A DNA stretch of 64,000 nucleotides from Campylobacteraceae bacterium (GTDB lineage: Bacteria > Campylobacterota > Campylobacteria > Campylobacterales > Campylobacteraceae). The DNA lies in NCBI GenBank assembly GCA_047974135.1, contig JBKECC010000082.1, positions 1,391 through 65,390 of the forward strand. Direction: 5' to 3'. A model generated the notes under the pieces. It ran no database searches and was not told where the DNA came from. It saw nothing but the letters and a program-made list of their open reading frames with translations. The translations under genes were made by a program, and so were the position numbers. Below, piece after piece: positions 1-64,000 of the stretch. How positions within the stretch are numbered: the first letter of the stretch is position 1; the number at the start of each line of letters is the position of its first letter.

Positions 1-1683
1 AGAGAGTTCCAGTGGTATTTTAAAATGAAAATAGCTTTGAACAAGTTGCGCAGTTTCTAAATCAATATCATCAACACTTTTTTTCATATTTGAAAACCAA
101 ATATTAAATTGGTACGAAGTGTTTGGTTTTAGAGAATCAATAAATGTTGCATTTTGAAAAACTACTTTTTGCGAGTTTTTTTCCAAAATTGTATCTATAT
201 AGTAACAAACTCTTGGCTCATAAAGTGCTGTGGAAAAAGCCACAACTGAAGGAAAATATGTATCTTGTGAGGATGTAAGTTTTATCTGAGCACTTTTATC
301 ACCATTTTTCATGATATTTAAACCGCTACTTCCAACATCATACGTATGGATATCAATACCAAGGTTATTTTGACAATTAGGATTTCTGTTTGTCACATAT
401 TCACCATTGCTTGTGACGGCTGCATCAAACGCATTGTTTCTGGTAGAATCTTTTGATTCACTCAATGATAAATTTCTTCTTAAAACTTTATTGTTTAGAA
501 AAATCTGATCGCCACCTATATCTACATCTCCCTCTCCAGCAAAAACAATTAATTTTGAGTCTATATTGCCAGACAATGGAGTCAAAAAGCCGCTCAAGCT
601 TATAACTTTATCATTTCCATTGCTTATGCTCTGATAACCACTGAAAATTGATAAATTTTTCAAAGACTCATCTTTATTTTCATATGCAACCACAATGCTC
701 CAAGCGCCATATGTTCCAAGTCCGCCATATCTATCATTTCTATTTGATGTATTTATTAAAGTGTATAGATTTCCTACTATGTAATTACCAGAATCTTTAA
801 TTAAGTCTGTTACATCAACATATGCTTGATATGCAAAAAAATCCATGTTGCTATAAGGGTTTAGCCAGTTTACAGACGAGTATTCCGCTTCCAAATTTAC
901 GTAATTGGCAGAATCTGGAGTTTTTAATTTTATACTACTAGCAGTAGCAAAATCATTTCTATTTGCCAATCCTTGCCAAAAAAGGTAGGCTTTTATTATT
1001 TTAGAATTGCTTGGTAAATCTAAGATGGCAGAAGATGAGCTATATGTCTCACTTGTTGAGTCTATGTCCCAGTAGGATTGTGATGTATCTGCATTATTAT
1101 CATTATCGTTAGCACAAATTGTTCTTCCATTTTGCCATTTTCCTCTTATAGCATTTCCGAAAATTGCAATGTCACCTTTTGTGTTGTTGCTATATAAAAG
1201 TTCAAAACTTTTCAAGTTTGTTCCACTAAATATATGGGTAGATTTTTCAACTTTAATTGCATTCATTAAAGTTCTTTGACTTGCACTTCCAGAACATGAA
1301 CTTCCTCTATACACATTAGCAACCAAATCCCAAGTTGTAATATATCCGTTTGGTATTGTAATAGAAATATCTGTACTATAAGTACCTGAAAAATATATAT
1401 TTGATACGGTATTGCATGCAAACTCAACTCTATTGTATGGAGCATTTTTGTTTACAAGTTCAAGCTTTATGCTAAAAGAACCTAGAAACCAACTAGTTAC
1501 TCTTGTATTCACTGTAACTTTTACAGTATCGCCGCCATTAACTGTAATAGCAGATGATGAATCGTTTAATAGTACAGATTCTACAGTCTGCCCAAAACTC
1601 TGATTATTTATTAAAATTGTAAAAAGTAATGTGATAAAAAAATATTTAATGATACCCTTATTTCTAAAAAACTGTGATTTCAT
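1..1683 (-). CDS. large secreted hypothetical protein, 3' end truncated at window edge
   Basis: Long open minus-strand frame starting with ATG at 1681-1683, absent from the ORF track because it runs off the edge. N-terminus MKSQFFRNKGIIKYFFITLLFTILINN looks like a signal peptide. Asn/Ser/Thr-rich beta-type sequence follows. Confidence 0.55.
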   Translation of the reverse strand, partial: MKSQFFRNKGIIKYFFITLLFTILINNQSFGQTVESVLLNDSSSAITVNGGDTVKVTVNTRVTSWFLGSFSIKLELVNKNAPYNRVEFACNTVSNIYFSGTYSTDISITIPNGYITTWDLVANVYRGSSCSGSASQRTLMNAIKVEKSTHIFSGTNLKSFELLYSNNTKGDIAIFGNAIRGKWQNGRTICANDNDNNADTSQSYWDIDSTSETYSSSSAILDLPSNSKIIKAYLFWQGLANRNDFATASSIKLKTPDSANYVNLEAEYSSVNWLNPYSNMDFFAYQAYVDVTDLIKDSGNYIVGNLYTLINTSNRNDRYGGLGTYGAWSIVVAYENKDESLKNLSIFSGYQSISNGNDKVISLSGFLTPLSGNIDSKLIVFAGEGDVDIGGDQIFLNNKVLRRNLSLSESKDSTRNNAFDAAVTSNGEYVTNRNPNCQNNLGIDIHTYDVGSSGLNIMKNGDKSAQIKLTSSQDTYFPSVVAFSTALYEPRVCYYIDTILEKNSQKVVFQNATFIDSLKPNTSYQFNIWFSNMKKSVDDIDLETAQLVQSYFHFKIPLELS

Positions 1684-1759
1684 TTATGCCTTCTTTTTAA
1701 AATTTCATAACTTGTAACAATTTTTAGAACTTTGTTTTGTGCATACGAAAACACTAGGA

Positions 1760-1787
1760 GACACGAGATGAAACTCGTGTCTTTTGG
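1760..1787 (+). terminator. orphan stem-loop GACACGAG-atgaaa-CTCGTGTC followed by TTTTGG
   Basis: 8-bp perfect inverted repeat plus T-run on the plus strand. No plus-strand gene lies upstream, so it is possibly an attenuator or small-RNA element. Confidence 0.3.
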
Positions 1788-2027
1788 AATTTATGAATAT
1801 ATAAAATTAGTCTGAAAATATGAAAATATTTAAAAAATTTATGAAATTTTTTAAAAGCATGAAAGTGACAAAACCATAGTATTGAAAGGTCATTGTCAAT
1901 ATTTAACTAATTTTCTATATAATATGTACATAATAATAGTTCAAAGAAATATTTTCTTTTTTATTCTAATGTAAATGTTACATATCAAAAGCTTAATATT
2001 TCCTTTTAAACTGTAAATATTGCAGGA

Positions 2028-2276
2028 GTGCTGATGACAAATGCAGAGATGGCAAAAAGACTTCAAATAGCCGAAAAAACAATATATAACTGGCAAAAAA
2101 ATAGAAAAGAGTTATATAAAATTGTTGAGTGCGCATTGAAGAATAATTTTAAGAGTGAAGGCTCCGTGGTTGATGAGGAGCTATTAAGATTAATATCTGA
2201 ACTTGATGAGAAAGAAAAAAATATGTACATTCATGAAATAAAGGCAAGAGTATTAAGAAGGGAGTTAAATAGTTAA
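2028..2276 (+). CDS. small helix-turn-helix DNA-binding protein (excisionase/AlpA-like?)
   Basis: 82-aa ORF with AEMAKRLQIAEKTIYNWQKN, an HTH-like segment. Sits alone in an 800-bp AT-rich non-coding stretch. Confidence 0.4.
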   Translation: MLMTNAEMAKRLQIAEKTIYNWQKNRKELYKIVECALKNNFKSEGSVVDEELLRLISELDEKEKNMYIHEIKARVLRRELNS

Positions 2277-2297
2277 CTTTCTTTGCATGTATACTTT

Positions 2298-2309
2298 CTT
2301 ACATGTAAG
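2298..2309. repeat. palindrome core copy cTTACATGTAAg (10/12)
   Basis: Intergenic, 22 nt after the HTH ORF stop. Confidence 0.85.
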
Positions 2310-2366
2310 AAATATCTCTCTTTATCCAAATATTTTGTTACATTACCCTACTAAATTTTACAAAAC

Positions 2367-2378
2367 TTTACATGTAAG
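2367..2378. repeat. palindrome copy TTTACATGTAAg (11/12)
   Basis: Intergenic. Confidence 0.85.
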
Positions 2379-2481
2379 AGTTGAAATTGTTTTGATATAG
2401 ATATCTGATATAATGATTTTTGTTTAGCAAAATCTTTAATTATTTTAATCGAAAACAAAACTTTCAATAAAAAGCTTATTT

Positions 2482-3438
2482 ATGAAACAGATAAAACATT
2501 TCTTTAATCTCAAAAAAGAGCGGGGCGTTCTTAGGCTCTCTATAACAGCAACACTGTTTGTGGCAATATCTGGCATCGTGTTTGGCTTGATGTCAGGTTC
2601 GGTTGCTATCATGTTTGACGGAATGTACGATTTGGTTGATGCAGGCATGAGCTTGCTATCTCTTGTTGTAGTAAAGTTAATCTCCTCATACGCAAACTCC
2701 ACGGGACTTTCACCAAAACTTCAAGAGCGTTTTACTATGGGATTTTGGCACTTAGAACCGATGGTGCTTGGTTTAAATGGCACACTTTTGATAGGCATAG
2801 CAATTTATGCAGTCATAAACGCTATAAACTCACTTTTGCAAGGCGGCCGTGAACTTGAGTTTGGTATTGCTATCGTTTACGCTGTCATCATTGTTTTATT
2901 TAGCTCCGTTATAGTCTATTTTGAAAACAAAGCAAATAAGAAAATAAAATCAGCATTTATAAGTCTTGATTTGAAGTCGTGGATAATGGCAACTGGCATA
3001 ACAGCTGCACTTTTGGTTGCGTTTATTTTTGGCTTGTTTATAAAAGATAGCACACTTTCTTGGATTACGCCATATATCGATCCTATAGTTTTAATCATTA
3101 TATGTTTGATTTTGATTCCACTTCCGGTTTCAACCATAAAACAAGCACTCTCGGAAATCATGCTTGTAACTCCTACTGATTTAAAATCACACGTTGATGA
3201 TGTTGCGCAAGAGATGTTAAAAAAGTACAGTTTTTTAAAAACTTATAGAGCTTATGTGGCAAAACAAGGGCGTTCAAAAGAGATAGAGTTGTATTTTATT
3301 GTTAAAGATGATATGCCGGACAGTAGTTTAAAATTTTGGGATGACTTAAGAGATGAAATAGGCGAAAAAATAGGCGAAGACAATCCTCACAGATGGCTTA
3401 CAATAGTTTTTACAAACGACATAGAATGGGCGGAATAG
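2482..3438 (+). CDS. cation diffusion facilitator (CDF) family metal efflux transporter
   Basis: 318 aa with multiple TM helices. CDF-like N-terminus with MFDGMYDLVDAG and a C-terminal cytoplasmic domain. Confidence 0.8.
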   Translation: MKQIKHFFNLKKERGVLRLSITATLFVAISGIVFGLMSGSVAIMFDGMYDLVDAGMSLLSLVVVKLISSYANSTGLSPKLQERFTMGFWHLEPMVLGLNGTLLIGIAIYAVINAINSLLQGGRELEFGIAIVYAVIIVLFSSVIVYFENKANKKIKSAFISLDLKSWIMATGITAALLVAFIFGLFIKDSTLSWITPYIDPIVLIIICLILIPLPVSTIKQALSEIMLVTPTDLKSHVDDVAQEMLKKYSFLKTYRAYVAKQGRSKEIELYFIVKDDMPDSSLKFWDDLRDEIGEKIGEDNPHRWLTIVFTNDIEWAE

Positions 3439-3439
3439 C

Positions 3440-3451
3440 TTTACATGTAAA
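3440..3451. repeat. palindrome TTTACATGTAAA (12/12)
   Basis: Starts 2 nt after the CDF transporter stop codon. Confidence 0.9.
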
Positions 3452-3591
3452 GGTGTTTTAGGAATAGTTTATATATTAAATTGAATTCATTTCATCTGCA
3501 AAACAAACTTTAATTGGGTTCGTTTATGAACAATAACTTTAGAGATTAATTATCGTAAAGATGAATTTTATTTGTCTGTGAAGTAAAAAAG

Positions 3592-3666
3592 TGGTGACCC
3601 ATACGAGATTCGAACTCGTGTTACCGCCGTGAAAGGGCGATGTCCTAACCGTTAGACGAATGGGCC
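3592..3666 (-). tRNA. tRNA-Glu (anticodon UUC)
   Basis: Reverse complement folds as a cloverleaf: 7-bp acceptor stem, GTTCGAATC T-loop, anticodon loop CTTTCAC, encoded CCA. Confidence 0.85.
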
Positions 3667-3719
3667 AACAAAAATAAATAAGGTTGAAATTATATCTATC
3701 TTAACTTAAATAAAGTTAA

Positions 3720-4253
3720 ATGTACTTTCGTGTAAAATATACGCTTTTAAACTTAGGAAATAACTTGAAAAAACATATCATTCTTTTTACATGTATATTG
3801 CTATTTTTAACTTCTTGTACATTAAAAGAGCCTATAGAAAACTCTTATCCAATTAAACTCATTGTAAAATCTCCAGCTATTAGAACAAGTGGGACTGGTT
3901 TTTATAAAAGTGGTGGGGATTATACAAATTTGCAACTATTTTATGGAAGTAAGATGGTTATAAATTATGAATCAAACATGCTTTCGTGCTTAAATGCCCT
4001 ATGTATGCCAAAGAGTACTTTTAACAAAAACTTTCTTGGATATTCTCATTATGGAAAGATTTTTGATGAGATTTTAGCAGGCACTCCCATATATAACTCC
4101 AAAAACATAATAAAAAGCGAGTTTGGTTTCACCCAAGAGCTACAAAAAAAAGATGCATATAGTATAACTTACGATGTAAATCAAACAGATATAACTTTTA
4201 GTGATACAAAAAACGATATTTTAATCAAATTGACAAAATTAGGAAAACAATGA
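3720..4253 (+). CDS. hypothetical lipoprotein
   Basis: N-terminal hydrophobic segment with lipobox LTSC. No recognisable domain. Confidence 0.5.
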
Positions 4254-5095
4254 AATACATAGGAGCCCACGTAAGTGCAAGTGGTGGAGTGGAAAATGCT
4301 CCCAAAAACGCTTTAGCAATAGGTGCAAAAGCGTTTGCACTATTTACAAAAAATCAAAGACAGTGGGTTGCAAAACCTCTAACAAAAGAGAGTATACAAG
4401 CTTTCAAAGAGGAGCTCTACAAAGCAGAAATATTGTCAAAACACGTTTTACCACACGATAGTTACTTGATAAATTTAGGACATCCAAACAAAGATGCAAG
4501 ACAAAAATCGTTTGATGCTTTTTTAGATGAGGTTAAAAGATGTGAAGAGTTAGGGTTAGAGAAATTAAACTTTCACCCAGGAAGTCACTTAAAAGAGATA
4601 AGCGAAGAGGAGTGTTTGATAAATATAAGCAACTCCATGAATGAAATTTTAAAACAAAGTAGTGGAGTTTCTCTTGTTATAGAAAACACAGCAGGTCAAG
4701 GAAGCAACTTAGGTTACAAAATGGAACACTTGAAATTTCTTATAGAAAATTCTATAGATAAAGAAAGGGTGGGAGTTTGCATAGACACTTGTCACCTTTT
4801 TACCTCTGGTTACGACATAAGAAGCAAGGAAGCTTATGTGGATACTATGAAAAAATTTGATAGTATTGTTGGTTTTAAATATCTAAAAGGTATGCATTTG
4901 AACGATTCAAAAATTGAGCTTGGAAGCAGGGTTGATAGACACGACTCGATTGGTAAAGGCAAGATTGGACTTGATGCCTTTTCTTTTATCATGAATGATG
5001 AGAGAATTAGCGATATTCCGATGGTTCTTGAAACGATTGATGAGAGTATTTGGGCGGATGAAATCAAACTTTTGTATAGTTTACAAAACAAATAA
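4250..5095 (+). CDS. nfo: endonuclease IV (AP endonuclease)
   Basis: [14 protein letters not shown]-terminus and TIM-barrel Nfo motifs (HLNDSK). Confidence 0.9.
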
Positions 5096-5112
5096 ATTTT
5101 TTAAGGACATTA

Positions 5113-6324
5113 GTGAAAAGATTATGTAAAACAACCATTATAGTAGCAAGTGCAGCTGCGATGCTTCAAGCTTCAGGGTATAAAATCCCAGAACAATCAT
5201 TAAGCGCAGTAGCCCTTGGAGCAGCAAATGTTGCAGCGGTTGATGGTAGCGATGCAAGTTACTACAATCCAGCAAATATGGCTTTTTTAACCAATCAAAA
5301 AAGTGAATTAGAGCTCGGACTCACATATATAAATCTTCCAAGCATGAAGTATAAAGATGACAGGTTACCAACATTAAATGGAAAATCAAAAACTGAACAT
5401 TTCGTAGCTCCATATATGCATTTTGTTATTCCACAGTATTATGAAAATTGGAGATTTGGCTTCTCTTTTGTGGCTCCTGGTGGACTTGCAAAAAGATGGG
5501 AAACTCCTTATCAAATGGCTCAATCTAAAAAGTTTTCATTAAAAATTATAGAAGCAAATCCAACCGCAGCTTATAGGGTAAATGACATATTTGCTATAGG
5601 CTTTGGCGCCAGAATGGTTTATACAAGAGGAATTGTGCATTCTAACGCAGTTGCAGTGCCAGCGTTAGGAGGGCAAGAGGTTAAGTTAGCTGGTGATTCG
5701 ATTGATTTTGGTTATAACTTAGCACTATCTTTAAGACCTATTGAGGGCTTAGCATTAGCTGCAACATATCGCTCAAAGGTTGATTTAACAGTTGAGGGAA
5801 AAGCTGGGATAAGCAAACACGGTAAAACAAAGGCAAGCGTTGATGTTATATTGCCAGCTACTTTGGACCTTGCCATAGCTTACACTTTCAATAAAAGAAC
5901 AACTGTTGAGTTTGTATATGAGAGGGTTTACTGGTCAAAATATAAAGAATTGGATTTTGAGTCAAGTATCCCTTTATACCAATTTAGACCAAACAATAAA
6001 GCAATTTCTAAAAACTGGAAAGATTCAAATACTTATCGTATAGGTCTTACACATTGGTGGAGTGACAATTTAAAATTAATGGCTGGTTTTACTATAGATA
6101 AAACCCCAGCACCAGACAGTTCACTTGGGCCAGAACTTCCTGACTCTGATGGAAAAATATATTCTGGTGGATTTGAATATAAGTTAAACGATGATATGAG
6201 CGTTGGTCTAGCTTATCTTTACTCTGATAAAGAAAAAAGAAGAGTTTCAAATGCTCTAAATCAAGGTGAATTTAGCAATGGCGGAGCGCATCTTGTGTCC
6301 GCATCTTTAAAATATAGGTTTTAA
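5113..6324 (+). CDS. outer-membrane beta-barrel transporter, FadL/TodX family
   Basis: Signal peptide, alternating beta-strand pattern, C-terminal ...LKYRF. Confidence 0.7.
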   Translation: MKRLCKTTIIVASAAAMLQASGYKIPEQSLSAVALGAANVAAVDGSDASYYNPANMAFLTNQKSELELGLTYINLPSMKYKDDRLPTLNGKSKTEHFVAPYMHFVIPQYYENWRFGFSFVAPGGLAKRWETPYQMAQSKKFSLKIIEANPTAAYRVNDIFAIGFGARMVYTRGIVHSNAVAVPALGGQEVKLAGDSIDFGYNLALSLRPIEGLALAATYRSKVDLTVEGKAGISKHGKTKASVDVILPATLDLAIAYTFNKRTTVEFVYERVYWSKYKELDFESSIPLYQFRPNNKAISKNWKDSNTYRIGLTHWWSDNLKLMAGFTIDKTPAPDSSLGPELPDSDGKIYSGGFEYKLNDDMSVGLAYLYSDKEKRRVSNALNQGEFSNGGAHLVSASLKYRF

Positions 6325-6326
6325 AA

Positions 6327-7925
6327 GTGCTCACATATAACTATCAAAATTTTTATGAGATGATTTGCCACAATGCAAAAAATGACCCAAATAAAAAGGT
6401 GCTGTTTTTTGAAAAAAAATCCACAACAAATCAAGAGTTAAAAACAAAGGTCGATATCTTAGCCACTTTCTTACATGTAAAAGGCATAAAGGAGGGCCAC
6501 AGAGTTGGACTCATCATAGCAAACTGTGAAGAGTTTATAGTATCTTTTTTGGCTGCCACTAGACTTGGCGCCATTTGTGTGCCTATAAATACATTTTTAA
6601 AACACGAAGAGTTTAGCCATATTTTAAATGACTGTGGTGCTAAGATGATTATAAGTTCCCCAGCATATCAAAAAGAGACTTCCTCTCTTTTGGTTACAAC
6701 AGGTATAGAAGCTATTTTGTGGACAGAAGAGTTTGAACAATATGATGATAAAAATTTTAGTTATATAGACATTCAAAAAAAAGCTATAAAAAGTGATTTA
6801 AGCGTAAGTCCAAAAATCGATGATTTGGTTTGTATTATCTACACTTCAGGAACAACAGGAAAGCCAAAAGGAGCGATGCTAAGCTATAAAAACATGCTCT
6901 CAAACATGGTGGCAGCAAAACTTGTAATGAACATAACAAATAAAGATAGATTTATCGTTTATCTACCAATGTTTCACTCTTTTACTCTTACTGTTATGAT
7001 ACTTTTGCCTATATATTTTGAATCTTCCATAGTTATAGTTCGCTCCGTTTTTCCATTTTCAAACATCTTAAAACAAGTTCTTTTAAAAAGAGTTACCATA
7101 TTTTTAGGAGTTCCAACGGTTTACAATGCTCTATTAAAAGCAAAAATCCCTTGGTATTTTATGTGGTTTAATTGCATTAGAATCTTTGTAAGTGGAAGTG
7201 CACCACTAAGTGAAAAATCGATAAGTGATTTTACTGCAAAGTTTAAAAAAGCAAAACTTATAGAAGGTTATGGACTTAGCGAATGCTCTCCTGGCGTTGC
7301 CATAAACCGCATGGATTTACAAAAACCACTCTCTGTTGGACCAGCACTTCCTGGATATACCATAAAGATAGTAGATGAAGAGATGGTGGAGCTTAAAACT
7401 GGCGAAGTTGGAGAGATTATAGTGCATGGTGATTGCACTATGCAAGGCTACTATAAAAATGAGCTTGAAACAGAAGAGACTTTAGTAAATGGATGGATAA
7501 AAACGGGAGATTTGGGCAAGCTTGACGAAGATGGCTATCTTTTTATCGTTGATAGAAAAAAAGATTTGATTATCTCAAAGGGTATAAATATCTATCCAAG
7601 AGAAATCGAAGAGGTTTTGTATCAATTGGACATAGTAGCAAATGCTGCTGTAATTGGTATCAAAAACGATATAAGTGATGAAGATGTTATAGCATTTATA
7701 GAGTATAAAGATGATGCGCCAAAAAGATTAAATGAGATGCAGATAAAAAAATACTTAAAAGAGCATCTCGCAAATTTTAAAATACCAAAAGAGATATATA
7801 TAGTTGATGATATGCCAAAAAATGCAACTGGCAAAGTCTTAAAAAGAGTTTTGAAAGAGCAAGTTTTGAAAGAGATAGAAGAGGCAAAAATAAAAGAGGG
7901 TTTTAAAGTAGAAGAAGGGGTTTAA
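6327..7925 (+). CDS. AMP-dependent synthetase / long-chain fatty-acid-CoA ligase
   Basis: AMP-binding motif IYTSGTTGKPKGAML, 532 aa. Confidence 0.85.
   Translation: MLTYNYQNFYEMICHNAKNDPNKKVLFFEKKSTTNQELKTKVDILATFLHVKGIKEGHRVGLIIANCEEFIVSFLAATRLGAICVPINTFLKHEEFSHILNDCGAKMIISSPAYQKETSSLLVTTGIEAILWTEEFEQYDDKNFSYIDIQKKAIKSDLSVSPKIDDLVCIIYTSGTTGKPKGAMLSYKNMLSNMVAAKLVMNITNKDRFIVYLPMFHSFTLTVMILLPIYFESSIVIVRSVFPFSNILKQVLLKRVTIFLGVPTVYNALLKAKIPWYFMWFNCIRIFVSGSAPLSEKSISDFTAKFKKAKLIEGYGLSECSPGVAINRMDLQKPLSVGPALPGYTIKIVDEEMVELKTGEVGEIIVHGDCTMQGYYKNELETEETLVNGWIKTGDLGKLDEDGYLFIVDRKKDLIISKGINIYPREIEEVLYQLDIVANAAVIGIKNDISDEDVIAFIEYKDDAPKRLNEMQIKKYLKEHLANFKIPKEIYIVDDMPKNATGKVLKRVLKEQVLKEIEEAKIKEGFKVEEGV
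6470..6481. repeat. palindrome copy cTTACATGTAAA (11/12)
   Basis: Inside the acyl-CoA ligase CDS, read as LHVK. Confidence 0.9.
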
Positions 7926-7927
7926 AA

Positions 7928-8779
7928 ATGGTTTTTATCACCGACTCAACACTTGATTTTTGGCTTAAAGAGGATGTGAGTTATATTGATTTAACGACCT
8001 TTTCTCTAGGGATTGGAGATGAAGATGCAACATTTGAGATTTACGCAAGAGATGAATGTATACTTTGTGGAAGCGAAGAGATTGAGAGATTGGCAAAGAA
8101 ATTAAACATTAATCTTTTACATGTAAAAAGTTCAGGCAAAAAAGTAAAAGATAAAGAGTTAGTTTTTAAAGCTTTTGGAAAAGCAAAAGATATACATATA
8201 CTTTGGAGAGTATCAACAAATATACTCTCTTTTGCAAGTAGCATAGCTACAAGAACTAATAGACTTGTAACTCTAGCAAAAGAGGTAAATAAAAATATAG
8301 CAGTTGGAAGTACAAGAAAATCAACTCCAGCAACTAGAGCACTTTCAACAAAAGCTGTTCTTTGTGGTGGGGGAATAATTCACAGATTAGGACTCTCTGA
8401 AACATTTTTGATGTTTGATGAACATAAAGTTTTTTTTAACTCAAATGATGACATCATTAAAAAATTACAAGAATTAAGACACACGCTTGCCGAAAAAACT
8501 CTTAGTATTGAGGTAAAAAGTGTAGAAGAAGGAACAGTTTTTGCACCTTTTGTTGATATACTTCAAGTTGATAAACTCTCACCTGAAGATGTTAACAAAA
8601 TTGTTTTACATGTAAAGACAAAAAACCTTAAAACAAAGGTTGCAGTTGCTGGTGGAGTGAATGAGAAAAATATAAAAGAGTATGCAAAAACAGGTGCAGA
8701 CTTTTTAGTAACTTCAAGTATGTTCCAAAATAGTAGTGAGATAGATTTTGGAGTTCGTATAACAAAAGGAAATAGTTGA
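7928..8779 (+). CDS. type II phosphoribosyltransferase, NadC/ModD-like
   Basis: 283 aa with similarity pattern to quinolinate PRTase/ModD family. Assignment tentative. Confidence 0.55.
   Translation: MVFITDSTLDFWLKEDVSYIDLTTFSLGIGDEDATFEIYARDECILCGSEEIERLAKKLNINLLHVKSSGKKVKDKELVFKAFGKAKDIHILWRVSTNILSFASSIATRTNRLVTLAKEVNKNIAVGSTRKSTPATRALSTKAVLCGGGIIHRLGLSETFLMFDEHKVFFNSNDDIIKKLQELRHTLAEKTLSIEVKSVEEGTVFAPFVDILQVDKLSPEDVNKIVLHVKTKNLKTKVAVAGGVNEKNIKEYAKTGADFLVTSSMFQNSSEIDFGVRITKGNS
8116..8127. repeat. palindrome TTTACATGTAAA (12/12)
   Basis: Inside the NadC-like CDS, read as LHVK. Confidence 0.9.
8605..8616. repeat. palindrome TTTACATGTAAA (12/12)
   Basis: Inside the NadC-like CDS, read as LHVK. 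Confidence 0.9.
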
Positions 8780-10509
8780 AACACTTAATAGAATTTTTAG
8801 AGAATAAAAACATAGAACAAACCGAAATTTTCGCACATTTAAAATGTAGTATAGAAGAAGCTTTGGTTTTAAGATATTTAGTAAAACAGTATGTCGATGG
8901 AAGTTTAGATGCAAACGTAAGTGATGTTTTGGGCGAACTTTTTGGGCAAAAAAATTATGAGCAATTGAAAAAAATACCACTTATGAAAAATTTGATAGAT
9001 TTAGGCTGGGTAGTGCAAAGCAACTTTTCTCAATTAAAGCTAAATGATTTTTCAAATCTTGAACTATACAATAGTCTAATAACACTAAGCCCAACATTTT
9101 TAAAGCTTCTTGAAGATGGCAATTTAGAGATGATTTTACCTGAAATCACACCTTACAATGACCACCTAGAATACTTAAAAGATCAGTTTTTTAGAATAGA
9201 GTTGTATCAAAAGCTAAGTGGCACAAAACAAGGAGTAAATCAAAGCTCGCCTGGCATTCACAGACTTCAAGCAAAACTTGGACTTTTGGAGACAAGGATA
9301 AGTGAGAGACTGAAAGTTACTACAAATGAGATAGTGATAGAAAATCTTTTCAAAGAACACTCACTTGAACCAAAAGAGCAGATAATTTTTTTAGCACTCT
9401 TAAAAGAGGAGTATTCAGGCGAATTTGAAAGCTTGCGTGAGATGAATACCCTGATTGGTCTTATAAGTTTTGATGAGTATGAGAGGATAAAAAATAGAGC
9501 ATTCCTAGAAGAGGGCTCAAAACTTATAGAGAGCACAATCATCGATTATGATGAAATGTTTACAGCTTTTGGCGGGATTACTAGAAATTTTTTCATAAAT
9601 GAAGATATTTTGCAAAAAATAATGCATCCAGATAAAGACAAAAAAAATAAAAAGATAAAGCTTGATATGCTAGTTTTAGACCAAGATATATTTGAACTTA
9701 TTGAGCCAAAAACAAACCTAGATGATGTCGTAATGCACCCAAAAACAAGAGAGCTTATGAACAATGTCTTAAAGCAAGTAGACAAAACCGTTGTTGCGCG
9801 TTTAAAAGAGTGGGGCATAAAAGATAAAAGAAAAGGCATAGATGCAAAAATCATCTTTTATGGACCAGCAGGAACCGGAAAAACGATGACAGCACTTTCT
9901 TTAGCAAAATCTCTTAAAAAACAGGTTTTAAACTTTGATTGTTCCAAAATCCTTTCAAAATACGTAGGAGAGAGTGAGAAAAACGTTAGGAAGATTTTTG
10001 ATACCTACAAAGAGTTATGCAACAAAACAAAATCAGAACCACTTTTACTTTTAAATGAAGCAGACCAATTTTTAAGCGCTCGTGTAAGCGACAGTGGCGG
10101 AAGTGCCGAGAAGATGCACAATCAAATGCAAAACATTTTCCTAGAGCAAATTGAGAGATTTGACGGACTTTTGGTTGTTACAACAAATATGTTAGAAAGT
10201 ATTGACCCTGCATTTTCAAGAAGATTTGACTATAAACTAGAGTTTAAAAAGCCAGATTTTAAACAACGACTTATGATTTGGCAAAAAGTGTTACCAGAGA
10301 ACGCACTTTATGATAAAGATTTTGATATAAATATCGTAGCAAATTATCCGCTAACTGGTGGACAAATACAGGTTGTATTAAAAAATACCGCCTTAAAAGT
10401 TGCCATAAAAGAAGAACCAATCTTTACTTTAGAAGATTTTAAAACTATCATAGAGCGCGAAACAAAGGGAAGTTTTGGTGAATCAAACGCTGTAGGATTT
10501 TTATCATAA
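8776..10509 (+). CDS. AAA+ ATPase with ~330-aa uncharacterised N-terminal domain
   Basis: Walker A FYGPAGTGKT and classical AAA box in the C-terminal half. Confidence 0.8.
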   Translation: MKHLIEFLENKNIEQTEIFAHLKCSIEEALVLRYLVKQYVDGSLDANVSDVLGELFGQKNYEQLKKIPLMKNLIDLGWVVQSNFSQLKLNDFSNLELYNSLITLSPTFLKLLEDGNLEMILPEITPYNDHLEYLKDQFFRIELYQKLSGTKQGVNQSSPGIHRLQAKLGLLETRISERLKVTTNEIVIENLFKEHSLEPKEQIIFLALLKEEYSGEFESLREMNTLIGLISFDEYERIKNRAFLEEGSKLIESTIIDYDEMFTAFGGITRNFFINEDILQKIMHPDKDKKNKKIKLDMLVLDQDIFELIEPKTNLDDVVMHPKTRELMNNVLKQVDKTVVARLKEWGIKDKRKGIDAKIIFYGPAGTGKTMTALSLAKSLKKQVLNFDCSKILSKYVGESEKNVRKIFDTYKELCNKTKSEPLLLLNEADQFLSARVSDSGGSAEKMHNQMQNIFLEQIERFDGLLVVTTNMLESIDPAFSRRFDYKLEFKKPDFKQRLMIWQKVLPENALYDKDFDINIVANYPLTGGQIQVVLKNTALKVAIKEEPIFTLEDFKTIIERETKGSFGESNAVGFLS

Positions 10510-10536
10510 GAGCCTTTCTTAATATAATAAATTAAC

Positions 10537-10548
10537 TTTACATGTAAA
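10537..10548. repeat. palindrome TTTACATGTAAA (12/12)
   Basis: Intergenic, 28 nt after the AAA ATPase stop, upstream of nuoA. Confidence 0.9.
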
Positions 10549-10678
10549 GACTCTATTTAACTATATGAAATTTTAAATTTTAAGAAAAGTTTTTATATAA
10601 AAATCGCAAAGATTTATTAAAGATTTATCATCTATAATCAAATCATATTGCTTTGATTTCGAAAATAAAGGGATTTTC

Positions 10679-11068
10679 ATGGAACATATGGAGTTTTCTC
10701 ATCCATACTTTGGAGCATTTGTTTTGCTTGTTTTTGGGTTTCTTACGCTTTTTATGATAAGTTTCCTTGCAAACTTTTTTGGTAAAAAATTTTCAAATTC
10801 AAATGATGAAAAATTAAAGTTAACTATATACGAATGCGGATTTGCTACAACAAAACAGCCAAACCGCTTCTCATCACACTTCTATCTTTATGCACTTTTA
10901 TTTATTTTATTTGATGTTGAGATTATTTTTATGTTTCCGTGGGCTATAAATTTTAAATATTTAGGAATGTTTGGATTTGTAGAGATGGTTTTGTTTATAC
11001 TGCTACTTGGAATCGGATTTGTATATGCATGGAATAAAGGAGCGTTAAATTGGCACAGCATAAAGTAA
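10679..11068 (+). CDS. nuoA: NADH-quinone oxidoreductase subunit A
   Basis: Small 3-TM protein, first gene of the nuo operon. Confidence 0.85.
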
Positions 11069-11559
11069 ATTATTTTCAAAATGGTGGTTTGCCAATCACT
11101 TTGACGACTATAGATAAAATAGTTCAGTGGGGAAGAAGTAACTCTTTTTGGCCAGCAACTTATGGGCTCGCCTGTTGCGCTATCGAGATGATGGCAGCAG
11201 GAGCTGGAAGATATGATTTTGACAGATTTGGAACGATCTTTAGAGCAAGTCCAAGACAGTCTGATGGTATCATCGTATCAGGCACTTTAACAAAAAAACA
11301 CGCAAAACTTTTAAGAACCGTGTATGAGCAAATTCCAGAACCAAAATGGGTGATAAGTATGGGAAGTTGCGCAAACACAGGAGGCATGTTCAACACTTAC
11401 GCAACGGTTCAAGGAGTTGATAGGATAATCCCAGTAGATATCTATCTTCCAGGTTGTGCTCCAAGACCAGAAACTTTGCAATACGCTCTTATGATTTTAC
11501 AAAAAAAGATAAGAAGTGAAGGCATAAATCGAAAACAAAAACCAAAAAGGCTTGTTTAA
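11050..11559 (+). CDS. nuoB: NADH-quinone oxidoreductase subunit B
   Basis: CCxxE ... GSCANTGG ... PGCAP Fe-S motifs. Confidence 0.9.
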
Positions 11560-12359
11560 TGCGTAAATATAGTGATAAAACAAACGTTCAAAAAAAAGTC
11601 TTTTATAGAGATAGATTTAATGTAAATACGCACATTCCAAGGTTACATGTAAATAGTGATGAAGTATTTAACGAGAACTTTGAAAAATTAAGTGCAAAGT
11701 TTGATATAAAAGATGCATATATTGAAGCTGGACAAATGGTTGTTTGGATAGATGCAAAAGATATTTTTGAAGTTATAAAGTTTTTTAGAGATGAACTTTC
11801 ATACAACAATCTTTCAGAAATGAGTGCTGTTGATTTTTTAGCTACTCGTGGAGAGTTTGAGCTGTTTTATCAACTACTATCCATGAAACATAAAAAAAGA
11901 GCAAGAGTAAAATGTACATTAAAAGAGAAAGAGTCTATAAAAAGTGTATCTGAAATTTTCAAAAGTGCAAACTGGGCTGAAAGAGAAGCTTACGATATGT
12001 TTGGCATTATTATAAGTGAACATCCTTATATGAAGAGAGTTTTACTTCCAGATGATTGGAGTGGACATCCACTTTTAAAAACTTATCCACTTCATGGTGA
12101 CGAAGCAGCACAATGGTATGAAATAGATCAGATTTTTGGAGAAGAATATAGAGATTTAATAGGTCCAGAGATAAGAGATGCTGCTCGCATTGATAAAGAA
12201 GATACAAGAGCTTATGCAAGAAAAGGTCATGAAGTAAAATTTGATGAGCCTTATAGCGAAGAGCCAACCAAGATAGACAATTACCAAGAAGATGGCGGAG
12301 TTTTCTTAATCACTAAATTTAAGAAAAACAAAACTACATATTTGAAAAAGAGGCGTTAA
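11559..12359 (+). CDS. nuoC: NADH-quinone oxidoreductase subunit C
   Basis: 30-kDa subunit family, 266 aa. Confidence 0.85.
11642..11653. repeat. palindrome copy gTTACATGTAAA (11/12)
   Basis: Inside nuoC, read as LHVN. Confidence 0.9.
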
Positions 12360-12360
12360 A

Positions 12361-13593
12361 ATGACAAGGCAACAACCAAACAGACTTAAGCCATTTTTTG
12401 AAAATGTAACCTTTGAAAACGACAATAATAATATGGTCTTAAACCTAGGACCACAACACCCAGCAGCGCACGGACAACTTCGTCTTATTTTAGAGCTTAA
12501 TGGTGAGAAAATAGTAAAAGCGATACCAGATGTTGGTTATATGCATAGAGGCGTTGAAAAGCTCGCTGAAAATATGATTTACAATGAATTTTTACCAACA
12601 ACAGACAGGCTTGACTATATAAGTGCAACTTCAAACAATCACGGCTTTGCGCTTGCAGTTGAAAAGCTCCTTGGTATCGAAGTTCCAAGACGTGCAAAAG
12701 TTATAAGAATGCTTCTCTTAGAACTTAGCCGCATAAACTCTCACCTTTTTTGGCTTGCTACTCACGCACTTGATATTGGGGCGATGACTATATTTTTATA
12801 TGCTTTTAGAGAAAGAGAGTATGCGCTTGATTTGTTTGAAGAGTACTGTGGTGCAAGACTTACACACTCATCTATTAGAATAGGTGGAGTTCCTCTTGAT
12901 TTGCCACAAAATTGGCTAAATGATTTGGATGAGTATCTAGACAAATTGCCAGCTGCTATTAAAATGTACGAAGATGTTTTAGATGAAAATCGTATATGGA
13001 TTATGAGACTTGAAAATGTAGGTATTCTAAAACCTGATTCTGCTTTGTCTTGGGGAGCAAGTGGAGTTATGCTTCGAGGAAGTGGCATAAAATGGGATAT
13101 AAGAAAAGAAGAGCCATATGAACTTTACAATGAAGTAGAGTTTGATGTTCCAGTAGCTGATAGTTGTGATTGTTATGGAAGATACAGACTTTACATGGAA
13201 GAGATGAAGCAATCAGTTAAGATTTTAAAGCAATTAATCCCAATGTATAAAGATACAAGTCCAGAAATTATGGCAGATTCACCAAAATATATAAGTGCCC
13301 CAAAAGAGCAGATAATGACGCAAAATTACTCACTTATGCAGCATTTTGTATTGGTAACACAAGGCATGAAACCACCAGTTGGCGAAGTTTATGTAGCCAC
13401 AGAATCACCAAAAGGGGAACTTGGCTTTTATATAAATTCTCAAGGCGAAGCGTATCCGTATAGACTAAAGATACGTGCACCATCTTTTTGGCATGCAAGT
13501 CTCTATCAAGAGATAATGCCAGGGTCATATTTAGCGGATGCTATAGCGATGATTGTAAGTTCAAACATCGTTCTTGGCGAAATAGACAGATAA
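12361..13593 (+). CDS. nuoD: NADH-quinone oxidoreductase subunit D
   Basis: 49-kDa subunit motifs ([10 protein letters not shown]). Confidence 0.9.
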
Positions 13594-13602
13594 GGCAAGC
13601 TC

Positions 13603-13845
13603 ATGAAAAGATATGATTTAAGACACTTAAAAGAGAACTTTGAAGAGAGAATGGGTGAACTTATAAATGAAGCAGAAAGTAAAGAAGCGTTAATCTTTAT
13701 CTTTGAAACCATCTTAGAAGATAGATTGCAGAAGATTTTAAAAGATATAGACGCCAAGGGTCATGAAGTCTTAAACTCGTTGAGATTTAACGAAATTGAC
13801 TGGACGATAGCTATAAGAGTAAAAGGAGAGTCAAGTGAGTTATAA
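13603..13845 (+). CDS. small protein occupying the nuoE position (Cj1575c-like)
   Basis: 80 aa, unrelated to NuoE. Matches the known epsilonproteobacterial arrangement. Confidence 0.6.
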   Translation: MKRYDLRHLKENFEERMGELINEAESKEALIFIFETILEDRLQKILKDIDAKGHEVLNSLRFNEIDWTIAIRVKGESSEL

Positions 13846-14674
13846 AACATTGATAAGCACTTTTGAAAAATGTGGAGTAAGCCTAAGTAAGATTGATAGC
13901 AACAGTTCTATCATATTTTTAGGAACACTTTTCTCTTTTGATAATGAAGAGTTGGTTGAAAGAGTTTTAAAATCAAAAGAGGATTTTATCTACTGCTCGC
14001 CAATGGAAGATAGCGCTTTGCAAGAAAAAGCAAAATCATACATAAAGTATGAAGTAACAAGTGAAGCTGGGGTTTTAGCCTTGCTTTCAAAAGAGCTTTT
14101 AAAAGATGAAGAAAAAACAGAAGAAACAAAAGAGTTTTTAGATGAATTAGATGATGGATACTTAAGTGCAGAGAGCAATGTAGGCGAAGAGGAGATTTGT
14201 GAAATTGTAGAGTTTATAAAATCTTCAAAAAAATGCACACTTGTTTTAGGTGCTGATTTATACAATCACCCTGATTTAAAAAGCATCGCTGAGGTTATCT
14301 CAATACTTGTAACTGTAAGAAATTTAAGAGTTAGTATAATCGATGATATAGAACATGAAGCAAAAAAGATTGATATAAAGCCAGAAGATATAGAAGAGTT
14401 AAAAAGTTTTGATGGTTTGGTTGTCTATTTTGTTACATGTAAAAATACTAATAAAGCAGAAAAACTCTTTGGACCAAAACAGTTTTTACAAGCCGCTAAG
14501 ATAAAAGATAAAGAGGTTGTAGACATATATGTTGAAGGCAAAAAAGTTTCTACAAAAGAGTTTAATTTCCAAAGTGAATTAAAAGGAACTATCGCTATTT
14601 CAAACACAGCAAAAGATATTGAAGGTTATAGATACAAAAAAGTAAAAATTCTTCCAAAGGATACTAAACAATGA
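13835..14674 (+). CDS. protein occupying the nuoF position (Cj1574c-like)
   Basis: 279 aa with no NADH/FMN-binding motifs. Same context as C. jejuni Cj1574c. Confidence 0.6.
   Translation: MSYKTLISTFEKCGVSLSKIDSNSSIIFLGTLFSFDNEELVERVLKSKEDFIYCSPMEDSALQEKAKSYIKYEVTSEAGVLALLSKELLKDEEKTEETKEFLDELDDGYLSAESNVGEEEICEIVEFIKSSKKCTLVLGADLYNHPDLKSIAEVISILVTVRNLRVSIIDDIEHEAKKIDIKPEDIEELKSFDGLVVYFVTCKNTNKAEKLFGPKQFLQAAKIKDKEVVDIYVEGKKVSTKEFNFQSELKGTIAISNTAKDIEGYRYKKVKILPKDTKQ
14432..14443. repeat. palindrome copy gTTACATGTAAA (11/12)
   Basis: Inside the Cj1574c-like CDS, read as VTCK. Confidence 0.9.
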
Positions 14675-17157
14675 GTAAGATTAGTATCACGATAGATGGC
14701 ATCAAATGTGAAGCGGTTGAGGGAGAGTATATACTAAATGTCGCAAGAAGAAACAATATCTTCATCCCTGCACTTTGTTATCTCTCAGGCTGTTCACCAA
14801 CGCTTGCATGTAGGCTTTGTATGGCAGATGTTGATGGCAAAAGAGCTTATACATGTAACGCCAAAGCAAAAGATGGACAAGTTATAGTCTCAAGCACGCC
14901 AGAAATTGAAGAAGAACGCCGCTCCATCATGGAAGTTTACTGTATTAATCACCCTTTGGAGTGCGGAGTTTGCGACCAAAGTGGCGAATGTGAACTTCAA
15001 AACTATGTTCACGCGATTGGAGTAAATAACCAACACTATACCATTGCAAATACTCACAAACCAGTTGAAAATTGGGGTTTAACAAGATACGACGCTTCAC
15101 TTTGTATTATGTGTGAAAGATGCGTTACTGTTTGCAAAGATCGAGTTGGTTGCAACGCTTTAAAAACAGTTCCAAGAGGTGAGGGGCTAGCAGTTCCTAA
15201 AGAAAACAAAGACAGTATGCCAAAAGATGCATTTGCTGTTTGGAATAGGCTACAAAAATCAATCATAGCAAAAGTAGAAGACGTGGACTGTGGAGATTGT
15301 GGGGCATGTGCTGAAGTTTGTCCTGTTGGAGCACTTGTTGTAACAGGTTTTCACTACAAATCTAACTCGTGGGAACTACAAAAAATCCCAGCAGCAAATC
15401 CTCATAGTAGCGATTGCTCTTTGATATATTATGAAGTAAAACAGATAAGCCAACAAAACAGTGAAGAAAAAATATACAGAGTTGAAGGCGAACAACCATT
15501 TAACGTTATAAATGGAGCTGCAAGATTTGGCTACGACTTTGAAAATAGAGTTAAAGAAAAAGATGAGAATAGCTTTAATGAAGCCATATCTTTTATAAAA
15601 ACAAAAGCTGACACTATAAAATTTAATAGCTATATAACTAACGAAGAAGCTCTAATTTTACAAAAAATCAAAGAAAAATACAACTTAAAACTTGTAAATG
15701 ATGACGCCTTTAGATATCAAAGATTTTTAAATGCATTTTCATCTTCAAGTACAAAAAGCTTATATCAAGGCTCTCTAAAAGAGATTGAAGAGAGCAATTT
15801 TATAGTTAGTGTTGGAACGGCTTTAAGATACGACTTTCCAAATGGCGGATACGCATTTAACACCGCTTTAAAGATGAACAAGGCAAGCGGGATTTACGCT
15901 CATCCAATAGCCGATAAAATCGTTGAAGATTACTCAAAAAATCTTTTAAGCTTGCAGTATAAAGTAGGTAGTGAAGAAGCTATGTTTTATCTGTTGCTTG
16001 AACTTTGTGCTAATAAATCAATGCTTGATGAGGCAACAAAAGAGTATCTAAACTCTTTACATGTAAAATCAAAAAGAATGGCTGATGAAAACGTTGTAGA
16101 AGAAATCATAGAAAAAGTTATAAAAAAGATACAAGATGAGACAGGTGACGAGAGAGAAATAGAAGAAGAGGTACCTAAAAAAGTTACAAAAGTTGTGCAA
16201 AAAGAGGTTGAATACGAGACAACAAAACTTTGGGAGTTGGCTGGACTTGAAGATTTTAAAGAAAAAGTAGAAACTTTAAAGAGTGGAAAAGATAGATTTA
16301 GCTTGATTATCGGTGAAGATTTACTAACTCATAAAAATTGGGAAAATTTAGCAATACTTGCTGGAACCATAGAAAGAACAACACCTTTTAGTGTTACAAT
16401 CATCCCTCCACAAACAAACACTTTAGGGGTTGCCTTACTTTGCGAACTTGATGAGTTTGGTGGTGAAAACACTCTTGGTTACAATGAAAAAGGAAGCTTT
16501 ACTCTAAGTGCGCTTGGTGATGGAGAGCTTGATATGCCTTCACTAAATCAACAAGAGGGAACTTTTACAAGTATTGACAAAAGAGTGGTTCCTACAAATG
16601 CGGCTTTGGGTTATAAAGGCTATATTTTAAATGACTTAGCAAACGCTTTAGGGATAAGAGCAAAATATACTATTGATTACACAAAAGAGTTGCCAGATAA
16701 AAGTGGATATATAAAAAAAGAGTTTGACGAATTGCCAAATTACTTTGACAATGGTGGCACAGAACATCGCGGTTATCTTTTACATTTAAAAGAAAATGAA
16801 GTTTTAAAAACTCCAAAAGATATAAGCACTTTTGAGTTGAGTAAAAACACTGTTTACAAAAAAAATCCAGTACTTCAATTTAACGCTTTTACAAATAAGG
16901 CTCTTGAGATTACCTCGTGTGCTGCACTTTATGCTTCGGAAGAGTTTTTACATGTAAACGATTTAAGAGATGGACAAAGTATAAAACTCGTAAGCGATGA
17001 TGGAAAACTACTTTCAATCAAAGTAAAGCTCGACAAAAACGTAAAAGGACTTATCCCTTCTCTTCCAACGTTCGATACAAAAGTTGATGTTAGTGCATTT
17101 TTCAAAGATGGATATAGATTTGGAACATACGAGATAAAAGGAGCAGATAATGAGTGA
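14671..17157 (+). CDS. nuoG: NADH-quinone oxidoreductase subunit G
   Basis: N-terminal 2Fe-2S/4Fe-4S cysteine motifs, 828 aa. Confidence 0.85.
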   Translation: MSKISITIDGIKCEAVEGEYILNVARRNNIFIPALCYLSGCSPTLACRLCMADVDGKRAYTCNAKAKDGQVIVSSTPEIEEERRSIMEVYCINHPLECGVCDQSGECELQNYVHAIGVNNQHYTIANTHKPVENWGLTRYDASLCIMCERCVTVCKDRVGCNALKTVPRGEGLAVPKENKDSMPKDAFAVWNRLQKSIIAKVEDVDCGDCGACAEVCPVGALVVTGFHYKSNSWELQKIPAANPHSSDCSLIYYEVKQISQQNSEEKIYRVEGEQPFNVINGAARFGYDFENRVKEKDENSFNEAISFIKTKADTIKFNSYITNEEALILQKIKEKYNLKLVNDDAFRYQRFLNAFSSSSTKSLYQGSLKEIEESNFIVSVGTALRYDFPNGGYAFNTALKMNKASGIYAHPIADKIVEDYSKNLLSLQYKVGSEEAMFYLLLELCANKSMLDEATKEYLNSLHVKSKRMADENVVEEIIEKVIKKIQDETGDEREIEEEVPKKVTKVVQKEVEYETTKLWELAGLEDFKEKVETLKSGKDRFSLIIGEDLLTHKNWENLAILAGTIERTTPFSVTIIPPQTNTLGVALLCELDEFGGENTLGYNEKGSFTLSALGDGELDMPSLNQQEGTFTSIDKRVVPTNAALGYKGYILNDLANALGIRAKYTIDYTKELPDKSGYIKKEFDELPNYFDNGGTEHRGYLLHLKENEVLKTPKDISTFELSKNTVYKKNPVLQFNAFTNKALEITSCAALYASEEFLHVNDLRDGQSIKLVSDDGKLLSIKVKLDKNVKGLIPSLPTFDTKVDVSAFFKDGYRFGTYEIKGADNE
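16056..16067. repeat. palindrome TTTACATGTAAA (12/12)
   Basis: Inside nuoG, read as LHVK. Confidence 0.9.
16947..16958. repeat. palindrome TTTACATGTAAA (12/12)
   Basis: Inside nuoG, read as LHVN. Confidence 0.9.
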
Positions 17158-18142
17158 AACAGCTTTTGTGATTGAAACAATACTAAAAGTTATCTTCGTT
17201 ATGTCCGTATTTGGTGCGATGACTGGCTATGCTACTTATGTTGAGAGAAAACTTTTGGGACTCATGCAAAGAAGACTTGGGCCTATGCACGTTGGACCAT
17301 TTGGACTTTTGCAAGTTGTTTGTGATGGTATAAAACTCTTTATGAAAGAAGATATCATACCTCAAAATGCTATAAAACCAATCTTTCATTTAGCTCCTAT
17401 AATTTCTGTTGTAACAGCGTTTTTAGCCTTTGCAGCAGTTCCATTTTTTCCGGAATTTACAGTTCTTGGATACAAAATAACTCCAATCATCTCTGACATT
17501 AGTGTTGGAATCTTGTTTGTTTTAGCGGTTTCATCGGCTGGGCTTTATGCTCCTCTTCTTGCAGGACTTAGTAGCAATAACAAGTGGTCACTGCTTGGAG
17601 GTGCAAGGGCAGCTATACAACTTTTATCATTTGAAGTTATCACAGGACTCTCCATTTTAGCACCATTGATGCTTGTTGGCTCACTGTCTTTGATTGATAT
17701 AAATAACGCTCAAATTGGCGGCATAACAGAGTGGATTGTTTGGAAGCAACCAGTTGCATTTATACTTTTTTTAATTGCAGGATTTGCTGAGACAAATAGA
17801 ACTCCACTTGATTTATTAGAAACCGAAGCCGAGATAGTTTCTGGTTATGCTACAGAGTATTCAGGTATGAGATGGGGATTTTTCTTCATGGGTGAATATG
17901 CAAACATGATAACCATATCATACTTAGCAAGCTTCTTATTTTTAGGTGGTTTTAACCCTCTTTGGATAATCCCTGGTGGAGTTATGATATGTTTAAAAAT
18001 CATGGGATTTATACTTTTATTTATGTGGGTAAGAGGTGCTTGGCCTCATATAAGACCTGATCAATTGATGTGGCTTTGTTGGAAAGTTTTGATGCCAATA
18101 GCACTTATAAACATCCTAATCACTGGTTTGATGTTACTTTAA
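17150..18142 (+). CDS. nuoH: NADH-quinone oxidoreductase subunit H
   Basis: Polytopic membrane subunit, 330 aa. Confidence 0.9.
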   Translation: MSETAFVIETILKVIFVMSVFGAMTGYATYVERKLLGLMQRRLGPMHVGPFGLLQVVCDGIKLFMKEDIIPQNAIKPIFHLAPIISVVTAFLAFAAVPFFPEFTVLGYKITPIISDISVGILFVLAVSSAGLYAPLLAGLSSNNKWSLLGGARAAIQLLSFEVITGLSILAPLMLVGSLSLIDINNAQIGGITEWIVWKQPVAFILFLIAGFAETNRTPLDLLETEAEIVSGYATEYSGMRWGFFFMGEYANMITISYLASFLFLGGFNPLWIIPGGVMICLKIMGFILLFMWVRGAWPHIRPDQLMWLCWKVLMPIALINILITGLMLL

Positions 18143-18226
18143 GGAGTTCTTGTGAGTTTAGATTTATTTAATAACCGAAACACGACAGGCTACATAGAGT
18201 TAAAGGTATAAAAAACTCCAAATACA

Positions 18227-18769
18227 ATGTGGGATTTTTTCAAAAGAGTTGTTAGAAGAACCTTTAAAAAAGAGCTTTTTACAGGTATGAGGATAGTTCT
18301 TTTTGAAATGCTAAAGGGTAGAAAAAACAACCATACTATAAAGTATCCACTCGAGAGATTTGTGATAGGTCCTAGATATAGAGCTATTCATGAACTATTA
18401 AGACTTTTAGAGAGTGGAAATGAGAGATGCATCGGTTGTGGACTTTGTGAAAAGATTTGCGTAGCAAACTGCATCAGAATGGATACTGATGTAGATGAAA
18501 ATGGAAGAAAAGTAATCTCAGAGTACTCTATAAATTTTGGACGATGCATATTTTGTGGGCTTTGTGCAGAGGTTTGTCCAGAACTTGCTATAGTTCATGG
18601 AAGTGAGTATGAAAATGCAAGCGAACAAAGAGCACATTACGCATTAAAAGAGGATATGTTAACCCCTATTGATACATTTAAGGCAAAAAAACAAAAAGAG
18701 TTTGAAGGGTTTGGCACACCAAGTCCCAACGCCGATAAAAATATCAAAAAAACACCATTAACTTACTAG
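18227..18769 (+). CDS. nuoI: NADH-quinone oxidoreductase subunit I
   Basis: Two CxxCxxCxxxCP ferredoxin motifs. Confidence 0.9.
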
Positions 18770-18779
18770 GAGAGAAGCG

Positions 18780-19316
18780 ATGTATGAAGCTGTAGCATTT
18801 TATCTTTTTGCGATATTGACCATATTTTTCTTTAGCGTAACGGTTTTTAGCAAAAATGCACTTTTTTCTATGAGTTCTCTTGCTGCTGGCATGATTTTCA
18901 TAGCTGGATTTTTCTTTTTGCTTGATGCTGAATTTTTAGGAGTTGTGCAAATCGTAGTTTATACAGGTGCGGTTATGGCGCTTTATGCCTTTGGTATGAT
19001 GTTTTTTGATACAACAAAAGATGTAAAAGAGAGGGTTGCTTACAAAAGAGTTATCTACACTCTTAGTTTTATTTGCGCGATTTTAATAGTTTTGATTTTA
19101 ATTGCACCTCTTTATAGTGTAAATATAGCTCCAGTTTTACCTATGAGCAGTGATTTTGACAATACACAAATGCTTGGTAGAGTTTTGTTCACAAAATACT
19201 TAGTTGCTTTTGAATTAACAGCAGTAATGCTTCTTGTTGCGATGGTTGCAGGCATAGTTCTTGCAAGTAAAAAGATAAATCAAGACTTTGAGATAGCACA
19301 AGATGGAGGAAAATAG
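18780..19316 (+). CDS. nuoJ: NADH-quinone oxidoreductase subunit J
   Basis: Membrane subunit in operon position. Confidence 0.8.
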   Translation: MYEAVAFYLFAILTIFFFSVTVFSKNALFSMSSLAAGMIFIAGFFFLLDAEFLGVVQIVVYTGAVMALYAFGMMFFDTTKDVKERVAYKRVIYTLSFICAILIVLILIAPLYSVNIAPVLPMSSDFDNTQMLGRVLFTKYLVAFELTAVMLLVAMVAGIVLASKKINQDFEIAQDGGK

Positions 19317-19619
19317 ATGATAACATTAACTCATTATCTTATCCTCTCAGGGATTCTTTTTTCCATCGGCTTAGTTGGTGTTTTAAGACGTAAAAACTTA
19401 CTTATGTTATTTTTCTCAACAGAGATTTTACTAAATGCCACAAACATTGGACTTGTTGCAGTTTCTAAATATTATATGGATTTAACAGGGCAAATGTTTG
19501 CACTTTTTATAATTGCCATAGCGGCAAGTGAAGTTGCGGTTGGACTTGGACTTTTGGTTCTTTGGTACAAAAGAACTGGCTCGACTGATCTTGATAGTTT
19601 AAATGTGATGAAAGGCTAA
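19317..19619 (+). CDS. nuoK: NADH-quinone oxidoreductase subunit K
   Basis: 100-aa 3-TM subunit. Confidence 0.85.
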   Translation: MITLTHYLILSGILFSIGLVGVLRRKNLLMLFFSTEILLNATNIGLVAVSKYYMDLTGQMFALFIIAIAASEVAVGLGLLVLWYKRTGSTDLDSLNVMKG

Positions 19620-19622
19620 GAG

Positions 19623-21476
19623 ATGGAAAAACTTTTATATATAGCACTTTTTTCACCACTTGTTGGAGCACTTTTTGCCTCTTTGTTTGCGATGAGCAAA
19701 AAAAATATTATAACAGGAGTTGTAAATTCAACTCTTATAGCTATTTCAACTATAAGCTCATTAATACTTCTTTGCTCTCTTAGAGACGGGGAAAGTTTAC
19801 ATGTAAATATGATGGAGTGGATAAGTGCAGGAAATTTAGCCATTCCTTTTGGATTTGTGGTTGATAAAGTCTCAGTCATTATGATGGTAACAGTTGGCGT
19901 TGTTTCAACCTTGGTTCATGTTTACTCTATAGGCTATATGTCTCACGATAGAAGTTTCAATAGATTTTTTGCATATTTAAGCGCCTTTGTTTTTTCTATG
20001 ATGGTACTTGTCATGAGTGACAACTTTTTAGGACTTTTTATAGGCTGGGAAGGTGTTGGACTTTGTTCTTGGATGTTGATTGGTTTTTGGTATGAAAGGC
20101 AAAGTGCTTCTTGGGCTGCAAACGAAGCTTTTATCATGAATAGAATAGCAGATCTTGGTATGCTTCTTGGTATATTTTTGATTTATTGGCAGATTGGAAG
20201 CTTACAGTATGATGTTGTTTTTAGTGCAATTTCCTCGCTTGATACATCAGTTGTTATAATCATCGGTATTTTACTTTTTATTGGTGCGATGGGAAAATCA
20301 GCACAGTTTCCACTTCACACTTGGCTTGCAGATGCGATGGAAGGACCAACTCCTGTTTCAGCACTTATCCACGCCGCAACGATGGTAACGGCCGGTGTTT
20401 ATCTTGTAATTCGTGCAAATCCTATATATACGCTAATTCCCGATGTTGGGTTTTTTATAGCATGTCTTGGAGCTTTTGTTGCGATTTTTGCAGCGTTGAT
20501 GGCACTTGCAAACAATGACTTGAAGCGAATTATCGCTTACTCAACTCTTTCACAACTTGGATATATGTTCGTTGCAGCTGGACTTGGCGCATACTGGATA
20601 GCGCTTTTTCACTTAATGACACATGCATTTTTTAAATCATTACTGTTTTTAGGTGCAGGAAATGTTATGCACGCAATGCATGATGAGTTAAATATAAAAA
20701 AGATGGGTGGATTGTATAAATCTCTAAAGATAACTGCGATTTTAATGATTATAGCCTCCGTTGCACTTGCTGGTATTTGGCCTTTTGCTGGATTTTTCTC
20801 AAAAGATAAGATACTTGAAGTTGCATTTAATGAGCAAGCGTATATCTTATACGGAGCTCTTTTTGTTGGAGCCGGACTTACAGCATTTTATAGCTTTAGG
20901 CTAATTGCTTTAGTCTTTTTTGGTAAAAAAGAGTATGAAAAACTTGGCGTTCATCCTCATGAAGCAAGCTCAGTGATGCTTTTAGCGATGCTTCCTCTTG
21001 GAGTATTAGCCATGATAGCTGGATTTTTTGAAAAGCCTTTTCACTCATTTGTAACTTCACTTTTGCCTGATTATATTTTTACTTTTAATCATGACTTGAT
21101 TTATATAATGATAGCGGCAACTTTGAGTATAGCACTATTTGGTATCCTTTTTGCTCTTTACATGTATATAAAAAAAGGTGGATTTTCGTCAAATATAGAA
21201 AAAACTGGTATTTATAAAATTTTATCAAATCAGTATTTTATACCACAGTTTTATCAAAACTACATAGTAAAACCATTTATCGCAGTAGCAAACTTTACAT
21301 GGAAAAAACTTGATGAGAGTTTGGTTGATGCCTCAGTTGATGCCATAGCAAAACTACTTTATAGAAGTGGAGAAGGTGCTAGAAAAATGCAAAGCGGAAA
21401 TCTCTCAACCATGCTTAGATGGATGGTTGTTGGTATCACGATTTTACTTATAACAGCAATTTTTTACAAAGCTTAA
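19623..21476 (+). CDS. nuoL: NADH-quinone oxidoreductase subunit L
   Basis: Antiporter-like subunit, 617 aa. Confidence 0.9.
   Translation: MEKLLYIALFSPLVGALFASLFAMSKKNIITGVVNSTLIAISTISSLILLCSLRDGESLHVNMMEWISAGNLAIPFGFVVDKVSVIMMVTVGVVSTLVHVYSIGYMSHDRSFNRFFAYLSAFVFSMMVLVMSDNFLGLFIGWEGVGLCSWMLIGFWYERQSASWAANEAFIMNRIADLGMLLGIFLIYWQIGSLQYDVVFSAISSLDTSVVIIIGILLFIGAMGKSAQFPLHTWLADAMEGPTPVSALIHAATMVTAGVYLVIRANPIYTLIPDVGFFIACLGAFVAIFAALMALANNDLKRIIAYSTLSQLGYMFVAAGLGAYWIALFHLMTHAFFKSLLFLGAGNVMHAMHDELNIKKMGGLYKSLKITAILMIIASVALAGIWPFAGFFSKDKILEVAFNEQAYILYGALFVGAGLTAFYSFRLIALVFFGKKEYEKLGVHPHEASSVMLLAMLPLGVLAMIAGFFEKPFHSFVTSLLPDYIFTFNHDLIYIMIAATLSIALFGILFALYMYIKKGGFSSNIEKTGIYKILSNQYFIPQFYQNYIVKPFIAVANFTWKKLDESLVDASVDAIAKLLYRSGEGARKMQSGNLSTMLRWMVVGITILLITAIFYKA
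19796..19807. repeat. palindrome TTTACATGTAAA (12/12)
   Basis: Inside nuoL, read as LHVN. Confidence 0.9.
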
Positions 21477-21483
21477 GGAGAAT

Positions 21484-23013
21484 ATGTTGGAGTATATACT
21501 AATTTTTATCGTTCTTTTTCCAGCACTTGGAGGATTTTTAGGCTTTGTGGTTGATAAAGACAATATAAAAGCTTACGGCATAGTTGTAGCAGGCATTGAG
21601 CTTATCTTCACACTTGTTTTGTGGGGTATGTTTGATAGTACAAATGCCGATTTTCAATTTTTAACTCTTATGCCAGTCATAGAGCAGTTTGGTATAAATT
21701 TTGCACTTGGAGTTGATGGAATCTCGCTATTTTTAGTGATTTTAAGTGCATTTATAACTTTGGTTGCTCTCATTGGATTAGGTGAGATGAAAAACATGAA
21801 ACACCTTATAGTTTCCATCTTGTTTTTAGAGATGACTATGGTTGGTGTGTTTTTAAGCCTTGATGTTATTATATTTTATCTATTTTGGGAACTTTCACTT
21901 GTTCCTATGCTTTATATCATCGGTGCTTGGGGTTCAAATCTTAGAATTTACGCAGCTATAAAATTTTTCTTATATACCTTTGCTGGTTCTATTTTGATGC
22001 TCGTTGGCATTTTATACTTTGGTTACATGTATCATGAGACAACTGGTATTTGGAGTTTTTCGCTTCTTGATTGGCAAATTTTGAGTGTTCCTCTTGGTGT
22101 TCAAAACTGGTTATTTGGAGCTTTTTTCTTAGCTTTTGCAGTTAAAACTCCTATGTTTCCATTTCACACTTGGCTTCCTTACGCTCACGGACAAGCACCA
22201 ACCATTGGTTCGGTTATACTTGCAGCAGTTTTACTAAAGATGGGAACTTATGGATTAGTTAGATTTTTACTTCCACTTTTTCCTGATGCGACAGTATCTT
22301 TTTTGACGCCTATAGCAATTATCGCTGTTATTATGGTTATATATGCAGCACTCATTGCTTATGTGCAAGAAGATATGAAGCAGGTTATCGCTTATAGTTC
22401 TATCTCTCACATGGGAGTTATAGTGCTTGGCGTTTTTGCGCTAAACGTTGAAGGTGTGACTGGTTCTGTGTTTTTCATGTTAAGCCATGGCATTGTGAGT
22501 GGAGCTTTGTTTATGCTTGTTGGGGTTATATATGATAGACGCCATACAAAGATGATGAGTGAATTTGGTGGATTAGCTAAGATTATGCCTCTTTATGCCA
22601 CTATCTTTGCTATCGTTTTAATGGGCTCAGTCGGACTTCCACTAACAAGCGGATTTGTTGGAGAGTTTTTATCTTTAGCTGGATTTTTCAAAGCAAACTA
22701 TGTTTTAACTGCTCTTGCGGGACTTGGTATAATCCTTGGAGCTGCTTATATGTTAAGACTATATAGAAAATCTTTTTTTGGCGAAGTTACAAACGAGAAA
22801 AACAAAAACTTAAAAGATTTAAACAAAAACGAACTTTTTGCTCTTGTGCCACTCACTCTTTTGATTGTCGTGCTTGGTATTTACCCAAAACCAGTTTTAA
22901 ATCCAATCGAATCAAGTGTTAAAAAGACTATAACTATCATGCAAAACAAAGCGCAAACTGCAAAAACAACGCAGTTTTTGGATAAAGTAAATACAAAAGT
23001 GGAGGTACAATAA
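21484..23013 (+). CDS. nuoM: NADH-quinone oxidoreductase subunit M
   Basis: Antiporter-like subunit, 509 aa. Confidence 0.9.
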   Translation: MLEYILIFIVLFPALGGFLGFVVDKDNIKAYGIVVAGIELIFTLVLWGMFDSTNADFQFLTLMPVIEQFGINFALGVDGISLFLVILSAFITLVALIGLGEMKNMKHLIVSILFLEMTMVGVFLSLDVIIFYLFWELSLVPMLYIIGAWGSNLRIYAAIKFFLYTFAGSILMLVGILYFGYMYHETTGIWSFSLLDWQILSVPLGVQNWLFGAFFLAFAVKTPMFPFHTWLPYAHGQAPTIGSVILAAVLLKMGTYGLVRFLLPLFPDATVSFLTPIAIIAVIMVIYAALIAYVQEDMKQVIAYSSISHMGVIVLGVFALNVEGVTGSVFFMLSHGIVSGALFMLVGVIYDRRHTKMMSEFGGLAKIMPLYATIFAIVLMGSVGLPLTSGFVGEFLSLAGFFKANYVLTALAGLGIILGAAYMLRLYRKSFFGEVTNEKNKNLKDLNKNELFALVPLTLLIVVLGIYPKPVLNPIESSVKKTITIMQNKAQTAKTTQFLDKVNTKVEVQ

Positions 23014-24476
23014 TGGAAAATATCACATTTGATACTTTAAATCTTGCAACTATTGTGCCGATGTGTATCGCTATCGTTGGAGCTTTAATCATACTTTGTA
23101 TAGATATAGTAAAAAGCTCTCTATCAAAAAGCTTTTATACTATGCTAACCATCTTAGTTCTTTTGATGGATTTAGGAGCTATTTTACTTTTTAGCTCAAA
23201 CGAGAGAGGCTTTTTTGATATGATGCTTGTTGATGGCATAGCCTTGCTTTCGCAAATCATCATCTTGGTGGCTTCCATGCTTTTTATACCGCTTGCACTT
23301 AGTAAAACAGACTTTAATGAACACAAATTTGCAGAGTATTTTGCACTATTTTTGTTCATGATTGCTGGTTTTCAATTTATGGTGGCAACAGAAAACCTCA
23401 TACTTATCTTTTTAGGATTAGAGACTGCTTCACTTGCACTTTATGCTCTTATAGCTATGCACGGAAGAACAAAAGCGGTTGAGGCTGCATTAAAGTATTT
23501 TGTGATGGGAGCATTAGCTGCTGGATTTTACGCATTTGGCTCGATGATATTTTATGCACTAACAGGAAGTGTTGAGATTAGTATAATCGTAGAAAGACTT
23601 GGTGAGAGAGGATATGAGCCAATATTTGCAGTGCTTGGAGCGACTATTTTTATACTAGCAACTTTAGCCTTTAAACTCTCGCTCATACCTTTTCACACAT
23701 GGACGCCAGACGTTTATGAAGGAAGTTCGGCTCCGCTTGCAGGATATATGTCTATAGTTCCAAAGATAGCAGCTTTTGTGGTTGCTATAAGATTTTTTGA
23801 TTTGTTGTTATCTTCAAATCTTACTTGGCTTCACGATATGCTCTATGTACTTGTTGTGCTTACCATGACACTTTCTAACTTGATGGCATTAGTTCAAAGC
23901 GACGTAAAAAGAATGTTAGCATTTAGCTCCATCTCTCACGCTGGTTTTGTTCTTGCAGCTGTTCTCATCAACTCCGAGCAAGGAAACAGTGCTGTTTTTG
24001 TTTACTGGATACTTTTCATGTTTTCAAATCTTGGGGCTTTTTCTATGCTTTGGCTCGCAAGAAACAAACAAAATCTTTGGGATGAGAGATACCAACATCC
24101 ATATATAAAATTTTCAGGGATGATACAAGTTTCACCTATGGCAGCTACACTTATGGGGCTTTTTATGCTCTCTTTGGCCGGGCTTCCACCTTTTTCAGTA
24201 TTTTGGGGCAAAATCTATATCTTAGGAGCTGCTATAAATGCTGGATATGTTATCTTGGCAATTATCATGGCGTTAAACAGTGCCGTCGCTATTTACTACT
24301 ACTTAAAGCTTGTAGTATATATATTTTTAAAAGATCCTATAAGTGAAGATGGCAATATATATATCATAAACTCATCTAAACCGCTAAAAGTTGTAGTTGG
24401 ATTTGCCGCACTTACCACTTTGTTTGCTATATTTTTAGTTGAGCCAATCTTAAAGCTTGTAAGCATTTACATGTAA
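23013..24476 (+). CDS. nuoN: NADH-quinone oxidoreductase subunit N
   Basis: Antiporter-like subunit. Its TAA stop codon is formed by a palindrome copy. Confidence 0.85.
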   Translation: MENITFDTLNLATIVPMCIAIVGALIILCIDIVKSSLSKSFYTMLTILVLLMDLGAILLFSSNERGFFDMMLVDGIALLSQIIILVASMLFIPLALSKTDFNEHKFAEYFALFLFMIAGFQFMVATENLILIFLGLETASLALYALIAMHGRTKAVEAALKYFVMGALAAGFYAFGSMIFYALTGSVEISIIVERLGERGYEPIFAVLGATIFILATLAFKLSLIPFHTWTPDVYEGSSAPLAGYMSIVPKIAAFVVAIRFFDLLLSSNLTWLHDMLYVLVVLTMTLSNLMALVQSDVKRMLAFSSISHAGFVLAAVLINSEQGNSAVFVYWILFMFSNLGAFSMLWLARNKQNLWDERYQHPYIKFSGMIQVSPMAATLMGLFMLSLAGLPPFSVFWGKIYILGAAINAGYVILAIIMALNSAVAIYYYLKLVVYIFLKDPISEDGNIYIINSSKPLKVVVGFAALTTLFAIFLVEPILKLVSIYM

Positions 24477-24477
24477 G
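24466..24477. repeat. palindrome copy TTTACATGTAAg (11/12)
   Basis: Its TAC-ATG-TAA frame supplies the last two codons and the stop of nuoN. Confidence 0.9.
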
Positions 24478-24486
24478 GGCAAAAAA

Positions 24487-24762
24487 TTGAATTTTATATA
24501 TGAAAAAGATAGGATTTATGCAAAAGATGAAAATGAAGAAGTGGTTGCAGAAATCACTTTTCCACTTATTGATGAAAACACGGTTAATATAAACCACACT
24601 TTTGTTTCACCAAAACTTCGTGGCGGTGGCGTTGCATCAAAACTTATGCTTGAATGTTGTGAAGTGTTAAAAAAAGAGGGCAAAAAAGCTGTTGCAACTT
24701 GCTCATACGCAGATATTTGGTTTAAAAGAAACAGTGAGTACACTTACATTTTAAAAAACTAA
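24487..24762 (+). CDS. small GNAT-fold N-acetyltransferase-like protein
   Basis: 91 aa. Motif region LRGGGVASKLM resembles an acetyl-CoA-binding loop. Confidence 0.5.
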   Translation: MNFIYEKDRIYAKDENEEVVAEITFPLIDENTVNINHTFVSPKLRGGGVASKLMLECCEVLKKEGKKAVATCSYADIWFKRNSEYTYILKN

Positions 24763-24768
24763 ATTTTA

Positions 24769-24780
24769 TTTACATGTAAA
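24769..24780. repeat. palindrome TTTACATGTAAA (12/12)
   Basis: 7 nt after the GNAT stop, in the convergent gap with the response regulator. A one-mismatch copy TTTACAgGTAAA follows at 24793-24804. Confidence 0.9.
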
Positions 24781-24806
24781 GAGTTTTAAGCCTTTACAGG
24801 TAAACT

Positions 24807-25463
24807 CTACTCAATCATATATCCAACGCCTCTAACGCTTTTGATGATTTCTCCAACTTTTTTGTTTATCTTAAAAGCAAGGCTTCGAACCGTTACATCT
24901 TTTATATCTTTGTCATCCCAAACATACTGACGCAAGTTTTCACCAAGAACTATCAACCCTTTTTGATTTATGAGTATAGACAAAAAAAGCTTCTCTTTTT
25001 TGGTTAAAACCACCTCTTTGTCTTTATAAAGCAAGGAAGAAGTTAGAGTATTAAAATACAAAAATTCATTGATTTTTACGCTATTTTTTGAACAGTCACT
25101 TTTTGGCTGAAAAGAGTTGTGGTAGTTTATCCTTACTATAAGCTCTTTCGTGTCAAAAGGTTTTTTTACAAAATCATTGCATCCAGCTTCGTATGCTTTT
25201 GTTATATTTTTTATGCCGCCATCTATACTTATAGCTAATATAATGGCGTTTTGATTTGATTTTCTTATCATCTCTATAAGATCAAAAGCGTTGTAACTAT
25301 TGCTATTTAAGTCTATGATGTATATATCGTATTTTTTATTTATCAAAATTCCATAAGAGCTATAACCATCAAAAAAGCTATCAACAAAAAAGTCAAACTG
25401 TTGAAGTGTGTTTTTGATATTTTTGTTTAATGCTATATCGCTTTCAATCATAAATACTTTCAT
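24807..25463 (-). CDS. OmpR-family response regulator (receiver + winged helix), no adjacent kinase
   Basis: Receiver Asp in YIIDLNS, conserved Lys in VKKPF, C-terminal wHTH RSLAFKINKK...GVGYMIE. The N-terminal acidic pocket is ESD rather than DD/ED. Confidence 0.8.
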   Translation of the reverse strand: MKVFMIESDIALNKNIKNTLQQFDFFVDSFFDGYSSYGILINKKYDIYIIDLNSNSYNAFDLIEMIRKSNQNAIILAISIDGGIKNITKAYEAGCNDFVKKPFDTKELIVRINYHNSFQPKSDCSKNSVKINEFLYFNTLTSSLLYKDKEVVLTKKEKLFLSILINQKGLIVLGENLRQYVWDDKDIKDVTVRSLAFKINKKVGEIIKSVRGVGYMIE

Positions 25464-25626
25464 TTTTTAACCTTTTACATGTAGATGTAATTATATAAAT
25501 GAAACGAATTCGTTACTGCTTAAAAAATAAACAATAATAATTTTAAATTTTGTACAAAAACAACAAAAAAGCAACACTTATTTTTTATACTTCGACATAT
25601 AAACTTTTTAAGGGGGAATTTCAAAT

Positions 25627-26892
25627 ATGAAGTTTTCAAAACTCATAGCAGCTTCTGCTTTGGTTGTGTTTGGTGTATGCGCACAAGCTGCGGATACTAT
25701 CAAGGTTGGTGTTTTACACTCACTTTCAGGAACGATGGCTATTTCTGAAACAACATTAAAAGATACAGTTTTAATGCTTGTAGAAGAACAAAATAAAAAA
25801 GGTGGACTACTAGGCAAAAAACTAGAAGCAGTTGTAGTTGACCCAGCTTCAAACTGGCCACTTTTTGCTGAAAAAGCAAGAGAGCTTTTAACAAAAGATA
25901 AAGTTGATGTTATCTTTGGTGCTTGGACATCTGTTTCAAGAAAGTCTGTTTTACCAGTAGTTGAAGAGTTAAATGGTTTGATGTTTTACCCTGTTCAATA
26001 CGAAGGCGAAGAGTCATCTAAAAACATTTTCTATACCGGTGCTGCTCCAAACCAACAAGCAATCCCTGCAGTTGATTACTTAATGAATGATGTTGGCGTT
26101 ACAAGATGGGTTCTTGCTGGAACTGACTATGTATATCCAAGAACTACAAATAAAATCTTAGAAGTTTACTTAAAATCAAAGGGTGTCAAGCCAGAAGATA
26201 TTATGATTAACTACACTCCATTTGGTCACTCTGACTGGCAAAATATAGTAAGCGATATCAAAAAATTTGGTAGTGCTGGTAAGAAAACAGCTGTTGTTTC
26301 AACAATCAACGGTGATGCAAACGTTCCTTTTTATAAAGAGTTAGCAAATCAAGGTGTAAAAGCTGAAGATATTCCTGTTATCGCATTTTCAGTAGGTGAA
26401 GAAGAGTTAGCTGGTATTGACACAAAACCACTAGTTGGACACTTAGCTGCATGGAACTACTTCCAAAGTGTAAAATCTCCTGCAAACACAGCTTTTATTA
26501 AAGAGTGGAAAACATTTATAAAAGACAATAAAAGAGTTACAAACGACCCAATGGAAGCAACATATATCGGCTTTAATATGTGGGTAAAAGCAGTTGAAAA
26601 AGCTGGAACTACAAATGTAGATAAAGTTTTAGATGCAATCGTTGGCGTAAGTGTTCCAAACCTAAGTGGCGGCACTTCAACAATGCTTAAAAACCACCAT
26701 ATCACAAAACCAGTGTTAATCGGTGAAATTCAAGAAGATGGTCAATTTGAAATCGTTTGGGAAACAAAAGGTTTAGTTCCTGGCGATGCATGGAGCGATT
26801 TCCTTCCTGAGAGTAAAGACTTAGATGCTGATTGGACAAAACCTATCTTTTGTGGAAGCTACAATACAAAAACAAAAACTTGTTCAAAATAA
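25627..26892 (+). CDS. urtA: urea ABC transporter substrate-binding protein
   Basis: Signal peptide plus type I periplasmic binding fold. First gene of the urtABCDE order. Confidence 0.85.
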   Translation: MKFSKLIAASALVVFGVCAQAADTIKVGVLHSLSGTMAISETTLKDTVLMLVEEQNKKGGLLGKKLEAVVVDPASNWPLFAEKARELLTKDKVDVIFGAWTSVSRKSVLPVVEELNGLMFYPVQYEGEESSKNIFYTGAAPNQQAIPAVDYLMNDVGVTRWVLAGTDYVYPRTTNKILEVYLKSKGVKPEDIMINYTPFGHSDWQNIVSDIKKFGSAGKKTAVVSTINGDANVPFYKELANQGVKAEDIPVIAFSVGEEELAGIDTKPLVGHLAAWNYFQSVKSPANTAFIKEWKTFIKDNKRVTNDPMEATYIGFNMWVKAVEKAGTTNVDKVLDAIVGVSVPNLSGGTSTMLKNHHITKPVLIGEIQEDGQFEIVWETKGLVPGDAWSDFLPESKDLDADWTKPIFCGSYNTKTKTCSK

Positions 26893-26901
26893 ACAAACCT
26901 A

Positions 26902-26923
26902 AGCAGGGATGATTTTCCCTGCT
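26902..26923 (+). terminator. GC-rich stem-loop AGCAGGG-atgatttt-CCCTGCT between urtA and urtB (partial terminator/attenuator)
   Basis: 7-bp stem, 8-nt loop, followed by TTATCTTT, 10 nt after the urtA stop. Confidence 0.45.
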
Positions 26924-26944
26924 TTATCTTTAAGGTTAAACATA

Positions 26945-28516
26945 ATGAGACTGATAAAAATTTTATTGCTTAATTTATTAATGATTACATTCTGCTTTTC
27001 AAATAGCAGTTTTGAAGATGAATCAAAAGAGTTAATTAGCGCAAATTTTATAAACAAAGAATTGATTATTAATAAGTTATCGCAAGATTATAAGGATGAC
27101 AAAAAAGTAGAAAATCTACTAACAAATATGTTAGCTGGAAATCTTTACTCATTAAGTGATAGCCTTGTATATGAAGAGAAAAGCAAATACTTTGATTTAA
27201 GTGGTGTTGAGCTTTTACATGTAAACATAGATGAGTTAAAGAAAATAACCATAAATAATAAATTGCGTGGAACTATCCGTTCAAATCTTGTGGTTATAAA
27301 TCTAACTTCAAGCGATGACAAAGTAAGACTGAAAGCCGCAAAAGATTTACTTGCAAACATAAATGAAGATAGTTTAGCTCTTATAGAGACAGCACTTAAG
27401 AGTGAAAAAAACTCTAAAGTGTCTGACGTTTTGCATGAAGGGTTAGATATATTAAATGCCAAATATTTAACTGGCGAGAAACAACTTGACGCCATAAATA
27501 ACCTTGGTGATTACCTTTCACCTCAGGCTCTACAAGTTTTAAATGAGTTAAAAGATTCAAGCGATGAAGCAGTAAAAAATGCAGCAATAGAGTCTATAAC
27601 TTCTATAGAACATTCAAAGAAGTTTTACTCATTTTTGGAGACATTTTTCTTTGGACTAAGCGCAGGCTCTGTACTTTTGCTTGCTGCTATGGGACTTGCT
27701 ATAACTTTTGGAGTTATGAAAGTGATAAATATGGCTCATGGCGAACTTATAATGCTTGGAGCTTATACAACTTACACAGTTCAACAATTAATGCCAAACT
27801 TTATAGGAGCTTCAATCATCGTCTCCATTCCGTTAGCGTTTTTAGTTAGTGCGTTAGTTGGTATTTTAATTGAACGTCTTGTTATAAGACATTTATACAA
27901 AAGACCTCTTGAAGCACTTCTTGCTACTTTTGGTATAAGCCTTATCTTGCAACAGCTTGTTCGTAGTATCTACTCACCACTAAACAAAGAGGTAAAAACT
28001 CCAGAGTGGTTAAGTGGTTCGTTAGAGATAAACAATGTTTTATCGCTAACATACAACAGGCTTTATATCATCATATTTGCTCTGATCGTCTTTGCATTTT
28101 TACTTTTTGTTATGAAGAAAACGTCTTTAGGATTAAAAGTACGTGCTGTTTCGCAAAATAGAAATATGGCAAAAGCGATGGGAATAAAAACAGAATGGAT
28201 TGACGCTCTCACCTTTGGTATAGGCTCTGGCATCGCTGGAGTTGCCGGAGTTGCACTTAGCCAGCTAACAAACGTTGGACCAAATCTTGGACAAGCGTAT
28301 ATAGTTGACTCATTTATGGTTGTTGTATTTGGTGGAGTTGGAAACTTGTGGGGAACACTTATAGCAGCACTAAGCCTTGGAGAGATTTCAAAGATTATAG
28401 AGCCTATAAGTGGAGCGGTGTTAGCAAAAGTTTTAATTTTGATTTTCGTGATTATATTTATACAAAAAAGGCCTCGTGGATTGTTTCCACAAAAAGGCCG
28501 TGATGCTGAGGATTGA
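26945..28516 (+). CDS. urtB: urea ABC transporter permease with ~230-aa N-terminal periplasmic extension
   Basis: Branched-chain-type permease core. Start moved to the ATG at 26945 (RBS AAGG upstream), because the track start at 26909 lies inside the hairpin loop. Confidence 0.8.
   Translation: MRLIKILLLNLLMITFCFSNSSFEDESKELISANFINKELIINKLSQDYKDDKKVENLLTNMLAGNLYSLSDSLVYEEKSKYFDLSGVELLHVNIDELKKITINNKLRGTIRSNLVVINLTSSDDKVRLKAAKDLLANINEDSLALIETALKSEKNSKVSDVLHEGLDILNAKYLTGEKQLDAINNLGDYLSPQALQVLNELKDSSDEAVKNAAIESITSIEHSKKFYSFLETFFFGLSAGSVLLLAAMGLAITFGVMKVINMAHGELIMLGAYTTYTVQQLMPNFIGASIIVSIPLAFLVSALVGILIERLVIRHLYKRPLEALLATFGISLILQQLVRSIYSPLNKEVKTPEWLSGSLEINNVLSLTYNRLYIIIFALIVFAFLLFVMKKTSLGLKVRAVSQNRNMAKAMGIKTEWIDALTFGIGSGIAGVAGVALSQLTNVGPNLGQAYIVDSFMVVVFGGVGNLWGTLIAALSLGEISKIIEPISGAVLAKVLILIFVIIFIQKRPRGLFPQKGRDAED
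27214..27225. repeat. palindrome TTTACATGTAAA (12/12)
   Basis: Inside the urtB N-terminal extension, read as LHVN. Confidence 0.9.
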
Positions 28517-29655
28517 TTGAGATGAAAAGAGAGCCTATTTTATTAAAATTATACAAAAGTGACAGAGGCGGAGTTATGGTTCTTACCTCTTTGTTTATTT
28601 TTGTTATGCTTATATCTTTTTGTAATTTGGTAGTGCCTGCTGGTTCGGTTTTTCATGTATCAACCTTTACGGTTACCATCATAGGAAAGTATTTAGCTTT
28701 TGCACTTTTAGCCTTAGCGCTTGACCTTGTTTGGGGTTATGTTGGGATTTTAAGTTTGGGGCATGGCGTGTTTTTTGCACTTGGTGGATATGCTATGGGC
28801 ATGTATTTAATGCGTCAAATAGGTGATCGTGGAGTTTACTCAAATCCTGAATTGCCAGATTTTATGGTTTTTATGGGATACAAAGATTTGCCTTGGTTTT
28901 GGTATGGTTTTGACAATCCTATTTTTACTTTTGTAATGATTGGTTTGGTTCCAGGCATTTTGGCTTTTATATTTGGTTTTTTTGCATTTCGTTCTCGTGT
29001 TACAGGAGTTTATCTCTCTATCATAACTCAAGCACTAACTTACGCATTTATGTTAGCGTTTTTTAGAAACGATATGGGTTTTGGTGGAAACAATGGACTT
29101 ACAGATTTTAAAGATATATTAGGATTTAACCTTCAAAGTGATGGCACAAGAGTTGGACTTTTGATACTATCATTTATCATGCTTTTGCTTGGTTATCTTG
29201 TTTGTAAGTTTATAGTAAACTCAAGACTTGGTAGAGTTATAACCTCTATAAAGACAAGCGAAAGTCGTGTGCGATTTTTAGGATATAGAGTTGAACAGTA
29301 TAAACTTTTTATATTTGTTGTCTCAGCTGTGTTAGCAGGTATTGCGGGTGCACTTTATGTTCCTCAGGTAGGTATCATAAATCCAAACCTTTTTGCTCCA
29401 CTTTTTTCTATTGAGATAGTTATTTGGGTGGCGATAGGTGGACGAGGAACTCTTTATGGAGCAATCATCGGAGCGTTTGTTGTAAACTTTGCAAGCACAT
29501 ACTTCACATCAGCATTTCCTGAAGTTTGGTTGTATGCTCTTGGTTGATTGTTTGTTCTTGTTACCTTGTTTTTACCACAAGGAATCGCAGGGATTTTACC
29601 AAAAATAAAACTATTTTTAAAAAGTAGAAGTTTACAACAAGGAGCTACAAAATGA
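28513..29655 (+). pseudogene. urtC: urea ABC transporter permease UrtC interrupted by in-frame TGA at 29545-29547
   Basis: After the TGA the same frame continues LFVLVTLFLPQGIAGILPKIK..., the conserved permease C-terminus. It ends at a TGA overlapping the urtD ATG (ATGA). Confidence 0.6.
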
Positions 29656-30428
29656 AGATAAATCCAGAATTTTTAGGTAGCTTTATAAAAGGAAATCGTA
29701 TCTTACTTGTTGATAACGTTAGTGTTAGTTTTGATGGTTTTAAAGCCCTAAACTCACTCTCTTTAGCTATTGATTATTGTGAGCTTAGATGCATTATCGG
29801 TGCAAATGGTGCAGGAAAAAGCACTATGATGGATGTTATAACAGGAAAAACAAAGCCAGATAACGGAGAAGTAGTTTTTGGAAAAAACGTAAATTTGTTA
29901 GAACTTGATGAGCCAACCATCGCAGAGCTTGGAATCGGCAGAAAGTTTCAAAAACCAACTGTTTTTAGCGATTTAAGTGTTTTTGAAAATTTAGAACTTG
30001 CAATGGCTGATGATAAAAGATTTAGAAAGACACTGTTTGCAAAGTTAAAATACTCACAAAGAGACAGAATCGAAGAGACGATGAATCTTGTAGGGTTAAA
30101 AGATTTTTATAAATGTGAAGCAGGTATACTCTCACACGGACAAAAACAGTGGCTTGAGATTGGAATGCTTATCATGCAAAATCCAAAAATCATGTTAGTG
30201 GATGAGCCAGTTGCTGGTATGACACCTGCAGAGGTTGAAAAAACGGGAGAGATTTTAAAAGAACTTTCAAAAACAAGCTCCGTTGTTGTGGTTGAACACG
30301 ATATGGAATTTATAAGAAGTTTGGCTTCAAAGGTAACCGTTTTACATGAGGGTTCAGTGCTAGCAGAGGGTTCAATGCAAAGCATTCAAAACAATGAAAA
30401 AGTAAGAAAAGTTTATTTAGGCGAGTAG
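29652..30428 (+). CDS. urtD: urea ABC transporter ATP-binding protein
   Basis: Walker A GANGAGKST and ABC signature. Confidence 0.85.
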   Translation: MKINPEFLGSFIKGNRILLVDNVSVSFDGFKALNSLSLAIDYCELRCIIGANGAGKSTMMDVITGKTKPDNGEVVFGKNVNLLELDEPTIAELGIGRKFQKPTVFSDLSVFENLELAMADDKRFRKTLFAKLKYSQRDRIEETMNLVGLKDFYKCEAGILSHGQKQWLEIGMLIMQNPKIMLVDEPVAGMTPAEVEKTGEILKELSKTSSVVVVEHDMEFIRSLASKVTVLHEGSVLAEGSMQSIQNNEKVRKVYLGE

Positions 30429-30430
30429 AT

Positions 30431-31126
30431 ATGTTTAAAGTAGAAAAAATAAATCAGTATTATGGACAAAGCCACACATTAAGAGATGTAAGTTTTGAGT
30501 TAGAGCGTGCAAAATGTACTTGCTTGATGGGAAGAAACGGAGTTGGAAAAACCACATTTTGTAAAGTCGCTATGGGACTTTTAGATATAAAAAGTGGTGG
30601 GATATTTTTTGAAGACAAAGATATCTCAAAACTCTCAGCTGTAAAAAGAGCATCTTTGGGAATTGGCTATGTACCTCAAGGAAGAGAGATTTTCTCATCT
30701 CTAAGTGTAAAAGAAAATTTAGAGATTGGAGTAATGGGAAATAGACACAAGATAAAAAACGTACCAGAAAAGGTATATGAACTTTTCCCTGTTTTAAAAG
30801 ATATGCAAAACAGAAAAGGCGGAGATCTCTCGGGCGGACAACAACAACAATTGGCCATCGGACGCGCTCTTTGTATTGACCCTGTGATGCTTATCTTAGA
30901 TGAACCAAGTGAGGGTATTCAACCAAATATCGTTGCACAAATCGGAGATGTTATAGATTATCTAACAAAAGAAGAGAAGATAACAGTTTTACTTATTGAG
31001 CAAAAACTGCCATTTGCAAGAAAACATGGAGATAACTTTTTTATCATGGATAGAGGTAGCATCATGGCAAAAGGCGAGATGAGTAAGCTTAGCGATGCTG
31101 TTATAAAAGAGTTTTTGTCGGTGTAA
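30431..31126 (+). CDS. urtE: urea ABC transporter ATP-binding protein
   Basis: Walker A GRNGVGKTT and LSGGQQQ signature. Confidence 0.85.
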   Translation: MFKVEKINQYYGQSHTLRDVSFELERAKCTCLMGRNGVGKTTFCKVAMGLLDIKSGGIFFEDKDISKLSAVKRASLGIGYVPQGREIFSSLSVKENLEIGVMGNRHKIKNVPEKVYELFPVLKDMQNRKGGDLSGGQQQQLAIGRALCIDPVMLILDEPSEGIQPNIVAQIGDVIDYLTKEEKITVLLIEQKLPFARKHGDNFFIMDRGSIMAKGEMSKLSDAVIKEFLSV

Positions 31127-31127
31127 A

Positions 31128-31877
31128 ATGAGTTTATCTTTTGGGTTTGATAACAATATATTTTCGCTTAACAAAGTAAGTTTGCCAAGTAGATACTACT
31201 ACTTTAAAGAGAAGCAAAACTACGTAAAACTCGTGAGTGTTGGGGAAGGACTTTTTCCAAAAGATAAGATAAATAACACTATAAAACTAACAAACTCATC
31301 GTTAGTGTTAGCAAGCGAAAGCGCTACAAAAGTTTATAAAAGTAGTGAGCATTTTGCTATAAATAGATTTGATTTTGAACTTCAAAACTCTAATCTAGAG
31401 TTTTTAAATGATGAACTTATTTTGTTTAAAAATTCAAAATTATTACAATTTTTTTCTCTTAATTTTGATGAAAATTCAACCTTTTTTTATACTGATTTGT
31501 TAAGCAGTGGAAGAAGTTTTGAGAATTATGATTTTTCATCTTTACATGTAAAGAATAAATTCCTACATAACGGCATTTTAGAGTATTTAGAAGAGTATGA
31601 GATTGGTGGAAATGAAGTCAAAAAATACTTAGAAGATTTCTCACTTGACAAAAGACTTTTTGCAAAGGTTTATGTAAAGATAAAAAATAGTGAAAGCTTT
31701 ACATGTAAACTTTTACATGTAAATGTAAATTCCTATGAATATACGCAAAACAAAGCATTTTTAATAGTTTTAGTAAGTGGAGAGACTATAGGCGATTTAA
31801 AGTCAAAGATAAAAGAGATTTGGAAGATTTATAGAGAAGAGTCTGGTTTAAAAGAGTTTGATTTAGGAAAGTTTTAG
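31128..31877 (+). CDS. ureD: probable urease accessory protein UreD/UreH
   Basis: Called by position directly upstream of ureAB and its ~250-aa size. Sequence is divergent. Contains three palindrome copies. Confidence 0.45.
31541..31552. repeat. palindrome TTTACATGTAAA (12/12)
   Basis: Inside the ureD-like CDS, read as LHVK. Confidence 0.9.
31698..31709. repeat. palindrome TTTACATGTAAA (12/12)
   Basis: Inside the ureD-like CDS, read as FTCK. First of a tandem pair. Confidence 0.9.
31712..31723. repeat. palindrome TTTACATGTAAA (12/12)
   Basis: 2 bp after the previous copy, read as LHVN (protein ...[12 protein letters not shown]...). Confidence 0.9.
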
Positions 31878-31887
31878 AGGAGTTTTT

Positions 31888-32562
31888 ATGTTTTTAACTA
31901 AACGCGAACAAGAAAAATTGATGATTTATACAGCTGCAAAACTCTCATTAGAGAGAAAAGCAAGAGGTTTAAAACTAAATTATCCAGAAGCAGTTGCCAT
32001 TATTAGTCACTTCATCATCGAAGGTGCAAGAGATGGTAAAAGTGTTAGTGAACTTATGAGTAGTGCTACAAAGATTTTAAACAGAGACGATGTGCTTGAC
32101 GGGGTTGCCTACATGCTTGACATGGTGCAAGTTGAAGCAACTTTTGAAGATGGCACAAAACTTGTTAGTGTTCATCACCCAATCCCTGTAGATGAAGATA
32201 ATGAGATAGGCGGATACATCATAGAAGATGGTGAGATAGAGTTAAATGAAAACAGAAACACTATAACCATCGAAGTTGAAAATAGAGGCGATAGACCAGT
32301 ACAAATTGGCTCGCATTATCACTTTTTTGAAGTAAACAAATATCTCTATTTTGATAGAAAAAAAGCTTATGGTATGAGACTTGATGTCCCTTCTGGAACC
32401 TCTGTTAGATTTGAGCCGGGTTCCCACAAGAAAGTCTCACTCATACCGTACAGTGGCAAAAGATTTATAAGCGGATTTAACGGTTTAGTTGAAGGGTTTT
32501 TGGATGATGAAGCTGTAAAGCAAAAAGCCTTGTTAAATTTAAAAACATTTCTAGAGGAGTAA
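31888..32562 (+). CDS. ureAB: urease gamma-beta fused subunit
   Basis: N-terminal 100 aa matches UreA (gamma), remainder matches UreB (beta). Confidence 0.85.
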
Positions 32563-32567
32563 GTTCT

Positions 32568-34265
32568 ATGAAAATCTCAAAAACAAAATACGCTTCTATG
32601 TATGGACCCACTATAAACGATAGATTTAGACTCTCTGACACAAGTTTGATTGCAAGAATAGAGAAAGATTTCACGCTTTATGGTGAAGAGAGTAAATTTG
32701 GTGGTGGAAAAACTATCCGTGATGGCATGAGTCAATCTCCAACTTGCCAAGAAGGGGCAGATTTAATCTTAACTAACGCTATCATCATCGACTACACAGG
32801 GATTTATAAAGCTGATATCGCAATAAAAAATGGCAAGATAAGTGCTATTGGAAAATCAGGAAATCCAAACATAACAGACGGCATAACAGAAGGCATGGAA
32901 ATTGGTGCAAACACAGAGATTTTATCTTGTGAAGGAAAAATCATCACAGCTGGAGGCATCGATACACACATACACTTTATATCGCCAGAACAGATAGATG
33001 AAGCTTTGTCTTCCGGGGTTACGACTATGTTTGGTGGAGGAACTGGACCAAATACTGGAACAAATGCCACTACTTGTACGCCAGGAGCTTGGAATTTGCA
33101 CAAAATGATGCAAAGTGTGGATAACATCCCACTAAACTTTGGTTTTATGGGAAAAGGAAACAGTAGTTCAGGTGAAGCATTAAAAGTGCAGATAAAAGCA
33201 GGGGCTTGTGGCTTAAAACTTCATGAAGATTGGGGTTCAACTCCAAAAGCCATAGATACATGTTTGGGTATCGCTGATGAGTTTGATGTTCAAGTTGCGA
33301 TTCACACAGATACTTTAAATGAGGCTGGATTTGTAGATAGTACCATTGATTCATTTAAAAACAGAATTATCCACACTTTTCACAGCGAGGGTGCAGGAGG
33401 TGGACACGCACCAGATATCATGAAAGTTGTTGGACTTAAAAATATCCTACCTTCATCAACAAATCCAACCTTGCCTTACACAAAAAATACCATAGAAGAG
33501 CACCTTGATATGCTGATGGTTTGTCATCACTTAAGTCCAAAAATCCCTGAAGATGTGAGTTTTGCAGAGAGTAGAATAAGAGGAAAAACCATAGCCGCAG
33601 AAGATGTGCTTCATGACATTGGTGCTATCTCTATAACAAGTTCTGACTCACAAGCTATGGGAAGAGTTGGCGAAGTTATAATTAGAACTTGGCAGGTTGC
33701 AGACTCCATGAAAAAACAACGCGGGAAACTTGACATTGACACATATAAAGATGACAATAACCGCATAAAAAGATATATCGCAAAATACACTATAAACCCT
33801 GCAATCGCTTGTGGGATAGATGAGATTGTTGGAAGTGTAGAAGTTGGCAAAATGGCGGATTTAGTTTTGTGGAATAGGGCATTTTTTGGAGTAAAACCAG
33901 AAATCATCATAAAAGGCGGATTTATAGCTCTTTCAATCATGGGAGATTCAAATGCTTCTATACCAACTCCTGAGCCAAATCTATATAGAAAAATGTTTGG
34001 AAGTTTAGGAAAAGCAGCTGCAAATTCGAGCGTACTTTTTACATCAAAATATGCAAAAGAAAACAACACTTTACCAAAGTTAGATAAAAAAATTGTAGCA
34101 GTAAAAAACACAAGAAATATCTCAAAAGAAAATATGAAATTAAATAACTTCACAGGCGATATAAAGATAGATAGCGAGAGTTATGATGTGTATGTAAATG
34201 GTGAACTTATAGTTTCAAACTTTGTAGATGAGGTTCCACTCGCACGCCGTTATTTTCTATTTTAA
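32568..34265 (+). CDS. ureC: urease alpha subunit
   Basis: 565 aa with amidohydrolase nickel-site motifs (HxH, MVCHHL). Confidence 0.9.
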
Positions 34266-34274
34266 GGATCAAAA

Positions 34275-34709
34275 GTGATAAAAAAAGTTGTTAAACTAAA
34301 CACAAAAGAACATGCAAGCGACAGCGTTGAACTCTCTTGGTTTGATATGCACAAACCAAACCTAACTGCCATAACACAAAAAGGCGTTGAGTTCATAGTA
34401 AAAGTAAAAGGCTCACACTTACATGTAAACGATATTTTAGTTTGTGATGATGGTTACGCTATAGCTATAAACAGGGCACACGATGATGTTTATATCTTAG
34501 AGTTTAAAGATGCTCTTTTATTTGCAAAAACAGCTTACGAGATAGGAAATAGACACCAACCAATCAATATAGAAAACAACAAAATCACAGCACTTCAAGA
34601 CTTAAGCATAGAAGATATCATCTTAAATCTTGAGCGAGATGAAAGTGTAAGCGTGGCAAAAACTAAAACATTTTTTAAGTCAAATGCAAAAGCGTCACAC
34701 TCACACTAA
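34275..34709 (+). CDS. ureE: urease accessory protein UreE
   Basis: GTG start with RBS AAGGA. 144 aa, no His-rich tail. Confidence 0.7.
   Translation: MIKKVVKLNTKEHASDSVELSWFDMHKPNLTAITQKGVEFIVKVKGSHLHVNDILVCDDGYAIAINRAHDDVYILEFKDALLFAKTAYEIGNRHQPINIENNKITALQDLSIEDIILNLERDESVSVAKTKTFFKSNAKASHSH
34418..34429. repeat. palindrome copy cTTACATGTAAA (11/12)
   Basis: Inside ureE, read as LHVN. Confidence 0.9.
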
Positions 34710-35376
34710 GGCGTTAAGTAGATTTACGCAGATACTTGATAGCTCCTTCCCAAATGGAGCTTTTACGCACTCTTTTGGGCTTGAACCATTTGTCTTAGAA
34801 GGTATCATAAAAGATAAAAACTCACTTTTTTCATTCTTGAAAAATGTCATATCATATCAGTATGAAAAGTTTGAATTTCCAATCATCACAAAGGTTTATG
34901 AGTATTGTGAAAGTGGCAAATTGAACCTAATAGTAAAGTTAGATAAAAAGATACAAGCTATGCAAATGTATGAATTTGCAAAAGCCTATAAAAATATCGG
35001 CGAAAACATTTTTTTTCAACTTCAAAACTTAGAGCTTAAAAAGAGTATAACTAAGAGCTATTTTTTACATGTAAAAGATAGAAAAACTCCAGCAAATGAA
35101 ATGGTTATACTTGGTATTTTTGCTTATGAGAGTAGTTTACATGTAAAAGATTTTATGGCTCTTTTTGCAAAGAAAAATCTGATGAATATAGCAACAAGCT
35201 CTCTTAAAGTCTCAAGACTAAAACCAAGTGAAGTGCAAGAGATTTTGTTTATGATCGATGATATTTTAGACGCTTCTGTGGAGAAAAAATATAGTAAAAT
35301 TTCAAACTTCAATCCATTTTTTGAAGAGATTATATTTAAACACAAACATTTAGAACCAAAACTTTTTACAACTTGA
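34684..35376 (+). CDS. ureF: urease accessory protein UreF
   Basis: FPNGAFTHSFGLE motif. Overlaps ureE, so the true start may be later. Confidence 0.7.
   Translation: MQKRHTHTKALSRFTQILDSSFPNGAFTHSFGLEPFVLEGIIKDKNSLFSFLKNVISYQYEKFEFPIITKVYEYCESGKLNLIVKLDKKIQAMQMYEFAKAYKNIGENIFFQLQNLELKKSITKSYFLHVKDRKTPANEMVILGIFAYESSLHVKDFMALFAKKNLMNIATSSLKVSRLKPSEVQEILFMIDDILDASVEKKYSKISNFNPFFEEIIFKHKHLEPKLFTT
35064..35075. repeat. palindrome TTTACATGTAAA (12/12)
   Basis: Inside ureF, read as LHVK. Confidence 0.9.
35136..35147. repeat. palindrome TTTACATGTAAA (12/12)
   Basis: Inside ureF, read as LHVK. Confidence 0.9.
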
Positions 35377-35383
35377 GGATACG

Positions 35384-35974
35384 ATGAAAAGCATAAAAAT
35401 AGGCGTAGCAGGACCAGTTGGAAGTGGCAAAACTTCTTTAATAGAAAGCCTAACAAACTTACTTAAAAACGAACATAAAGTAGCGATTATTACAAATGAT
35501 ATATACACAAAAGAGGATGCAAACTACCTAAAAAGTCACCTTGATATCGATAGTGAAATGATTGTAGGCGTTGAAACGGGAGGCTGTCCGCATACCGCTA
35601 TACGAGATGACATCTCGATGAATAAAAAAGCTTGTATAGAACTTGAAGAGAAGTTTGCACCAGAAATCATCTTTGTAGAGAGTGGAGGAGACAACCTATC
35701 GGCTACCTTTTCTTATGAGCTTGTGGACTTTTACATGTACATTATTGATGTGGCACAGGGTGCCGATATACCAAGAAAAAAAGGTGCAGGACTTTTATAT
35801 AGTGATTTGCTCGTTGTAAATAAAACTGACTTAGCTCCATTTGTTGATGTTGATTTGGTAAGCATGAAAGAGGATGTAGAAAAAAATAGAAAAAATAAGC
35901 CATTTTTGTTTGTTTCTAAAAAAGATAATAACACACTTTTAAAACTCAAAAGTTGGATAGAAGCACTTTTATAA
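35384..35974 (+). CDS. ureG: urease accessory GTPase UreG
   Basis: P-loop GPVGSGKTS. Aligns with H. pylori UreG at equal length. Confidence 0.9.
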   Translation: MKSIKIGVAGPVGSGKTSLIESLTNLLKNEHKVAIITNDIYTKEDANYLKSHLDIDSEMIVGVETGGCPHTAIRDDISMNKKACIELEEKFAPEIIFVESGGDNLSATFSYELVDFYMYIIDVAQGADIPRKKGAGLLYSDLLVVNKTDLAPFVDVDLVSMKEDVEKNRKNKPFLFVSKKDNNTLLKLKSWIEALL

Positions 35975-35975
35975 T

Positions 35976-35987
35976 TTTACATGTAAA
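35976..35987. repeat. palindrome TTTACATGTAAA (12/12)
   Basis: Starts 2 nt after the ureG stop. Left edge of the TA cassette region. Confidence 0.9.
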
Positions 35988-36290
35988 AAACATTTTAAAC
36001 TTTTTTGGAATATTTTTACTTGTAAAATTCTTGGATGTTTTTTCCGTGCATTGCGGCAAAAACCGTTAAGAAATTTGAGTGAGAAAGCGTTAAGAAAAAT
36101 AAATGTTTGAGGTATTCCGAGTTTTTGTTTTTTAGCTTTCGAACGACAATTTTAGGTTTTTAAGCACTAGCACTTGAATTTTGTTTCTTTTTTTCCAAGA
36201 AAAAGAAAGAGAAGAAAGCCAAAACTTTAGTTGCAATAACTAAGAGCAAAAAGATTTAAGTTCGCATACAAAACCTCTTCCTATCATAAA

Positions 36291-36319
36291 TTGACATTTT
36301 GAATAAAATTGAATATAAT
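36291..36319 (+). promoter_or_regulatory. sigma70-type promoter of toxin-antitoxin operon (-35 TTGACA 36291-36296, -10 TATAAT 36314-36319, 17-bp spacer)
   Basis: Consensus hexamers with ideal spacing about 37 bp upstream of the antitoxin ATG. RBS GGACAAGGAT. Confidence 0.5.
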
Positions 36320-36325
36320 TGAATA
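36299..36325 (+). repeat. three direct TTGAATA repeats at exact 10-bp phasing overlapping the promoter (putative operator)
   Basis: TTGAATA at 36299, 36309, 36319. Confidence 0.5.
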
Positions 36326-36355
36326 AAAATTATTTGGCAAGGACAAGGATAAAAG

Positions 36356-36592
36356 ATGAAAACTGTAACCATGAGAGTTGATGATGAAACTTATCAAATC
36401 ATAAAAACAGCTGCAGATGGCGAAAGAAGAAATATATCTAATTTTATAGAGTTTGCAACTATGCAGTATCTAAGCTCGTCAGTATATGTTGATGATAGTG
36501 AAATGGACGAAATTTCAAATGATAAAGAGTTAGTTAAAGCCTTAAAACAAGGGTTAAAAGAAGCAAAAGCGAAAGAGTATAAAATTGTATAA
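36356..36592 (+). CDS. type II antitoxin, ribbon-helix-helix (ParD/CopG-like)
   Basis: 78 aa with N-terminal beta-strand KTVTMRVDDETYQIIK. Overlaps the downstream toxin by 8 nt. Confidence 0.6.
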   Translation: MKTVTMRVDDETYQIIKTAADGERRNISNFIEFATMQYLSSSVYVDDSEMDEISNDKELVKALKQGLKEAKAKEYKIV

Positions 36593-36854
36593 TTTCTCTA
36601 TAGCAGAAACTAAAAGTTTTGAAAAATTAAAAGAGAAGTTGGACAAAAAACTATATACAAAAATAGAAACTTATATCTATCCGCAACTTCGTTCAAATCC
36701 TTTTTATGGCACAAATATCAAAAAACTAAAAGGCGAATTTGAAGGATACTATCGATATAGACTTGGAAATTATAGGCTTTTTTATATCATCGACAATGAG
36801 AAAATTTTAGTAATTATAGTTGATTTTAAACATAGGCAAAATTCATACGATTAA
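36585..36854 (+). CDS. type II toxin, RelE/ParE family
   Basis: 89 aa with YRLFYIIDNEKILVIIVDFKHRQNSY, a typical RelE/ParE C-terminus. Confidence 0.7.
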   Translation: MYNFSIAETKSFEKLKEKLDKKLYTKIETYIYPQLRSNPFYGTNIKKLKGEFEGYYRYRLGNYRLFYIIDNEKILVIIVDFKHRQNSYD

Positions 36855-36874
36855 CAATTTTTTATGCTTTGCAA

Positions 36875-36886
36875 TTTACATGTAAA
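36875..36886. repeat. palindrome TTTACATGTAAA (12/12)
   Basis: Ends 1 nt before the miaA (minus) stop codon. Right edge of the TA cassette region. Confidence 0.9.
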
Positions 36887-36887
36887 G

Positions 36888-37781
36888 CTACAAAACCTTT
36901 AAAATCTCTTCTTCTAAATCTTCAAGTGGTTTTTTAACCAAACTATATTCTAAAAATTGTGTTTTGTTAAAAGTTCTCTGTCTCTTGGCAAGTTTTGCTG
37001 TGTTTGTTGCGATTTTGTTTCCCATCTCTTCAAGCGAGTAAATCCCATCAAAGTAGTCTATAACCTCTTTTAATCCTATGGCTTTCATGCAGTTTGGCTC
37101 TCTTGTGTATTTTTTCTCTAGCCTTGCAACTTCATCAACAAGCCCAGCTTCAATCATCTTTTTAGTTCTAATCTCTATCCTTTTTCGCAAAACTTCCCTA
37201 TCCGTTTCTATCTCAAATATTGGCAAATTTTTGATGATTGGCTCTCTTAGTGTTCGTTTTAAAAAAACGCTTGGAACTTCCTCTGTTTCGTAGTAAATCT
37301 CAAGCCATTTTTCTATGCGATAACTGTCATTTTCTTCTATCTTTAGAGATGCTTCAAAGTCTATGTTTTTTATAAGTTCATGAGAAGCTTTTAAATCTCT
37401 CAAAGCTCTTAGTGTTTTTGCCCTGTTTTCTTCGCTTATGAGAGGTTTGTCGCTAAGACCACTTAGCATCGCTTTTAGGTAAAAACTCGTTCCTCCTACT
37501 ATGATGAGAGGCACATTTTTCTTTTGTGATATCTCAAAACTTTTTTTGTATAAATCAAAAAATATAGTCACGTTAAAGGCTTCATTTGGGTAAATCTCAT
37601 CTATACCAAAATGCAAAATATCTCCCATCTCTTCTTTTGTTGGTTTTGCTGAGGCTATATCTATCTCTTTGTAGATAGAGAGTGAATCAAGCGATAGTAT
37701 GATTCCACCCACTTTTTTTGCTAGCTTTATGCCCAAGTCACTTTTTCCTGAAGCAGTTGTTCCTATAATCGCAATTTGCAT
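36888..37781 (-). CDS. miaA: tRNA dimethylallyltransferase
   Basis: P-loop GTTASGKS near the N-terminus, 297 aa. Confidence 0.9.
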   Translation of the reverse strand: MQIAIIGTTASGKSDLGIKLAKKVGGIILSLDSLSIYKEIDIASAKPTKEEMGDILHFGIDEIYPNEAFNVTIFFDLYKKSFEISQKKNVPLIIVGGTSFYLKAMLSGLSDKPLISEENRAKTLRALRDLKASHELIKNIDFEASLKIEENDSYRIEKWLEIYYETEEVPSVFLKRTLREPIIKNLPIFEIETDREVLRKRIEIRTKKMIEAGLVDEVARLEKKYTREPNCMKAIGLKEVIDYFDGIYSLEEMGNKIATNTAKLAKRQRTFNKTQFLEYSLVKKPLEDLEEEILKVL

Positions 37782-37847
37782 ATTTTGCCTTCAATTTTTT
37801 GGTTAAATTATAACAAAATAAGCCATTTATTTGTAAAATCTCTCATT

Positions 37848-37859
37848 TTTACATGTAAA
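37848..37859. repeat. palindrome TTTACATGTAAA (12/12)
   Basis: Divergent miaA/UbiA promoter gap. A related TTTATTTGTAAA lies at 37826. Confidence 0.9.
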
Positions 37860-37867
37860 GGTATAAT

Positions 37868-38746
37868 TTGTCAAAATTTTTAGCCGTTTTAAAAGATATA
37901 AACGAACTTATCGTATTTAAACACTCCGTTTTTGCATTGCCATTTATTTTTATCGCTATGATTGTTGCATCCGCTCAGTTAAGCGGAACTCCTTGGTTTG
38001 GCTTTAAACTACTTATTTTAGGGCTTTTATGTGCAGTTAGTGCTAGAAACTTTGCTATGAGTTTTAACAGATTTTGTGATGAAGATATAGACAAACATAA
38101 CCCAAGAACTGCAAGTCGTCCAAGTGTTGATGGGCGAATCGGCAAAAGAAATATGATAATTTTCATCGTCATAAACGCAGCTATTTTTATAATCGTTGCA
38201 TTTTTTATAAACAAAACCGCTTTTTATCTCTCTTTTCCAATTCTCATAATACTTGGCGGTTACTCGCTTTTTAAGAGATTTTCTCCTTTGGCACATTTGG
38301 TTTTGGGTCTGTCTTTAGGACTTGCACCAATCGCTGGAAGTATCGCAGTTTTAGGAACTACAACACTTTGGGTTTGGCTACTTTGTTTTGGAGTTATTTT
38401 TTGGGTTGCTGGGTTTGATTTGCTTTACTCTTTGCAAGATATAGATTATGACAAAGCAAATAATCTGCACTCGATTCCATCGCGATATGGCTGGGATGCA
38501 ACGTTTTTTATCTCATTATTATTTCACGGTTTAACTATACTTTTTTGGTTACTTTTTGTCATCGCTGCAAATCTTAGTTTTCTCTCATATTTTGCTGTTA
38601 TCGTAAGCGGAGTTATACTTTTTTGTGAACATAGAATAGTAAGGCGCGACTTTACAAAGATAGATAGAGCGTTTTTTACGCTCAATGGTTATCTTGGTAT
38701 TATATTTTTCTTGTTTGTTTTGTTAGATTTGATTTTTATCGTATAA
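37868..38746 (+). CDS. UbiA-family prenyltransferase (menaquinone/ubiquinone pathway)
   Basis: NRFCDEDIDKHNPRT Asp-rich motif, about 8 TM helices. Confidence 0.7.
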   Translation: MSKFLAVLKDINELIVFKHSVFALPFIFIAMIVASAQLSGTPWFGFKLLILGLLCAVSARNFAMSFNRFCDEDIDKHNPRTASRPSVDGRIGKRNMIIFIVINAAIFIIVAFFINKTAFYLSFPILIILGGYSLFKRFSPLAHLVLGLSLGLAPIAGSIAVLGTTTLWVWLLCFGVIFWVAGFDLLYSLQDIDYDKANNLHSIPSRYGWDATFFISLLFHGLTILFWLLFVIAANLSFLSYFAVIVSGVILFCEHRIVRRDFTKIDRAFFTLNGYLGIIFFLFVLLDLIFIV

Positions 38747-38778
38747 TACTTAAATTTAAAAATTTGGAGATTGTTTAG

Positions 38779-39240
38779 ATGGATACAATGTTACTTGTAG
38801 CACTATTTGTAGTGATGGTTTTAGTTGTAATTTTCATAGTTGTCAAAGATAGAGAAGTCGAGAGAAGACTTAACCTTTTTGCAAGCATCATAGAAGATAT
38901 AAATAGACAAAATCATGACTTAAAAAAGAACTCTATCCAATTTCAAAACTTTGGTGATAACAAAGAAGATTTAGAGAAAAAGCTAGAGAGTGCTATACAA
39001 ACAAAGGTTCAACCGCTAAATGAAACTATAGAAAAAGTAAAAAGCATAACGCAAGACTATCATGACAAGAAAAAAACTCAAGATAGTGATGTTTCATTTG
39101 AACAAGATAAACCGCTTGATTATGAAAAAGAGGCTGTAAATCTATATAAACAAGGTAAAACAGAGATAGAAATAGCAGAGGCTCTTGGTTTACATGTAAG
39201 CGAAGTCGAGTTTATCTTAGGACTTAACGACTTAAAATGA
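38779..39240 (+). CDS. hypothetical membrane-anchored coiled-coil protein with C-terminal HTH-like segment
   Basis: N-terminal TM helix, charged helical middle, C-terminal EIEIAEALGLHVSEVEFIL. Confidence 0.45.
   Translation: MDTMLLVALFVVMVLVVIFIVVKDREVERRLNLFASIIEDINRQNHDLKKNSIQFQNFGDNKEDLEKKLESAIQTKVQPLNETIEKVKSITQDYHDKKKTQDSDVSFEQDKPLDYEKEAVNLYKQGKTEIEIAEALGLHVSEVEFILGLNDLK
39189..39200. repeat. palindrome copy TTTACATGTAAg (11/12)
   Basis: Inside the 38779 ORF, read as LHVS. Confidence 0.9.
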
Positions 39241-39953
39241 CGCAAAATATCGATAAAAGTTGGAGCGAGATAGTAGAAAACTCGCTTCACTCTTTAAGTA
39301 GTGAATATCAAAACTTTTTAAATACTTCTGATACTTACTTTCCAAATAGAGACAATTTTCTAAATGCCTTTAAAACTCTTTCCTTTAAAAACACAAAAGC
39401 TATACTTTTTGGGCAAGACCCATATCCAAGGGTACAGAGTGCTATAGGTTACGCATTTATAGATGGTAAAGTAAAAACTCTCTTTAGTGCAAATGGACTC
39501 TCAAAAGAGGTAAACAGAGCTACAAGTTTGCGAAATTTTATGAAAATGTTATTGCTCGCGGACAATAAACTACAAGAAGATGATTTATCGCAAGATGCGA
39601 TAGCAATGCTTAAAAAAGATGAGATGATAAACTCTATATTTGAGTTAAAAGACAACTTTGAAAAAAATGGGATTTTGCTTTTAAATACATCTTTAGTATT
39701 TACAAAAAAAGACGACACCTCTTTACATGTAAAAGAGTTTAAGCCATTTGTTAAAACATTTTTAGATGAGCTTGGAGACAAAAAGCTTGATTTGATTTTG
39801 TTTGGTTCTATGGCAAAAGATATAAAAAAACTGCTTCCAAATAAGCACAATTTTACTCTTGTTGAAACCTCTCATCCTTACAATGTGGATTTTATTACAA
39901 ATAAAAAAGTGTTAGAGTATTTTTCAAAATTTAAACTACTTAAAAAACAATAA
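39237..39953 (+). CDS. uracil-DNA glycosylase superfamily protein (tentative)
   Basis: ILFGQDPYP resembles the UNG GQDPYH motif. Confidence 0.45.
   Translation: MTQNIDKSWSEIVENSLHSLSSEYQNFLNTSDTYFPNRDNFLNAFKTLSFKNTKAILFGQDPYPRVQSAIGYAFIDGKVKTLFSANGLSKEVNRATSLRNFMKMLLLADNKLQEDDLSQDAIAMLKKDEMINSIFELKDNFEKNGILLLNTSLVFTKKDDTSLHVKEFKPFVKTFLDELGDKKLDLILFGSMAKDIKKLLPNKHNFTLVETSHPYNVDFITNKKVLEYFSKFKLLKKQ
39722..39733. repeat. palindrome TTTACATGTAAA (12/12)
   Basis: Inside the UDG-like CDS, read as LHVK. Confidence 0.9.
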
Positions 39954-40007
39954 TAGTGATTTAAGTTTGTTAAGTATAATAATCATATTAAAATATTAGG
40001 TTGATAT

Positions 40008-40976
40008 ATGTTGATAGATGGACATGGACGAACAGTCGATTATCTGCGGATTTCAGTAACTGAAAGATGCAATTTTCGTTGTCAGTACTGTATGCCCGAC
40101 AAACCTTTTTCTTGGGTTCCTCATGAAAAAATCCTCTCATACGAAGAGATGTTTTCATTTATAAAGGTTGCTATTGATGAGGGCGTTACAAAGATTAGAA
40201 TAACAGGCGGAGAGCCATTAGTACGGCCTCATCTTGATGTTTTGATTAGAACGATAAGCGAATACAAAAAAGATATAGATTTAGCTCTTACAACAAATGC
40301 TTTTCTTTTGGAAAACATGGCAGAAAAGCTTTATGATGCAGGACTTAAACGCATAAACGTTTCACTTGATAGTCTAAAAAACGATGTTATACACAAAATC
40401 TCAAAAGTTGATGCACTTCCAAAAATACTCAAAGGCATAAATAAAGCTCTTGAAGTTGGATTAAAAGCAAAGATAAATATGGTTCCACTAAAAGGCATAA
40501 ATGATAAAGAGATTATAGACGTTTTGGAGTATGCAAGAGAGAGAAGAATCATGATAAGATTTATCGAGTTTATGGAAAATACTCATGCAAACTCTGATAT
40601 TAAAGGGTTAAAATCCGAAGAGATAAAAAACGAAATCGCAAAAAAATACAAATTTCATGATATAGGAAAAGTTGGAGCATCTCCAGCAGAGAGATACCAA
40701 CTTGAAGATGGTTATGTTTTTGGGATAATAGACCCACACAAACATGACTTTTGTGCTGACTGCAATAGAATCAGATTAACTGCTGAAGGACTTTTGATAC
40801 CTTGTTTGTATTTTGATGAAGCTATGAGTATAAAAGATGCTGTTAGAGTTGGCGATATAAACAAAGCAAGTGAGATTTTAAGAACTGTTTTGAAAAACAA
40901 ACCAGAGAAAAATCGCTGGGGAAATAAAGAAGAAAACGAGACAAGTTCTCGCGCATTTTATCAAACAGGTGGTTGA
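40008..40976 (+). CDS. moaA: GTP 3',8-cyclase
   Basis: [10 protein letters not shown] radical-SAM motif and MoaA C-terminal cysteines. Confidence 0.9.
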
Positions 40977-41744
40977 TTGCTCTATCTTGTTGAGAGTTTT
41001 TTAAGTATCCAAGGTGAAGGAAAATACGCTGGAACGCCTTCTGTGTTTTTCAGATTTGGTGGATGCAACTTTACATGTAAGGGTTTTGATACTGAGTTTG
41101 AAACAAAAGATGGTGAAAAATTAGCTGGTTGCGACTCGTTTTTTGCAGTTGATGTAAAAAACTTTAAAGACAGTTGGGATGCGTATGAAAATTCTCAAAA
41201 ACTTTTTGAAAAGTTGCTTTTTTTTACCAAAGATTTAAATTATCTGCCTGATTTGGTTATAACCGGTGGTGAACCTTTGTTGCACCACACTAACGAAGTT
41301 TTTTTTGGTTTTGTAAAAAAAGCGCTAAAGCATGGTTTTAGAGTTTGTGTTGAGACAAATGCAAGCATAGTTATGGATTTTGAAAAATATGAGATATATA
41401 AAAATCTTATATTTGCCATGAGTGTTAAACTCTCAAATTCTGGCGAGAAAAAAGAAAAAAGAGTAAACTTAAAAGCCATAGAAACCATTTGCAAAAATGC
41501 CAAAGAGGCTTTTTTCAAGTTTGTTGTTAGGAAAAAAATGATAGAAAAAGGACAGGCAAAAGAGGAAATTAGCGAGATAACTTCTTCTTTTAAAAATGTG
41601 CAAGTTTACTGTATGGCACTTGGAAAAGACAGGTTTGAGCTTTTGGAAAATGATAAGAGTGTGATAGATTTTTGCATACAAAATGGTTATATCTACACAG
41701 ATAGAGTTCACATAAGAGTTTGGGATAATAAAAAAGGTGTTTAA
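40977..41744 (+). CDS. queE: 7-carboxy-7-deazaguanine synthase
   Basis: ESFLSIQGEG...FRFGGCNFTCKG radical-SAM N-terminus. TTG start. Confidence 0.75.
   Translation: MLYLVESFLSIQGEGKYAGTPSVFFRFGGCNFTCKGFDTEFETKDGEKLAGCDSFFAVDVKNFKDSWDAYENSQKLFEKLLFFTKDLNYLPDLVITGGEPLLHHTNEVFFGFVKKALKHGFRVCVETNASIVMDFEKYEIYKNLIFAMSVKLSNSGEKKEKRVNLKAIETICKNAKEAFFKFVVRKKMIEKGQAKEEISEITSSFKNVQVYCMALGKDRFELLENDKSVIDFCIQNGYIYTDRVHIRVWDNKKGV
41070..41081. repeat. palindrome copy TTTACATGTAAg (11/12)
   Basis: Inside queE within the radical-SAM cysteine motif, read as FTCK. Confidence 0.9.
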
Positions 41745-42326
41745 ATGATAATTAGAAAAATGTTTAAATTTGAAAACGCTCATATCGTGCGAAATTGCTC
41801 TACAAAAAGATGTAGAACAAGCATACATGGGCATTCATATAAAGTTGAGCTTCTTTTTACTTCCAAAAGTTTTGATAATGCTGGGATGATTTACGATTTT
41901 GGACTGATGAAAAGTGGCATTAAAGATTTAATTGAGATTTTTGACCACTCCATAACTCTTTGGAGCAGGGATGATAAGGGCTATATTGAAGCTATGAAAA
42001 AATACTCTGCAAGATGGGTTGAGCTTCCAGTAAGTCCAACTGCTGAGCAGTTTGCAAGAGTGATTTTCATCATGGTAGATTTGCTTTTAAAAAATACAAC
42101 ATTTGTAAATGGCGAAGGAGAGATAGAACTTGATAGCGTGATAGTTCATGAAACCGACACAGGATACGCAAAAGCAAACAGAGATGATGCTTTTAGTGAA
42201 GTCTTTGGGCACATAAATCCAAACGATATAAAGATTTCAGAAGCAATTTGTGAAGATTTTGAAAATCCAAATTTGTGGAATGACATTTTGGGTGGCAAAA
42301 AATTTATAAATAAAAAAACAGTTTAG
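41745..42326 (+). CDS. queD: 6-carboxy-5,6,7,8-tetrahydropterin synthase
   Basis: PTPS-family Zn-site CxxxHxH-like motif (NCSTKRCRTSIHGHSYKVEL). Confidence 0.7.
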   Translation: MIIRKMFKFENAHIVRNCSTKRCRTSIHGHSYKVELLFTSKSFDNAGMIYDFGLMKSGIKDLIEIFDHSITLWSRDDKGYIEAMKKYSARWVELPVSPTAEQFARVIFIMVDLLLKNTTFVNGEGEIELDSVIVHETDTGYAKANRDDAFSEVFGHINPNDIKISEAICEDFENPNLWNDILGGKKFINKKTV

Positions 42327-42338
42327 AGGAAAACAAAA

Positions 42339-43118
42339 GTGAAAAAAGTTTTAGTATTAATAGCCTTGGGATTTTTTATAACTGGCTGTGGAGATAGCAA
42401 TAAAAAAAGTGATACACAGTTAAATGAAAGCATTGCATCAAGCATTGAGACAATAAATAAAAACATTGATACAACAACAGAGGTTTTAAACAATGCAACA
42501 TCAAAAATCATAGAAAAAAGTGGTGAATTGGCAAAAGATGTCGCAGGAAAATCAAGTGAAATTTTAGATGATGTAAAAACTCATAGTAACGAAATATTAG
42601 AAAAAGCAAAAGTAGCTGGAAGTGAAGTTTTAAATAGCACAAAAGATGTGGCAAGTGAGGCTTTAAACAAAACAAGCCAAGCAGTAAGCACAGTGACAGA
42701 AAAAACACAAGAGGTAGGCCAGAAAGTTTTAGATAAATCAAGTGAAGCTGTAAATTCTACAAAAGAGAGTGCAAACAAAACTTATCACGAAGCAGTAAAA
42801 CCAAAGGTTGAAGAGGCTACAAAAAAAGCCGAAGAAGTTTTAAATGTTTTAACAACCACAAGTGCAGATATAGAAGCTGGCAAAAAAGTTTATGCAAAAT
42901 GTCAAGCCTGTCATGGGAAAAATGCCGATATAGAAGTGTTTAAAAAGAGCCAAAATATCTCAAAATGGAGCAAAGACAACATTGTTGAAGCCATGAAGGG
43001 ATATAAAGCAGGAACTTACGGCGGAACCATGAAAAATACGATGACTTCGCTTGTGAAAAATATGAGTGAAGAAGAGTTTGTGAATGTTGCAGATTATATA
43101 GTAAGTTTAAATAAATAA
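42339..43118 (+). CDS. lipoprotein-anchored monoheme c-type cytochrome with long repetitive helical linker
   Basis: Lipobox ITGC, about 150 aa of apolipoprotein-like repeats, C-terminal CQACH heme site. Confidence 0.65.
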   Translation: MKKVLVLIALGFFITGCGDSNKKSDTQLNESIASSIETINKNIDTTTEVLNNATSKIIEKSGELAKDVAGKSSEILDDVKTHSNEILEKAKVAGSEVLNSTKDVASEALNKTSQAVSTVTEKTQEVGQKVLDKSSEAVNSTKESANKTYHEAVKPKVEEATKKAEEVLNVLTTTSADIEAGKKVYAKCQACHGKNADIEVFKKSQNISKWSKDNIVEAMKGYKAGTYGGTMKNTMTSLVKNMSEEEFVNVADYIVSLNK

Positions 43119-43519
43119 TGCAAGAAACATACATCTTAACAAGCAACATAATCTCATACTCGTCTATGATTTTTATCGTTTGCGCACTTTTTGGTGTTGC
43201 AATTTTTCTTTTTACAAGTGATATGGTACAACTAAAGAAAAGATACAAGCTTTTAATGCCAATGTATTATATGTTTTTCTCAATCATCTGCTTTTGTGGA
43301 TTTATACTTTTAACGTTTAAGCATTTCACGTTTTCACTAACAAATTTTGTTATGCTCATCGTTTGGCTTATTATCCTTGCAACAAGTATAAAGTCTTATA
43401 AACTCTACAAAAACAGCACTTTATCTTTAAAATTTCAACAATTTACTCTTATAAAATATGTTAGTGATATATTGCTTGTTTTCTTAGTCTTTACATGTAT
43501 AAAATATCTTGGACTCTAA
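43118..43519 (+). CDS. small hypothetical membrane protein
   Basis: Four predicted TM segments, no known motif. Confidence 0.35.
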   Translation: MQETYILTSNIISYSSMIFIVCALFGVAIFLFTSDMVQLKKRYKLLMPMYYMFFSIICFCGFILLTFKHFTFSLTNFVMLIVWLIILATSIKSYKLYKNSTLSLKFQQFTLIKYVSDILLVFLVFTCIKYLGL

Positions 43520-44195
43520 AATGCAATTTACGTATCACGAAGATGCAAAAAATAGCACTTTAAAGATTGAGGGACAAAGTTTTGTTCATCTTTTTAAATC
43601 AAGAAGAGCAAACACTGAGGAACTTTTAAACTTTAGAAATTTAAAAGATAACAATCTTTATCGTTACAAAATTTTAGAGATAAACAAAAAAGATGCTTTT
43701 TGTGAACTCATTGAAACTCTGCAAGATGAGAAAAAAACACAAAAACCTTTCACTCTTGCTTGGAGTGTGATTGACCCAAAAACCATAGAAAAAACCCTTC
43801 CATTTTTAAATGAGATAGGAGTTGAAAAGATAATTTTTGTCTATACAAGATTTTCACAACATAACTTCAAAATTGACATTGAAAAATTAAAAAGAGTTTT
43901 AATAAACTCTTGTGAGCAATGCGGAAGAGCCGATTTGATGGAGTTTGAAGTTATAAAATCGCTAAATGAATTTATGAAAAAATATGATGATTTTGGAGTT
44001 ATAGACTTTTCATCAAATCGCATGGAAGAGTTTACATGTAAACTTCCAAACACTTGGCTTGTTGGCTGCGAAGGTGGATTTAGCAAAGAAGAAAAAGAGT
44101 TGCTAAGTCAAAAAATAACTATAGGATTTGAAACTTCAAATATTTTAAGAAGTGAAAGTGCTGCTGTTGCCATATCTTCAAAAATAATTCTTTAA
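43509..44195 (+). CDS. rsmE: 16S rRNA (uracil1498-N3)-methyltransferase
   Basis: C-terminal GCEGGFSKEE motif typical of RsmE. TTG start. Confidence 0.65.
   Translation: MDSKMQFTYHEDAKNSTLKIEGQSFVHLFKSRRANTEELLNFRNLKDNNLYRYKILEINKKDAFCELIETLQDEKKTQKPFTLAWSVIDPKTIEKTLPFLNEIGVEKIIFVYTRFSQHNFKIDIEKLKRVLINSCEQCGRADLMEFEVIKSLNEFMKKYDDFGVIDFSSNRMEEFTCKLPNTWLVGCEGGFSKEEKELLSQKITIGFETSNILRSESAAVAISSKIIL
44031..44042. repeat. palindrome TTTACATGTAAA (12/12)
   Basis: Inside rsmE, read as FTCK. Confidence 0.9.
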
Positions 44196-44219
44196 CATCT
44201 TGAATTCTCATCAACTTTT

Positions 44220-44228
44220 TGTTATAAT
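44220..44228 (+). promoter_or_regulatory. extended -10 (TGtTATAAT) upstream of rpmE
   Basis: TG-n-TATAAT about 80 bp upstream of the rpmE ATG. Confidence 0.35.
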
Positions 44229-44305
44229 CACAGCCCTTCTTATGACTATACTTAAATAAAACTATATTCAGAAGGTTAAATCATTTTAAATCTCAAGGAA
44301 AAATT

Positions 44306-44506
44306 ATGAAAAAAGATATACATCCAGAATACGTAGAGTGTACTGTAACTTGTGCTTGTGGCAATAGTTTTACAACTATGTCAAACAAAAAAGCAATGAG
44401 AATCGACATCTGCAGTTCTTGCCATCCATTTTTTACAGGAAGCGAGAAGATAGTTGACTCTGCTGGTCGTGTTGAAAAATTTAAGAAAAAATACAACATG
44501 AAATAA
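44306..44506 (+). CDS. rpmE: 50S ribosomal protein L31
   Basis: 66 aa with CxxC...CxxCH Zn-ribbon. Confidence 0.9.
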
Positions 44507-44518
44507 AAAAGTAAAGAT

Positions 44519-45337
44519 TTGCTTTACTTTGTTCCTACCCCGATAGGAAATCTTGAAGATATTTCGGTAAGGGCTTTAAGGCTCCTTACCACAACTCCTA
44601 TTATTTACTGCGAAGATACAAGAGTAACAAAAAAACTTATAACACTTTTAAAAGAAAAACACAACTTAACTTTTACATGTAACCAAACTTTTATATCTCT
44701 TCATTCACACAATGAAGAAGAGACAGTAAAAAAGTTAAATGTGGAAGATTTTTTACAAAACGATGTTTTGTATGTAAGTGATGCTGGAATGCCAGGCATT
44801 AGTGATCCTGGTATTTTACTGGTAGAATTTGCACAAAAAAATGGCATAAAATATGAAGTTCTCCCAGGTGCAAACGCTGCTCTTGTTGGACTTGTCTCGA
44901 GCGGTTTTAGTGGAAACAGATTTTATTTTTATGGATTTTTACCGCACAAAAACGAAGCAAGAAAGAGTGAATTAACGCAGATTTTATCTTTTACATGTAA
45001 TGTTATTTTATATGAATCAACTCACAGAATTTTAAAACTCACCGAAGAATTTTCTCTTCTTGCCCCAAATAGAGAAATTTTTATCATTAAAGAAGCTACA
45101 AAAAAGTACGAAACTCATTTTTTAGGAACTGCAAAAGAGGTTCATGAAAAAATGAAAAATTCAAATACAAATGGCGAATTTGTAGTAATTTTAAAAGGTT
45201 TAGAGCAGCCAAAGGGCGAAGCACTTACAAAAGAAGATATTTTATCTTTAAATATACCAAACAAACAAAAAGCAAAACTTTTATCAAAAATGTCTGGAAT
45301 CTCCACAAAAGAGTGGTACGAAAAGCTAAATAACTAA
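44519..45337 (+). CDS. rsmI: 16S rRNA (cytidine1402-2'-O)-methyltransferase
   Basis: LYFVPTPIGNLEDIS N-terminus. TTG start. Confidence 0.8.
   Translation: MLYFVPTPIGNLEDISVRALRLLTTTPIIYCEDTRVTKKLITLLKEKHNLTFTCNQTFISLHSHNEEETVKKLNVEDFLQNDVLYVSDAGMPGISDPGILLVEFAQKNGIKYEVLPGANAALVGLVSSGFSGNRFYFYGFLPHKNEARKSELTQILSFTCNVILYESTHRILKLTEEFSLLAPNREIFIIKEATKKYETHFLGTAKEVHEKMKNSNTNGEFVVILKGLEQPKGEALTKEDILSLNIPNKQKAKLLSKMSGISTKEWYEKLNN
44672..44683. repeat. palindrome copy TTTACATGTAAc (11/12)
   Basis: Inside rsmI, read as FTCN. Confidence 0.9.
44990..45001. repeat. palindrome copy TTTACATGTAAt (11/12)
   Basis: Inside rsmI, read as FTCN. Confidence 0.9.
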
Positions 45338-45363
45338 GGCGTTTGGATTAAGTTTAAGCCATT

Positions 45364-46065
45364 TTGGATAAAATAGCCCCCATGATTATTTACGGAAAAC
45401 AACTATTTTTACATCTGTTAAACCGCTATCCAAAGAGGATTTTGAACGTTTTTTTGGCAAAAGAGTGTGATAAAAAACTTTTTTCACAAATCGCAAGATT
45501 AAATGTTCCTATTGAAAGATTAGATAGCAAAAAAGCTCAAGCTTTAGCTCGTGGTGGAAATCATCAAGGATTTTTGGCCCAGATTGAACCAGTGGAATTT
45601 GCAAGCTTTGATGTGCTCAAAAAAGAGAAATTTTTAGTAATGCTTGTTGGTGTTACAGATGTTGGAAACATAGGAGCTATAGTTCGCTCAATCTACGCTT
45701 TTGGTGTTGATGGACTTATCATCTCTGGTGTTAAACAGATTAACATGGAAGGTATTTTGCGAACAAGCAGTGCAGCGGCGTTTGAACTTCCAATTTGTTT
45801 GATGCAAAATGAGTTAGATACTTTAAATGAGTTAAAACAAGTTGGTTTTGAACTAGTAGCAGCAGATATGAGTGGTGAAAACGTAAAAGATGCAAGTTTT
45901 AAAGATAAAAAAGTTTTAATAATGGGTAGTGAGGGCGATGGGCTTAACAAAAAAGTTCTAAACAAATGTGACAAAAAGGTTAGTATCCGCATGAAAAGAG
46001 TATTTGATTCTTTGAATGTTAGTGTTGCAACAGCTATTTTATGCGATAGGATGAGCAATGGATGA
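45364..46065 (+). CDS. TrmH/SpoU-family RNA 2'-O-methyltransferase
   Basis: SPOUT motifs (GNIGAIVRS, LIMGSEGDGL). Confidence 0.7.
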   Translation: MDKIAPMIIYGKQLFLHLLNRYPKRILNVFLAKECDKKLFSQIARLNVPIERLDSKKAQALARGGNHQGFLAQIEPVEFASFDVLKKEKFLVMLVGVTDVGNIGAIVRSIYAFGVDGLIISGVKQINMEGILRTSSAAAFELPICLMQNELDTLNELKQVGFELVAADMSGENVKDASFKDKKVLIMGSEGDGLNKKVLNKCDKKVSIRMKRVFDSLNVSVATAILCDRMSNG

Positions 46066-46915
46066 TATAAAGGTTTTAGAAGAGATAGGCTTACGTGAGG
46101 TTTCAAGAAAAACATACATTGAGACTAAATATCTAAAGTACATGGTTGAGAAAGATTTTGCAAAACTAAACCGTGCAAATGCTATAGGTTTTGCTAGAGT
46201 CATAAAAAGAGAGTATGGGCTAAATCTTGACAGTTGGATAGCCGAGTTTGAAGCTTTTTACAAAGAGAGTAATCCAGCAAAAGATGAAGAACAAATCTTC
46301 ATAGATACAAGACCAAAACTACTGCAAAATAAAATATTTATAGTAGTCATCATAGTTTTTTTAATACTTCTTTGCGGATTTTTGTACTCATTTTTTACAA
46401 ATAAGCAAAATAATATAACAAATCTAAATACAAACATAAGTCAAGAAGTTATAGTTTCACCTATAGTTGAACAAGCAAGAGAGAATATAACAAATCTATC
46501 AAATACAGAAGTGATAAATGAAAACGCTTCTACTTTGAGTGCTATAAACCAAGAGATGGCTAATGAGCCTCAAAATATGACTAGATTTGAAAACGAAGTA
46601 GCACAGGTTGAAAACAAACCAAGCTTTGCTTATAGTGAGGCTATATTGAAGCCAAATGCGAAACTTTGGGTAGGAATTATAGATTTATCAGATTTTAAAA
46701 GAAAAGTTTATACACAAAGTGAAGAGATAAAGATAGATTTAACAAAGGAACAAATCATTGTTACAGGACATGGAAACTTTGAGCTTCAAAATACAAATTC
46801 AAACGACTTATCACTTAAAGGGCAATCTTCTGTTTTCTTATATGTAAAAGATAATACTATAAAACAGATAACAAGAGATGAGTTTAGAGCACTAAACAAG
46901 GGTAAATCTTGGTAA
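46058..46915 (+). CDS. HTH plus single-TM protein, RodZ-like (tentative)
   Basis: N-terminal HTH-like 70 aa, one TM helix, Asn/Thr-rich periplasmic part. Confidence 0.4.
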   Translation: MDDIKVLEEIGLREVSRKTYIETKYLKYMVEKDFAKLNRANAIGFARVIKREYGLNLDSWIAEFEAFYKESNPAKDEEQIFIDTRPKLLQNKIFIVVIIVFLILLCGFLYSFFTNKQNNITNLNTNISQEVIVSPIVEQARENITNLSNTEVINENASTLSAINQEMANEPQNMTRFENEVAQVENKPSFAYSEAILKPNAKLWVGIIDLSDFKRKVYTQSEEIKIDLTKEQIIVTGHGNFELQNTNSNDLSLKGQSSVFLYVKDNTIKQITRDEFRALNKGKSW

Positions 46916-47715
46916 AAAAAATTATTTTAATATTTGCTCTTTGTTTTGTCGCTAATGCCGACTTACTCGAAGATAAAATTAAAAATTTTATTGGTGAAAC
47001 AAAGTATAATGAGTCAAAAAACTTAATATCATATCTATTTTCATCAACACAAAAATATTACAAAAATGATGATATTAATTCCATAGCAGTTTTAGAAACT
47101 TTGAAAGATGGTGGATTGATTGAACTTTTTTCTAAAGATCCTCAAGATATTGAACTTATCTTTACTACAAAATACCATCCAGTGATTTTCATGAGAGTTA
47201 TATCGGAATCTTTAAACTCCATGGGTTATACTTATGTTTTAACCAAAAAAATTTCAAAATCAACAGAGGGTTTTATGTGGCATGTGGTAGTTGCAAGTAA
47301 AAATATCCCAAGTCCAATACTTTTAAATACCTTTTTAAACTCAAAAGGTTGTGAGATTGAAAATGTTGAAAAAGATGGAAATATTTGGAGATATAGTATC
47401 AATTCGGAATTTGCAAAGATTGATTCGCTTGATATAAAAGTTGGTGAAAACGAACAGTTAAAAAAACCATTGGTCGCTTACATGGTGAGTGCGAAGGATG
47501 CTTCAAGTATAACCATAAGAAGCCATAATGCAGATTTTTGGTACCCAAGAGTTACATTTCTTGATGGAAATTTAAAGTTAATAGAAAAAGTTGATATGGA
47601 TGAGAGAAGATATGCAGTAAAACTGAGTATTCCAAAAAATAGCGTTTACATAAAAATAGAAGATAAATATACACTTGAAAATATAAAAAGAGGACTGAAC
47701 GTACTGCTAAATTAG
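46909..47715 (+). CDS. hypothetical periplasmic protein
   Basis: Signal peptide, no recognisable domain. Confidence 0.4.
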   Translation: MVKKIILIFALCFVANADLLEDKIKNFIGETKYNESKNLISYLFSSTQKYYKNDDINSIAVLETLKDGGLIELFSKDPQDIELIFTTKYHPVIFMRVISESLNSMGYTYVLTKKISKSTEGFMWHVVVASKNIPSPILLNTFLNSKGCEIENVEKDGNIWRYSINSEFAKIDSLDIKVGENEQLKKPLVAYMVSAKDASSITIRSHNADFWYPRVTFLDGNLKLIEKVDMDERRYAVKLSIPKNSVYIKIEDKYTLENIKRGLNVLLN

Positions 47716-47746
47716 TAGCACAAAAAGCCTCAAAAAAGGATAAAAG

Positions 47747-48958
47747 ATGTTTGATGAGATTCGTTTTAATACAATAGAGAGATTGCCAAATTATGTTTTT
47801 GCGGTAATTAGCGAATTAAAATTAAAAGCCAGACAAAATGGAGATGATGTTATAGATTTTTCTATGGGAAATCCAGATGGCAGAACACCACAACACATAA
47901 TAGATAAATTAATAGAATCAGCAAATAAGTCAAAAACCCATGGCTACTCAGCAAGTCAAGGTATTTATAAATTAAGACTAGCGATTTGTAACTTTTATAA
48001 AAGAAAATATGGCGTTACGTTAGACCCAAACACAGAAGCTGTTGCAACTCTTGGAAGCAAAGAGGGTTATGTGCACATGGTTCAAGCTATAACAAATCCA
48101 GGTGATGTTGCTATCGTGCCTGACCCTTGTTATCCTATACACTCTTATGCATTTATAATCGCAGGCGCAAACGTGCACAAAATGGATTTAGATTTTAATG
48201 AACAGTTCGAGCTTGACACTGAGCAATTTTTTAAAAAATTAAAAAAAGCGATTAGTGAGAGTTTTCCAAAACCAAAATATGTAGTTGTAAACTTTCCTCA
48301 CAATCCAACAACTGTAACTGTTGAAAAAAGTTTTTATAAAGATTTGGTAGATTTAGCTAAAAAAGAGAGATTTTATATCTTAAGTGATATTGCTTATGCT
48401 GAACTTACCTTTGATGGATACAAAACCCCTTCTATTTTAGAGATTGAAGGTGCAAAAGATGTTGCAGTTGAGAGTTATACGCTTTCAAAAACTTACAATA
48501 TGGCAGGCTGGAGAGTTGGTTTTGTGGTTGGCAATAAAAAAATAGTAGCAGCACTTAAAAAGATAAAATCTTGGTTTGATTATGGTATGTTTACACCAAT
48601 CCAAGTTGCTTCAACTATAGCACTTGATGGACCACAAGAGTGTGTTGATGAAATCATTGATGTTTATAAAAAAAGAAGAGATGTTTTAATAGAGAGTTTC
48701 GCTGCAGCTGGTTGGGAGTTAAACAAACCAAAGGCGTCAATGTTCGTTTGGGCAAAATTGCCAGAATGTGCAACTCATTTAGGAAGTTTAGAGTTTTCAA
48801 AACAACTCTTAACAGAAGCGAAAGTAGCAGTAAGCCCAGGTGTTGGTTTTGGCGAATATGGTGAAGGGTATGTAAGAATTGCTCTCATTGAAAATGAAAA
48901 CAGAATCCGTCAAGCAGCACGAAATATAAAAAAATATTTAAGTACATTAAAGAAGTAA
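47747..48958 (+). CDS. class I/II pyridoxal-phosphate aminotransferase (aspartate/alanine type)
   Basis: 403 aa with conserved PLP-lysine region YTLSKTYNMAGWRVGF. Confidence 0.8.
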   Translation: MFDEIRFNTIERLPNYVFAVISELKLKARQNGDDVIDFSMGNPDGRTPQHIIDKLIESANKSKTHGYSASQGIYKLRLAICNFYKRKYGVTLDPNTEAVATLGSKEGYVHMVQAITNPGDVAIVPDPCYPIHSYAFIIAGANVHKMDLDFNEQFELDTEQFFKKLKKAISESFPKPKYVVVNFPHNPTTVTVEKSFYKDLVDLAKKERFYILSDIAYAELTFDGYKTPSILEIEGAKDVAVESYTLSKTYNMAGWRVGFVVGNKKIVAALKKIKSWFDYGMFTPIQVASTIALDGPQECVDEIIDVYKKRRDVLIESFAAAGWELNKPKASMFVWAKLPECATHLGSLEFSKQLLTEAKVAVSPGVGFGEYGEGYVRIALIENENRIRQAARNIKKYLSTLKK

Positions 48959-48959
48959 G

Positions 48960-50237
48960 ATGATAAAAGTAGCAATTTTAGGGGTTGGCACAGTTGGCAG
49001 TAGTGTTGCAAATATCTTAGAAAAAAATGCCAAAATCATTGAAGCAAGAAGTGGAAAAAAAATCGTTCCTGTTATCGGCGTTGTAAAAAATTTAAACAAA
49101 CAAAGAGATGTAAAAATACCTCTAACTGACGATATGGACAGTGTTTTAGATAGAAACGATATAGATATTTATGTTGAACTTATGGGTGGAGTTGATGAAG
49201 CATATAGGGTTGTAAAAAAAGTTTTACAAAAAGGCAAAACAGTAGTTACTGCAAATAAAGCGCTTCTAGCTTATCACAGATATGACTTGCAAAAAGATGC
49301 TAACGCAAACGGTGCATCAATTGGTATAGAAGCAAGCGTTGCTGGCGGTATTCCTGTTATCAAAGCTTTGCGTGAAGGACTTAGTGCAAATCAAATCTTA
49401 GCGATTAAAGGCATTATTAACGGAACTTGTAACTATATCTTAACTAAGATGATGAATGAAAAAGTCTCATTTGCTGAAGTTTTAAAAGAGGCTCAAGAGT
49501 TAGGCTACGCAGAAGCCGATCCAACCTTTGATGTTGGCGGATTTGATGCTGCTCATAAACTTTTAATACTTGCAAGTATAGCTTATGGTATAGATGCTAA
49601 ACCAGAAGATATTTTGATTGAAGGTATTGAAAACATTGGAAGCGAAGATATATATTTTGCAAAAGATTTTGAGTATAACATCAAGCTTCTAGGAATTGCA
49701 AAAAAAGTTGGCAAAAAAGTAGAACTTCGTGTGCATCCAGCACTTGTTCCAACTGAAAAAATGATAGCAAAAGTTGATGGAGTTATGAACGCAGTAAGTG
49801 TTGTTGGTGACTGCGTTGGTGAAACTGTATATTATGGTGCAGGAGCTGGAGGAGACGCAACAGCAAGTGCCGTAATCGCTGATATTATTGACATAGTAAG
49901 AGAAGATAAAAACTCTCCAATGCTTGGTTACATGTACTCTCTAGATAAAGAAAAACTAACTCTTATGAGTCCAGATGATATAGAGACAAAATACTATTTT
50001 AGAGTAAAAGTAAAAGATGAGATTGGAGTTCTAGCAAAAATAGCTTCACTTTTAGAAAAATCAAATATTTCAATAGATAGCTTTTTGCAAAAACCAGAAA
50101 TAAAACAATCACTATTTACAACACTTCTTTTTGCAACACACAAATGCAAAGAAAAAGATGTAAAAAAAGCCCTAAAAGAGATAGAAACACAAGATTTTGT
50201 GGTTGAGAAACCAGTTATGATTAGGATTGAGGATTAA
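48960..50237 (+). CDS. hom: homoserine dehydrogenase
   Basis: NAD-binding GVGTVG and a C-terminal ACT domain. Confidence 0.85.
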   Translation: MIKVAILGVGTVGSSVANILEKNAKIIEARSGKKIVPVIGVVKNLNKQRDVKIPLTDDMDSVLDRNDIDIYVELMGGVDEAYRVVKKVLQKGKTVVTANKALLAYHRYDLQKDANANGASIGIEASVAGGIPVIKALREGLSANQILAIKGIINGTCNYILTKMMNEKVSFAEVLKEAQELGYAEADPTFDVGGFDAAHKLLILASIAYGIDAKPEDILIEGIENIGSEDIYFAKDFEYNIKLLGIAKKVGKKVELRVHPALVPTEKMIAKVDGVMNAVSVVGDCVGETVYYGAGAGGDATASAVIADIIDIVREDKNSPMLGYMYSLDKEKLTLMSPDDIETKYYFRVKVKDEIGVLAKIASLLEKSNISIDSFLQKPEIKQSLFTTLLFATHKCKEKDVKKALKEIETQDFVVEKPVMIRIED

Positions 50238-50240
50238 AGG

Positions 50241-50573
50241 GTGGATACAAATGCTTTTGGCAAAAAAGCAGAAAAAACCGCAATAAAATACTTAAAAAAA
50301 CAGGGATTAGAAGTTCTAAAAGAGAACTTTTATTCCCGTTTTGGTGAGATAGATATCATCGCAAAAGACAAAACAAAACTTCATTTCATAGAGGTAAAAT
50401 CTACACAAAATGATTACGATCCTCTATTTAGAATTACGCCTTCCAAATTAAATAAAATCATAAAAACGATAGAGTATTATTTCTTACAAAATAGCGAAAA
50501 TATGGACTATCAAATCGATGCAATAATAGTAAACAACGATAAAATAGAGTGGATAAAAAATATTGATTACTAA
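50241..50573 (+). CDS. YraN/UPF0102 family endonuclease-fold protein
   Basis: 110 aa with GEIDIIAKD...IEVKS motif. Confidence 0.65.
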   Translation: MDTNAFGKKAEKTAIKYLKKQGLEVLKENFYSRFGEIDIIAKDKTKLHFIEVKSTQNDYDPLFRITPSKLNKIIKTIEYYFLQNSENMDYQIDAIIVNNDKIEWIKNIDY

Positions 50574-50660
50574 AACTTATTAGTCTAAATTAATAGGTTT
50601 TATTTAAAGTTATCAGTGTATAATTTGTAGAAATTTAGAAAATTCTGAGGAGAAACTAAA

Positions 50661-50978
50661 ATGGGTAAATATATCGAATTGACAACTTCAAATTTTGAAA
50701 ATACGATAAAAGATGGTGTTGTTCTAGTTGATTTTTGGGCACCTTGGTGCGGACCTTGTAGAATGATAGCTCCAGTTATCGAAGAGCTAGCAAGCGAGTT
50801 TGAAGGAAAAGCAAAAATCTGCAAAGTAAATACAGACGAAGAGCAAGATATTGCTATAAAATATGGTATCCGCTCAATTCCAACAATCATGTTTTTTAAA
50901 GGTGGAGAGTTGGTTGACCAAATGGTTGGTGCTTCATCAAAACAGGTTTTAACAGATAAAATTAAATCTTTTCTTTAA
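50661..50978 (+). CDS. trxA: thioredoxin
   Basis: WAPWCGPCR active site. Confidence 0.9.
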   Translation: MGKYIELTTSNFENTIKDGVVLVDFWAPWCGPCRMIAPVIEELASEFEGKAKICKVNTDEEQDIAIKYGIRSIPTIMFFKGGELVDQMVGASSKQVLTDKIKSFL

Positions 50979-50985
50979 TATTTTA

Positions 50986-51005
50986 GGCGAGCCTAAAAAC
51001 TCGCC
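50986..51005 (+). terminator. GGCGAG-loop-CTCGCC stem-loop downstream of trxA
   Basis: 6-bp GC stem and 8-nt loop, 8 nt after the stop. The trailing T-run is poor. Confidence 0.35.
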
Positions 51006-51025
51006 CCTTCTCTAATAAAAAATTA

Positions 51026-51037
51026 TTTACATGTAAG
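51026..51037. repeat. palindrome copy TTTACATGTAAg (11/12)
   Basis: trxA-trxB intergenic, after the hairpin. First of a pair. Confidence 0.9.
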
Positions 51038-51051
51038 TATTAACTACAGTG

Positions 51052-51063
51052 TTTACATGTAAA
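51052..51063. repeat. palindrome TTTACATGTAAA (12/12)
   Basis: trxA-trxB intergenic, 14 bp after the previous copy. Confidence 0.9.
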
Positions 51064-51086
51064 TAATTTAAATAACAGGATAAAAA

Positions 51087-52040
51087 ATGAGCGACAAAAT
51101 TTTAGATTTAGCAATCATAGGTGGCGGACCAGCTGGACTAAGTGCCGGGCTTTACGCAACAAGAGGCGGACTTAAAAACGTTGTTATGTATGAAAAAGGT
51201 GTTCTTGGCGGACAAATAACAAAAAGTAGCGAAATCGAAAATTACCCAGGTGCGATAGATGTTGTCTCTGGTTTAGAGTTAATGGAAAAATGGCCAGAGC
51301 AATGTATGAGATTTGGTTTAAAACACGAAATGATTACAGTTTTAAGAGTAAGTAAAAATAGTGATGAAACATTCACGCTGCTTTTAGAAGACAAAAGCGA
51401 AGTAAAAGCAAAAAGTGTCATCGTTTGTACCGGTGCAAATCCTAAAAAATCAGGCGTAAAAGGTGAAGATGAATTTTATGGACGTGGAGTTAGCTTTTGC
51501 GCAACTTGTGATGGATTTTTTTATAGAAATAAAGAAGTAGCAGTTTTAGGTGGTGGAGATGCTGCACTTGAAGAAGCACTATTTTTATCAAACCTTTGTT
51601 CGAAAGTTTATGTTATCCATAGACGCGATAGCTTTAGAGCTTGTCCTGCAACAGTTCATAGAGCACAGAGAGTTGATAAAATAGAATTTATTTTAGACTC
51701 AACAGTAAAAGAGATTTATGGCGACAAAATGGGCGTTAATGGTGTTATTTTAACTAACAAAGAAGGAGTGGATAGAGACTTAAAAGTTCCTGGAATCTTT
51801 GTATTTGTTGGAATGCATGTAAACAATGAAGTTTTAAAACAATCTGACGGTAGCTTTATCTGCGATATGAGTGAAGGTGGAGAAGTTGTAGTTGATATAA
51901 ATATGAAAACTTCAACCAAAGGACTTTTTGCAGCTGGAGATATAAGGATTGACGCTGCTAAACAAGTTGTTTGTGCCGCAGGAGATGGCGCGCTTGCTGC
52001 GATTAGAGCTATAACTTATTTAGAAACACTTCATCATTAA
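51087..52040 (+). CDS. trxB: thioredoxin-disulfide reductase
   Basis: GGGPAG FAD motif and CATC redox motif. Confidence 0.9.
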
Positions 52041-52053
52041 TATAAGGATATAA

Positions 52054-52824
52054 ATGATTAAAATCGGTATTCACGGCTCAACGGGAAGAGTTGGCAAAAC
52101 ACTTATAGAAAATCTAAAAAACGATAAAAACGCGGAGGTTTCATGCCTTCACGCGATAGACAAATTTAGTTTCAATATAGATAAAAACATAAAAGTCACA
52201 GATAGTTTAGAAGTTTTATTTGAAAATAGTGATGTGATTATAGATTTTACTTCACCATCTGGCACAACAGCACTATTAAAATATGCGCAAAGTTGCCCAA
52301 AACCTCTTGTTATTGGGACAACTGGTCTTGACGTTGAACAACTCTCATTTTTAAATAGAGTATCAGATAAAATGCCAATTTTATATTCAACAAATATGTC
52401 TTTAGGGGTTGCGGTTTTAAATCGTTTAGTTGCTCTTGCATCTAGTGCTCTTGGGGATTACGATATAGAGATAGTAGAACAACATCACAGACATAAAAAA
52501 GATGCACCAAGTGGAACAGCATTGACTTTGGGAGAATTTGCAGCTCACGCTCGTGGACTTGATCTTGCAAAGGTGAGAATAAGTGGGCGCGATGGGTTAA
52601 TCGGCGAGAGAACAAAAGATGAGATAGCTATAATGGCACTTCGTGGCGGAGATATAGTTGGTCGACATACGGTTGGTTTTTACAATGATGGTGAATTTAT
52701 AGAGTTAAATCATACAGCAACAAGCCGTGATACTTTTGCAAAAGGTGCTATAAAAGCAGCCAAATGGATAGTAAAACAACCAAATGGACAGTATCACATA
52801 AGTGATTGTTTAGGTTTAAATTAA
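52054..52824 (+). CDS. dapB: 4-hydroxy-tetrahydrodipicolinate reductase
   Basis: [12 protein letters not shown]-terminus and [15 protein letters not shown] motif. Confidence 0.85.
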
Positions 52825-52836
52825 AAGGGAAAGTTT

Positions 52837-54174
52837 ATGTGTGCTATTGTAGGAGTTATAAATTCAAAAGAGGCAGCTAAAGTATCGTATTATGCACTTT
52901 TTGCTATGCAACATCGTGGACAAGAAGCAACTGGCATTAGTGCATGTAATGATGACAAGATTAAAACTATTAAAAATAGAGGTTTAGTTACTGATGTTTT
53001 TCATGAAGAGTCTTTTGAAGTACTAAAAGGAAGTATGGCAGTTGGTCACAACCGTTATTCAACAGCTGGAAATGACTCTATTTTAGATGCACAACCAGTT
53101 TTTGCAAGATACTCTCTTGGGGAAATCTCTGTTGTTCACAATGGAAATCTTATAAACAAAAATGAAGTAAGAACAAATCTAATAGAAGATGGAGCTATTT
53201 TCCAATCTTCGATGGATACAGAAAATATAGTACATTTAATAGCAAAAAGCAAAAAAGAGCATTTGCAAGAGAGAATAGTTGAAATGCTAGATGTCATAAA
53301 AGGTGCTTACTGCTTACTTATACTTTCTCGCCACAAAATGTTTGCTATAAGAGACAAATATGGTGTTCGTCCACTGTCTCTTGGAAAATTAAAAGATGGT
53401 GGATATATAGTTGCAAGCGAAACATGTGCTTTTGACTTGGTGGGAGCCTCGTTTGTTAGAGATGTAAAACCAGGAGAGATGATAGTATTTGAAGCTGGCA
53501 AAGATGAGTACAAAAGCATACAACTTTTTGAGCCAGATCCTAGAATCTGCGCATTTGAATTTATATATTTCGCTAGACCAGATAGTGTGATTGAAGGCAA
53601 AAGTGTTTATCACGCAAGAATTAAAATGGGAAAGGCTCTAGCTCGTGCTTCAAAAATCAAAGCAGATTATGTTATACCCGTTCCAGATAGTGGTGTTGCT
53701 GCAGCTCTTGGATTTTCAAAAGAGAGTGGTATACCGTTTGAAAATGGAATAGTGAGAAATCACTATGTTGGTAGAACTTTCATTGAGCCAACGCAAGAGA
53801 TGAGAAATTTAAAAGTAAAACTAAAACTATCTCCAATTTCATCACTTTTGAAAGATAAAAGTATAGTTGTTGTTGATGACAGTATAGTTCGTGGAACTAC
53901 TTCAAAGAAGATAGTAGAACTTTTAAGAAATGCAGGAGCAAAAGAGGTTCACATGAGAATAGCTGCTCCAACCATCAAACATCCATGTCGTTATGGTATT
54001 GATACACCAAGCTATAAAGAGTTAATTTCTGCAAACAAAACCGAAGAAGAGGTAAGAGAGTATATAGGCGCTGATTCGCTTGAATTTTTAAGTATAGACG
54101 CTCTGGTGAAAAGTCTTGGAGACGAGAGAAAGTATTCATTGGTAAGCTTTGACGGTAACTACTTTATCAAATAA
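52837..54174 (+). CDS. purF: amidophosphoribosyltransferase
   Basis: MCAIVGV N-terminal nucleophile and PRTase domain. Confidence 0.9.
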   Translation: MCAIVGVINSKEAAKVSYYALFAMQHRGQEATGISACNDDKIKTIKNRGLVTDVFHEESFEVLKGSMAVGHNRYSTAGNDSILDAQPVFARYSLGEISVVHNGNLINKNEVRTNLIEDGAIFQSSMDTENIVHLIAKSKKEHLQERIVEMLDVIKGAYCLLILSRHKMFAIRDKYGVRPLSLGKLKDGGYIVASETCAFDLVGASFVRDVKPGEMIVFEAGKDEYKSIQLFEPDPRICAFEFIYFARPDSVIEGKSVYHARIKMGKALARASKIKADYVIPVPDSGVAAALGFSKESGIPFENGIVRNHYVGRTFIEPTQEMRNLKVKLKLSPISSLLKDKSIVVVDDSIVRGTTSKKIVELLRNAGAKEVHMRIAAPTIKHPCRYGIDTPSYKELISANKTEEEVREYIGADSLEFLSIDALVKSLGDERKYSLVSFDGNYFIK

Positions 54175-55141
54175 ACAAAATCTGCAAGAAATCCTAACAA
54201 TTGGTAGGTATTTTAGAAGAAAATATGACACAAATGTTTTTAAAGTGCCTATCTCAATTTCAGGATTTACTTGTCCAAATATAGATGGAACAGTTGCCAA
54301 GGGTGGCTGTATTTACTGCGAAAATGAGTCATTTAGCCCAAATCTTACAAAGGCTATGAATAGATTTAAGTTAAATCCACAAGTAAAAGAAAATCCTTTC
54401 ATTGATGCGCAGCTAAATCAACTTGAAGAGCAATACACAAAAACAAAGATAAAACTCGCCAAAAAACATAATGCAAAAAAGTTTATAGTCTATTTTCAAT
54501 CTTTTACCAACACTTACGCACCATTTTCTACACTTAAAGCCTTATATGACAAAGCTTTTGCACTTCCTGATATGATAGGTATAAGCATAGGAACAAGAAG
54601 CGATAGTATAAATGAAGAGATTTTGTCTTACTTAAAAGAAAAAAGCGAGAAGGAAAATAAAGAGGTTTGGATAGAGTACGGCGTACAATCTATCTATGAT
54701 GAAACCCTGAAACTTATAAACCGTGGTCATGGCTTTGAAAATGCAAAAGAGTGGATTTTAAAAACCAAAGAGTATGGATTAAACGTTTGTGCTCATGTGA
54801 TATTTGGACTGCCAAATGAAACACAAGAGATGATGTTGAACTCTTTTAAAGCAGTTTGTGATATAAGAGTAAATTCCATAAAAATTCACCCTTTATACAT
54901 CACAAAACATACAAGACTTGCAAGCCTTTATAAAAAAGGTGAATTTGTTCCAATGAGTGAAGAGTTTTACCTTGATACTTTAGTAAAAGCTGTAAAAATG
55001 ATGCCTAAAGATATCGTTTTGCAACGCATAACAGCAGGAGTTCCTGATGATACGCTTTTGTCACCTTCTTGGTGTTACGAGCCTCATACACAGAAAAACA
55101 ATGCTAAAAACGCACTAAAAAAAGCTGGATTTTTGTATTAA
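54149..55141 (+). CDS. radical SAM protein, TIGR01212/YhcC-like
   Basis: GFTCPNIDG...CIYC cysteine motif. True start may lie downstream of 54149. Confidence 0.7.
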   Translation: MTVTTLSNKQNLQEILTIGRYFRRKYDTNVFKVPISISGFTCPNIDGTVAKGGCIYCENESFSPNLTKAMNRFKLNPQVKENPFIDAQLNQLEEQYTKTKIKLAKKHNAKKFIVYFQSFTNTYAPFSTLKALYDKAFALPDMIGISIGTRSDSINEEILSYLKEKSEKENKEVWIEYGVQSIYDETLKLINRGHGFENAKEWILKTKEYGLNVCAHVIFGLPNETQEMMLNSFKAVCDIRVNSIKIHPLYITKHTRLASLYKKGEFVPMSEEFYLDTLVKAVKMMPKDIVLQRITAGVPDDTLLSPSWCYEPHTQKNNAKNALKKAGFLY

Positions 55142-55164
55142 ATCCTTTTACATATAAAAGGATT
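55141..55164 (+). terminator. AATCCTTTT-acatat-AAAAGGATT hairpin at radical-SAM gene end
   Basis: 9-bp perfect arms. The centre is a one-mismatch copy of the 12-bp palindrome (TTTACATaTAAA). Confidence 0.35.
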
Positions 55165-55183
55165 TGAGAATTTTGATAATATG

Positions 55184-55195
55184 TTTACATGTAAA
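55184..55195. repeat. palindrome TTTACATGTAAA (12/12)
   Basis: Intergenic after the radical-SAM gene. Confidence 0.9.
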
Positions 55196-55202
55196 GATTG
55201 GG

Positions 55203-55214
55203 TATTTGCAAATA
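55203..55214. repeat. 12-bp palindrome TATTTGCAAATA, copy 1
   Basis: Exact palindrome downstream of the small minus-strand gene. Confidence 0.6.
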
Positions 55215-55227
55215 TTTTTTCGTTTTT

Positions 55228-55455
55228 TTAAGCGTTAGCGAACTTATCAACTACGTATTTTACTTCACTTTCATCTGTTAGTGAAACTTTTGCTTTGTCG
55301 TCTGTTATTTTGTAGTCATAACATTTAACTTCTGTTCCAAATTTTTTATTCAAAAACTCATAAATATCTTTTCTTAGTCTACTTTTGTTGTCTTTTTTAA
55401 ACTCTTCAAGAGCATCAAGAACTGCTTTTTTTGTAATCTTTGCAACTTTTGCCAT
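55228..55455 (-). CDS. small hypothetical protein (75 aa, MAKVAKITKK...)
   Basis: ATG at 55453-55455 preceded by AGGGAG RBS. The ORF track shows a longer upstream extension. Confidence 0.45.
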   Translation of the reverse strand: MAKVAKITKKAVLDALEEFKKDNKSRLRKDIYEFLNKKFGTEVKCYDYKITDDKAKVSLTDESEVKYVVDKFANA

Positions 55456-55480
55456 AGCACATCTCCCTTTTAAATTTGTA

Positions 55481-55492
55481 TATTTGCAAATA
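55481..55492. repeat. 12-bp palindrome TATTTGCAAATA, copy 2
   Basis: Second exact copy about 25 bp upstream of the same gene's start. Confidence 0.6.
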
Positions 55493-55553
55493 CAAAACAA
55501 ATTATATCATTGAAAGATAATTTTTAAAAGAGTTTTATTTTATTTAAACTTTA

Positions 55554-56306
55554 TCAATTCATCAAAATCTTTATAAAAAGCAAGATGAGCACAAAAATTA
55601 TCGCATATCTTATGATTGTAACACCTTTTTTTATAACAAGTCCAGCTCCAACGTAGCTACCAAGCATGCTAAATATGCAAGCACATATTCCAAGAGGAAG
55701 TAAAACGTAACCATTATACAAAAAGACTACAAGAGCAGAAAAACTTGATGTGAGATTTACCAATCTTGAATTTCCAGTTGCTATTTTAGGGTCAATTTTT
55801 GCAATGCTTATATAAGCAATCACTAAAAATGTTCCAGTGCCAGGTCCAAAAAAACCGTCATAGATGCCGATAAAAAATGAAACTAAAGCAGAGTAGATAA
55901 GTGCTTTTTGTTTTGAGATATCAGTGGTCGTTTGTGTAAAACTTTTTTTCTTAAATATGTAAATAGCGACCAATGGAAGAGTTGCAAGCAAAAACTTATT
56001 CATGAAACTCTCACTAATTTCGATAACTATATTTGCCCCTACAAAAGAACCTATAAGTGCACAAAAAATTGATGGGATTGCCAATTTAAAATCTATAAAG
56101 CCATTTTTGTAGTATCTAAAAACAGATACTATTGAACCAAGCGTAGAGCTTAGTTTATTTGTTCCAAGTGCAAAATGCATAGGAATGCCAGCAATTAAAT
56201 ATGCAGGAAGTGCTATAAGTCCTCCGCCTCCAGCGATTGCATTAACAAACCCAGCAAAAAATATGAGAGGACATACTATGAAATAACTATAAAGCTCAAC
56301 TTCCAT
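55554..56306 (-). CDS. TauE/SafE-family sulfite/anion exporter
   Basis: 250-aa polytopic membrane protein with duplicated 4-TM halves. Confidence 0.7.
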   Translation of the reverse strand: MEVELYSYFIVCPLIFFAGFVNAIAGGGGLIALPAYLIAGIPMHFALGTNKLSSTLGSIVSVFRYYKNGFIDFKLAIPSIFCALIGSFVGANIVIEISESFMNKFLLATLPLVAIYIFKKKSFTQTTTDISKQKALIYSALVSFFIGIYDGFFGPGTGTFLVIAYISIAKIDPKIATGNSRLVNLTSSFSALVVFLYNGYVLLPLGICACIFSMLGSYVGAGLVIKKGVTIIRYAIIFVLILLFIKILMN

Positions 56307-56314
56307 AAGATGCC

Positions 56315-56326
56315 TTTACATGTAAA
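56315..56326. repeat. palindrome TTTACATGTAAA (12/12)
   Basis: In the 24-nt gap between the hisIE stop and the TauE start. Coordinates set from the ORF-track boundaries; my raw count of the text gave +1. Confidence 0.85.
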
Positions 56327-56330
56327 AAGG

Positions 56331-57002
56331 TTATTTCTTTGTTCTGTTGTTTTTCTCTTCTATGCCACTAAGTCCAAAGCGTCTGGCTAGCTCTTGCTCA
56401 AGTCTATCTGGATGTATATTTTTGTCGCCAAGAGCAACTAACATGTGAAAAAGAAGGTCAGCACCTTCGTAGATTATCTCATTTTCTTTATTGTCTTTTA
56501 CTGCAAAGGTAAACTCTCCAGCTTCTTCAACAACTTTCTTTAAGTATGAATTTTCACCTTTACTTAAAAGTTTTGCAACGTAAGAAGTTTCAGGATTTGC
56601 GTTTTTTCTCTCCAATATAGTGTGATAAAGTTTATCTAAAACCCCATAATGCAAGATGGTTTGTGTGTCAATGTTTTCATTTTTTTCTTTACATGTAAAA
56701 GCGTCTGTAAAAAAGCAACTTTTGTGTCCCGTGTGACAAGCAACGCCTATTTGCTCTACTTTCAAAAGAATAGTGTCAGCGTCACAATCAAGAATCATCT
56801 CTTTGATATTTTGGATATTTCCACTACTCTCACCTTTTTTCCAAATTCTCTGTTTAGAGCGTGAGAAGTAGTGGGCTATGCCAGTTTGTTGTGAAAGATT
56901 AAAAGCTTCTTCATTCATGTAGGCAAGCATCAAAACTTCATTGGTTACTATATCTTGTGCGATTGCTGGCACAAGTGGTGTTTTACTCCAATCAATTTTC
57001 AA
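56331..57002 (-). CDS. hisI: bifunctional phosphoribosyl-AMP cyclohydrolase/phosphoribosyl-ATP pyrophosphatase
   Basis: HisI N-terminal plus HisE C-terminal motifs. TTG start. Confidence 0.85.
   Translation of the reverse strand: MKIDWSKTPLVPAIAQDIVTNEVLMLAYMNEEAFNLSQQTGIAHYFSRSKQRIWKKGESSGNIQNIKEMILDCDADTILLKVEQIGVACHTGHKSCFFTDAFTCKEKNENIDTQTILHYGVLDKLYHTILERKNANPETSYVAKLLSKGENSYLKKVVEEAGEFTFAVKDNKENEIIYEGADLLFHMLVALGDKNIHPDRLEQELARRFGLSGIEEKNNRTKK
56688..56699. repeat. palindrome TTTACATGTAAA (12/12)
   Basis: Inside hisIE (minus strand), read as FTCK. Confidence 0.9.
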
Positions 57003-57018
57003 TGCTTATCCTTTTTGT

Positions 57019-58164
57019 TTATTGACCTACGGATGTAGTTTTTTGTTTATTTTTTGAATCAACCCAAATATTTGGAACTGCACCGCCTGGTGTTAAGAAA
57101 ATTTGAGCATCTTTATTGTCACGAAGTGCTTCGTTAAATTTTAATTGTGTCTCAATTTGTCTAAGTTCTAAAAGTTGACCTGTTAAGCTTTTTGCAACTT
57201 CTTTGTTTGCGTAGGCATTTGCATCAGCTTCAATTTTTACAGCATCAGCCTTACCTTGAGCTCTTGCTTTTGCAGCATTTGCTTCACCTTCTGCTTGAGC
57301 TACAAGTTTTTCAGCTTCTTGTTTTGCCCTCTGTACTTCATTTCTTGCAACTTCAGCTTGTTGTCTTGCTATTTGTACTCTCTCTATTTGTTCTCTGATA
57401 TTTTTAGGCAAAATAATTTCACGAAGTTGAATTGAAGTAACGATAACGGGACTATTTTTTTGTGCTTGTATACTATTTATGATACCAGCTTTGATTTCAT
57501 CTGCAAATTCGCTTCTTTTTTGTGGAATATCTTCCGCGTTATACTTTCCTGCTATTTCACGAACAACTTCACGAACCGTTGGGTCGATTATCTTGTTTTC
57601 CCAGTTTAAACCCCACTCAGCTATTGTGTTTGGAGCGTTTGTTCTGTCAAGTTGATACTGTATAGAAAGATCTATGTTAAAGTCCAAGTTTCTTGCATCT
57701 TTTGCTGAAATAGCCTCTTTGTTTATGATAGAAGCAACGGCGCTTGAATCACCACTTGAACTAAAAACTTTTTGCTGAGACTGTCCAATGCCACCAAGTT
57801 GTTCGGTTGAGCTGTAACTCATCATTCTAACTTTTGCATCAACTACAATGATATCTTGTAAGATTGGCATAAAGAAGTGAAGACCAGGAGCCAATGTATT
57901 TGGTGAATAAACACCTGTTGTTACTCTGATTCCAAGCTCGCCCGAGTTTACAATCTTAAATGGTCTTGCCATGATAAGAAGTACTAAAACAACTGCTATG
58001 ATGATAAAAGGCATAGCTTTTTTACTGTTAAAATCAACTTGAGGCATCTTCATGTTGAAGTTGTTGCCGCTTCCACCTCCAGAGTTTTGGTTATTGTTAT
58101 CACCGCCACCGCCACTGTTTCCACCGTTTCTTTTTTTGAAATAATCATTCAAATCAGCTGGCAT
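57019..58164 (-). CDS. SPFH/band-7 (HflK/C-like) protein with Gly/Asn-rich low-complexity N-terminus
   Basis: Band-7 core and C-terminal coiled coil. N-terminal GGNSGGGGDNNNQNSGGGSGNN. Confidence 0.75.
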   Translation of the reverse strand: MPADLNDYFKKRNGGNSGGGGDNNNQNSGGGSGNNFNMKMPQVDFNSKKAMPFIIIAVVLVLLIMARPFKIVNSGELGIRVTTGVYSPNTLAPGLHFFMPILQDIIVVDAKVRMMSYSSTEQLGGIGQSQQKVFSSSGDSSAVASIINKEAISAKDARNLDFNIDLSIQYQLDRTNAPNTIAEWGLNWENKIIDPTVREVVREIAGKYNAEDIPQKRSEFADEIKAGIINSIQAQKNSPVIVTSIQLREIILPKNIREQIERVQIARQQAEVARNEVQRAKQEAEKLVAQAEGEANAAKARAQGKADAVKIEADANAYANKEVAKSLTGQLLELRQIETQLKFNEALRDNKDAQIFLTPGGAVPNIWVDSKNKQKTTSVGQ

Positions 58165-58177
58165 ATATCTATTTCCT

Positions 58178-59098
58178 TTATTTTATATAAGTTAAAAAGT
58201 GCTCAAAACTTTTATCACGCCCGTAAACAACGTCAAAATATGCACTTTGTAATTTTTCAGTTATAGCTCCTCGTTTACCACATCCGATATCTCTTCCATC
58301 TACATTTCTAATTGGTGTGATTTCAGCAGCAGTTCCCGTGAAAAACGCTTCATCAGCAGTATAAACTTCATCTCTTGTTATCTTTCTTCTAACAAGTGGA
58401 ATGTTTAGTTTTTTAGCAATTTGGATAGTTGTATCTTGAGTGATGCTGTTCAGTGAGTAATCATTTGGTGGAGAGATTAAAACTCCATTTTTTACCATGA
58501 AAAAGCACTCGCCACTACCTTCAGCTACAAATCCTTCTTCATCTAAAAGCAACGCCTCATCATATCCAGCATCAACTGCTTCTTCATTTGCCATTTGCGA
58601 ATTTAGATAGTTTGCAGCAGCTTTTGCTTTGCCCATAGTTGATTTTACAGAATATCTTGAGTATGATGAAATTTTAACTTTAATTCCGTTTGTGATTCCA
58701 TCATCTCCTAAGTAACTACCCCATTCCCATGTTGCTACGATAACTTGTCTTGGAGCTCCTTTTGGGCTAACTCCCATCTTTCCATATCCTAAAAATATAA
58801 GTGGTCTGATATAAACATTTCCGTCATATTTGTTTGCACTTAATACATCGATTTGAGCTTGTTCTAACTCTTCAAGCGAGTATTTTGGAGTTATTAGAGT
58901 GATTTTAGCAGAATCCAGCAATCTCTTAGTGTGATCGCGAAGTCTAAAAATCGCCAATCCCTTATCTGTTTTATAAGCTCTTGTTCCTTCAAATACTGCA
59001 TTTCCATAGTGAAGAGTATGTGTTAAAACGTGAACTTTTGCCTCATCCCAAGGAATTAATTTGCCATCCATCCAAATAAATTCAGATTTTTTTAACAT
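58178..59098 (-). CDS. ilvE: branched-chain amino acid aminotransferase
   Basis: Class IV aminotransferase motifs, 306 aa. Confidence 0.9.
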   Translation of the reverse strand: MLKKSEFIWMDGKLIPWDEAKVHVLTHTLHYGNAVFEGTRAYKTDKGLAIFRLRDHTKRLLDSAKITLITPKYSLEELEQAQIDVLSANKYDGNVYIRPLIFLGYGKMGVSPKGAPRQVIVATWEWGSYLGDDGITNGIKVKISSYSRYSVKSTMGKAKAAANYLNSQMANEEAVDAGYDEALLLDEEGFVAEGSGECFFMVKNGVLISPPNDYSLNSITQDTTIQIAKKLNIPLVRRKITRDEVYTADEAFFTGTAAEITPIRNVDGRDIGCGKRGAITEKLQSAYFDVVYGRDKSFEHFLTYIK

Positions 59099-59222
59099 TG
59101 TTTTGCCTTCATTTTTAAAGTCTGTTTGTTATTAAAGTTTAAATACTACCTAAAAAATAATTAAAAGCACTTTTATAAACATAGCCATATAAGATTAATT
59201 GGCTATAATTTTGCACTTAAAG

Positions 59223-59234
59223 CTTACATGTAAA
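59223..59234. repeat. palindrome copy cTTACATGTAAA (11/12)
   Basis: 12 nt upstream of the tautomerase ATG, after a TATAAT box. Confidence 0.9.
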
Positions 59235-59245
59235 AGGAAAAAACG

Positions 59246-59464
59246 ATGCCTTATGTAAATATAAAAATCACAAAAGAGGGTGCAACTGCCAAACAAAAAG
59301 CAGAATTAATCAGTGGAGTTACAAAGCTTCTAGTAGATGTTTTGGGCAAAAACCCAAAAACTACAGTTGTTGTGATAGACGAAGTTGAAACTGACAATTG
59401 GGGTATTGGTGGCGAAGTAGTTACTGATATAAGAGCAAAAGTAAAACAAGCTCAAAAATGCTAA
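59246..59464 (+). CDS. 4-oxalocrotonate tautomerase family protein
   Basis: 72 aa with MPYVNIKI N-terminal Pro1 motif. Confidence 0.75.
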   Translation: MPYVNIKITKEGATAKQKAELISGVTKLLVDVLGKNPKTTVVVIDEVETDNWGIGGEVVTDIRAKVKQAQKC

Positions 59465-60345
59465 AAATCCCGCTTTCTTGCTTTAATATTTCAAACTATT
59501 TAACTACTTTTAAAATAGAAAATTTTTATCCTATTAACTACTCTGTTTATGATGAGCAAGCTATAAATATATTTTTTAGGAATAAAGATTGGCGAAGTGA
59601 AGCGATAGATTTTAAAGTTTTAAGCATAAGTGTTGATTTTTTTAAAGGGGATATTTTTGGAGTCGAGATTTATGAGATTGGAAAGCAGACAAGAAAGCTT
59701 TGGCATTTTAAAGAGTTTAAAGATGGCTATTTATTTTTAGGTGCAAATGTAACACAAGAAAATAATTATCATGAAGTAAATGCTATAATTTACGACAAAA
59801 GCTTTCAATTACAAAATGAATTTTCTCTTGGAAATGGTGTTGAAGATATCTTGATAAACAGAAAAAATGAGATAGTCGTTAGTTACTGTGATGAGGGAGT
59901 TTATGGCGATTTTGGAGTTAGTTCACACGGAGTTGTAAAGTTTTCAACAAGTGGTGAATTGCTTTGGGTAAATACAAAGCATAGAATTGATGATTGTTAC
60001 GCTATAAACTTTGATAGTGATGAAAATCTGTGGTTTTACTATTATGATGATTTTTATTTAATTAAAACAAATTTTGAAAAAGAGAGTATTTATGACCCCA
60101 ATATTACTGGTTCAAAAACATTTATGTTAAACAAAAAAATAGATAAAATCATCATGGATAAAGGGTATGATAAGCATGACAAATTTGTTGTAAAGTCTAT
60201 AAAAGAGGGCAAATTTGATAAAGGTGAAGAGGTTTTGTTTGCATGTAAAGATATTGAAATAAAGCCACAAACATATCTTTTTTATAAATCTTCGATTTTA
60301 TTTGTTGATAAAAATGAACTTTTTTTTGGAAAATGGCAAGATTAA
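59458..60345 (+). CDS. hypothetical protein
   Basis: 295-aa ORF, no recognisable motifs. Confidence 0.4.
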   Translation: MLKIPLSCFNISNYLTTFKIENFYPINYSVYDEQAINIFFRNKDWRSEAIDFKVLSISVDFFKGDIFGVEIYEIGKQTRKLWHFKEFKDGYLFLGANVTQENNYHEVNAIIYDKSFQLQNEFSLGNGVEDILINRKNEIVVSYCDEGVYGDFGVSSHGVVKFSTSGELLWVNTKHRIDDCYAINFDSDENLWFYYYDDFYLIKTNFEKESIYDPNITGSKTFMLNKKIDKIIMDKGYDKHDKFVVKSIKEGKFDKGEEVLFACKDIEIKPQTYLFYKSSILFVDKNELFFGKWQD

Positions 60346-60363
60346 ATTTTTAAGGAGAATATT

Positions 60364-60831
60364 ATGTTAAAAGTAGGCGACAATGCACCAAGCTTTAGCT
60401 TGAACGATCAAGATAGTAAAACAGTAACGCTGCAAAGCGTAAAAGGAAAATGGGTAGTTTTATACTTTTATCCAAAAGATGATACTCCAGGCTGCACAAA
60501 AGAAGCTTGTAGTTTTACTTCAAATTTACCAGATTTTGATGGGCTTGACGCGGTTATTTTAGGTGTGAGTAATGATGATGAAAAATCTCACCAAGATTTT
60601 ATAAAAAAATACAAATTAAAAATCACACTTCTCTCTGACGTGTTAGCCAAAACGTCAAAAGATTACGATGTATATAAACTTGTAAACAAAGACGGCAAGG
60701 ATATGATGAGAATAGTGAGAGCCACTTTTATAATAAATCCTGATGGAAAAATAGCAAAAACATGGTACACAGTAAGCGTTGATGAGCATGTTGAAGATGT
60801 TAGAGACTCGCTAAAAGAGTTACAAAAATAG
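60364..60831 (+). CDS. bcp: thiol peroxidase Bcp (peroxiredoxin)
   Basis: YPKDDTPGCTKEAC active site. Confidence 0.85.
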   Translation: MLKVGDNAPSFSLNDQDSKTVTLQSVKGKWVVLYFYPKDDTPGCTKEACSFTSNLPDFDGLDAVILGVSNDDEKSHQDFIKKYKLKITLLSDVLAKTSKDYDVYKLVNKDGKDMMRIVRATFIINPDGKIAKTWYTVSVDEHVEDVRDSLKELQK

Positions 60832-60832
60832 A

Positions 60833-60844
60833 CTTACATGTAAG
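60833..60844. repeat. palindrome core copy cTTACATGTAAg (10/12)
   Basis: Core starts 3 nt after the bcp stop. Confidence 0.85.
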
Positions 60845-60852
60845 GATAAATC

Positions 60853-61380
60853 GTGCCAAGAGCTTTGAGAAAAGATGAACTAATAAAATCTTCCCATGAG
60901 GCTTTTGATAAGCTTTGGATTTTAGTAGAGTCTATGAGCAGTGAAGAAAAAACAGCTTCGTTTTTGTTTGAAGATAGAGATAAAAACTTGCGTGATGTTT
61001 TTATACATCTCTACGAGTGGCATCAGTTATTGTTAAAATGGGTTAAGGCAAATAAAAATGGCGATAAAAAACCATTTTTGCCTGAACCTTATAGCTGGAA
61101 AACATACCCAAAAATGAATATAGAATTTTGGGAAAAACACCAAAATACGCCTCATAAAGATTCTGTAAAAATGCTCAAAAATAGCCACGAAGATGTTATG
61201 AGCTTGGCTAAAAGTTTTTCAAATGATGAACTTTTTACTAAAAAATATTTTTCTTGGACTGGAAGTACGAGCTTGGGAAGTTATTTTGTTTCCGCTACTT
61301 CGAGTCACTACGAATGGGCTATAAAAAAGATAAAAAAACAGATAAAAGAGTTAAAAAAATTTAAAGGAGAAAAACAATGA
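60853..61380 (+). CDS. ClbS/DfsB (DUF1706)-like four-helix-bundle protein
   Basis: GTG start. Overall similarity pattern to the DUF1706 family. Assignment tentative. Confidence 0.45.
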   Translation: MPRALRKDELIKSSHEAFDKLWILVESMSSEEKTASFLFEDRDKNLRDVFIHLYEWHQLLLKWVKANKNGDKKPFLPEPYSWKTYPKMNIEFWEKHQNTPHKDSVKMLKNSHEDVMSLAKSFSNDELFTKKYFSWTGSTSLGSYFVSATSSHYEWAIKKIKKQIKELKKFKGEKQ

Positions 61381-61844
61381 TAGAAGTTGGAAAAGAAGCA
61401 CCACTTTTTTGTTTACCAAATCAAGATGATGTAGAGATTTGCCTTAGAGATTTAAAAGGAAAGTGGGTGATTTTGTACTTTTATCCAAAAGACAATACAC
61501 CAGGATGTACAACAGAAGCTTGTGAATTTAGCGCGAGTTTGCCAAACTTTGAAGACTTAAATGCTGTTATTGTGGGCATTAGTCCTGATAGCACAAAATC
61601 TCATCAAAAATTTATAGAAAAAAAAGATTTAAAATTCACACTTTTGAGTGATGAAAAAAATGAAGTATCAACTTTATATGATGTTTGGAAACTCAAAAAA
61701 CTTTATGGACGCGAATATATGGGCATTGAACGCTCCACTTTTCTTGTAGACCCAAAAGGAAAAGTAGCTTATATTTGGCGAAAAGTTAAAGTTAATGGAC
61801 ATGTTAGTGAAGTTGGAAAAATATTAAGTGGATTGCAAAAGTAG
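61377..61844 (+). CDS. bcp: second Bcp-type peroxiredoxin paralog
   Basis: YPKDNTPGCTTEAC. About half the residues are identical to the upstream bcp by eye. Confidence 0.85.
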   Translation: MIEVGKEAPLFCLPNQDDVEICLRDLKGKWVILYFYPKDNTPGCTTEACEFSASLPNFEDLNAVIVGISPDSTKSHQKFIEKKDLKFTLLSDEKNEVSTLYDVWKLKKLYGREYMGIERSTFLVDPKGKVAYIWRKVKVNGHVSEVGKILSGLQK

Positions 61845-62552
61845 ATGAGCAAAGAGAGCATTTTACAAAACATTGATGAAGTTTTGAAAAGGATAGAGCT
61901 TGTTTGCAAAAATTGTGGCAGAAACAAAGAGGAAGTAAAACTCCTTCTTGCCACAAAAACAGTAAGTAGCGATGATATAAAAATAGCGCTAAGTTCGGGA
62001 CAAACTCTAATTGCCGAAAACAAAGTCCAAGAGTTAAAAAGCAAATATGAAGACTTAAAAGATGTTTTACATGTAAACCATTTCATCGGACATTTGCAGA
62101 CAAATAAAATCAAAGATATTTTAAAGTGCGATGTAAAGTGCATCGAATCAGTTGACAGACTTGACCTTGCTTTGAAACTTCATGAAAAGCTAAAAGCTGA
62201 TGGCAAAACCATGGAGATTTTTATAGAAGTTAACACTTCAGGTGAAGCAAGTAAGTTTGGAGTAGAGTTAAAAGATGCTGTTAGTTTAGCCAAAGAGATT
62301 TCAAAGCTTGACTCTTTACATGTAAAAGGTTTGATGACTATAGGACTTTTTAGTGATGATGAGGTAAAAGTAAGAGAGTGTTTTAAAAAACTAAAAAATC
62401 TTCTAACAACTATAAAAGCTTTAAATTTGCCAAATTTTGATTTAAAAGAACTCTCTATGGGAATGAGTGGAGATTTAGAAATCGCCATAGAAGAGGGCTC
62501 AACTATCGTTCGTGTTGGAAGTGCTATATTTGGAGCAAGAAATTATCATTAA
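61845..62552 (+). CDS. yggS: YggS-family PLP homeostasis protein
   Basis: Alanine-racemase N-terminal-like fold with GHLQTNK motif. Confidence 0.8.
   Translation: MSKESILQNIDEVLKRIELVCKNCGRNKEEVKLLLATKTVSSDDIKIALSSGQTLIAENKVQELKSKYEDLKDVLHVNHFIGHLQTNKIKDILKCDVKCIESVDRLDLALKLHEKLKADGKTMEIFIEVNTSGEASKFGVELKDAVSLAKEISKLDSLHVKGLMTIGLFSDDEVKVRECFKKLKNLLTTIKALNLPNFDLKELSMGMSGDLEIAIEEGSTIVRVGSAIFGARNYH
62066..62077. repeat. palindrome TTTACATGTAAA (12/12)
   Basis: Inside yggS, read as LHVN. Confidence 0.9.
62315..62326. repeat. palindrome TTTACATGTAAA (12/12)
   Basis: Inside yggS, read as LHVK. Confidence 0.9.
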
Positions 62553-62555
62553 GCT

Positions 62556-62567
62556 TTTACATGTAAA
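62556..62567. repeat. palindrome TTTACATGTAAA (12/12)
   Basis: Starts 4 nt after the yggS stop and ends 3 nt before the convergent DMT stop. Confidence 0.9.
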
Positions 62568-62569
62568 AG

Positions 62570-63448
62570 CTATTTTCCCTTAAAATAGCCCATTCGGTTG
62601 ATGATATAAATAGCAAAGATATTTAAAAGCACACCAAAAATCATCCAAATACTTACACTCTCTCCTAAAAATATCGCTCCACAAAATATGGAAGAAAATG
62701 GCACTAAAAACATAAAGGAACTTACTTCACTGCTTCCAAGTTGCTTTGCTCCTAAAAAGAAAAAAGATGTAGCAAGAGAGGTGCTGACAACAGAAACACA
62801 AAGTAAATTTGCCCAAAATCTAAAGTCAGTTTTACTAAAATCAAACGAAGTTATATCTGAGAATGGAAAGCTTAAGATAGCTACAAAAAGATACATGTAA
62901 AAGGTAAAAATGACAGGACTTTTTGCATTTGAAAAAGAGCTCAAAATTGTCAAAACAGACCAAAGAAAAGCTCCTAAAACAAAGTATAAATTGTAGATAG
63001 TTAAGATTTTTTCCGTATCAAACTTCCAAATTCCAAGTATAAGCATCGAACCAATAAAACCCAAAAACAAAGCAAAAACATCTACTTTAAACATCTTTTT
63101 TTTAAAAAACAAAACAAGCAAAACAAAGGTAACGATTGGAGAGAGTGTGTTTATAAAACTTCCAGCAACCGAGGCTGTTCCAAGGCTTGTTCCTATAAAG
63201 ATAAGTGCAGTGTAGATAGATGTGATAAACCCAGCTACAAACGAGACAAAAAGCGTTCTTTTGGAGATTTTAAAGTCAAGTCTTAGGGCTAAAACTATGA
63301 AAAACGAAGCAACAGCACTCACAAAATACCGTAAAAATACCAACTCTTTCGTGCCTATATACTCATATAAAATCTTCATATTTGTCCACGACATACCCCA
63401 AGCGAGCATTGAAAAAAAGATGAGAATGTAAAAGTGATTTTTGCTCAA
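62570..63448 (-). CDS. DMT/EamA-family transporter
   Basis: 10-TM protein with two EamA-like halves. Confidence 0.7.
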   Translation of the reverse strand: MSKNHFYILIFFSMLAWGMSWTNMKILYEYIGTKELVFLRYFVSAVASFFIVLALRLDFKISKRTLFVSFVAGFITSIYTALIFIGTSLGTASVAGSFINTLSPIVTFVLLVLFFKKKMFKVDVFALFLGFIGSMLILGIWKFDTEKILTIYNLYFVLGAFLWSVLTILSSFSNAKSPVIFTFYMYLFVAILSFPFSDITSFDFSKTDFRFWANLLCVSVVSTSLATSFFFLGAKQLGSSEVSSFMFLVPFSSIFCGAIFLGESVSIWMIFGVLLNIFAIYIINRMGYFKGK

Positions 63449-63496
63449 AGAAACTTCTTTTTGTAAAATAGAGTTGTGATTTTATCCAAAATATGC

Positions 63497-63508
63497 TTTA
63501 CATGTAAA
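63497..63508. repeat. palindrome TTTACATGTAAA (12/12)
   Basis: Divergent DMT/queH promoter gap. Confidence 0.9.
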
Positions 63509-63547
63509 AAGAGTTGCTATAATTTTAAAAAATCAAAGAGAGTCCTT

Positions 63548-64000
63548 TTGCTAGTACATATCTGTTGTTCTGTTGATAGCCACTATTTTTTACAAAAGTT
63601 ACAAAAACTTTATCCTGATGAAAAACTTATTGGCTTTTTTTATGACCCAAATATCCATCCATATAGCGAGTACGCCCTTCGTTTTTTAGACGTTAAAAGA
63701 AGTTGTGATAAGCTTAAAATTTCTCTACTTGAAGGTGAGTATGACTTTGATGGTTGGCTTAATGCAGTAAAAGGCTTTGAAGATGAGCCAGAAAAGGGAA
63801 AAAGATGTGTCATCTGTTTTGATAACCGCTTAGAAGTAAGTGCAAAAAAAGCCAAAGAGTTAGGAGAAAAAACTCTCACAACAACGCTTTACATGAGTCC
63901 AAAAAAATCATACGAACAGTTAAATATAGCCGCAAAGAAAATAGAAAAAGAGTTTGACTTAAAAGTTTTGATGCCTGATTTTAGAAGTGGTGGTGGAACT
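63548..64000 (+). CDS. queH: epoxyqueuosine reductase QueH (DUF208), 3' end beyond window
   Basis: TTG start after RBS AAAGAGAG. N-terminal LLVHICCS...DPNIHPYSEY is typical of QueH. Missing from the ORF track because there is no ATG and it runs off the edge. Confidence 0.6.
   Translation, partial: MLVHICCSVDSHYFLQKLQKLYPDEKLIGFFYDPNIHPYSEYALRFLDVKRSCDKLKISLLEGEYDFDGWLNAVKGFEDEPEKGKRCVICFDNRLEVSAKKAKELGEKTLTTTLYMSPKKSYEQLNIAAKKIEKEFDLKVLMPDFRSGGGT

Follow-up and report, generated by a model that had tools for sequence, protein, structure and literature searches.

The perfect 12-bp palindrome TTTACATGTAAA occurs 27 times in the 64-kb stretch of DNA analyzed here (the window). We propose, at a probability of roughly 45%, that it is a lineage-specific self-DNA tag of the Sulfurospirillaceae, linked to transformation and spread by molecular drive, which would work like DUS, USS, and HIP1. 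If true, the bacterium marks its own DNA with a 12-letter palindrome, as do many related Sulfurospirillum, even at the price of altered proteins. No published description of this hyperabundant palindrome was found in the literature.

Enrichment of a 12-bp unit

Dinucleotide-preserving shuffles of the window gave expectations of 0.04 for TTTACATGTAAA and 0.19 for its 10-bp core TTACATGTAA, which occurs 41 times, and neither observed count was reached in any of 100 shuffles. The 12-mer is ~700-fold above chance, at a density of 1 per 2.4 kb (1 per 1.5 kb for the core); exact copies run from position 3440 to 63497-63508, and the first core lies at 2299. Both counts had been given in the sequence-only reading and were exact on recount; 23 sites carry exactly one mismatch. 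Sites with at most two mismatches amount to 68, against 13.6 expected. Markov models, trained and run on the window only, predicted 0.03-0.05 copies (orders 1-3), 0.36 (order 4), and 4.0 (order 5), the last two values being raised because the motif's own sub-words feed them. Nothing in the local annotation explains this enrichment, as had been claimed.

Enrichment concerns the 12-mer as a whole and neither CATG (202 observed, 202 expected) nor ACATGT, of which 50 of 54 sites lie within TACATGTA and four outside the motif. With these counts and a specificity spanning 12 bp, the earlier reading of CATG or ACATGT as restriction sites is not supported by the sequence. Sequence information is limited to these 12 bp, the flanks carrying none; the inner 8 bp are nearly invariant and the outer positions softer, a profile that resembles that of protein recognition.

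These figures bear on a HIP1-like by-product, in which an orphan methyltransferase or very-short-patch-type repair nuclease reads the CATG/ACATGT core in extended context, mismatch correction is biased toward the motif, and copies accumulate without an uptake step. CATG at expectation and the rarity of ACATGT outside the motif speak against it, as does a 12-bp specificity, which is longer than methyltransferases or Vsr usually read. At the C/G positions targeted by deamination repair, one-off variants are neither in excess nor in deficit (counts are tiny), and the window contains no DNA methyltransferase gene. We rank this explanation third and consider it rather unlikely, even though it would suit a palindrome with a CATG core enriched in genes and spacers, and an apparently patchy distribution among close relatives is expected from a dispensable driving enzyme. 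HIP1 itself is tied to orphan methyltransferases (PMC4390886).

Copies within genes and their effect on proteins

The sites are as follows (window coordinates, no strand assigned; exact copy, TTTACATGTAAA; core, 10-bp core unless stated otherwise).

2298-2309: CTTACATGTAAG (core); intergenic, upstream of CDF transporter gene
2367-2378: TTTACATGTAAG (core); intergenic, previous copy 69 bp away
3440-3451: exact copy; 1 bp past stop of CDF gene (2482-3438), facing tRNA-Glu (3592-3666, minus strand)
3786-3797: TTTACATGTATA; within gene 3720-4253, F-T-C-I
6470-6481: CTTACATGTAAA (core); acyl-CoA synthetase-like gene, FLHVKG versus FLEFSG in orthologues
8116-8127: exact copy; modD/nadC-like gene, L-H-V-K
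8605-8616: exact copy; modD/nadC-like gene, L-H-V-K
10537-10548: exact copy; intergenic, 27 bp past AAA-ATPase gene, 130 bp upstream of nuoA
11642-11653: GTTACATGTAAA (core); nuoC, RLHVNS versus KLDVSS/KEEVSS in orthologues
14432-14443: GTTACATGTAAA (core); gene 13835-14674, V-T-C-K, variable position
14848-14859: TATACATGTAAC (8-bp core); nuoG, pre-adapted because largely conserved among orthologues
16056-16067: exact copy; nuoG, SLHVK, common to closest relative L121, SFHT.. in others
16779-16790: TTTACATTTAAA (one-off); nuoG, exact copy at the L121 orthologous site
16947-16958: exact copy; nuoG, FLHVN versus FLEKR/FLEIH in orthologues
19796-19807: exact copy; nuoL, LHVN, site in part conserved across family
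21157-21168: TTTACATGTATA; nuoL, Y-M-Y frame
21294-21305: TTTACATGGAAA (one-off); nuoL
22022-22033: GTTACATGTATC (8-bp core); nuoM
24466-24477: TTTACATGTAAG (core); nuoN end, stop codon is the motif's TAA
24769-24780: exact copy; 44-bp convergent gap, predicted hairpin with 24793 copy (-10 to -14 kcal/mol)
24793-24804: TTTACAGGTAAA; same 44-bp gap, hairpin partner of 24769 copy
25474-25485: TTTACATGTAGA; divergent gap, response regulator/urtA
27214-27225: exact copy; urtB, L-H-V-N
31541-31552: exact copy; ureD, L-H-V-K
31698-31709: exact copy; ureD, F-T-C-K
31712-31723: exact copy; ureD, L-H-V-N, 2 bp past the 31698-31709 copy
34418-34429: CTTACATGTAAA (core); ureE
35064-35075: exact copy; ureF, L-H-V-K
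35136-35147: exact copy; ureF, L-H-V-K
35730-35741: TTTACATGTACA; ureG, Y-M-Y frame
35976-35987: exact copy; 1 bp past ureG stop, predicted long hairpin with 36015 copy (-16.4 kcal/mol, z -3.8)
36015-36026: TTTACTTGTAAA; hairpin partner of 35976 copy
36875-36886: exact copy; 33-bp convergent gap, parE-like/miaA
37848-37859: exact copy; divergent gap, miaA/ubiA-family gene, site common to L089
39189-39200: TTTACATGTAAG (core); gene 38779-39240
39722-39733: exact copy; UDG-like gene 39237-39953, L-H-V-K
41070-41081: TTTACATGTAAG (core); queE-like radical-SAM gene, F-T-C-K
43490-43501: TTTACATGTATA; gene 43118-43519
44031-44042: exact copy; rsmE, F-T-C-K
44672-44683: TTTACATGTAAC (core); rsmI
44990-45001: TTTACATGTAAT (core); rsmI, L076 orthologous DNA unrelated (ACTGGGTACTTTGAAC)
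49927-49938: GTTACATGTACT (8-bp core); homoserine dehydrogenase gene
51026-51037: TTTACATGTAAG (core); gap between thioredoxin and thioredoxin reductase genes
51052-51063: exact copy; same thioredoxin/thioredoxin reductase gap, 23 bp upstream of trxB-like start
55147-55158: TTTACATATAAA; convergent gap, inside 18-bp palindrome CCTTTTACATATAAAAGG, part of 13-bp-stem hairpin
55184-55195: exact copy; same convergent gap (86 bp) as 55147-55158
56315-56326: exact copy; half of 24-bp hisIE/tauE-family gap, both genes minus strand
56688-56699: exact copy; hisIE, F-T-C-K on minus strand
59223-59234: CTTACATGTAAA (core); divergent gap, directly upstream of RBS of small tautomerase-like ORF (start 59246)
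60238-60249: TTTGCATGTAAA (one-off); gene 59458-60345
60833-60844: CTTACATGTAAG (core); 21-bp gap, 3' end TAAGGA is likely RBS of next gene
62066-62077: exact copy; yggS, VLHVNHFI versus (V/T/I)PH(T/E)NHFI in homologues
62315-62326: exact copy; yggS, SLHVKGLM versus TLHIKGLM/TLKIKGLM in homologues
62556-62567: exact copy; 12 of 17 bp of convergent yggS/eamA gap, center of 20-bp palindrome AGCTTTTACATGTAAAAGCT
62890-62901: GATACATGTAAA (8-bp core); eamA-family gene
63497-63508: exact copy; 21 nt inside queH ORF as called, true start possibly downstream

Seventeen exact copies (63%) are genic and occupy two reading frames. The host genes named in the sequence-only reading (nuoC, nuoG, nuoL, ureE, ureF, queE-like, rsmE, rsmI, hisIE, and yggS) are correct, and ureD and urtB also carry copies. 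Each of the window's 17 Leu-His-Val tripeptides is encoded by TTA-CAT-GTA, for which codon usage predicts ~5%; LHV[K/N] occurs 16 times in window proteins against 0.32 expected, and FTCK five times against 0.06. Orthologues have other residues where window proteins carry motif-encoded peptides. Uniform codons together with differing orthologue residues therefore show that protein sequence yields to a force at the DNA level; USS has been reported to distort Haemophilus proteins likewise.

Alignments of orthologues at motif sites show substitutions, without indels or insertions, and by this comparison copies originate in situ through point substitution. Copies turn over between genomes, some sites being common to the closest relative and one having decayed in the window, and their spacing is Poisson-like.

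Gaps between genes and hairpins

Motif density in the window is ~10-fold higher between genes than within them, and 10 exact copies lie in intergenic DNA, where copies had been claimed. The core occurs once per 45-92 bp in convergent gaps, ~280 bp in co-directional gaps, 490-644 bp in divergent gaps, and 2,300-3,100 bp in genic DNA. It is present in 36 of 66 pooled convergent gaps and in 4/4 of those in the window, each of which holds an exact copy and none a canonical GC-rich terminator. Copy pairs and extended palindromes are predicted to fold at -6 to -16 kcal/mol (z -2 to -3.8). Such folding and the convergent-gap copies would suit an RNA or transcription element, namely a bidirectional AT-rich terminator or a processing hairpin located at gene ends, to which genic copies would be incidental, but this is very improbable: most exact copies are genic, at amino-acid cost, a lone 12-mer forms only a 4-bp stem, some single copies fold no better than shuffles (z -0.6 to -1.4), the hairpins are followed by no consistent U-tract, and copies lie in divergent (promoter) gaps too. 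Inverted pairs of DUS and USS are likewise located in terminators.

Our second choice, itself unlikely, is a binding-site array for an abundant dimeric protein (nucleoid-associated, chromosome-organizing, or acting at transcription-unit boundaries), with each site kept by selection for binding, like parS, Noc, SlmA, and matS but far more numerous. The preference for intergenic DNA and gene ends, with copies in every convergent gap and many other gaps, would then reflect a function at operon borders. A perfect 12-bp palindrome of two 6-bp half-sites with central information is found more typically in operators of dimeric helix-turn-helix proteins, and TACATGTA, a run of flexible pyrimidine-purine steps between short A/T tracts, has a composition that looks typical of sharply bent protein sites. 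Unrelated phages carry the identical 12-mer as local tandem operator-like repeats. However, selection would have to outweigh protein cost at each of 17 exact genic copies made through amino-acid replacements, the spacing forms no regular array, and known palindromic chromosome-organizing sites are 10-50 times sparser than one per 1.5-2.4 kb.

Under the self-DNA tag that we favor, a symmetric reader, possibly a dimeric protein that binds DNA as part of the transformation machinery, would recognize the palindrome during natural transformation, at uptake or just before recombination; what it senses may be the CATG core in methylated form, in the way that methylated RAATTY is sensed by C. jejuni. 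Motif-bearing fragments would more often be taken up and recombined, and we propose that mutations creating or improving copies would therefore be over-transmitted. Molecular drive could then build up copies through point substitution at all sites of tolerable cost, which would be lowest in convergent gaps, higher in other intergenic DNA, and highest at variable protein positions, in the two frames free of stop codons. At gene 3' ends, extended single copies and copy pairs may secondarily have become hairpins that could aid transcription termination. The window holds neither a competence gene nor a DNA methyltransferase gene. All supporting sequence features are also expected under other strong DNA-level drive or selection for the word, and the three mechanisms named in the sequence-only reading are still live: an uptake or recombination signal, a methylation or repair drive, and a dimeric DNA-binding protein site.

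Distribution among genomes and comparison with known systems

At least 12 Sulfurospirillaceae genomes, with GC contents of 31-45%, carry the motif at high density, among them two from isolates, Sulfurospirillum arcachonense DSM 9755 and Sulfurospirillum sp. SCADC; as a clade signature it is independent of base composition. The organism belongs to the Campylobacterota: window NuoD matches a MAG protein filed at NCBI under 'Campylobacteraceae bacterium' at 100% identity and shares 74-77% identity with Sulfurospirillum NuoD. In ~1.1 Mb of DNA from unrelated bacteria, and likewise in a Nitrosophilus locus, the motif has zero copies. The nuo loci of L122, L123, and S. sp. 1612 (each sample ~20 kb) contain no core copy, and at this sample size the motif seems patchily distributed even in closely related genomes. 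A literature search turned up no account of natural transformation for Sulfurospirillum.

The counts in relatives, for which the sequence-only reading had called, also bear on an absence of biological signal, whether through composition, a preference for certain codons or peptides, a dispersed mobile element of MITE/REP type, or faulty assembly. Genome and motif are both AT-rich and the order-5 expectation rises to 4, but 0.03-0.36 copies are expected from shuffles and from Markov models of orders 1-4, against 27 observed, and the word is missing from AT-rich unrelated DNA while being enriched across the GC range above. No peptide preference explains the motif, because two reading frames and intergenic DNA carry copies; it is not a mobile element, because sequence information ends at 12 bp, and orthologues differ by substitutions, not insertions. 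Independent assemblies of isolates and MAGs contain it. These observations refute such a reading, to which we assign a negligible probability.

HIP1, DUS, and USS, to which the palindrome had been likened from the start, were the right comparators, and in our assessment its anatomy matches that of DUS in Neisseria, USS in Pasteurellaceae, and HIP1 in cyanobacteria point for point. Magnitude and form of enrichment are like those of DUS and USS. However, classical DUS and USS are asymmetric, whereas the Sulfurospirillaceae motif is a perfect palindrome, and they are stable across their families, whereas the motif appears patchy in samples of ~20 kb. The claim of novelty for an uptake signal that is palindromic was overstated. 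Uptake in Campylobacter jejuni, of the same order as the window's organism, needs the CtsM-methylated palindrome RAATTY, a methylation-linked transformation signal, according to PMC10046745 (citing Beauchamp 2017). For HIP1, likewise a palindrome, there is a report of increased natural transformation and a proposal that it serves as an uptake sequence (bioRxiv 10.1101/2024.09.10.611283; 10.64898/2026.06.24.733823).

Extent of the enriched word

The sequence-only reading had counted 27 copies of a 12-bp perfect palindrome, TTTACATGTAAA, and 41 copies of its inner 10 bp (TTACATGTAA, the core) in the window; we found both counts to be correct, and dinucleotide-preserving shuffles gave 0.04 and 0.19 copies, respectively, with none near the observed values. 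The core occurs at 1 per 1.5 kb, TTTACATGTAAA is enriched ~700-fold, and sites with up to two mismatches number 68 where 13.6 are expected. The excess also withstood higher-order Markov models trained on the window, which predict 0.03-0.05 copies of the 12-mer at orders 1-3, 0.36 at order 4, and 4.0 at order 5 against the 27 seen, the expectations at higher orders being inflated because sub-words of the motif itself contaminate the model. Among 8-, 10- and 12-mers, the motif family is by far the most over-represented family in the window.

Neither of two shorter words nested in the palindrome is the enriched unit. CATG was observed 202 times in the window with 202 expected, and 50 of the 54 occurrences of ACATGT lie inside the 8-bp core TACATGTA (41/54 inside TTACATGTAA), which rules out both. 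In a core-anchored positional profile, information extends over 12 bp only, with a softer outermost T/A pair and, one step beyond, a weak C...G preference at most. Among single-mismatch variants in the pooled motif-rich DNA (677 kb), the great majority differ at the outer two positions (63/130 are T to C at position 1), and there is hardly any variation in the inner 8 bp. Together, these results identify the signal as a recognition-type word of 12 bp (consensus YTTACATGTAAR) rather than a restriction-site-sized core or a longer repeat element.

Restriction-modification sites span 4-8 bp and are normally avoided in the host genome; such a site is ruled out here by the 12-bp specificity, by enrichment rather than avoidance of the word, and by the neutral CATG count. 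The same specificity and the same CATG count also make it quite unlikely that a methyltransferase or repair drive multiplied the word. Since both strands of the motif read the same, it can have no polarity, unlike Chi- or KOPS-type motifs (asymmetric 5-8-mers whose strand skew follows replication), which are ruled out in addition by an enrichment that is orders of magnitude larger.

Copies within genes and at gene ends

All genes of the 64-kb window are housekeeping genes (the nuo operon, a urea ABC transporter, urease with its accessory genes, moaA, queD, queE, queH, rsmE, rsmI, hisIE, yggS, trx/trxB, dapB, purF, peroxiredoxins, and one tRNA-Glu), and none of them is a gene for DNA methylation, restriction, competence, or a mobile element; nor did we find one for an uptake receptor or uptake machinery, such as ComP with a type IV pilus, ComEC, or DprA. 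The coding fraction is ~94%, and exact copies divide into 17 genic (63%; ~1 per 3.6 kb) and 10 intergenic (~1 per 0.36 kb). Each of the four convergent gaps, the spacers between facing genes, contains an exact copy in the window (180 bp in total). Core density in convergent gaps is 1 per 45-92 bp, the value for pooled Sulfurospirillaceae loci being 1 per 92 bp, with a core in 36/66 of their convergent gaps. In the same pooled loci, the density is 1 per 294 bp in co-directional gaps, 1 per 644 bp in divergent gaps, and lowest in genic DNA, at 1 per 3,098 bp.

To see how copies arise, we compared orthologous loci at 66-72% nucleotide identity and found ordinary sequence opposite the motif sites, with no indels, as where ACATTACATGTAAAAG in the window aligns with ACTGGGTACTTTGAAC in L076, a locus fetched for comparison. 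A mobile element of the MITE or REP type, an extragenic repeat of at least 20 bp that spreads by insertion and has conserved flanks or an imperfect hairpin, is ruled out, since the flanks beyond 12 bp carry no information, orthologous sites differ by substitution only, and 63% of exact copies are genic. Within proteins, the motif sits at variable positions and changes the encoded residues relative to orthologues:

Residues at motif sites in window proteins and their relatives
NuoG: FLHVN in the window; FLEKR, FLEIH, FLDSH, and similar in ten orthologues
NuoC: RLHVNS in the window; KLDVSS or KEEVSS in orthologues
Acyl-CoA synthetase-like protein: FLHVKG in the window; FLEFSG in orthologues
YggS: LHVNHFI and SLHVKGLM in the window; PHTNHFI and TLHIKGLM in homologues

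Only two reading frames are used by the genic exact copies, 13 reading xxT-TTA-CAT-GTA-AAx (Leu-His-Val-Lys/Asn) and 4 reading TTT-ACA-TGT-AAA (Phe-Thr-Cys-Lys). The third frame holds TAA; its only occurrences are near-copies with the TAA disrupted and a single case in which the TAA is the stop codon of nuoN (24466). Every Leu-His-Val tripeptide in the window proteins (17/17) is encoded TTA-CAT-GTA, where codon usage predicts ~5%, and LHV, LHV[K/N], and FTCK exceed the expectation from amino-acid frequencies 7.6-fold, ~50-fold, and ~80-fold, respectively. The altered residues, the motif-conforming codons, and the peptide excess together support a DNA-level force strong enough to rewrite tolerant protein positions. 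Selection for the peptides themselves is ruled out by the use of two frames, by the intergenic copies, and by a codon choice that conforms to the motif in 100% of cases. Comparison with L121, the closest sampled relative, shows inheritance plus turnover of copies: sites 16056 and 19796 are common to both, and site 16779 is an exact motif in L121 and a single-mismatch copy in the window.

YggS of the window (61845-62552) is 63-67% identical to YggS of Capnocytophaga (Bacteroidota), and its gene carries two exact motif copies. The 80 metagenome loci fetched with YggS (L124-L203) have no neighboring genes in common with the window. The gene may have been acquired horizontally and gained both copies afterwards; alternatively, the resemblance may stem from how the pattern-based search sampled sequences.

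A lone 12-mer is unable to form a stable hairpin. Copies at 3' ends in the window are frequently paired or extended, as in the following cases:

Hairpins and extended palindromes formed by motif copies
24769/24793: paired copies, fold of -10 to -14 kcal/mol
35976/36015: paired copies, fold of -16.4 kcal/mol (z = -3.8)
55147: copy within a 13-bp stem
62556: copy at the center of AGCTTTTACATGTAAAAGCT, a 20-bp palindrome that takes up the yggS/eamA gap

A pattern scan of 24,000-38,000 detected no canonical GC-rich terminator in the convergent gaps 24763-24806 and 36855-36887 (2 of the 4). It looks as if an abundant self-complementary word had been recruited secondarily to form terminator-like hairpins, and termination as the primary role of the motif is very improbable.

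A ParE-family toxin gene (36585-36854) follows 610 bp without an open reading frame of at least 80 amino acids (35975-36584), which probably contain a small antitoxin gene, and the cassette is flanked by copies at 35976, 36015, and 36875. A small open reading frame starting at 59246 on the plus strand, below the 80-amino-acid cut-off, begins MPYVNIKIT and is a candidate 4-oxalocrotonate tautomerase gene; copy 59223 directly precedes its ribosome-binding site. The AAGG(A) flank of the motif is likely a Shine-Dalgarno sequence too at 60833 and 56315. An Rfam match to 5_ureB_sRNA (32713-32997, minus strand; 102 bits, gathering score 40) lies antisense within the urease alpha-subunit gene and may reflect coding-sequence conservation rather than a genuine antisense RNA.

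Distribution across genomes

NuoD of the window is 100% identical to an NCBI protein from a 'Campylobacteraceae bacterium' MAG, 80-83% identical to that of similar MAGs, its next relatives, and 74-77% identical to that of Sulfurospirillum species (Campylobacterota; Campylobacterales; Sulfurospirillaceae in the NCBI taxonomy). To follow the motif beyond the window, we searched 185,579 species, represented by one genome each, for pairs of exact copies within 30 bp of each other and obtained at least 97 loci. Among the matches listed, ~85% belong to Sulfurospirillum/Sulfurospirillaceae and to MAGs labeled 'Campylobacterales' or 'Campylobacteraceae', with S. arcachonense DSM 9755 and Sulfurospirillum sp. 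SCADC among them. With the ascertaining pair masked, at least 12 genomes, whose GC content is 31-45%, still had one core per 1.7-4 kb. The few matches from other phyla among those listed had no further copy after masking, and the core was absent from ~1.1 Mb of unrelated bacterial contigs. This clade-limited spread across 31-45% GC supports that the motif is a family-level trait, independent of base composition. A composition or Markov artefact is ruled out by the shuffles, the Markov orders, the GC-independent spread, and the absence from unrelated DNA, and the probability that the signal is artefactual is negligible.

Orthologous nuo loci of ~21 kb each, which had not been ascertained through the motif, gave 11 cores in the window and 1 to 4 in each of seven distinct Sulfurospirillaceae loci (L098, L121, L100, L102, L105, L106, and L108; L099, L101, and L103 are duplicates of L100 or L102). 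No core was found in those of L122, L123, Sulfurospirillum sp. 1612, and Nitrosophilus alvini. The motif is densest in the genome of the window and possibly missing from some family members, each sample from the latter being small. L122, L123, and L104 are close relatives (NuoD 77-82% identical) with 0 cores in ~20 kb each versus 11 in the same operon of the window, a hint, in samples this small, that the family gains or loses the motif rapidly.

When 2.9 million viral contigs were scanned for motif pairs, only 12 matched, each with operator-like repeats confined to one place in an unrelated phage, and no phage was dense in the motif; phage origin or mimicry is thereby ruled out. In these contigs (L109-L120), TTTACATGTAAA forms tightly clustered operator-like repeats, with 6 copies in L114, which marks the word as a natural target of phage repressor-type proteins. 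Both this operator-like use and the symmetry of the motif would suit an array of sites selected in situ for an abundant dimeric DNA-binding protein, but the density of the motif and its cost to proteins argue against such an array, which we consider unlikely.

Three contigs matched via YggS resemblance (L124, L125, and L132) contain a dispersed odd-length palindrome of their own, (A)CTTTGSCAAAG(T), for example at 10809, 12666, 12703, 13370, and 16995 of L124; TTTGSCAAA occurs there 7-10 times per 11-21 kb versus ~0.2 expected, with some pairs 37-39 bp apart. We dropped CTTTGSCAAAG as a sister-lineage 'dialect' of the motif, as these contigs appear to be from Capnocytophaga (Bacteroidota) and are unrelated. 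CATG is missing from 10-21 kb of L124, L128, L132, L133, and L147, where ~36-76 are expected, and nearly so from L125, L129, and L131. L128, L132, L133, and L147 are non-syntenic contigs fetched with YggS, and for the CATG result the taxon was checked for L124 only (Capnocytophaga). This avoidance is presumably due to a CATG-specific restriction system.

A candidate self-DNA tag and its relation to known systems

To our knowledge, the only clades in whose genomes substitutions have built up a short word on such a scale are the Neisseriaceae with the DNA uptake sequence (DUS), the Pasteurellaceae with its counterpart (USS), and the cyanobacteria with the highly iterated palindrome HIP1 (GCGATCGC). 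All three words are now tied to natural transformation. The motif matches every sequence-level hallmark of DUS and USS: magnitude, substitution origin, peptide distortion, inverted copies at 3' ends, and clade specificity. Given this anatomy, the likeness to HIP1, and the palindromic precedents in transformation, we rank as the best explanation, at a probability of roughly 0.45, that the motif would be a self-DNA tag linked to transformation, which molecular drive has spread. More tentatively, it may represent an independently evolved DNA-uptake-sequence system, recognized by a symmetric receptor or via methylation of its CATG core; Campylobacterota would then have their first such system, and no earlier one would be built on a long perfect palindrome. 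If true, such a system would bridge the methyl-RAATTY discrimination of C. jejuni and the classical molecular drive of DUS and USS, and the sharp density differences between close relatives would make the clade a natural experiment on the gain and loss of uptake specificity. Open-access papers and bioRxiv yielded no report of natural competence or of a methylome in Sulfurospirillum.

The motif would add a fourth, unrelated clade to the DUS, USS, and HIP1 cases. Its 12-bp palindrome, its measurable protein cost, its culturable bearers (S. arcachonense DSM 9755 and Sulfurospirillum sp. SCADC), and close relatives that appear to differ several-fold in density make this a tractable system for asking whether such words are always uptake tags, what reads them, and how fast molecular drive builds or erodes them. 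The motif can also serve as a marker for binning Sulfurospirillaceae contigs and is a candidate addition to constructs for transforming organohalide- and arsenate-respiring members of the family. In the full text of open-access papers and bioRxiv, we found no description of its 12-, 10-, or 8-mer, neither for Sulfurospirillum nor in connection with uptake sequences in Epsilonproteobacteria; a description elsewhere is possible.

Like parS, the Noc-binding NBS, the SlmA-binding SBS, and matS, which are dimer-bound palindromes of 12-16 bp, the motif is scattered over the chromosome and tolerated in genes; unlike these sites, which number from tens to about a hundred per genome, it extrapolates to roughly a thousand copies and reshapes protein sequences. 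Within the same order, Campylobacterales, C. jejuni takes in only DNA with CtsM-methylated RAATTY, RA(m6)ATTY (PMC10046745). RAATTY is also palindromic, a precedent for recognizing 'self' at uptake through a symmetric mark. A common 6-mer, it is distinguished by its methylation and is not enriched, whereas the motif is a rare 12-mer enriched ~700-fold.

HIP1 is likewise a perfect palindrome, hyperabundant within and between genes and clade-wide with exceptions. Its function was long obscure and is now linked to natural transformation (bioRxiv 10.1101/2024.09.10.611283; 10.64898/2026.06.24.733823), methylated HIP1 having been reported to increase transformation up to 100-fold (bioRxiv 10.1101/2024.09.10.611283). 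Unlike HIP1, which is 8 bp long, GC-rich, and tied to orphan DNA methyltransferases, the motif has 12 AT-rich bp, an embedded CATG that is not itself enriched, no such known tie, a stronger bias to intergenic DNA and gene ends, and no quasi-periodic spacing in 64 kb (gap coefficient of variation 0.89-0.93 versus 0.95-0.97 at random, P ~0.4, at the low power of 27-50 sites).

With DUS (10-12 bp) and USS (9-bp core), the motif shares a short length, several hundred-fold over-representation, a density of ~1 per 1-2.5 kb, copies created through point substitutions both within genes and between them, distortion of encoded peptides at tolerant positions, a maximum at gene 3' ends with inverted copies as hairpins, and restriction to a family-level clade. 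It differs from these asymmetric words in being a perfect palindrome, in its phylum, Campylobacterota, and in perhaps being patchy among close relatives. We place it with DUS, USS, and HIP1 among the substitution-generated hyperabundant genomic words, in which its sequence, its phylum, and the combination of a 12-bp perfect palindrome with a DUS/USS-like anatomy are new.

Follow-up and report, generated by a model that had tools for sequence, protein, structure and literature searches.

In the window, the whole 64,000-nt stretch of DNA that was analysed, the 12-letter DNA palindrome TTTACATGTAAA recurs in 27 exact copies against 0.04 expected, or 50 against 0.97 expected when one mismatch is allowed. 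In this bacterium and its Sulfurospirillum relatives the frequency of TTTACATGTAAA is hundreds of times above chance. Conservation is confined to the 12-mer, with unconserved flanks and borders sharp at 12 bp. Nearly all ACATGT hexamers (50 of 54) fall within TACATGTA; the 4 outside it compare with ~16 expected (Poisson p = 4e-4), a deficit to be expected if partial matches are drawn towards the complete motif. Within the family Sulfurospirillaceae, where both the MAG and cultured Sulfurospirillum species carry it, TTTACATGTAAA is a 12-bp palindrome that stands alone and is hyper-abundant; no publication describing it was found in the literature.

Ten of the 27 exact copies are intergenic, non-coding DNA making up 4-7% of the window (p between 1e-7 and 1e-5). 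All four genuine convergent-gene gaps of the window contain one: 24769-24780 between a GNAT gene (+) and a response regulator (-), 36875-36886 in the 33-nt gap between a ParE-like gene (+) and miaA (-), 55184-55195 in the gap 55142-55227, and 62556-62567, which occupies 12 of the 17 nt between YggS (+) and EamA (-) genes. The copy at 3440-3451 starts 2 nt past the stop of a cation-efflux gene (2482-3438) and faces tRNA-Glu (-) at 3592-3666, 10537-10548 lies 28 nt past the stop of an AAA/WHD gene, upstream of nuoA, and 35976-35987 lies 2 nt past the ureG stop. The remaining ones are situated between trxA and trxB (51052-51063), in the 24 nt that separate the hisIE (-) stop from the start of a TauE-like gene (-) (56315-56326), and in the divergent gap of miaA (-) and ubiA (+) (37848-37859). 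Intergenic near-copies include TTTACATGTAAG at 2367-2378 and, in divergent gaps, TTTACATGTAGA at 25474-25485 and CTTACATGTAAA at 59223-59234. Overall, motif density rises several-fold in non-coding DNA, chiefly in the stretches that directly follow stop codons or separate convergent genes.

Two neighbouring copies are mutual inverted repeats and are predicted to fold into hairpins, with folding z-scores of motif pairs from -3 to -7. The exact copy 24769 is partnered by TTTACAGGTAAA (24793-24804) across a 12-nt gap, 35976 by TTTACTTGTAAA (36015-36026; z = -5.1), and 51052 by TTTACATGTAAG (51026-51037), with which it makes a 22-bp stem (z = -5.8). The copy at 55184 shares its gap with TTTACATATAAA (55147-55158), located at the centre of a 24-nt near-palindrome. 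In Sulfurospirillum contigs a 10-nt gap is the dominant pair spacing, seen 20 times where neighbouring gap lengths are seen 1-6 times; among 17 such pairs, 16 follow a stop codon at a distance of 27 nt or less and 11 lie between convergent genes. The sharp centre-to-centre spacing of 22 bp would suit a protein that binds duplex DNA cooperatively at gene ends, which could be a selected function unrelated to transformation.

Within genes, frame counts rest on our own ORF set. The 17 exact copies read in frame 2 as LHV[KN] (13) or in frame 1 as FTCK (4), and with at most one mismatch frame 2 has 18 copies, frame 1 has 12 and frame 3 has 2, while a further copy spans a stop codon. Exact copies are absent from frame 3 because it reads TAA, which is impossible inside an ORF. 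The two frame-3 near-copies have a disrupted stop and read (F/L)YMY: 21157-21168 in NuoL (TTTACATGTATA / TTTACATGTAtA, LYMYI), where Y-M-Y is conserved in closer relatives, and 35730-35741 in UreG (TTTACATGTACA / TTTACATGTAcA, FYMYI). A third frame-3 site, 62890-62901 in the EamA gene (-), has two mismatches and reads FYMY, and at 24466-24477 the TAA of a near-copy (TTTACATGTAAG, frame 3) is the nuoN stop codon itself (..I-Y-M-stop). Frame-3 copies persist only where the stop is disrupted or where they themselves terminate the gene.

An earlier, sequence-only reading of this DNA had confined the intragenic copies to the two stop-free frames. For exact copies this holds, by the TAA logic and not as an empirical result; near-copies (21157, 35730, 62890) depart from it. 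The same reading took the frame pattern as a signature of drive, which we do not follow, since TAA in frame 3 explains the pattern and frame-3 near-copies occur. The comparison with random expectation that it proposed gave a frame 2 to frame 1 ratio of 13:4 against a background of 1.29:1, derived from near-matches in motif-poor relatives, a marginal excess (p = 0.07). Its 24 copies with the expected peptides become 25 on recounting, and its span of 6470-62326 is correct, running from a copy with one mismatch, inside a gene for an acyl-CoA ligase, to the exact copy of a YggS-like gene.

The proposal that copies replace residues at equal length, and do not add four, is borne out by ortholog alignments: at 26 of the 28 intragenic sites that could be tested, no indel of motif size interrupts the alignment, and 12-bp (4-aa) insertions at the motif were found at none of the 28. 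The other two sites, in length-variable loops or linkers, are ambiguous. One is 8605-8616 (LHVK, ModD/NadC-like gene), whose loop is +3 relative to 3tqv and shorter than in 3c2e; the second is 56688-56699 (FTCK, HisIE (-)), at the edge of an inter-domain linker.

Among frame-2 copies, equal length or lack of insertion was found for CTTACATGTAAA in the acyl-CoA ligase (6470-6481, LHVK; against 4gxq), the first exact copy of the ModD/NadC-like gene (8116-8127, LHVK; against 3tqv and 3c2e), the lineage-specific GTTACATGTAAA in NuoC (11642-11653, LHVN), and an exact copy in NuoG (16947-16958, LHVN), where relatives have L-E-x. The same was observed for UreE (CTTACATGTAAA, 34418-34429, LHVN; against 4l3k), for both exact LHVK copies in UreF (35064-35075, against UreF chain 8hc1_D, and 35136-35147), and for TTTACATGTAAG in a DUF2802-like gene (39189-39200, LHVS; against L006, a compared locus of a relative). 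In a gene of unknown function (39722-39733, exact, SLHVK) the S. arcachonense ortholog has the exact motif at the corresponding site and L006 reads KRHAK at equal length. For the YggS-type PLP protein, homologs match or exceed its length at 62066-62077 (exact, LHVN) and are of equal length (GIELQ / NLNII) at 62315-62326 (exact, SLHVK). UreD incorporates three exact copies, all of equal length in comparison with 18 homologs: 31541-31552 (SLHVK, against RLHTK of the UreH chain 3sf5_B) and a tandem pair with a 2-nt gap, 31698-31709 (frame 1, FTCK) and 31712-31723 (LLHVN), whose FTCKLLHVN is matched in the alignment by FGELLLRAG or the like in the 18 homologs of 248-253 aa. The N-terminal part of UrtB carries a further exact copy (27214-27225, LHVN).

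Equal length was likewise observed in frame 1 for an epsilon-type nuo subunit (14432-14443, near-copy, VTCK), NuoL (TTTACATGGAAA, 21294-21305, FTWK), a gene of unknown function (TTTACATGTATA, 43490-43501, FTCI) and two sites in RsmI (TTTACATGTAAC, 44672-44683, and TTTACATGTAAT, 44990-45001, both FTCN). A one-residue indel, not one of four, adjoins the exact copy in RsmE (44031-44042, FTCK). Other frame-1 copies are TTTACATGTATA in an HP0838-like lipoprotein ORF (3786-3797, FTCI), TTTGCATGTAAA in a gene of unknown function (60238-60249, FACK), and an exact FTCK copy (63497-63508) that the QueH ORF carries in an N-terminal extension ahead of its conserved domain and that may precede the true start. 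In QueE, TTTACATGTAAG (41070-41081, FTCK) lies inside the C-N-x-x-C motif, as had been noted, its TGT encoding the conserved Cys; L006 has CNLQCK. Two other examples of the sequence-only reading needed correction. UreG is gap-free against 4hi0 and 5xkt, but the ELADLTIYVID quoted for H. pylori is the sequence of 5xkt, which we take to be Klebsiella UreG; 4hi0, presumably the H. pylori protein, has ELADFTIFVID. The TrxB site (51812-51823, MHVN) is gap-free against 3r9u and 2q0k, but its AATGCATGTAAA has three mismatches.

Relatives show intermediate motif states at the same codons, for example at 16056-16067 in NuoG (exact, LHVK; TCTACATGTAAA in relative L007, TTTTCATGTAAT in L006) and 19796-19807 in NuoL (exact, LHVN), where conservation of H-V-K gives relatives CATGTAAA and 4 of 9 compared loci have at most two mismatches. 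At the near-copy TTTACATTTAAA in NuoG (16779-16790, LHLK), L007 has the exact motif. Pre-adapted codons are x-H-V-K in frame 2, F-x-C-K in frame 1 and Y-M-Y in frame 3. These alignments show that intragenic copies arise by point substitutions at codons already resembling the motif. Scars of insertions or mobile elements were rejected on account of unconserved flanks, equal length at 26 of 28 sites and the intermediate states.

The earlier suggestion that the motif imposes changes on conserved proteins is only half borne out. Identity to close orthologs is lower at motif-encoded residues, 44% vs 62% (p = 2e-4). However, the same columns are variable anyway between two relatives (44% vs 61% identity, p = 0.057), and copies are more frequent in genes of lower conservation (Spearman rho -0.53, p = 0.006). 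For the most part the motif settles at weakly constrained positions, in variable columns and in genes that are less conserved.

Iteration of this 12-mer extends to S. diekertiae/multivorans-type contigs, S. deleyianum CP001816, and S. arcachonense and its relatives. Sister lineages have the shorter or degenerate variants TYTACATGTARA and TTACATGTAA, and neither motif nor variants were found in L006 and L003-L005. On viral contigs no dispersed motif pattern was seen. Some sites are common to several lineages and others lineage-specific, indicating turnover. The sequence-only account had noted neither the clade-wide occurrence nor how strongly copies are enriched in intergenic DNA and at 3' ends. 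The urease/urea-transporter island, with 7 exact copies in ~10 kb, is as motif-rich as the core and is absent at the corresponding position in relatives.

As the most likely mechanism we tentatively favour a self-DNA tag for natural transformation, born by substitution and spread by molecular drive. A chromosome-wide, sequence-specific process at the DNA level would turn near-matches into matches. The duplex palindrome would be recognized during uptake and/or recombination by a two-fold-symmetric protein, its CATG core possibly methylated; fragments with a better match would have the advantage in uptake and recombination, and the motif would accumulate, checked by purifying selection on proteins. 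The motif-rich island fits drive only if it is old or its donor already bore the motif. Competence, methyltransferase or restriction genes were not found within the window, nor was documentation of Sulfurospirillum competence in the literature searched. Of the earlier claim of molecular drive acting on point mutations, point substitution in place of a mobile element stands; motif sites conserved between the window and L007 (3/8) are not significantly above the 15% background (p = 0.11), so neither drive nor selection is demonstrated.

The parallel with USS and HIP1 drawn in the sequence-only reading is apt. USS are reported to spread by substitution with reading-frame and conservation biases, copies lying in variable columns and less conserved genes (PMC2817400), and the same spread and biases are reported for HIP1 by Robinson 1997 as cited in PMC4390886. 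The same drive model has been proposed for the DNA uptake sequences USS/DUS, self tags by which some bacteria recognise the DNA of their own kind, and TTTACATGTAAA behaves alike, although classical USS and DUS, unlike TTTACATGTAAA, are not palindromes. It also behaves like HIP1, a cyanobacterial palindrome which, when methylated, raised the transformation efficiency of a cyanobacterium (bioRxiv 10.1101/2024.09.10.611283). The proposed tag resembles the signal of Campylobacter jejuni, in which uptake is limited to DNA methylated at the palindromic RAATTY (PMC10046745).

Twenty-seven exact copies of the palindrome TTTACATGTAAA are present in the 64-kb window, where dinucleotide-preserving shuffles predict 0.04; if one mismatch is allowed, 50 copies are found (0.97 expected), so that exact copies outnumber the 23 near-copies carrying a single mismatch. 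This corresponds to a density of ~ 0.4 per kb, or about one copy per 2.4 kb, in DNA of ~ 33% GC that is nearly all coding (74 ORFs, ~ 95% coverage). Edges of the repeat are sharp, with no consensus at positions flanking the 12-mer in the window copies. Mismatches of near-copies cluster at the outermost positions 1, 11, and 12, which indicates TTACATGTAA or TACATGTA as the core. Among 54 ACATGT hexamers in the window, 50 are located within TACATGTA, while four orphans without this context (33258, 53422, 56441, and 61799) stand against about 16 expected (Poisson p = 4e-4); the depletion of the bare core reflects either absorption into the full motif or avoidance. Interpretation of TTTACA as a promoter -35-like element was rejected, since promoter-like matches number 57, compared with 59.5 in shuffles.

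Seventeen of the 27 exact copies (63%) are intragenic, and the remaining ten reside in the non-coding DNA that makes up 4-7% of the window (p between 1e-7 and 1e-5). All four genuine gaps between convergent genes (24763-24806, 36855-36887, 55142-55227, and 62553-62569) include an exact copy, which in the last one takes up 12 of 17 nt. A fifth apparent gap of this kind was dismissed as an artefact of a shadow ORF: the longest ORF at 44293-44499 (minus strand) lies opposite rpmE (L31, MKKDIHPEY...; 44306-44506, plus strand), and naive longest-ORF calling therefore creates a false convergent gap. Five intergenic copies are no more than 7 nt away from a stop codon, and in the copy at 24466 the TAA is the stop codon of nuoN. 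Four intergenic exact copies are each accompanied by a near-copy, with starts 24-39 nt apart. Because every copy of a palindrome is an inverted repeat of any other, two copies can pair, and three of these four pairs fold as hairpins (z from -3.2 to -5.8). No hairpin is formed by the fourth (z = -1.4), in which the near-copy at 55147 folds alone, as the apex of a near-perfect 24-nt palindrome centred on it (AATCCTTTTACATATAAAAGGATT, 55141-55164). A counterpart in S. deleyianum, CGGGTTTACATGTAAACCCG, is placed between convergent genes (locus L128, ~ 20225-20244), which shows that single copies are able to form the apex of longer hairpins. The motif furnishes both stop codons and hairpins at gene ends. 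A terminator scan of the 24-40 kb segment revealed no GC-rich stem with a U-tract at any motif copy; stems formed by the motif are AT-rich, their 5' arm carrying U and their 3' arm A, and classical Rho-independent terminators are ruled out there.

Pairs are organized more strictly in Sulfurospirillum, for which loci were collected in a metagenome scan for motif pairs (at least 120 matches). Among the matches listed, close exact pairs are separated by a 10-nt gap in at least 20 cases, compared with at least 1-6 for each neighbouring gap length. The composite unit can be written as TTTACATGTAAAG-N8-CTTTACATGTAAA and has a spacer of variable sequence (for example, L042 10623-10656, L024 4154-4187, and L037 2854-2887); the weak G-C...A-rich...C consensus of the spacer is partly a product of the chosen orientation. 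Among the matches listed, 16 of 17 such pairs follow a stop codon by no more than 27 nt and 11 of 17 are flanked by convergent genes, and the two that were folded (L042 and L024) gave z of about -7. No exact pair with the 10-nt gap exists in the 64-kb window. The gap places motif centres 22 bp apart, equal to two helical turns, and spacing as sharp as this suggests a symmetric protein bound to pairs on duplex DNA rather than an RNA hairpin alone. Contigs Ga0181537 (L025, L030, and L047) harbour repeats with a 41-bp period, the unit being TTTACATGTAAA followed by ATACCATCAC..., and these inflate the 29-nt gap class in the pair histogram.

Such pairs raise the question of whether the motif is a binding site for an abundant protein acting at ends of transcription units, as a roadblock terminator or an insulator of convergent genes, in which case intragenic copies would be tolerated by-products. 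Two-fold symmetry over 12-14 bp is typical of dimeric helix-turn-helix proteins, a copy is present in each convergent gap of the window, and Sulfurospirillum pairs adjoin stop codons with a phasing of two helical turns. Unrelated phage contigs also bear the 12-mer in local, operator-like clusters. A role at gene ends, however, does not explain a several hundred-fold excess in which 17 of 27 exact copies are intragenic, and ~ 0.4 sites per kb far exceeds known regulons and nucleoid-occlusion or partition sites, which amount to tens per genome. Together with the absence of classical intrinsic terminators at motif sites in the terminator scan, this leaves the explanation improbable. An ordinary regulon is similarly unlikely, given about one copy in every 2.4 kb and an intragenic share of 63%.

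The phage clusters come from a scan of viral contigs that gave 12 matches, all of them local operator-like clusters in unrelated phages, and its outcome carries no weight for phages of Sulfurospirillum. In low-GC IMG/VR phage contigs they extend over L137 356-536 (five copies of the 12-mer within 180 bp), L134 6969-10262, and L142 7320-10613, and they look like operator or iteron arrays and not like the dispersed motif. A plasmid collection yielded no match to the window.

With regard to reading frames, the motif is read as FTCK in frame 1, LHV[KN] in frame 2, and Y-M-stop in frame 3 on both strands, and for this reason an exact copy never appears within an ORF in frame 3. Thirteen of the 17 intragenic exact copies are in frame 2 and four in frame 1; with up to one mismatch, these numbers rise to 18 and 12, and two are in frame 3. 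The sequence-only reading held that copies occupy only the two stop-free frames. This is correct for exact copies, being logically forced by the TAA, but not for near-copies: TTTACATGTAtA at 21157 (NuoL, LYMYI), TTTACATGTAcA at 35730 (UreG, FYMYI), and a copy with two mismatches at 62890 (FYMY) are all in frame 3, the UreG one having been offered as an example in the wrong frame. As a logical necessity, the two-frame restriction is no evidence of any process. Nor does the frame pattern stand as a signal, as matches with 3-4 mismatches in motif-poor relatives are already skewed (frame 2 to frame 1, 1.29:1), and the departure of 13:4 from this background is marginal and not significant (p = 0.07).

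The window comes from an NCBI MAG labelled Campylobacteraceae bacterium, and its NuoL shows 100% identity to the protein P0001. To determine the origin of intragenic copies, ortholog DNA was taken from the comparison loci L006 and L007 (77-78% NuoL identity), S. deleyianum, S. arcachonense, two further MAGs, and five distant genomes. The best relatives share ~ 77% amino-acid identity, with synonymous sites saturated; the loci of the five distant genomes, obtained by a NuoG scan of species genomes (~ 50% identity, zero motif copies), were used as motif-free outgroups. At 15 motif sites in nuoC, nuoG, nuoL, queE, rsmE, rsmI, and other genes, codon alignments guided by protein sequence disclosed no motif-sized indel. 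Further sites were aligned against solved structures and homolog sets, and equal length was observed for the UreG site (solved structures), three sites in UreD, two in UreF, two in a YggS-like protein, the UreE site, and those at 8116 (ModD/NadC-like) and 6470 (acyl-CoA ligase). The tandem pair among the UreD sites, FTCKLLHVN, corresponds to FGELLLRAG and similar strings in gap-free columns of 18 homologs, each 248-253 aa long. Altogether, 26 of the 28 testable intragenic sites, a number that excludes four others, are equal in length to their orthologs, and a 4-residue insertion is found in none; the other two, 8605 and 56688, belong to loops or linkers that vary in length among distant homologs. 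The proposal that copies arise by substitution at equal length is confirmed, although two of the illustrations given for it need amendment. The UreG string credited to H. pylori belongs to chain 5xkt, presumably from Klebsiella, while chain 4hi0, which we take to be the H. pylori protein, reads ELADFTIFVID; the TrxB example is a relative with three mismatches, AATGCATGTAAA.

Relatives frequently hold intermediate states at motif codons. At 19796 (NuoL) the conserved protein sequence H-V-K already yields CATGTAAA, at 16056 L007 has TCTACATGTAAA and L006 TTTTCATGTAAT, and at 21157 Y-M-Y is kept in closer relatives. Reading frames are left intact by intragenic copies. These results bear on the possibility that a mobile element of the MITE or REP/RAYT type, or its footprint, was inserted at each site, as the REP-like appearance of intergenic hairpin pairs at gene 3' ends could suggest, along with the presence in the motif, on both strands, of TTAC, the target tetranucleotide of IS608. 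No flank is conserved outside the 12-14 bp, spacers of pairs differ in sequence, and intragenic sites preserve both length and frame; insertion is highly improbable overall, and for intragenic copies it is already largely refuted. A larger repeat or MITE was rejected on the same lack of conserved flanks and because symmetry in Sulfurospirillum reaches only position +/-1 (C..G), and an assembly artefact because an isolate genome also carries the motif and frames are preserved.

Substitution origin, depletion of orphan ACATGT, and the predominance of exact over one-off copies (27 vs 23) would also be expected from biased repair or gene conversion without uptake, in which sequence-specific nicking or very-short-patch-type correction of near-matches neutrally replenishes the motif. 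Known short-patch systems, however, recognize 4-6 bp and not 12-14 bp, enrichment at 3' ends and phased pairs would remain unaccounted for, and the window has no candidate gene. Although already considered for HIP1 (PMC5861425), this mechanism seems to us quite unlikely.

Motif-encoded residues of the window are 44% identical to L006/L007, compared with 62% for the remainder of these genes (p = 2e-4). The same columns are also variable between L006 and L007 (44% vs 61%, p = 0.057), and the number of copies per residue declines with rising gene conservation (Spearman rho -0.53, p = 0.006). The motif alters amino acids, mainly at weakly constrained places. The statement that it imposes changes on conserved proteins can be retained as far as the changes are concerned, but their location in variable columns and less conserved genes limits it. 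In QueE, the conserved Cys of C-N-x-x-C is encoded by the TGT of the motif, and relative to L006, changes are limited to the two middle residues. Short peptides LHVK, FTCK, and YMY are shaped by the motif in many housekeeping proteins. The same placement, at poorly conserved residues and in poorly conserved genes, characterizes uptake sequences (PMC2817400).

Motif-rich contigs, some of them near 1 Mb long and with GC of 38-41%, are Sulfurospirillum among the matches listed, on the basis of proteins identical to or clustering with those of S. diekertiae, S. multivorans, and S. deleyianum; a group of contigs with 31% GC is, among the matches listed, closest to S. arcachonense. The consensus in Sulfurospirillum contigs is the same 12-mer, lengthened to cTTTACATGTAAAg in S. 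deleyianum and Sulfurospirillum-type contigs; the 14-mer form is CTTTACATGTAAAG. Motif density is ~ 0.4-0.6 per kb in Sulfurospirillum loci selected for pairs. The nuo region of S. deleyianum CP001816, not selected for pairs, has four exact and five one-off copies in 21.9 kb (0.18 exact per kb), and all 11 ACATGT hexamers there are within TACATGTA. Sister lineages have the shorter or degenerate variants TYTACATGTARA or TTACATGTAA, and no motif copies were found in L006 and in L003-L005. Certain sites are common to several lineages and others are lineage-specific: the site at 19796 is matched with up to two mismatches in four of nine compared loci, 16779 has an exact copy in L007, and 39722 in S. 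arcachonense. Conservation of window sites in L007 amounts to 3/8 against a background of 15% (p = 0.11).

Between nuoN and miaA (~ 24800-36900), the window includes genes for a urea ABC transporter, urease, ureDEFG, a response regulator, and a ParE-like toxin pair. The same junction in L006, L007, S. deleyianum, and S. arcachonense is without urease and urea-transporter genes. With seven exact copies, this island equals the core in motif richness. Inside the gene for the urease large subunit, an antisense match to Rfam RF02514 (H. pylori 5' ureB antisense sRNA; 32713-32997, minus strand) reaches 102 bits, where the gathering score is 40, and may represent mere coding conservation. The nuo genes form an operon of the epsilon type, in which NuoE and NuoF are replaced by two unrelated ORFs (13603-14674), an arrangement shared with Campylobacter and Helicobacter; a near-copy at 14432 lies in the second ORF.

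A different palindrome is iterated in an uncultured Helicobacteraceae MAG (CAUTXO010000015.1; L001 1-13238), where AGATCT occurs 41 times against 3.5 expected, in the loose consensus yaAGATCTtrg, with 11 occurrences of AAGATCTT (0.24 expected) and no CATG (~ 50 expected). Iterated palindromes restricted to single lineages may be a common feature of Campylobacterota.

With a mobile element, regulon, terminator, and assembly artefact excluded or unlikely, a sequence-specific, chromosome-wide force acting at the DNA level remains. Our preferred explanation, held tentatively, is that the motif serves as a self-DNA tag for transformation, which would accumulate by molecular drive. It is favoured by the features shared with USS and DUS, by a palindrome resembling HIP1, and by the precedents of RAATTY and methylated HIP1. 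Substitution, protein-constrained placement, absorbed partial matches, hairpin pairs at 3' ends, variants, and turnover together make up the USS/DUS signature (PMC2817400, PMC3630211), and a palindrome with a putative 4-bp methylation-type core recalls HIP1 (PMC4390886, PMC5861425). No methyltransferase, restriction, or competence genes were detected within the 64-kb window, and no report on competence of Sulfurospirillum was found in the searchable literature. In our ranking the transformation tag is followed by a HIP-like chromosomal or methylation function and then by protein binding at gene ends.

The second of these, which we consider possible, proposes a HIP1-type element selected for a chromosomal role independent of uptake, with an orphan methyltransferase or a nucleoid-organizing protein as a possible reader of the site; copies would be born by substitution and retained since the site itself is useful. 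HIP1 contains GATC and CGATCG, and each HIP-rich cyanobacterium has a matching methyltransferase (PMC4390886). It spreads by substitution according to Robinson 1997 as cited in PMC4390886, and its sites are reportedly kept by selection (PMC5861425). Consistent with this proposal are the perfect palindrome on a CATG core, of the kind read by methyltransferases, the second iterated palindrome, A-GATC-T, in the Helicobacteraceae MAG, the 22-bp spacing of pairs with its suggestion of a protein on duplex DNA, and the sites common across lineages. Against it, specificity of 12-14 bp exceeds any ordinary methyltransferase site, a methyltransferase gene is absent from the window, preference for 3' ends and convergent gaps with hairpin pairs is typical of DUS and USS, and site conservation relative to L007 is not significant. 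In addition, methylated HIP1 leads to higher transformation efficiency, and this recent work points to transformation (bioRxiv 10.1101/2024.09.10.611283), so that the proposal may merge with the transformation tag.

Substitution spread itself is already described for USS and HIP1; the new object is a Sulfurospirillaceae-wide, 12-bp iterated palindrome with phased pairs at convergent gene ends. Apart from subscription-only papers, no description of the motif was found in the searchable literature. To our knowledge, genome-wide "self tags" are known in detail from two families only, Pasteurellaceae and Neisseriaceae, and the function of HIP1 has been unsettled for three decades. The motif combines signatures of both USS/DUS and HIP1, namely substitution origin, proteome-shaped placement, hairpin pairs at gene ends, and lineage variants. 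It is conceivable, if some way from probable, that Sulfurospirillaceae use a long palindromic, possibly methylated, self-DNA transformation tag, and that Campylobacterota lineages each hold their own iterated palindrome on a 4-bp methylation core (A-CATG-T here, A-GATC-T in the Helicobacteraceae MAG). If true, uptake-sequence biology might be extended to a third lineage by a further family of DNA uptake sequences, the third to have evolved independently and the first with a long palindrome, and the puzzle of cyanobacterial HIP1 would be joined to it. Direct tests are possible as the phylum includes cultured, genetically studied Sulfurospirillum strains, and motif-poor sister lineages allow comparative analysis of gene presence. 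Peptides, stop codons, and hairpins derived from the motif also have a bearing on annotation and on the design of DNA constructs for organohalide-respiring bacteria.

Compared with known systems, intergenic copies and pairs resemble REP/BIME sequences as hairpin-forming palindromes at 3' ends, often between convergent genes. REPs, however, are found outside genes only, measure 20-40 bp, and are presumably mobilised by RAYT transposases, whereas 17 of the 27 exact motif copies are in genes, at equal length and by substitution, and their flanks and pair spacers are unconserved, which departs from REP and MITE organization. In symmetry and length the motif is similar to the dimer-bound palindromic 12-16-mers of the SlmA, Noc, and parS type, but these number tens per genome and are mostly non-coding or regional, in contrast to about one copy per 2.4 kb, 63% of them in genes. 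The methylated RAATTY of C. jejuni (CtsM) is a palindromic self-DNA transformation signal in the same phylum (PMC10046745; bioRxiv 10.1101/2024.09.10.611283). It differs in being a degenerate 6-mer, present about once per 60 bp mainly on account of base composition, with specificity given by methylation, while the motif is a 12-mer several hundred-fold over expectation.

HIP1 is likewise a hyper-abundant perfect palindrome in hundreds-fold excess, located in and between genes, which spreads by nucleotide substitution and not by transposition, has lineage variants and a short methylation-type core, and has a function lately linked to transformation. It is a cyanobacterial sequence, GCGATCGC, of 8 bp, GC-rich and with a GATC/CGATCG core; the Campylobacterota motif TTTACATGTAAA is 12 bp long, AT-rich, built on CATG/ACATGT, and strongly biased to 3' ends and convergent gaps, with phased pairs. 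HIP1-type palindromes show periodic chromosomal spacing (10-90 kb), on a scale for which the window spans only 64 kb. Differences from USS (Pasteurellaceae) and DUS (Neisseriaceae) lie in the host phylum, Campylobacterota, in the sharp 10-nt gap of its pairs, and in its perfect palindromy, because of which it has no orientation. Similarities to both extend to density (~ 0.4-0.8 per kb), hundreds-fold excess, spread by point substitution under reading-frame and codon constraints, occurrence in permissive frames, preference for poorly conserved residues and genes (PMC2817400), extragenic enrichment with inverted pairs as hairpins just 3' of genes, and lineage variants comparable to "dialects" (PMC3630211); with DUS the motif also shares its length of 12 bp.

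What the first reader, a model, noticed from the sequence alone, without database searches (positions are those of the whole stretch)
28513..29655. In-frame TGA inside urtC with a conserved permease C-terminus continuing downstream
The urtC ORF stops at TGA 29545-29547 (…PEVWLYALG*). The same frame continues LFVLVTLFLPQGIAGILPKIKLFLKSRSLQQGATK and ends at a TGA that overlaps the urtD start (ATGA), the normal coupled junction. The extension is the conserved last TM helix of branched-chain-type permeases, and the TGA sits where a TGG Trp codon would fit. This is therefore a G-to-A nonsense mutation (pseudogene or strain-specific truncation), a sequencing error, or stop-codon readthrough. The adjacent urtD/E and urease genes are intact, so the functional state of urea uptake is in question.
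Basis: seen in the sequence. Interest (0 to 1): 0.55.

Follow-up and report, generated by a model that had tools for sequence, protein, structure and literature searches.

The report
Single-base premature stop in urtC
One base change (GGA glycine to TGA stop) cuts the urea-transporter permease gene urtC short inside its last membrane helix in this metagenome-assembled Arcobacter-like genome. This is an ordinary recent nonsense mutation or a consensus error, not recoding.

Summary
urtC (start most likely ATG 28522) is interrupted by an in-frame TGA at 29545-29547. The same frame runs on for 35 codons to a TGA that overlaps the urtD ATG (ATGA, 29652-29655). The UrtC profile TIGR03408 aligns end to end across the stop.

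No ortholog has Trp at this position. The 80 loci compared have Ala (43), Gly (34), Ser (2) or Leu (1), and 7 of the 8 closest relatives shown carry GGA (one GGT). The lesion is therefore a G-to-T change at 29545.

- The lost tail keeps every invariant residue (F344, T348, P352, G354, G357).
- UrtC has not diverged faster than UrtA, B, D or E, so the event is very recent or an artefact.
- TGA is a normal terminator elsewhere in the window.
- There is no SECIS-like fold and no UCA-anticodon tRNA in the window.
- No relative has a stop here, so recoding is not supported.
- None of about 36 other genes checked against profiles is interrupted or clearly truncated.

The sequence comes from a MAG (NCBI MFV0481461.1, annotated as an intact 341-aa UrtC). 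I found no second copy of this organism, so a real allele and a consensus error cannot be told apart without reads. Interest is low.

The parts
25627..26892 (+). urtA, urea-binding protein, intact
   Evidence: TIGR03407, 571 bits, profile 1-361 of 361
26909..28516 (+). urtB, permease with an N-terminal HEAT-like extension, intact; ends in TGA
   Evidence: TIGR03409, profile 2-291 of 291 reached at residue 531 of 535. HEAT_2 match in the N-terminal part.
28522..29547 (+). urtC 5' ORF (341 codons plus the premature TGA); identical to NCBI MFV0481461.1
   Evidence: PF02653 covers only 3-251 of 269.
29545..29547 (+). Premature in-frame TGA at a Gly/Ala position. Inferred ancestral codon GGA, so the changed base is 29545 (G to T).
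   Evidence: Window reads TATGCTCTTGGT TGA TTGTTTGTT; relative L006 reads TATGCTCTTGGT GGA TTGTTTGTG.
29548..29655 (+). urtC 3' remnant: 35 codons (second half of the last TM helix plus the C-terminal tail) and the ancestral TGA stop overlapping the urtD ATG
   Evidence: Invariant F344, T348, P352, G354 and G357 are all retained.
29640..29644 (+). AGGAG Shine-Dalgarno sequence for urtD, inside the urtC tail
   Evidence: Read directly from the sequence
29652..30428 (+). urtD, ATPase, intact
   Evidence: TIGR03411, profile 2-242 of 242
30431..31126 (+). urtE, ATPase, intact
   Evidence: TIGR03410, profile 2-230 of 230
31128..35974 (+). Urease cluster: ureD, fused ureAB (gamma+beta), ureC (alpha), ureE, ureF, ureG. 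All are uninterrupted ORFs.
   Evidence: Pfam matches. ureAB, ureC, ureF and ureG are covered almost end to end; UreD covers 2-152 of 201 and UreE_C 3-68 of 87 profile positions.
29526..29546 (+). Two copies of the heptamer TTGGTTG (29526-29532 and 29540-29546). The T at 29545 completes the second copy.

Best explanation
A single G-to-T transversion at 29545 turned a conserved glycine codon (GGA) into TGA. I think this is most likely a real and very recent nonsense allele carried by the dominant population in the sample.

Translation of urtC would stop after residue 341, in the middle of the last hydrophobic helix (about residues 333-358). That removes the near-invariant motif LFVxVTLxLPxGxxG and the cytoplasmic tail.

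I infer that the truncated permease is misfolded or inactive, so high-affinity UrtABCDE urea uptake is impaired while urease itself stays intact. urtD loses its stop-start coupling to urtC but keeps its own AGGAG.

Shown: the base change, its position relative to orthologs, the conservation of the lost segment, and the intact neighbours. Inferred: that the T is real in the organism, and that the truncation abolishes function.
For: - Stop position and tail.
- All 80 orthologous loci have a sense codon at the site (A 43, G 34, S 2, L 1). Seven of the eight closest relatives shown have GGA.
- 20 aligned orthologous proteins (73-78% identical) continue through the site.
- Tail residues F344, T348, P352, G354 and G357 are invariant in 78-80 of 80 loci, and all are retained in the window.
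- The site lies inside the last hydrophobic segment and inside helix 333-350 of a low-confidence model.
- About 36 other genes matched against profiles show no interruption or clear truncation, and there are no frameshifts. The assembly is therefore not generally error-prone.
- The T completes a TTGGTTG quasi-repeat 14 nt downstream of an identical copy. This fits a templated replication error, though only weakly.
Against: - The source is a MAG and no reads are available.
- There is no second copy of this organism in any collection searched, so the base cannot be cross-checked.
- The tail and the rest of the operon are perfectly preserved, and UrtC has a normal relative rate (1.69 against 1.29-1.82 for the other subunits). 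A consensus error would produce exactly the same picture.
- A deleterious allele that is the majority in a population while the other Urt and urease genes in the cluster stay intact is somewhat unexpected.
Confidence: 0.5

Rival explanations
1. Consensus error: the organism carries GGA, and the T at 29545 is an error of sequencing, assembly, polishing or strain-mixture consensus in the MAG. urtC would then be a normal 377-codon gene and urea uptake would be intact.
For: - The sequence is a single MAG contig, with one database record and a cluster of one member.
- One base is enough to restore a perfect ortholog-like gene.
- There is no other sign of decay in urtC or the operon.
Against: - No other interrupted gene or frameshift was seen in the window (about 36 genes matched to profiles, ORFs closely packed along all 64 kb), so the error rate looks low.
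- The site is not in a homopolymer.
Confidence: 0.38
2. The stop is real but is bypassed, so function is partly kept. Either low-level UGA readthrough by a near-cognate tRNA occurs, or the ribosome terminates and then reinitiates at the TTG directly after the TGA (29548). The second route would give a 35-residue last-helix peptide that reassembles with the 341-residue fragment as a split permease.
For: - A TTG follows the TGA immediately, giving a mechanical 35-aa ORF.
- The tail is fully conserved.
Against: - There is no Shine-Dalgarno-like sequence in the 18 nt before the TTG.
- Relatives with no stop also have TTG/TTA/CTT Leu at that codon, so the TTG is ancestral and not an adaptation.
- No relative among the 80 loci and 120 listed proteins is split or has a stop here.
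- The context is UGA-U, which from my own knowledge of E. coli work is an efficient termination context.
- No stimulatory structure is present (z = -1.06; 32 of 200 shuffles fold as well).
Confidence: 0.08
3. Programmed recoding of TGA: selenocysteine, or a TGA=Gly (code 25) or TGA=Trp (code 4) genetic code.
For: The ancestral residue is Gly, which is what TGA encodes in genetic code 25. I regard this as a coincidence.
Against: - TGA ends at least 11 long ORFs in the window. For several of them, homology profiles reach their last positions just before the stop: UrtB, MoaA, ModD, RlmB and an HP0838-family lipoprotein. The urtC tail also ends in TGA.
- The only tRNA in the window is tRNA-Glu.
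- There is no SECIS-like hairpin.
- No ortholog has Cys or Trp at the site.
- The nearest relatives by sequence are Arcobacteraceae and other Campylobacterota, a group that to my knowledge uses code 11.
Confidence: 0.01

Closest known systems
UrtC, permease subunit of the UrtABCDE urea ABC transporter (NCBIfam TIGR03408; Pfam PF02653 BPD_transp_2, the LivH/LivM-type permease family)
   Same: The profile match is far above the cutoff (438 against 296 bits). The gene order urtA-B-C-D-E followed by the urease genes is the same as in Arcobacter, Marinarcus and Halarcobacter relatives, at 73-79% identity.
   Different: The reading frame is broken 35 codons before the family's normal end. No other family member examined ends here.
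Ordinary young nonsense pseudogene, or a consensus error in a MAG
   Same: There is a single in-frame stop at a codon that is a sense codon in all orthologs. Homology continues in the same frame, there is no further decay, and the neighbours are intact.
   Different: Nothing distinguishes it from this class. The public annotation lists the 341-aa product as a normal UrtC, not as a pseudogene.
Genetic code 25 (TGA = Gly, Gracilibacteria/Absconditabacteria) and bacterial selenocysteine insertion
   Same: The TGA sits at a position that is Gly in the nearest relatives.
   Different: TGA is a working terminator throughout the window. There is no SECIS-like fold and no suitable tRNA in the window, and the relatives are Campylobacterota.

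Membership tests
UrtC (TIGR03408 equivalog) | Whole-protein score above the curated cutoff, with end-to-end profile coverage | tested here: met
   The conceptual fusion with X at the stop scores 438 bits against a cutoff of 296.2 and covers profile positions 2-313 of 313.
UrtC (TIGR03408 equivalog) | Encoded in a urtABCDE operon | tested here: met
   UrtA, B, D and E equivalogs flank it in the canonical order. Relatives show the same synteny.
UrtC (TIGR03408 equivalog) | Uninterrupted ORF that includes the last TM helix | tested here: not met
   TGA at 29545-29547. The ORF alone covers PF02653 positions 3-251 of 269. All 80 orthologous loci continue at least 24 residues further.
Nonsense pseudogene | Stop at a position that is a sense codon in orthologs, with homology continuing downstream in the same frame | tested here: met
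Nonsense pseudogene | The base is real in the organism (supported by reads) | not testable with these tools
   No reads are available, and no second copy of this organism was found.
Selenocysteine recoding | SECIS hairpin just 3' of the UGA, and Cys or Sec at the homologous position in relatives | tested here: not met
   The fold of 29530-29610 has z = -1.06, and 32 of 200 shuffles fold as well. Orthologs have A, G, S or L and never Cys.
Alternative genetic code (4 or 25) | TGA is not used as a terminator and is frequent in-frame in conserved genes | tested here: not met
   At least 11 long ORFs end in TGA. Several have profiles ending at the stop. I found no other in-frame TGA that splits a gene.
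Programmed stop-codon readthrough or a split gene | The stop or split is conserved in related genomes | tested here: not met
   None of 80 loci and none of the 119 other listed proteins has it.

The most novel reading that the evidence does not exclude
The T is real and the gene still works as a two-piece permease. Ribosomes terminating at UGA would restart at the adjacent UUG and make a 35-residue peptide (last half-helix plus tail) that reassembles with the 341-residue fragment. That would be a naturally split LivM/UrtC-type ABC permease caught at its origin.
Probability: 0.03. Interest if true: 0.45.

Novelty: already known. Interest (0 to 1): 0.1.

Why it matters
The main value is practical. 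The public record annotates this 341-aa product as a normal UrtC, so any gene-presence inference would score this MAG as capable of high-affinity urea uptake. In the deposited sequence the permease lacks half of its last membrane helix.

If the base is real, this is a fresh loss-of-function allele in an otherwise intact Urt transporter and urease cluster, which hints that the transporter was dispensable where the sample was taken. If it is an error, it is one wrong base. Neither outcome bears on any open mechanistic question.

Tried and rejected
- **Trp/TGG origin:** rejected. No ortholog has Trp at the site.
- **Alternative code or Sec:** rejected.
- **A second in-frame TGA at 40974-40976:** rejected. 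This junction is simply MoaA followed by a separate radical-SAM gene.
- **Long-term decay of urtC:** rejected by the relative-rate comparison and by retention of all invariant tail residues.
- **Looking for the same organism elsewhere.** Nothing usable came back:
  - The protein database had only the deposited truncated protein, and the next hit was 78% identical.
  - The best species-representative genome was 79% identical.
  - The exact-protein contig look-up found nothing on record.
  - Two metagenome DNA scans around the site gave 0 hits.
- **Structure:** the AlphaFold model of the homolog P0008 was poor (pLDDT 50). I did not use it for fold search, only as weak support that one helix spans the site.
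- **PDB sequence and profile searches:** these found no solved relative, only chance hits.
- **Literature search for UrtC plus pseudogene:** it listed five papers, none on this subject judging by title and abstract start; I did not open any of them.

Full report
**Observation.** The window carries a urtABCDE urea-transporter operon followed by the urease genes ureD, ureAB, ureC, ureE, ureF and ureG.
- In urtC an in-frame TGA lies at 29545-29547 (…PEVWLYALG*).
- The same frame continues as LFVLVTLFLPQGIAGILPKIKLFLKSRSLQQGATK and stops at TGA 29653-29655.
- That stop overlaps the urtD start codon at 29652-29654. An AGGAG sequence lies 7 nt upstream of it.
- The coordinate 28513 is only the first possible TTG. 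The likely start is ATG 28522, preceded by GAGGA. It matches the N-termini of most orthologs and the deposited protein.

**The downstream frame is the real end of the gene.**
- A conceptual fusion matches the UrtC equivalog TIGR03408 over positions 2-313 of 313, straight across the stop (438 bits, cutoff 296.2).
- The 341-codon ORF alone reaches only position 251 of 269 in PF02653.
- In 80 orthologous loci from many phyla the protein continues 24-93 residues beyond this site, with a median of 33.
- Positions F344, T348, P352, G354 and G357 are invariant or nearly so (78-80 of 80). The window's tail keeps all of them.
- In the nearest relatives urtC ends 27-37 residues after the site. In several of them it abuts or overlaps the urtD start (ATGA in L002 and L073, TAATG in L001), so the ATGA here is the ancestral junction.

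**What the stop replaced.** That is not supported.
- The position is Gly or Ala in all 20 aligned orthologous proteins (73-78% identical).
- Across the 80 loci it is Ala (43), Gly (34), Ser (2) or Leu (1), and never Trp.
- Seven of the eight closest relatives shown have GGA and one has GGT.
- L006 reads TATGCTCTTGGT-GGA-TTGTTTGTG. The window reads TATGCTCTTGGT-TGA-TTGTTTGTT.
- The lesion is therefore one G-to-T transversion at 29545.

**Consequence for the protein.**
- Hydropathy places the last hydrophobic segment at about residues 333-358, and the stop replaces residue 342.
- A low-confidence AlphaFold model of a 78%-identical homolog also has one helix at 333-350 spanning the site (pLDDT 50). 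I treat this only as weak support.
- The truncated product therefore ends in the middle of its last transmembrane helix and loses the most conserved C-terminal motif.
- Loss of function is my inference from that conservation. It has not been shown.
- No solved structure of a relative exists by sequence or profile search.

**Recoding is not supported.**
- At least 11 long ORFs in the window end in TGA.
- For several of these, homology profiles reach their last positions just before the stop: UrtB, MoaA, ModD, RlmB and an HP0838-family lipoprotein. The urtC tail also ends in TGA.
- The only tRNA in the window is tRNA-Glu.
- RNA downstream of the UGA folds no better than shuffles (z = -1.06).
- No relative has a stop, Cys or Trp at the site.
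- The codon after the stop is TTG, a possible restart. It is the ancestral Leu codon, since relatives have TTG, TTA or CTT there, and it has no Shine-Dalgarno sequence before it.
- From my own knowledge, UGA followed by U is an efficient termination context in E. coli.

**Age of the lesion.**
- There is no second defect in urtC.
- The lineage-specific divergence of UrtC, measured as the distance from the window to relatives divided by the distance among relatives, is 1.69. The values for UrtA, UrtB, the UrtB core, UrtD and UrtE are 1.32, 1.29, 1.82, 1.41 and 1.57.
- The gene has therefore not been drifting. The change is either very recent or not real.

**Real allele or error?**
- The sequence comes from a MAG. 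The only identical database protein is NCBI MFV0481461.1, [quoted passage not shown]. It is 341 aa, sits on one 65,390-bp contig and forms a cluster of one.
- The next-closest protein or genome is only 78-79% identical.
- The exact-protein look-up and two metagenome DNA scans around the site returned nothing. The base cannot be cross-checked with these tools.
- Arguing against a sloppy assembly: about 36 other genes matched to profiles show no interruption or clear truncation, ORFs are closely packed along the whole 64 kb, and I saw no frameshift.
- The site is not in a homopolymer.
- A minor point: the T completes a second copy of TTGGTTG, 14 nt after the first. This could reflect a templated replication error, but the weight is small.
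- I put a real recent nonsense allele at about 0.5, a consensus error at about 0.38, and functional bypass at about 0.08. Recoding I consider essentially excluded.

**Comparison with the known, and verdict.**
- This is a UrtC gene by profile and operon context. It fails the one criterion of an uninterrupted frame.
- It behaves like an ordinary young nonsense pseudogene or a one-base error.
- Nothing here is new in kind, and interest is low.
- The practical point is that the public annotation treats the truncated product as a normal UrtC.

Noticed in passing
window 32713-32997 (-): Rfam RF02514 (5' ureB sRNA, a Helicobacter antisense RNA) matches at 102 bits over the full model, antisense inside the urease alpha-subunit gene. 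No sigma-70-like promoter was found on either strand of 32500-33300. The match probably reflects conservation of the coding sequence and not an expressed sRNA.
   Followed up: partly
window 26901-26924: A perfect 9-bp-stem hairpin (AAGCAGGGATGATTTTCCCTGCTT) lies between the urtA stop and urtB and overlaps the mechanical urtB start codon at 26909. It may be an intra-operon attenuator after the binding-protein gene. If so, the true urtB start may lie further downstream.
   Followed up: no
window 26909-27640: UrtB carries an N-terminal extension of about 240 residues with a HEAT-repeat match, in front of the 291-position permease core. Relatives from several phyla have the same long form, 520-583 aa. 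It is therefore normal for this family, but I do not know of an assigned function for it.
   Followed up: partly
window 29526-29546: The heptamer TTGGTTG occurs twice, 14 nt apart. The T at 29545 that creates the stop also turns TTGGTGG into the second perfect copy. This could be a quasi-repeat-templated mutation.
   Followed up: partly
window 10679-24476: By ORF sizes and order this looks like a nuo (complex I) operon; apart from the two ORFs named here it was not checked against profiles. An 80-aa PF16514 protein (13603-13845) and a 279-aa ORF with only a short NuoG-like stretch (13835-14674) lie between the ORFs I take to be nuoD and nuoG, where NuoE and NuoF would be expected. This is the arrangement known from Campylobacterota.
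   Followed up: no
window 36353-36854: A ParE-family toxin gene (36585-36854; PF05016) is preceded by an overlapping 79-codon ORF with no family match, presumably its antitoxin. The pair lies in the gap between ureG and miaA.
   Followed up: partly
window 8776-10509 and 1-1683 (-): The first is a 577-aa AAA+ ATPase with a winged-helix domain and weak similarity to the anti-phage ATPase IteA and to CdvC. The second is a 561-residue ORF running off the left edge of the window, with no match in NCBIfam or Pfam.
   Followed up: no

Follow-up and report, generated by a model that had tools for sequence, protein, structure and literature searches.

Palindromes bracketing a toxin-antitoxin module at the edge of a urea-utilisation block probably belong to the neighbouring gene ends

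The segment described here separates ureG from miaA in a 64-kb stretch of DNA from a Campylobacteraceae genome (the window, by which we mean the whole of that stretch), and its features are collected in Table 1. The original prediction saw in it an accessory toxin-antitoxin (TA) cassette lying between two housekeeping genes and framed at both junctions by exact copies of a 12-nt palindrome, TTTACATGTAAA, which might serve as short homology or recombination sites for cassette gain and loss. The motif copies are where they were said to be: both exact copies lie close to the flanking stop codon, with a gap of a single nucleotide in each case, and the one-mismatch copy (TTTACTTGTAAA) is likewise present at 36015. 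The description of the flanks, on the other hand, does not hold for ureG, which comes last in a lineage-specific urt/ure block and is no conserved neighbour of miaA: among the miaA loci of relatives, none has a ureG within 6 kb. The divergent arrangement of miaA and ubiA is kept in most of 80 relatives.

Table 1. Features of the ureG-miaA segment and of the block to which it belongs (positions within the window)
Feature	Coordinates	Strand	Remarks
nuoN	23013-24476		
One-mismatch palindrome copy	24466-24477		Contains the nuoN stop (TAA); left boundary of the 12.4-kb block
Lineage-specific block, 12.4 kb	24477-36887		Fills the convergent nuoN/miaA junction
ureG	35384-35974	+	ORF; cobW/UreG PF02492 match, 6e-36; final gene of the ureD-(gamma/beta)-alpha-E-F-G cluster, with upstream ure and urt genes annotated
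ureG-side hairpin	35973-36043	+	Arms 35973-35989 and 36013-36029, 17 nt, 94% complementary; T6 at 36038-36043
Exact TTTACATGTAAA palindrome, 12-mer	35976-35987		1 nt past the ureG stop (which ends at 35974)
One-mismatch palindrome copy, TTTACTTGTAAA	36015-36026		
Orphan non-coding spacer	36030-36290		Coding-like GC of 0.32
Conserved mobile TA module, 564 bp	36291-36854	+	From the -35 box to the toxin stop
TA promoter	36291-36325	+	-35 TTGACA 36291-36296, 17-nt spacer, -10 TATAAT 36314-36319; 12/12 match to the sigma-70 consensus
Antitoxin gene, 78 aa	36356-36592	+	RHH_1 18.3 bits (cut-off 20.5), TacA1 17.7 bits; both sub-threshold
Toxin gene, 89 aa, TTG start	36585-36854	+	RelE/ParE superfamily; overlaps the antitoxin gene by 8 nt
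Small hairpin	36866-36888	+	GCUUUGCA pairs with UGUAAAGC, including the right half of the palindrome; -8.4 kcal/mol, z = -2.3
Exact TTTACATGTAAA palindrome, 12-mer	36875-36886		1 nt from the miaA stop, 20 nt past the toxin stop
miaA, tRNA dimethylallyltransferase	36888-37781	-	Stop at 36888-36890; IPPT PF01715, 1.5e-58

That the two small genes constitute a RelE/ParE-type pair with a promoter of their own is confirmed. The toxin scores above the cut-offs of both ParE_toxin (PF05016; 36.8 bits against a cut-off of 23, 6.2e-9) and, marginally, RelE_StbE (TIGR02385; 28.2 bits against 27.9), the solved structures closest to it are Rv2866 and RelE, and its gene overlaps that of the antitoxin upstream. 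Its predicted activity is mRNA cleavage in the manner of RelE, which would make it an mRNA interferase, with gyrase poisoning as by ParE the less likely alternative. We retrieved 658 homologues, mostly unnamed metagenome proteins; those with a name belong to Campylobacterota, except for one 77% match annotated as Candidatus Magnetomoraceae. The family is patchily spread, its best match being 82% identical compared with 72% for the best MiaA. The antitoxin, whose two closest profiles stay below threshold, is probably a ribbon-helix-helix protein: a single-sequence AF2 model of low confidence (pLDDT 51) has a strand at residues 3-6 and helices at residues 10-22 and 24-38. Searches of NCBIfam gave no match to it and profile and sequence searches no PDB relative; the partner genes of homologous toxins share 64-76% identity with it.

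Upstream of the pair, the perfect TTGACA-17-TATAAT promoter at 36291-36319 is overlaid by TTGAATA direct repeats that begin at 36299, 36309 and 36319, a spacing of 10 nt. TTGACA and the first two of these repeats are conserved in all seven other contexts in which the module was compared, and the repeats are good candidates for the antitoxin's operator. In all of this the pair resembles the type II systems RelBE and ParDE (RelE/StbE, M. tuberculosis Rv2865-Rv2866), where an antitoxin gene likewise precedes a small overlapping toxin gene; the likeness extends to the two toxin profiles, to the separate sigma-70 promoter with repeated putative operator sites, and to the variable or defence-type neighbourhoods (AbiEii, SduA_C, HigB and transposase genes) in which homologous modules are found elsewhere. 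The antitoxin, below the Pfam and NCBIfam thresholds and without a PDB relative by sequence, departs from the type.

How far the module extends can be read from seven independent contexts (L081-L093), which we aligned with the window DNA by blastn. Similarity, at 72-77% identity, begins at 36283 to 36296 and ends at 36847 to 36864. In a multiple alignment the flanks have a mean identity of about 0.3. The value climbs to 0.88 immediately inside the -35 box (bin 36296-36315), drops within a variable leader (0.28 at 36336-36355), runs at 0.6-0.9 over both genes and is 0.35 or less from 36856. The architecture of a 78-aa antitoxin and an 8-nt overlap recurs in L081-L083, L087 and L090, the called toxin of L091 and L092 has 94 aa and an overlap of 23 nt, and the upstream gene of L093 was called at 108 aa. 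The neighbours vary: a transketolase gene and bacA, an SduA_C gene and a dCMP deaminase gene, AbiEii and transposase genes, or a HigB/HTH pair. With a 564-bp module present in at least seven unrelated contexts, the claim that this is accessory content is well founded.

The same alignments do not bear out the proposal that the palindromes are the sites of cassette gain and loss. The limits of the module, at 36291 and 36854, do not coincide with the palindromes: its left edge lies 303 nt from the ureG-side copy and its right edge 20 nt from the miaA-side copy. None of the seven other contexts has the motif at a module junction; five lack it throughout the sampled DNA, and in L090 the only copy is about 3 kb away from the module. 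In L083-L086, the one other motif-rich lineage encountered (8.3 kb with five exact copies), the module lies between the transketolase gene and bacA, and neither junction has a motif copy. The module is thus found both in motif-less genomes and in a motif-rich lineage that has no copies at its ends. All four strain variants in L083-L086 carry the module, so that they are uninformative on gain or loss as such.

On a larger scale, the TA module is the right-hand edge of the 12.4-kb block, which consists of a GNAT gene (91 aa), a response regulator, a UrtABCDE-like transporter, the ureD-(gamma/beta)-alpha-E-F-G genes, the orphan spacer and the module itself. The edge of a variable block is a common location for TA modules. 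In L004, L006, L010 and L011 nuoN is also convergent with miaA and a single unrelated gene lies between the two. No tRNA adjoins the ends of the block, no repeat shared by the two ends was found besides the motif itself, and there is no integrase or recombinase among the Pfam-annotated genes at 23013-38746. Motif copies flank both block ends as well as the inner GNAT gene (24466, 24769, 24793 and 36875), and both breakpoints of the block, the nuoN stop and the miaA stop, coincide with copies, as exchange by recombination would likewise predict. The copies at the block ends fit the idea of recombination, but a rule that places copies next to stop codons predicts them equally.

Comparison with relatives is constrained by the isolation of the source organism, a singleton MAG whose nearest other MiaA among 5.8 billion public proteins is 72% identical. 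A scan of GTDB species gave MiaA proteins of at most 69% identity and a metagenome scan UreG proteins of at most 60%; no other contig encoding the exact MiaA was retrieved. The closest MiaA loci (L001-L005, 68-69%) have no exact copy of the motif and at most a single one-mismatch copy, whereas two Sulfurospirillum-type MAGs with more distant MiaA proteins (L010 and L034, 55-57%) carry an exact copy just past the miaA stop, at a distance of 1 nt. The distribution of the motif among lineages is therefore patchy. It is present in a cultured organism, Sulfurospirillum arcachonense DSM 9755, with three exact copies in 12.9 kb (L011). In L010 and L034 there is no TA module beside miaA. Their miaA-adjacent copy has the same placement as the one in the window, although orthology is not provable.

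Between the ureG-side palindromes and the promoter lies the orphan spacer. The segment ahead of the TA pair had been called GC-richer, which is correct relative to other intergenic DNA in the window (0.25), with values of 0.29 for 35988-36290 and 0.32 for 36030-36290, but incorrect relative to coding sequence (mean 0.34) and to the window as a whole (mean 0.334). The spacer has no Rfam match and no ORF longer than 38 aa, it resembles neither other DNA in the window nor loci L001-L086, and it contains no duplication of the flanking ureG or miaA ends. Its predicted RNA structure shows no excess fold signal (z = -0.13 and +0.96), six-frame translation against Pfam yields only a sub-threshold MRP-L47 hit (17.5 bits, cut-off 27), and, considered as a remnant of the genes that relatives have at this junction, it matches them no better than a control region does. 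A 10-nt direct repeat, TACAAAACCT (36267 and 36889), was entertained as a target-site duplication and rejected as chance, because this A/T-rich kilobase contains several repeats of equal length and local alignment does not rise above shuffles.

If the bracket is not a property of the module, what places a palindrome at either end? The distribution of the motif across the window is instructive. There are 27 exact copies in 64 kb, or one per 2.4 kb, where 0.04 would be expected, an excess of about 700-fold that puts the motif far above chance. One-mismatch copies add only 23, spread over 36 possible variants; the exact form dominates. Genes contain 17 of the 27 (63%), of which 13 are read as L-H-V-K and four as F-T-C-K, the third reading frame of the palindrome containing TAA. 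These in-gene copies differ from motif-less relatives synonymously as well as non-synonymously, and the 12-mer is kept inside genes partly via synonymous codon choice.

The other ten exact copies lie in non-coding DNA, which makes up roughly 5% of the window, and their positions follow a rule: intergenic copies mark the 3' ends of transcription units. Six of the ten lie no more than 6 nt downstream of a stop codon, where only 6-8% of possible intergenic placements would put them (binomial P = 9e-6 to 4e-5), and the gap to the stop is an identical 1 nt for the copies at 3440, 35976 and 36875. Counted by gene ends, an exact copy is found within 6 nt at 7 of 31 terminal 3' ends, or at 9 of 31 when one mismatch is allowed. 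Each of the four convergent junctions in the window has at least one copy, and in three cases both of the facing stops have one abutting them. Under such a stop-abutting rule, copies at both ends of any one convergent junction arise with P of about 0.05-0.08, and the bracket is therefore not specific to the TA cassette. The caveat that the arrangement could be coincidental comes nearer the truth than recombination does, except that the placement is not random: it follows from the positional rule.

Several of these copies also sit in potential RNA structures. On the ureG side, the exact copy at 35976 and the one-mismatch copy at 36015 form an inverted repeat and provide the arms of an A/U-rich stem of 17 bp, followed after 8 nt by a run of six Ts; the 101 nt at 35960-36060 fold at -20.7 kcal/mol (z = -2.95). 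A simple consensus terminator scan of 35800-37000 called no site, the hairpin having fewer than three G-C pairs. Its position and form would suit a hairpin at the 3' end, or in the terminator, of the urease operon. The two-copy design recurs downstream of a thioredoxin gene (51026 and 51052, with a perfect 22-bp stem and z = -5.6) and of the GNAT gene (24769 and 24793), and the copies at 55147 and 62556 are embedded in longer palindromes, the latter site with z = -4.0. More generally, 3' ends that carry the motif fold better relative to shuffles than those without it (mean z of -1.69 versus -0.52, p = 0.007). The small hairpin past the toxin gene may likewise be the 3'-end structure of the TA transcript, while on the minus strand, that is, in the miaA transcript, the fold signal of the miaA-side copy is not significant (z = -0.5).

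Sulfurospirillum relatives that have the motif place their intergenic copies at the apex of GC-flanked hairpins, at distances of 4-14 nt from stops (ataacgggTTTACATGTAAAcccgttat of L010 is an example), and the copy in L038 is orthologous to an ordinary, motif-less hairpin in L033. Folding and position together suggest that the intergenic copies contribute to hairpins at 3' ends or in terminators. Intrinsic terminators and REP/BIME-like palindromes offer an obvious parallel, the intergenic 12-mers lying at the 3' ends of transcription units and forming hairpins; in the Sulfurospirillum relatives, as in intrinsic terminators, GC-rich stem extensions are followed by T-rich tails. Unlike REPs, however, the 12-mer has 63% of its copies inside coding sequence, and the hairpins of the window differ from intrinsic terminators in being A/U-rich and in escaping the terminator scan. 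With 17 of 27 copies in genes, a 3'-end role fails to explain why the motif exists.

Taken together, these observations make it likely that the bracketing palindromes belong to the ends of ureG and miaA and that the TA pair is an ordinary, self-contained module at the edge of the urea block. On this explanation, 35976-36886 would close, on the right, a lineage-specific block for urea utilisation lodged in a variable, convergent junction between the nuo operon and miaA, and it would be made up of four independent components. First comes the 3' end of the urease operon, where the exact and the one-mismatch copy would pair into the 17-bp hairpin ahead of the T-run; then the 260-nt orphan spacer; then the TA module; and finally the palindrome of the miaA end, the copy at 36875-36886 presumably being part of the miaA 3' end. 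Within the module, the sigma-70 promoter would drive the antitoxin and overlapping toxin genes, the labile antitoxin would neutralise the toxin through direct binding and, alone or together with the toxin, would repress its own transcription via the TTGAATA operator. The module would move between genomes as a unit, and at the island edge it probably either stabilises the island or merely hitch-hikes. The bracket itself would be owed to the genome-wide placement of the motif directly after the stops of terminal genes, here and in motif-bearing relatives, rather than to insertion of a cassette.

Alternative accounts of the motif deserve consideration. One is that the 12-mer is a DNA-uptake-like signal, analogous to the USS of Haemophilus or the DUS of Neisseria: motif-bearing DNA would be taken up preferentially, the cassette would then enter via homologous recombination in the flanking genes, so that the motif's part in cassette gain would be indirect, and hairpins at 3' ends would simply be a tolerated location. 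Much about the motif is in keeping with such a role. It is a short, exact, lineage-specific word over-represented by some 700-fold in genes and spacers alike; its exact form outnumbers the sum of its variants; its in-gene copies favour one frame and are reached by synonymous and non-synonymous differences; its pairs form hairpins just downstream of genes, as pairs of USS and DUS do; and its patchy distribution resembles the dialects of uptake sequences. Yet the window 12-mer is a perfect palindrome with a CATG core, and to our knowledge none of the known USS and DUS is palindromic. A literature search lent no support either: the 12-mer turns up in unrelated papers only, with nothing found on it in bacteria, and no paper was found that joins the term DNA uptake sequence with Campylobacterota. 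Uptake would account for the motif and not for the specific bracket, the TA module and the spacer being themselves devoid of copies. As an explanation of what we see at this locus we regard it as unlikely. The role of USS and DUS is in uptake and they do not serve as breakpoints for recombination, so that even membership in this class would not support the breakpoint model.

A bolder version, which we hold to be more doubtful still, combines the two ideas: TTTACATGTAAA would be a lineage-specific signal promoting uptake or recombination in Sulfurospirillum-related Campylobacterota, and the nuoN-miaA junction would have been built by the exchange of framed segments (GNAT gene, urea block, TA module). 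Because the motif sits right at stop codons, it would on such a reading frame segments the size of transcription units. If true, this would be the first palindromic signal of its kind.

There remains the proposal with which we began, that the palindromes are short-homology or site-specific recombination sites and that recombination of two copies brought in the segment they enclose and can remove it again. The idea has its attractions. Since the motif is a palindrome, the exact copies at the two ends serve as direct and as inverted repeats at once; a second small accessory gene, GNAT at 24487-24762, is bracketed between the copies at 24466 and 24769; and the whole lineage-specific block likewise ends at copies. 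Against this stand the edges of the unit common to the seven other contexts, neither of which reaches a copy, and the occurrence of that unit where the motif is absent or, in the motif-rich lineage, absent from its junctions; the stop-abutting rule predicts the bracket, at P of about 0.05-0.08 per convergent junction, with no recombination involved. Nor do the genes annotated at 23013-38746 include an integrase or recombinase, and 12 bp is short homology for a RecA-dependent process. Integron attC cassettes and att-flanked islands are the closest model for such a mechanism, and TA cassettes are common in chromosomal integrons; the segment resembles them in being a small accessory unit, promoter-proximal, with imperfect palindromic repeats on either side. 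It differs in having no integrase among those genes and no tRNA beside the block ends, and in a repeat that lies off the edges of the mobile unit (36291 and 36854) and is mostly found inside genes. The model is thus unsupported rather than refuted, and we consider it very improbable. Least probable of all is pure chance, in which two of many copies happen to fall at two junctions without any positional rule: the density of the motif invites the thought, as did the original prediction's own caveat, but random intergenic placement would put 6-8% of copies within 6 nt of a stop and not the 60% observed (P of about 1e-5), nor would it give three window copies and those of L010 and L034 an identical 1-nt gap.

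What we describe, then, is no new mechanism of cassette exchange but a routine TA module of the RelE/ParE type at the border of an accessory block. The more interesting object is the 12-mer itself, which combines USS-like statistics with a position 1-6 nt after stops in spacers and is found patchily, in some Sulfurospirillum, the cultured S. arcachonense DSM 9755 being one of the carriers. Its function is a question separate from that of the TA bracket. Should it prove to be a signal for uptake or for termination, it would provide a new tool for the genetics of this group and a new example of how a word can be driven through an entire genome.

The 12-nt palindrome TTTACATGTAAA is present in 27 exact copies in the window (1-64000), where 0.04 would be expected. 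Its placement is structured as well: 63% of copies lie within genes, in a reading frame strongly skewed to LHVK, and intergenic copies tend to follow a stop codon at a distance of 1-6 nt (P about 1e-5). Among the few intergenic copies away from 3' ends is one immediately 5' of a TATAAT in the 86-nt divergent promoter region between miaA and ubiA. In its count and placement statistics the 12-mer resembles a DNA uptake sequence, but it differs in being a perfect palindrome; we found no description of it in the literature.

Among related loci, the 12-mer reaches high density in some Sulfurospirillum-type genomes (L010, L034, L056, L083-L086 and L011, the last being S. arcachonense DSM 9755). We found no exact copy in the loci of the window's closest MiaA relatives (L001-L005), nor in the other Sulfurospirillum loci L006, L013 and L027. 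Note that in L010, L038 and L056 the 12-mer forms the apex of GC-flanked hairpins beside stops.

The convergent nuoN/miaA junction, which holds a single gene in relatives, spans 12.4 kb here and is filled by a block containing urea genes, whose UreG is unusually divergent (60% identity to its best public metagenome relative). This block carries nine exact motif copies, compared with 18 in the remaining 51.6 kb of the window. At its left end, a one-mismatch copy at 24466 supplies the TAA stop of nuoN and borders a GNAT gene, and the motif pair 24769/24793 yields a hairpin between the stops of the GNAT and response-regulator genes. Within the block, ureD contains two exact copies separated by only 2 nt, and a third copy is found at 31541. 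Directly 3' of the urtA-like gene there is also a strong hairpin that lacks the motif (-18.7 kcal/mol, z = -6.4); it has the look of an attenuator or stabiliser within the operon.

Features of the window and of one related toxin-antitoxin (TA) locus
Feature	Coordinates	Remarks
12-mer, example copies	3440, 24769, 51052, 56315, 62556	window
12-mer in miaA/ubiA promoter region	37848-37859	
nuoN/miaA junction	23013-37781	12.4-kb stretch between the two genes: GNAT gene, response regulator, urtABCDE-like genes, ureD-G, TA module
GNAT acetyltransferase gene	24487-24762	91 aa; motif copies on both sides (region 24466-24804)
Hairpin 3' of urtA-like gene	26893-26908	
12-mer pair in ureD	31698-31723	
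Third 12-mer accompanying the ureD pair	31541	
Partial TA duplicate	3467-3672	in L081

In L081, another genomic context of the homologous TA module, a partial tandem duplicate comprising the TA promoter and the antitoxin gene's 5' portion sits just upstream of the complete module, adjoined by an SduA_C (Shedu-type) gene. This duplicate may hint at how the module recombines.

What might maintain the 12-mer within genes? At the conserved peptide LHVKEF (window 39722), the codons TTA CAT GTA AAA create a complete motif, as they do in the motif-bearing L011 orthologue, whereas the motif-less L006 orthologue encodes LHVK as CTA CAT GTA AAG. Judged from these sequences, the codon choice is evidence for selection that would act at the DNA level, through synonymous codons.
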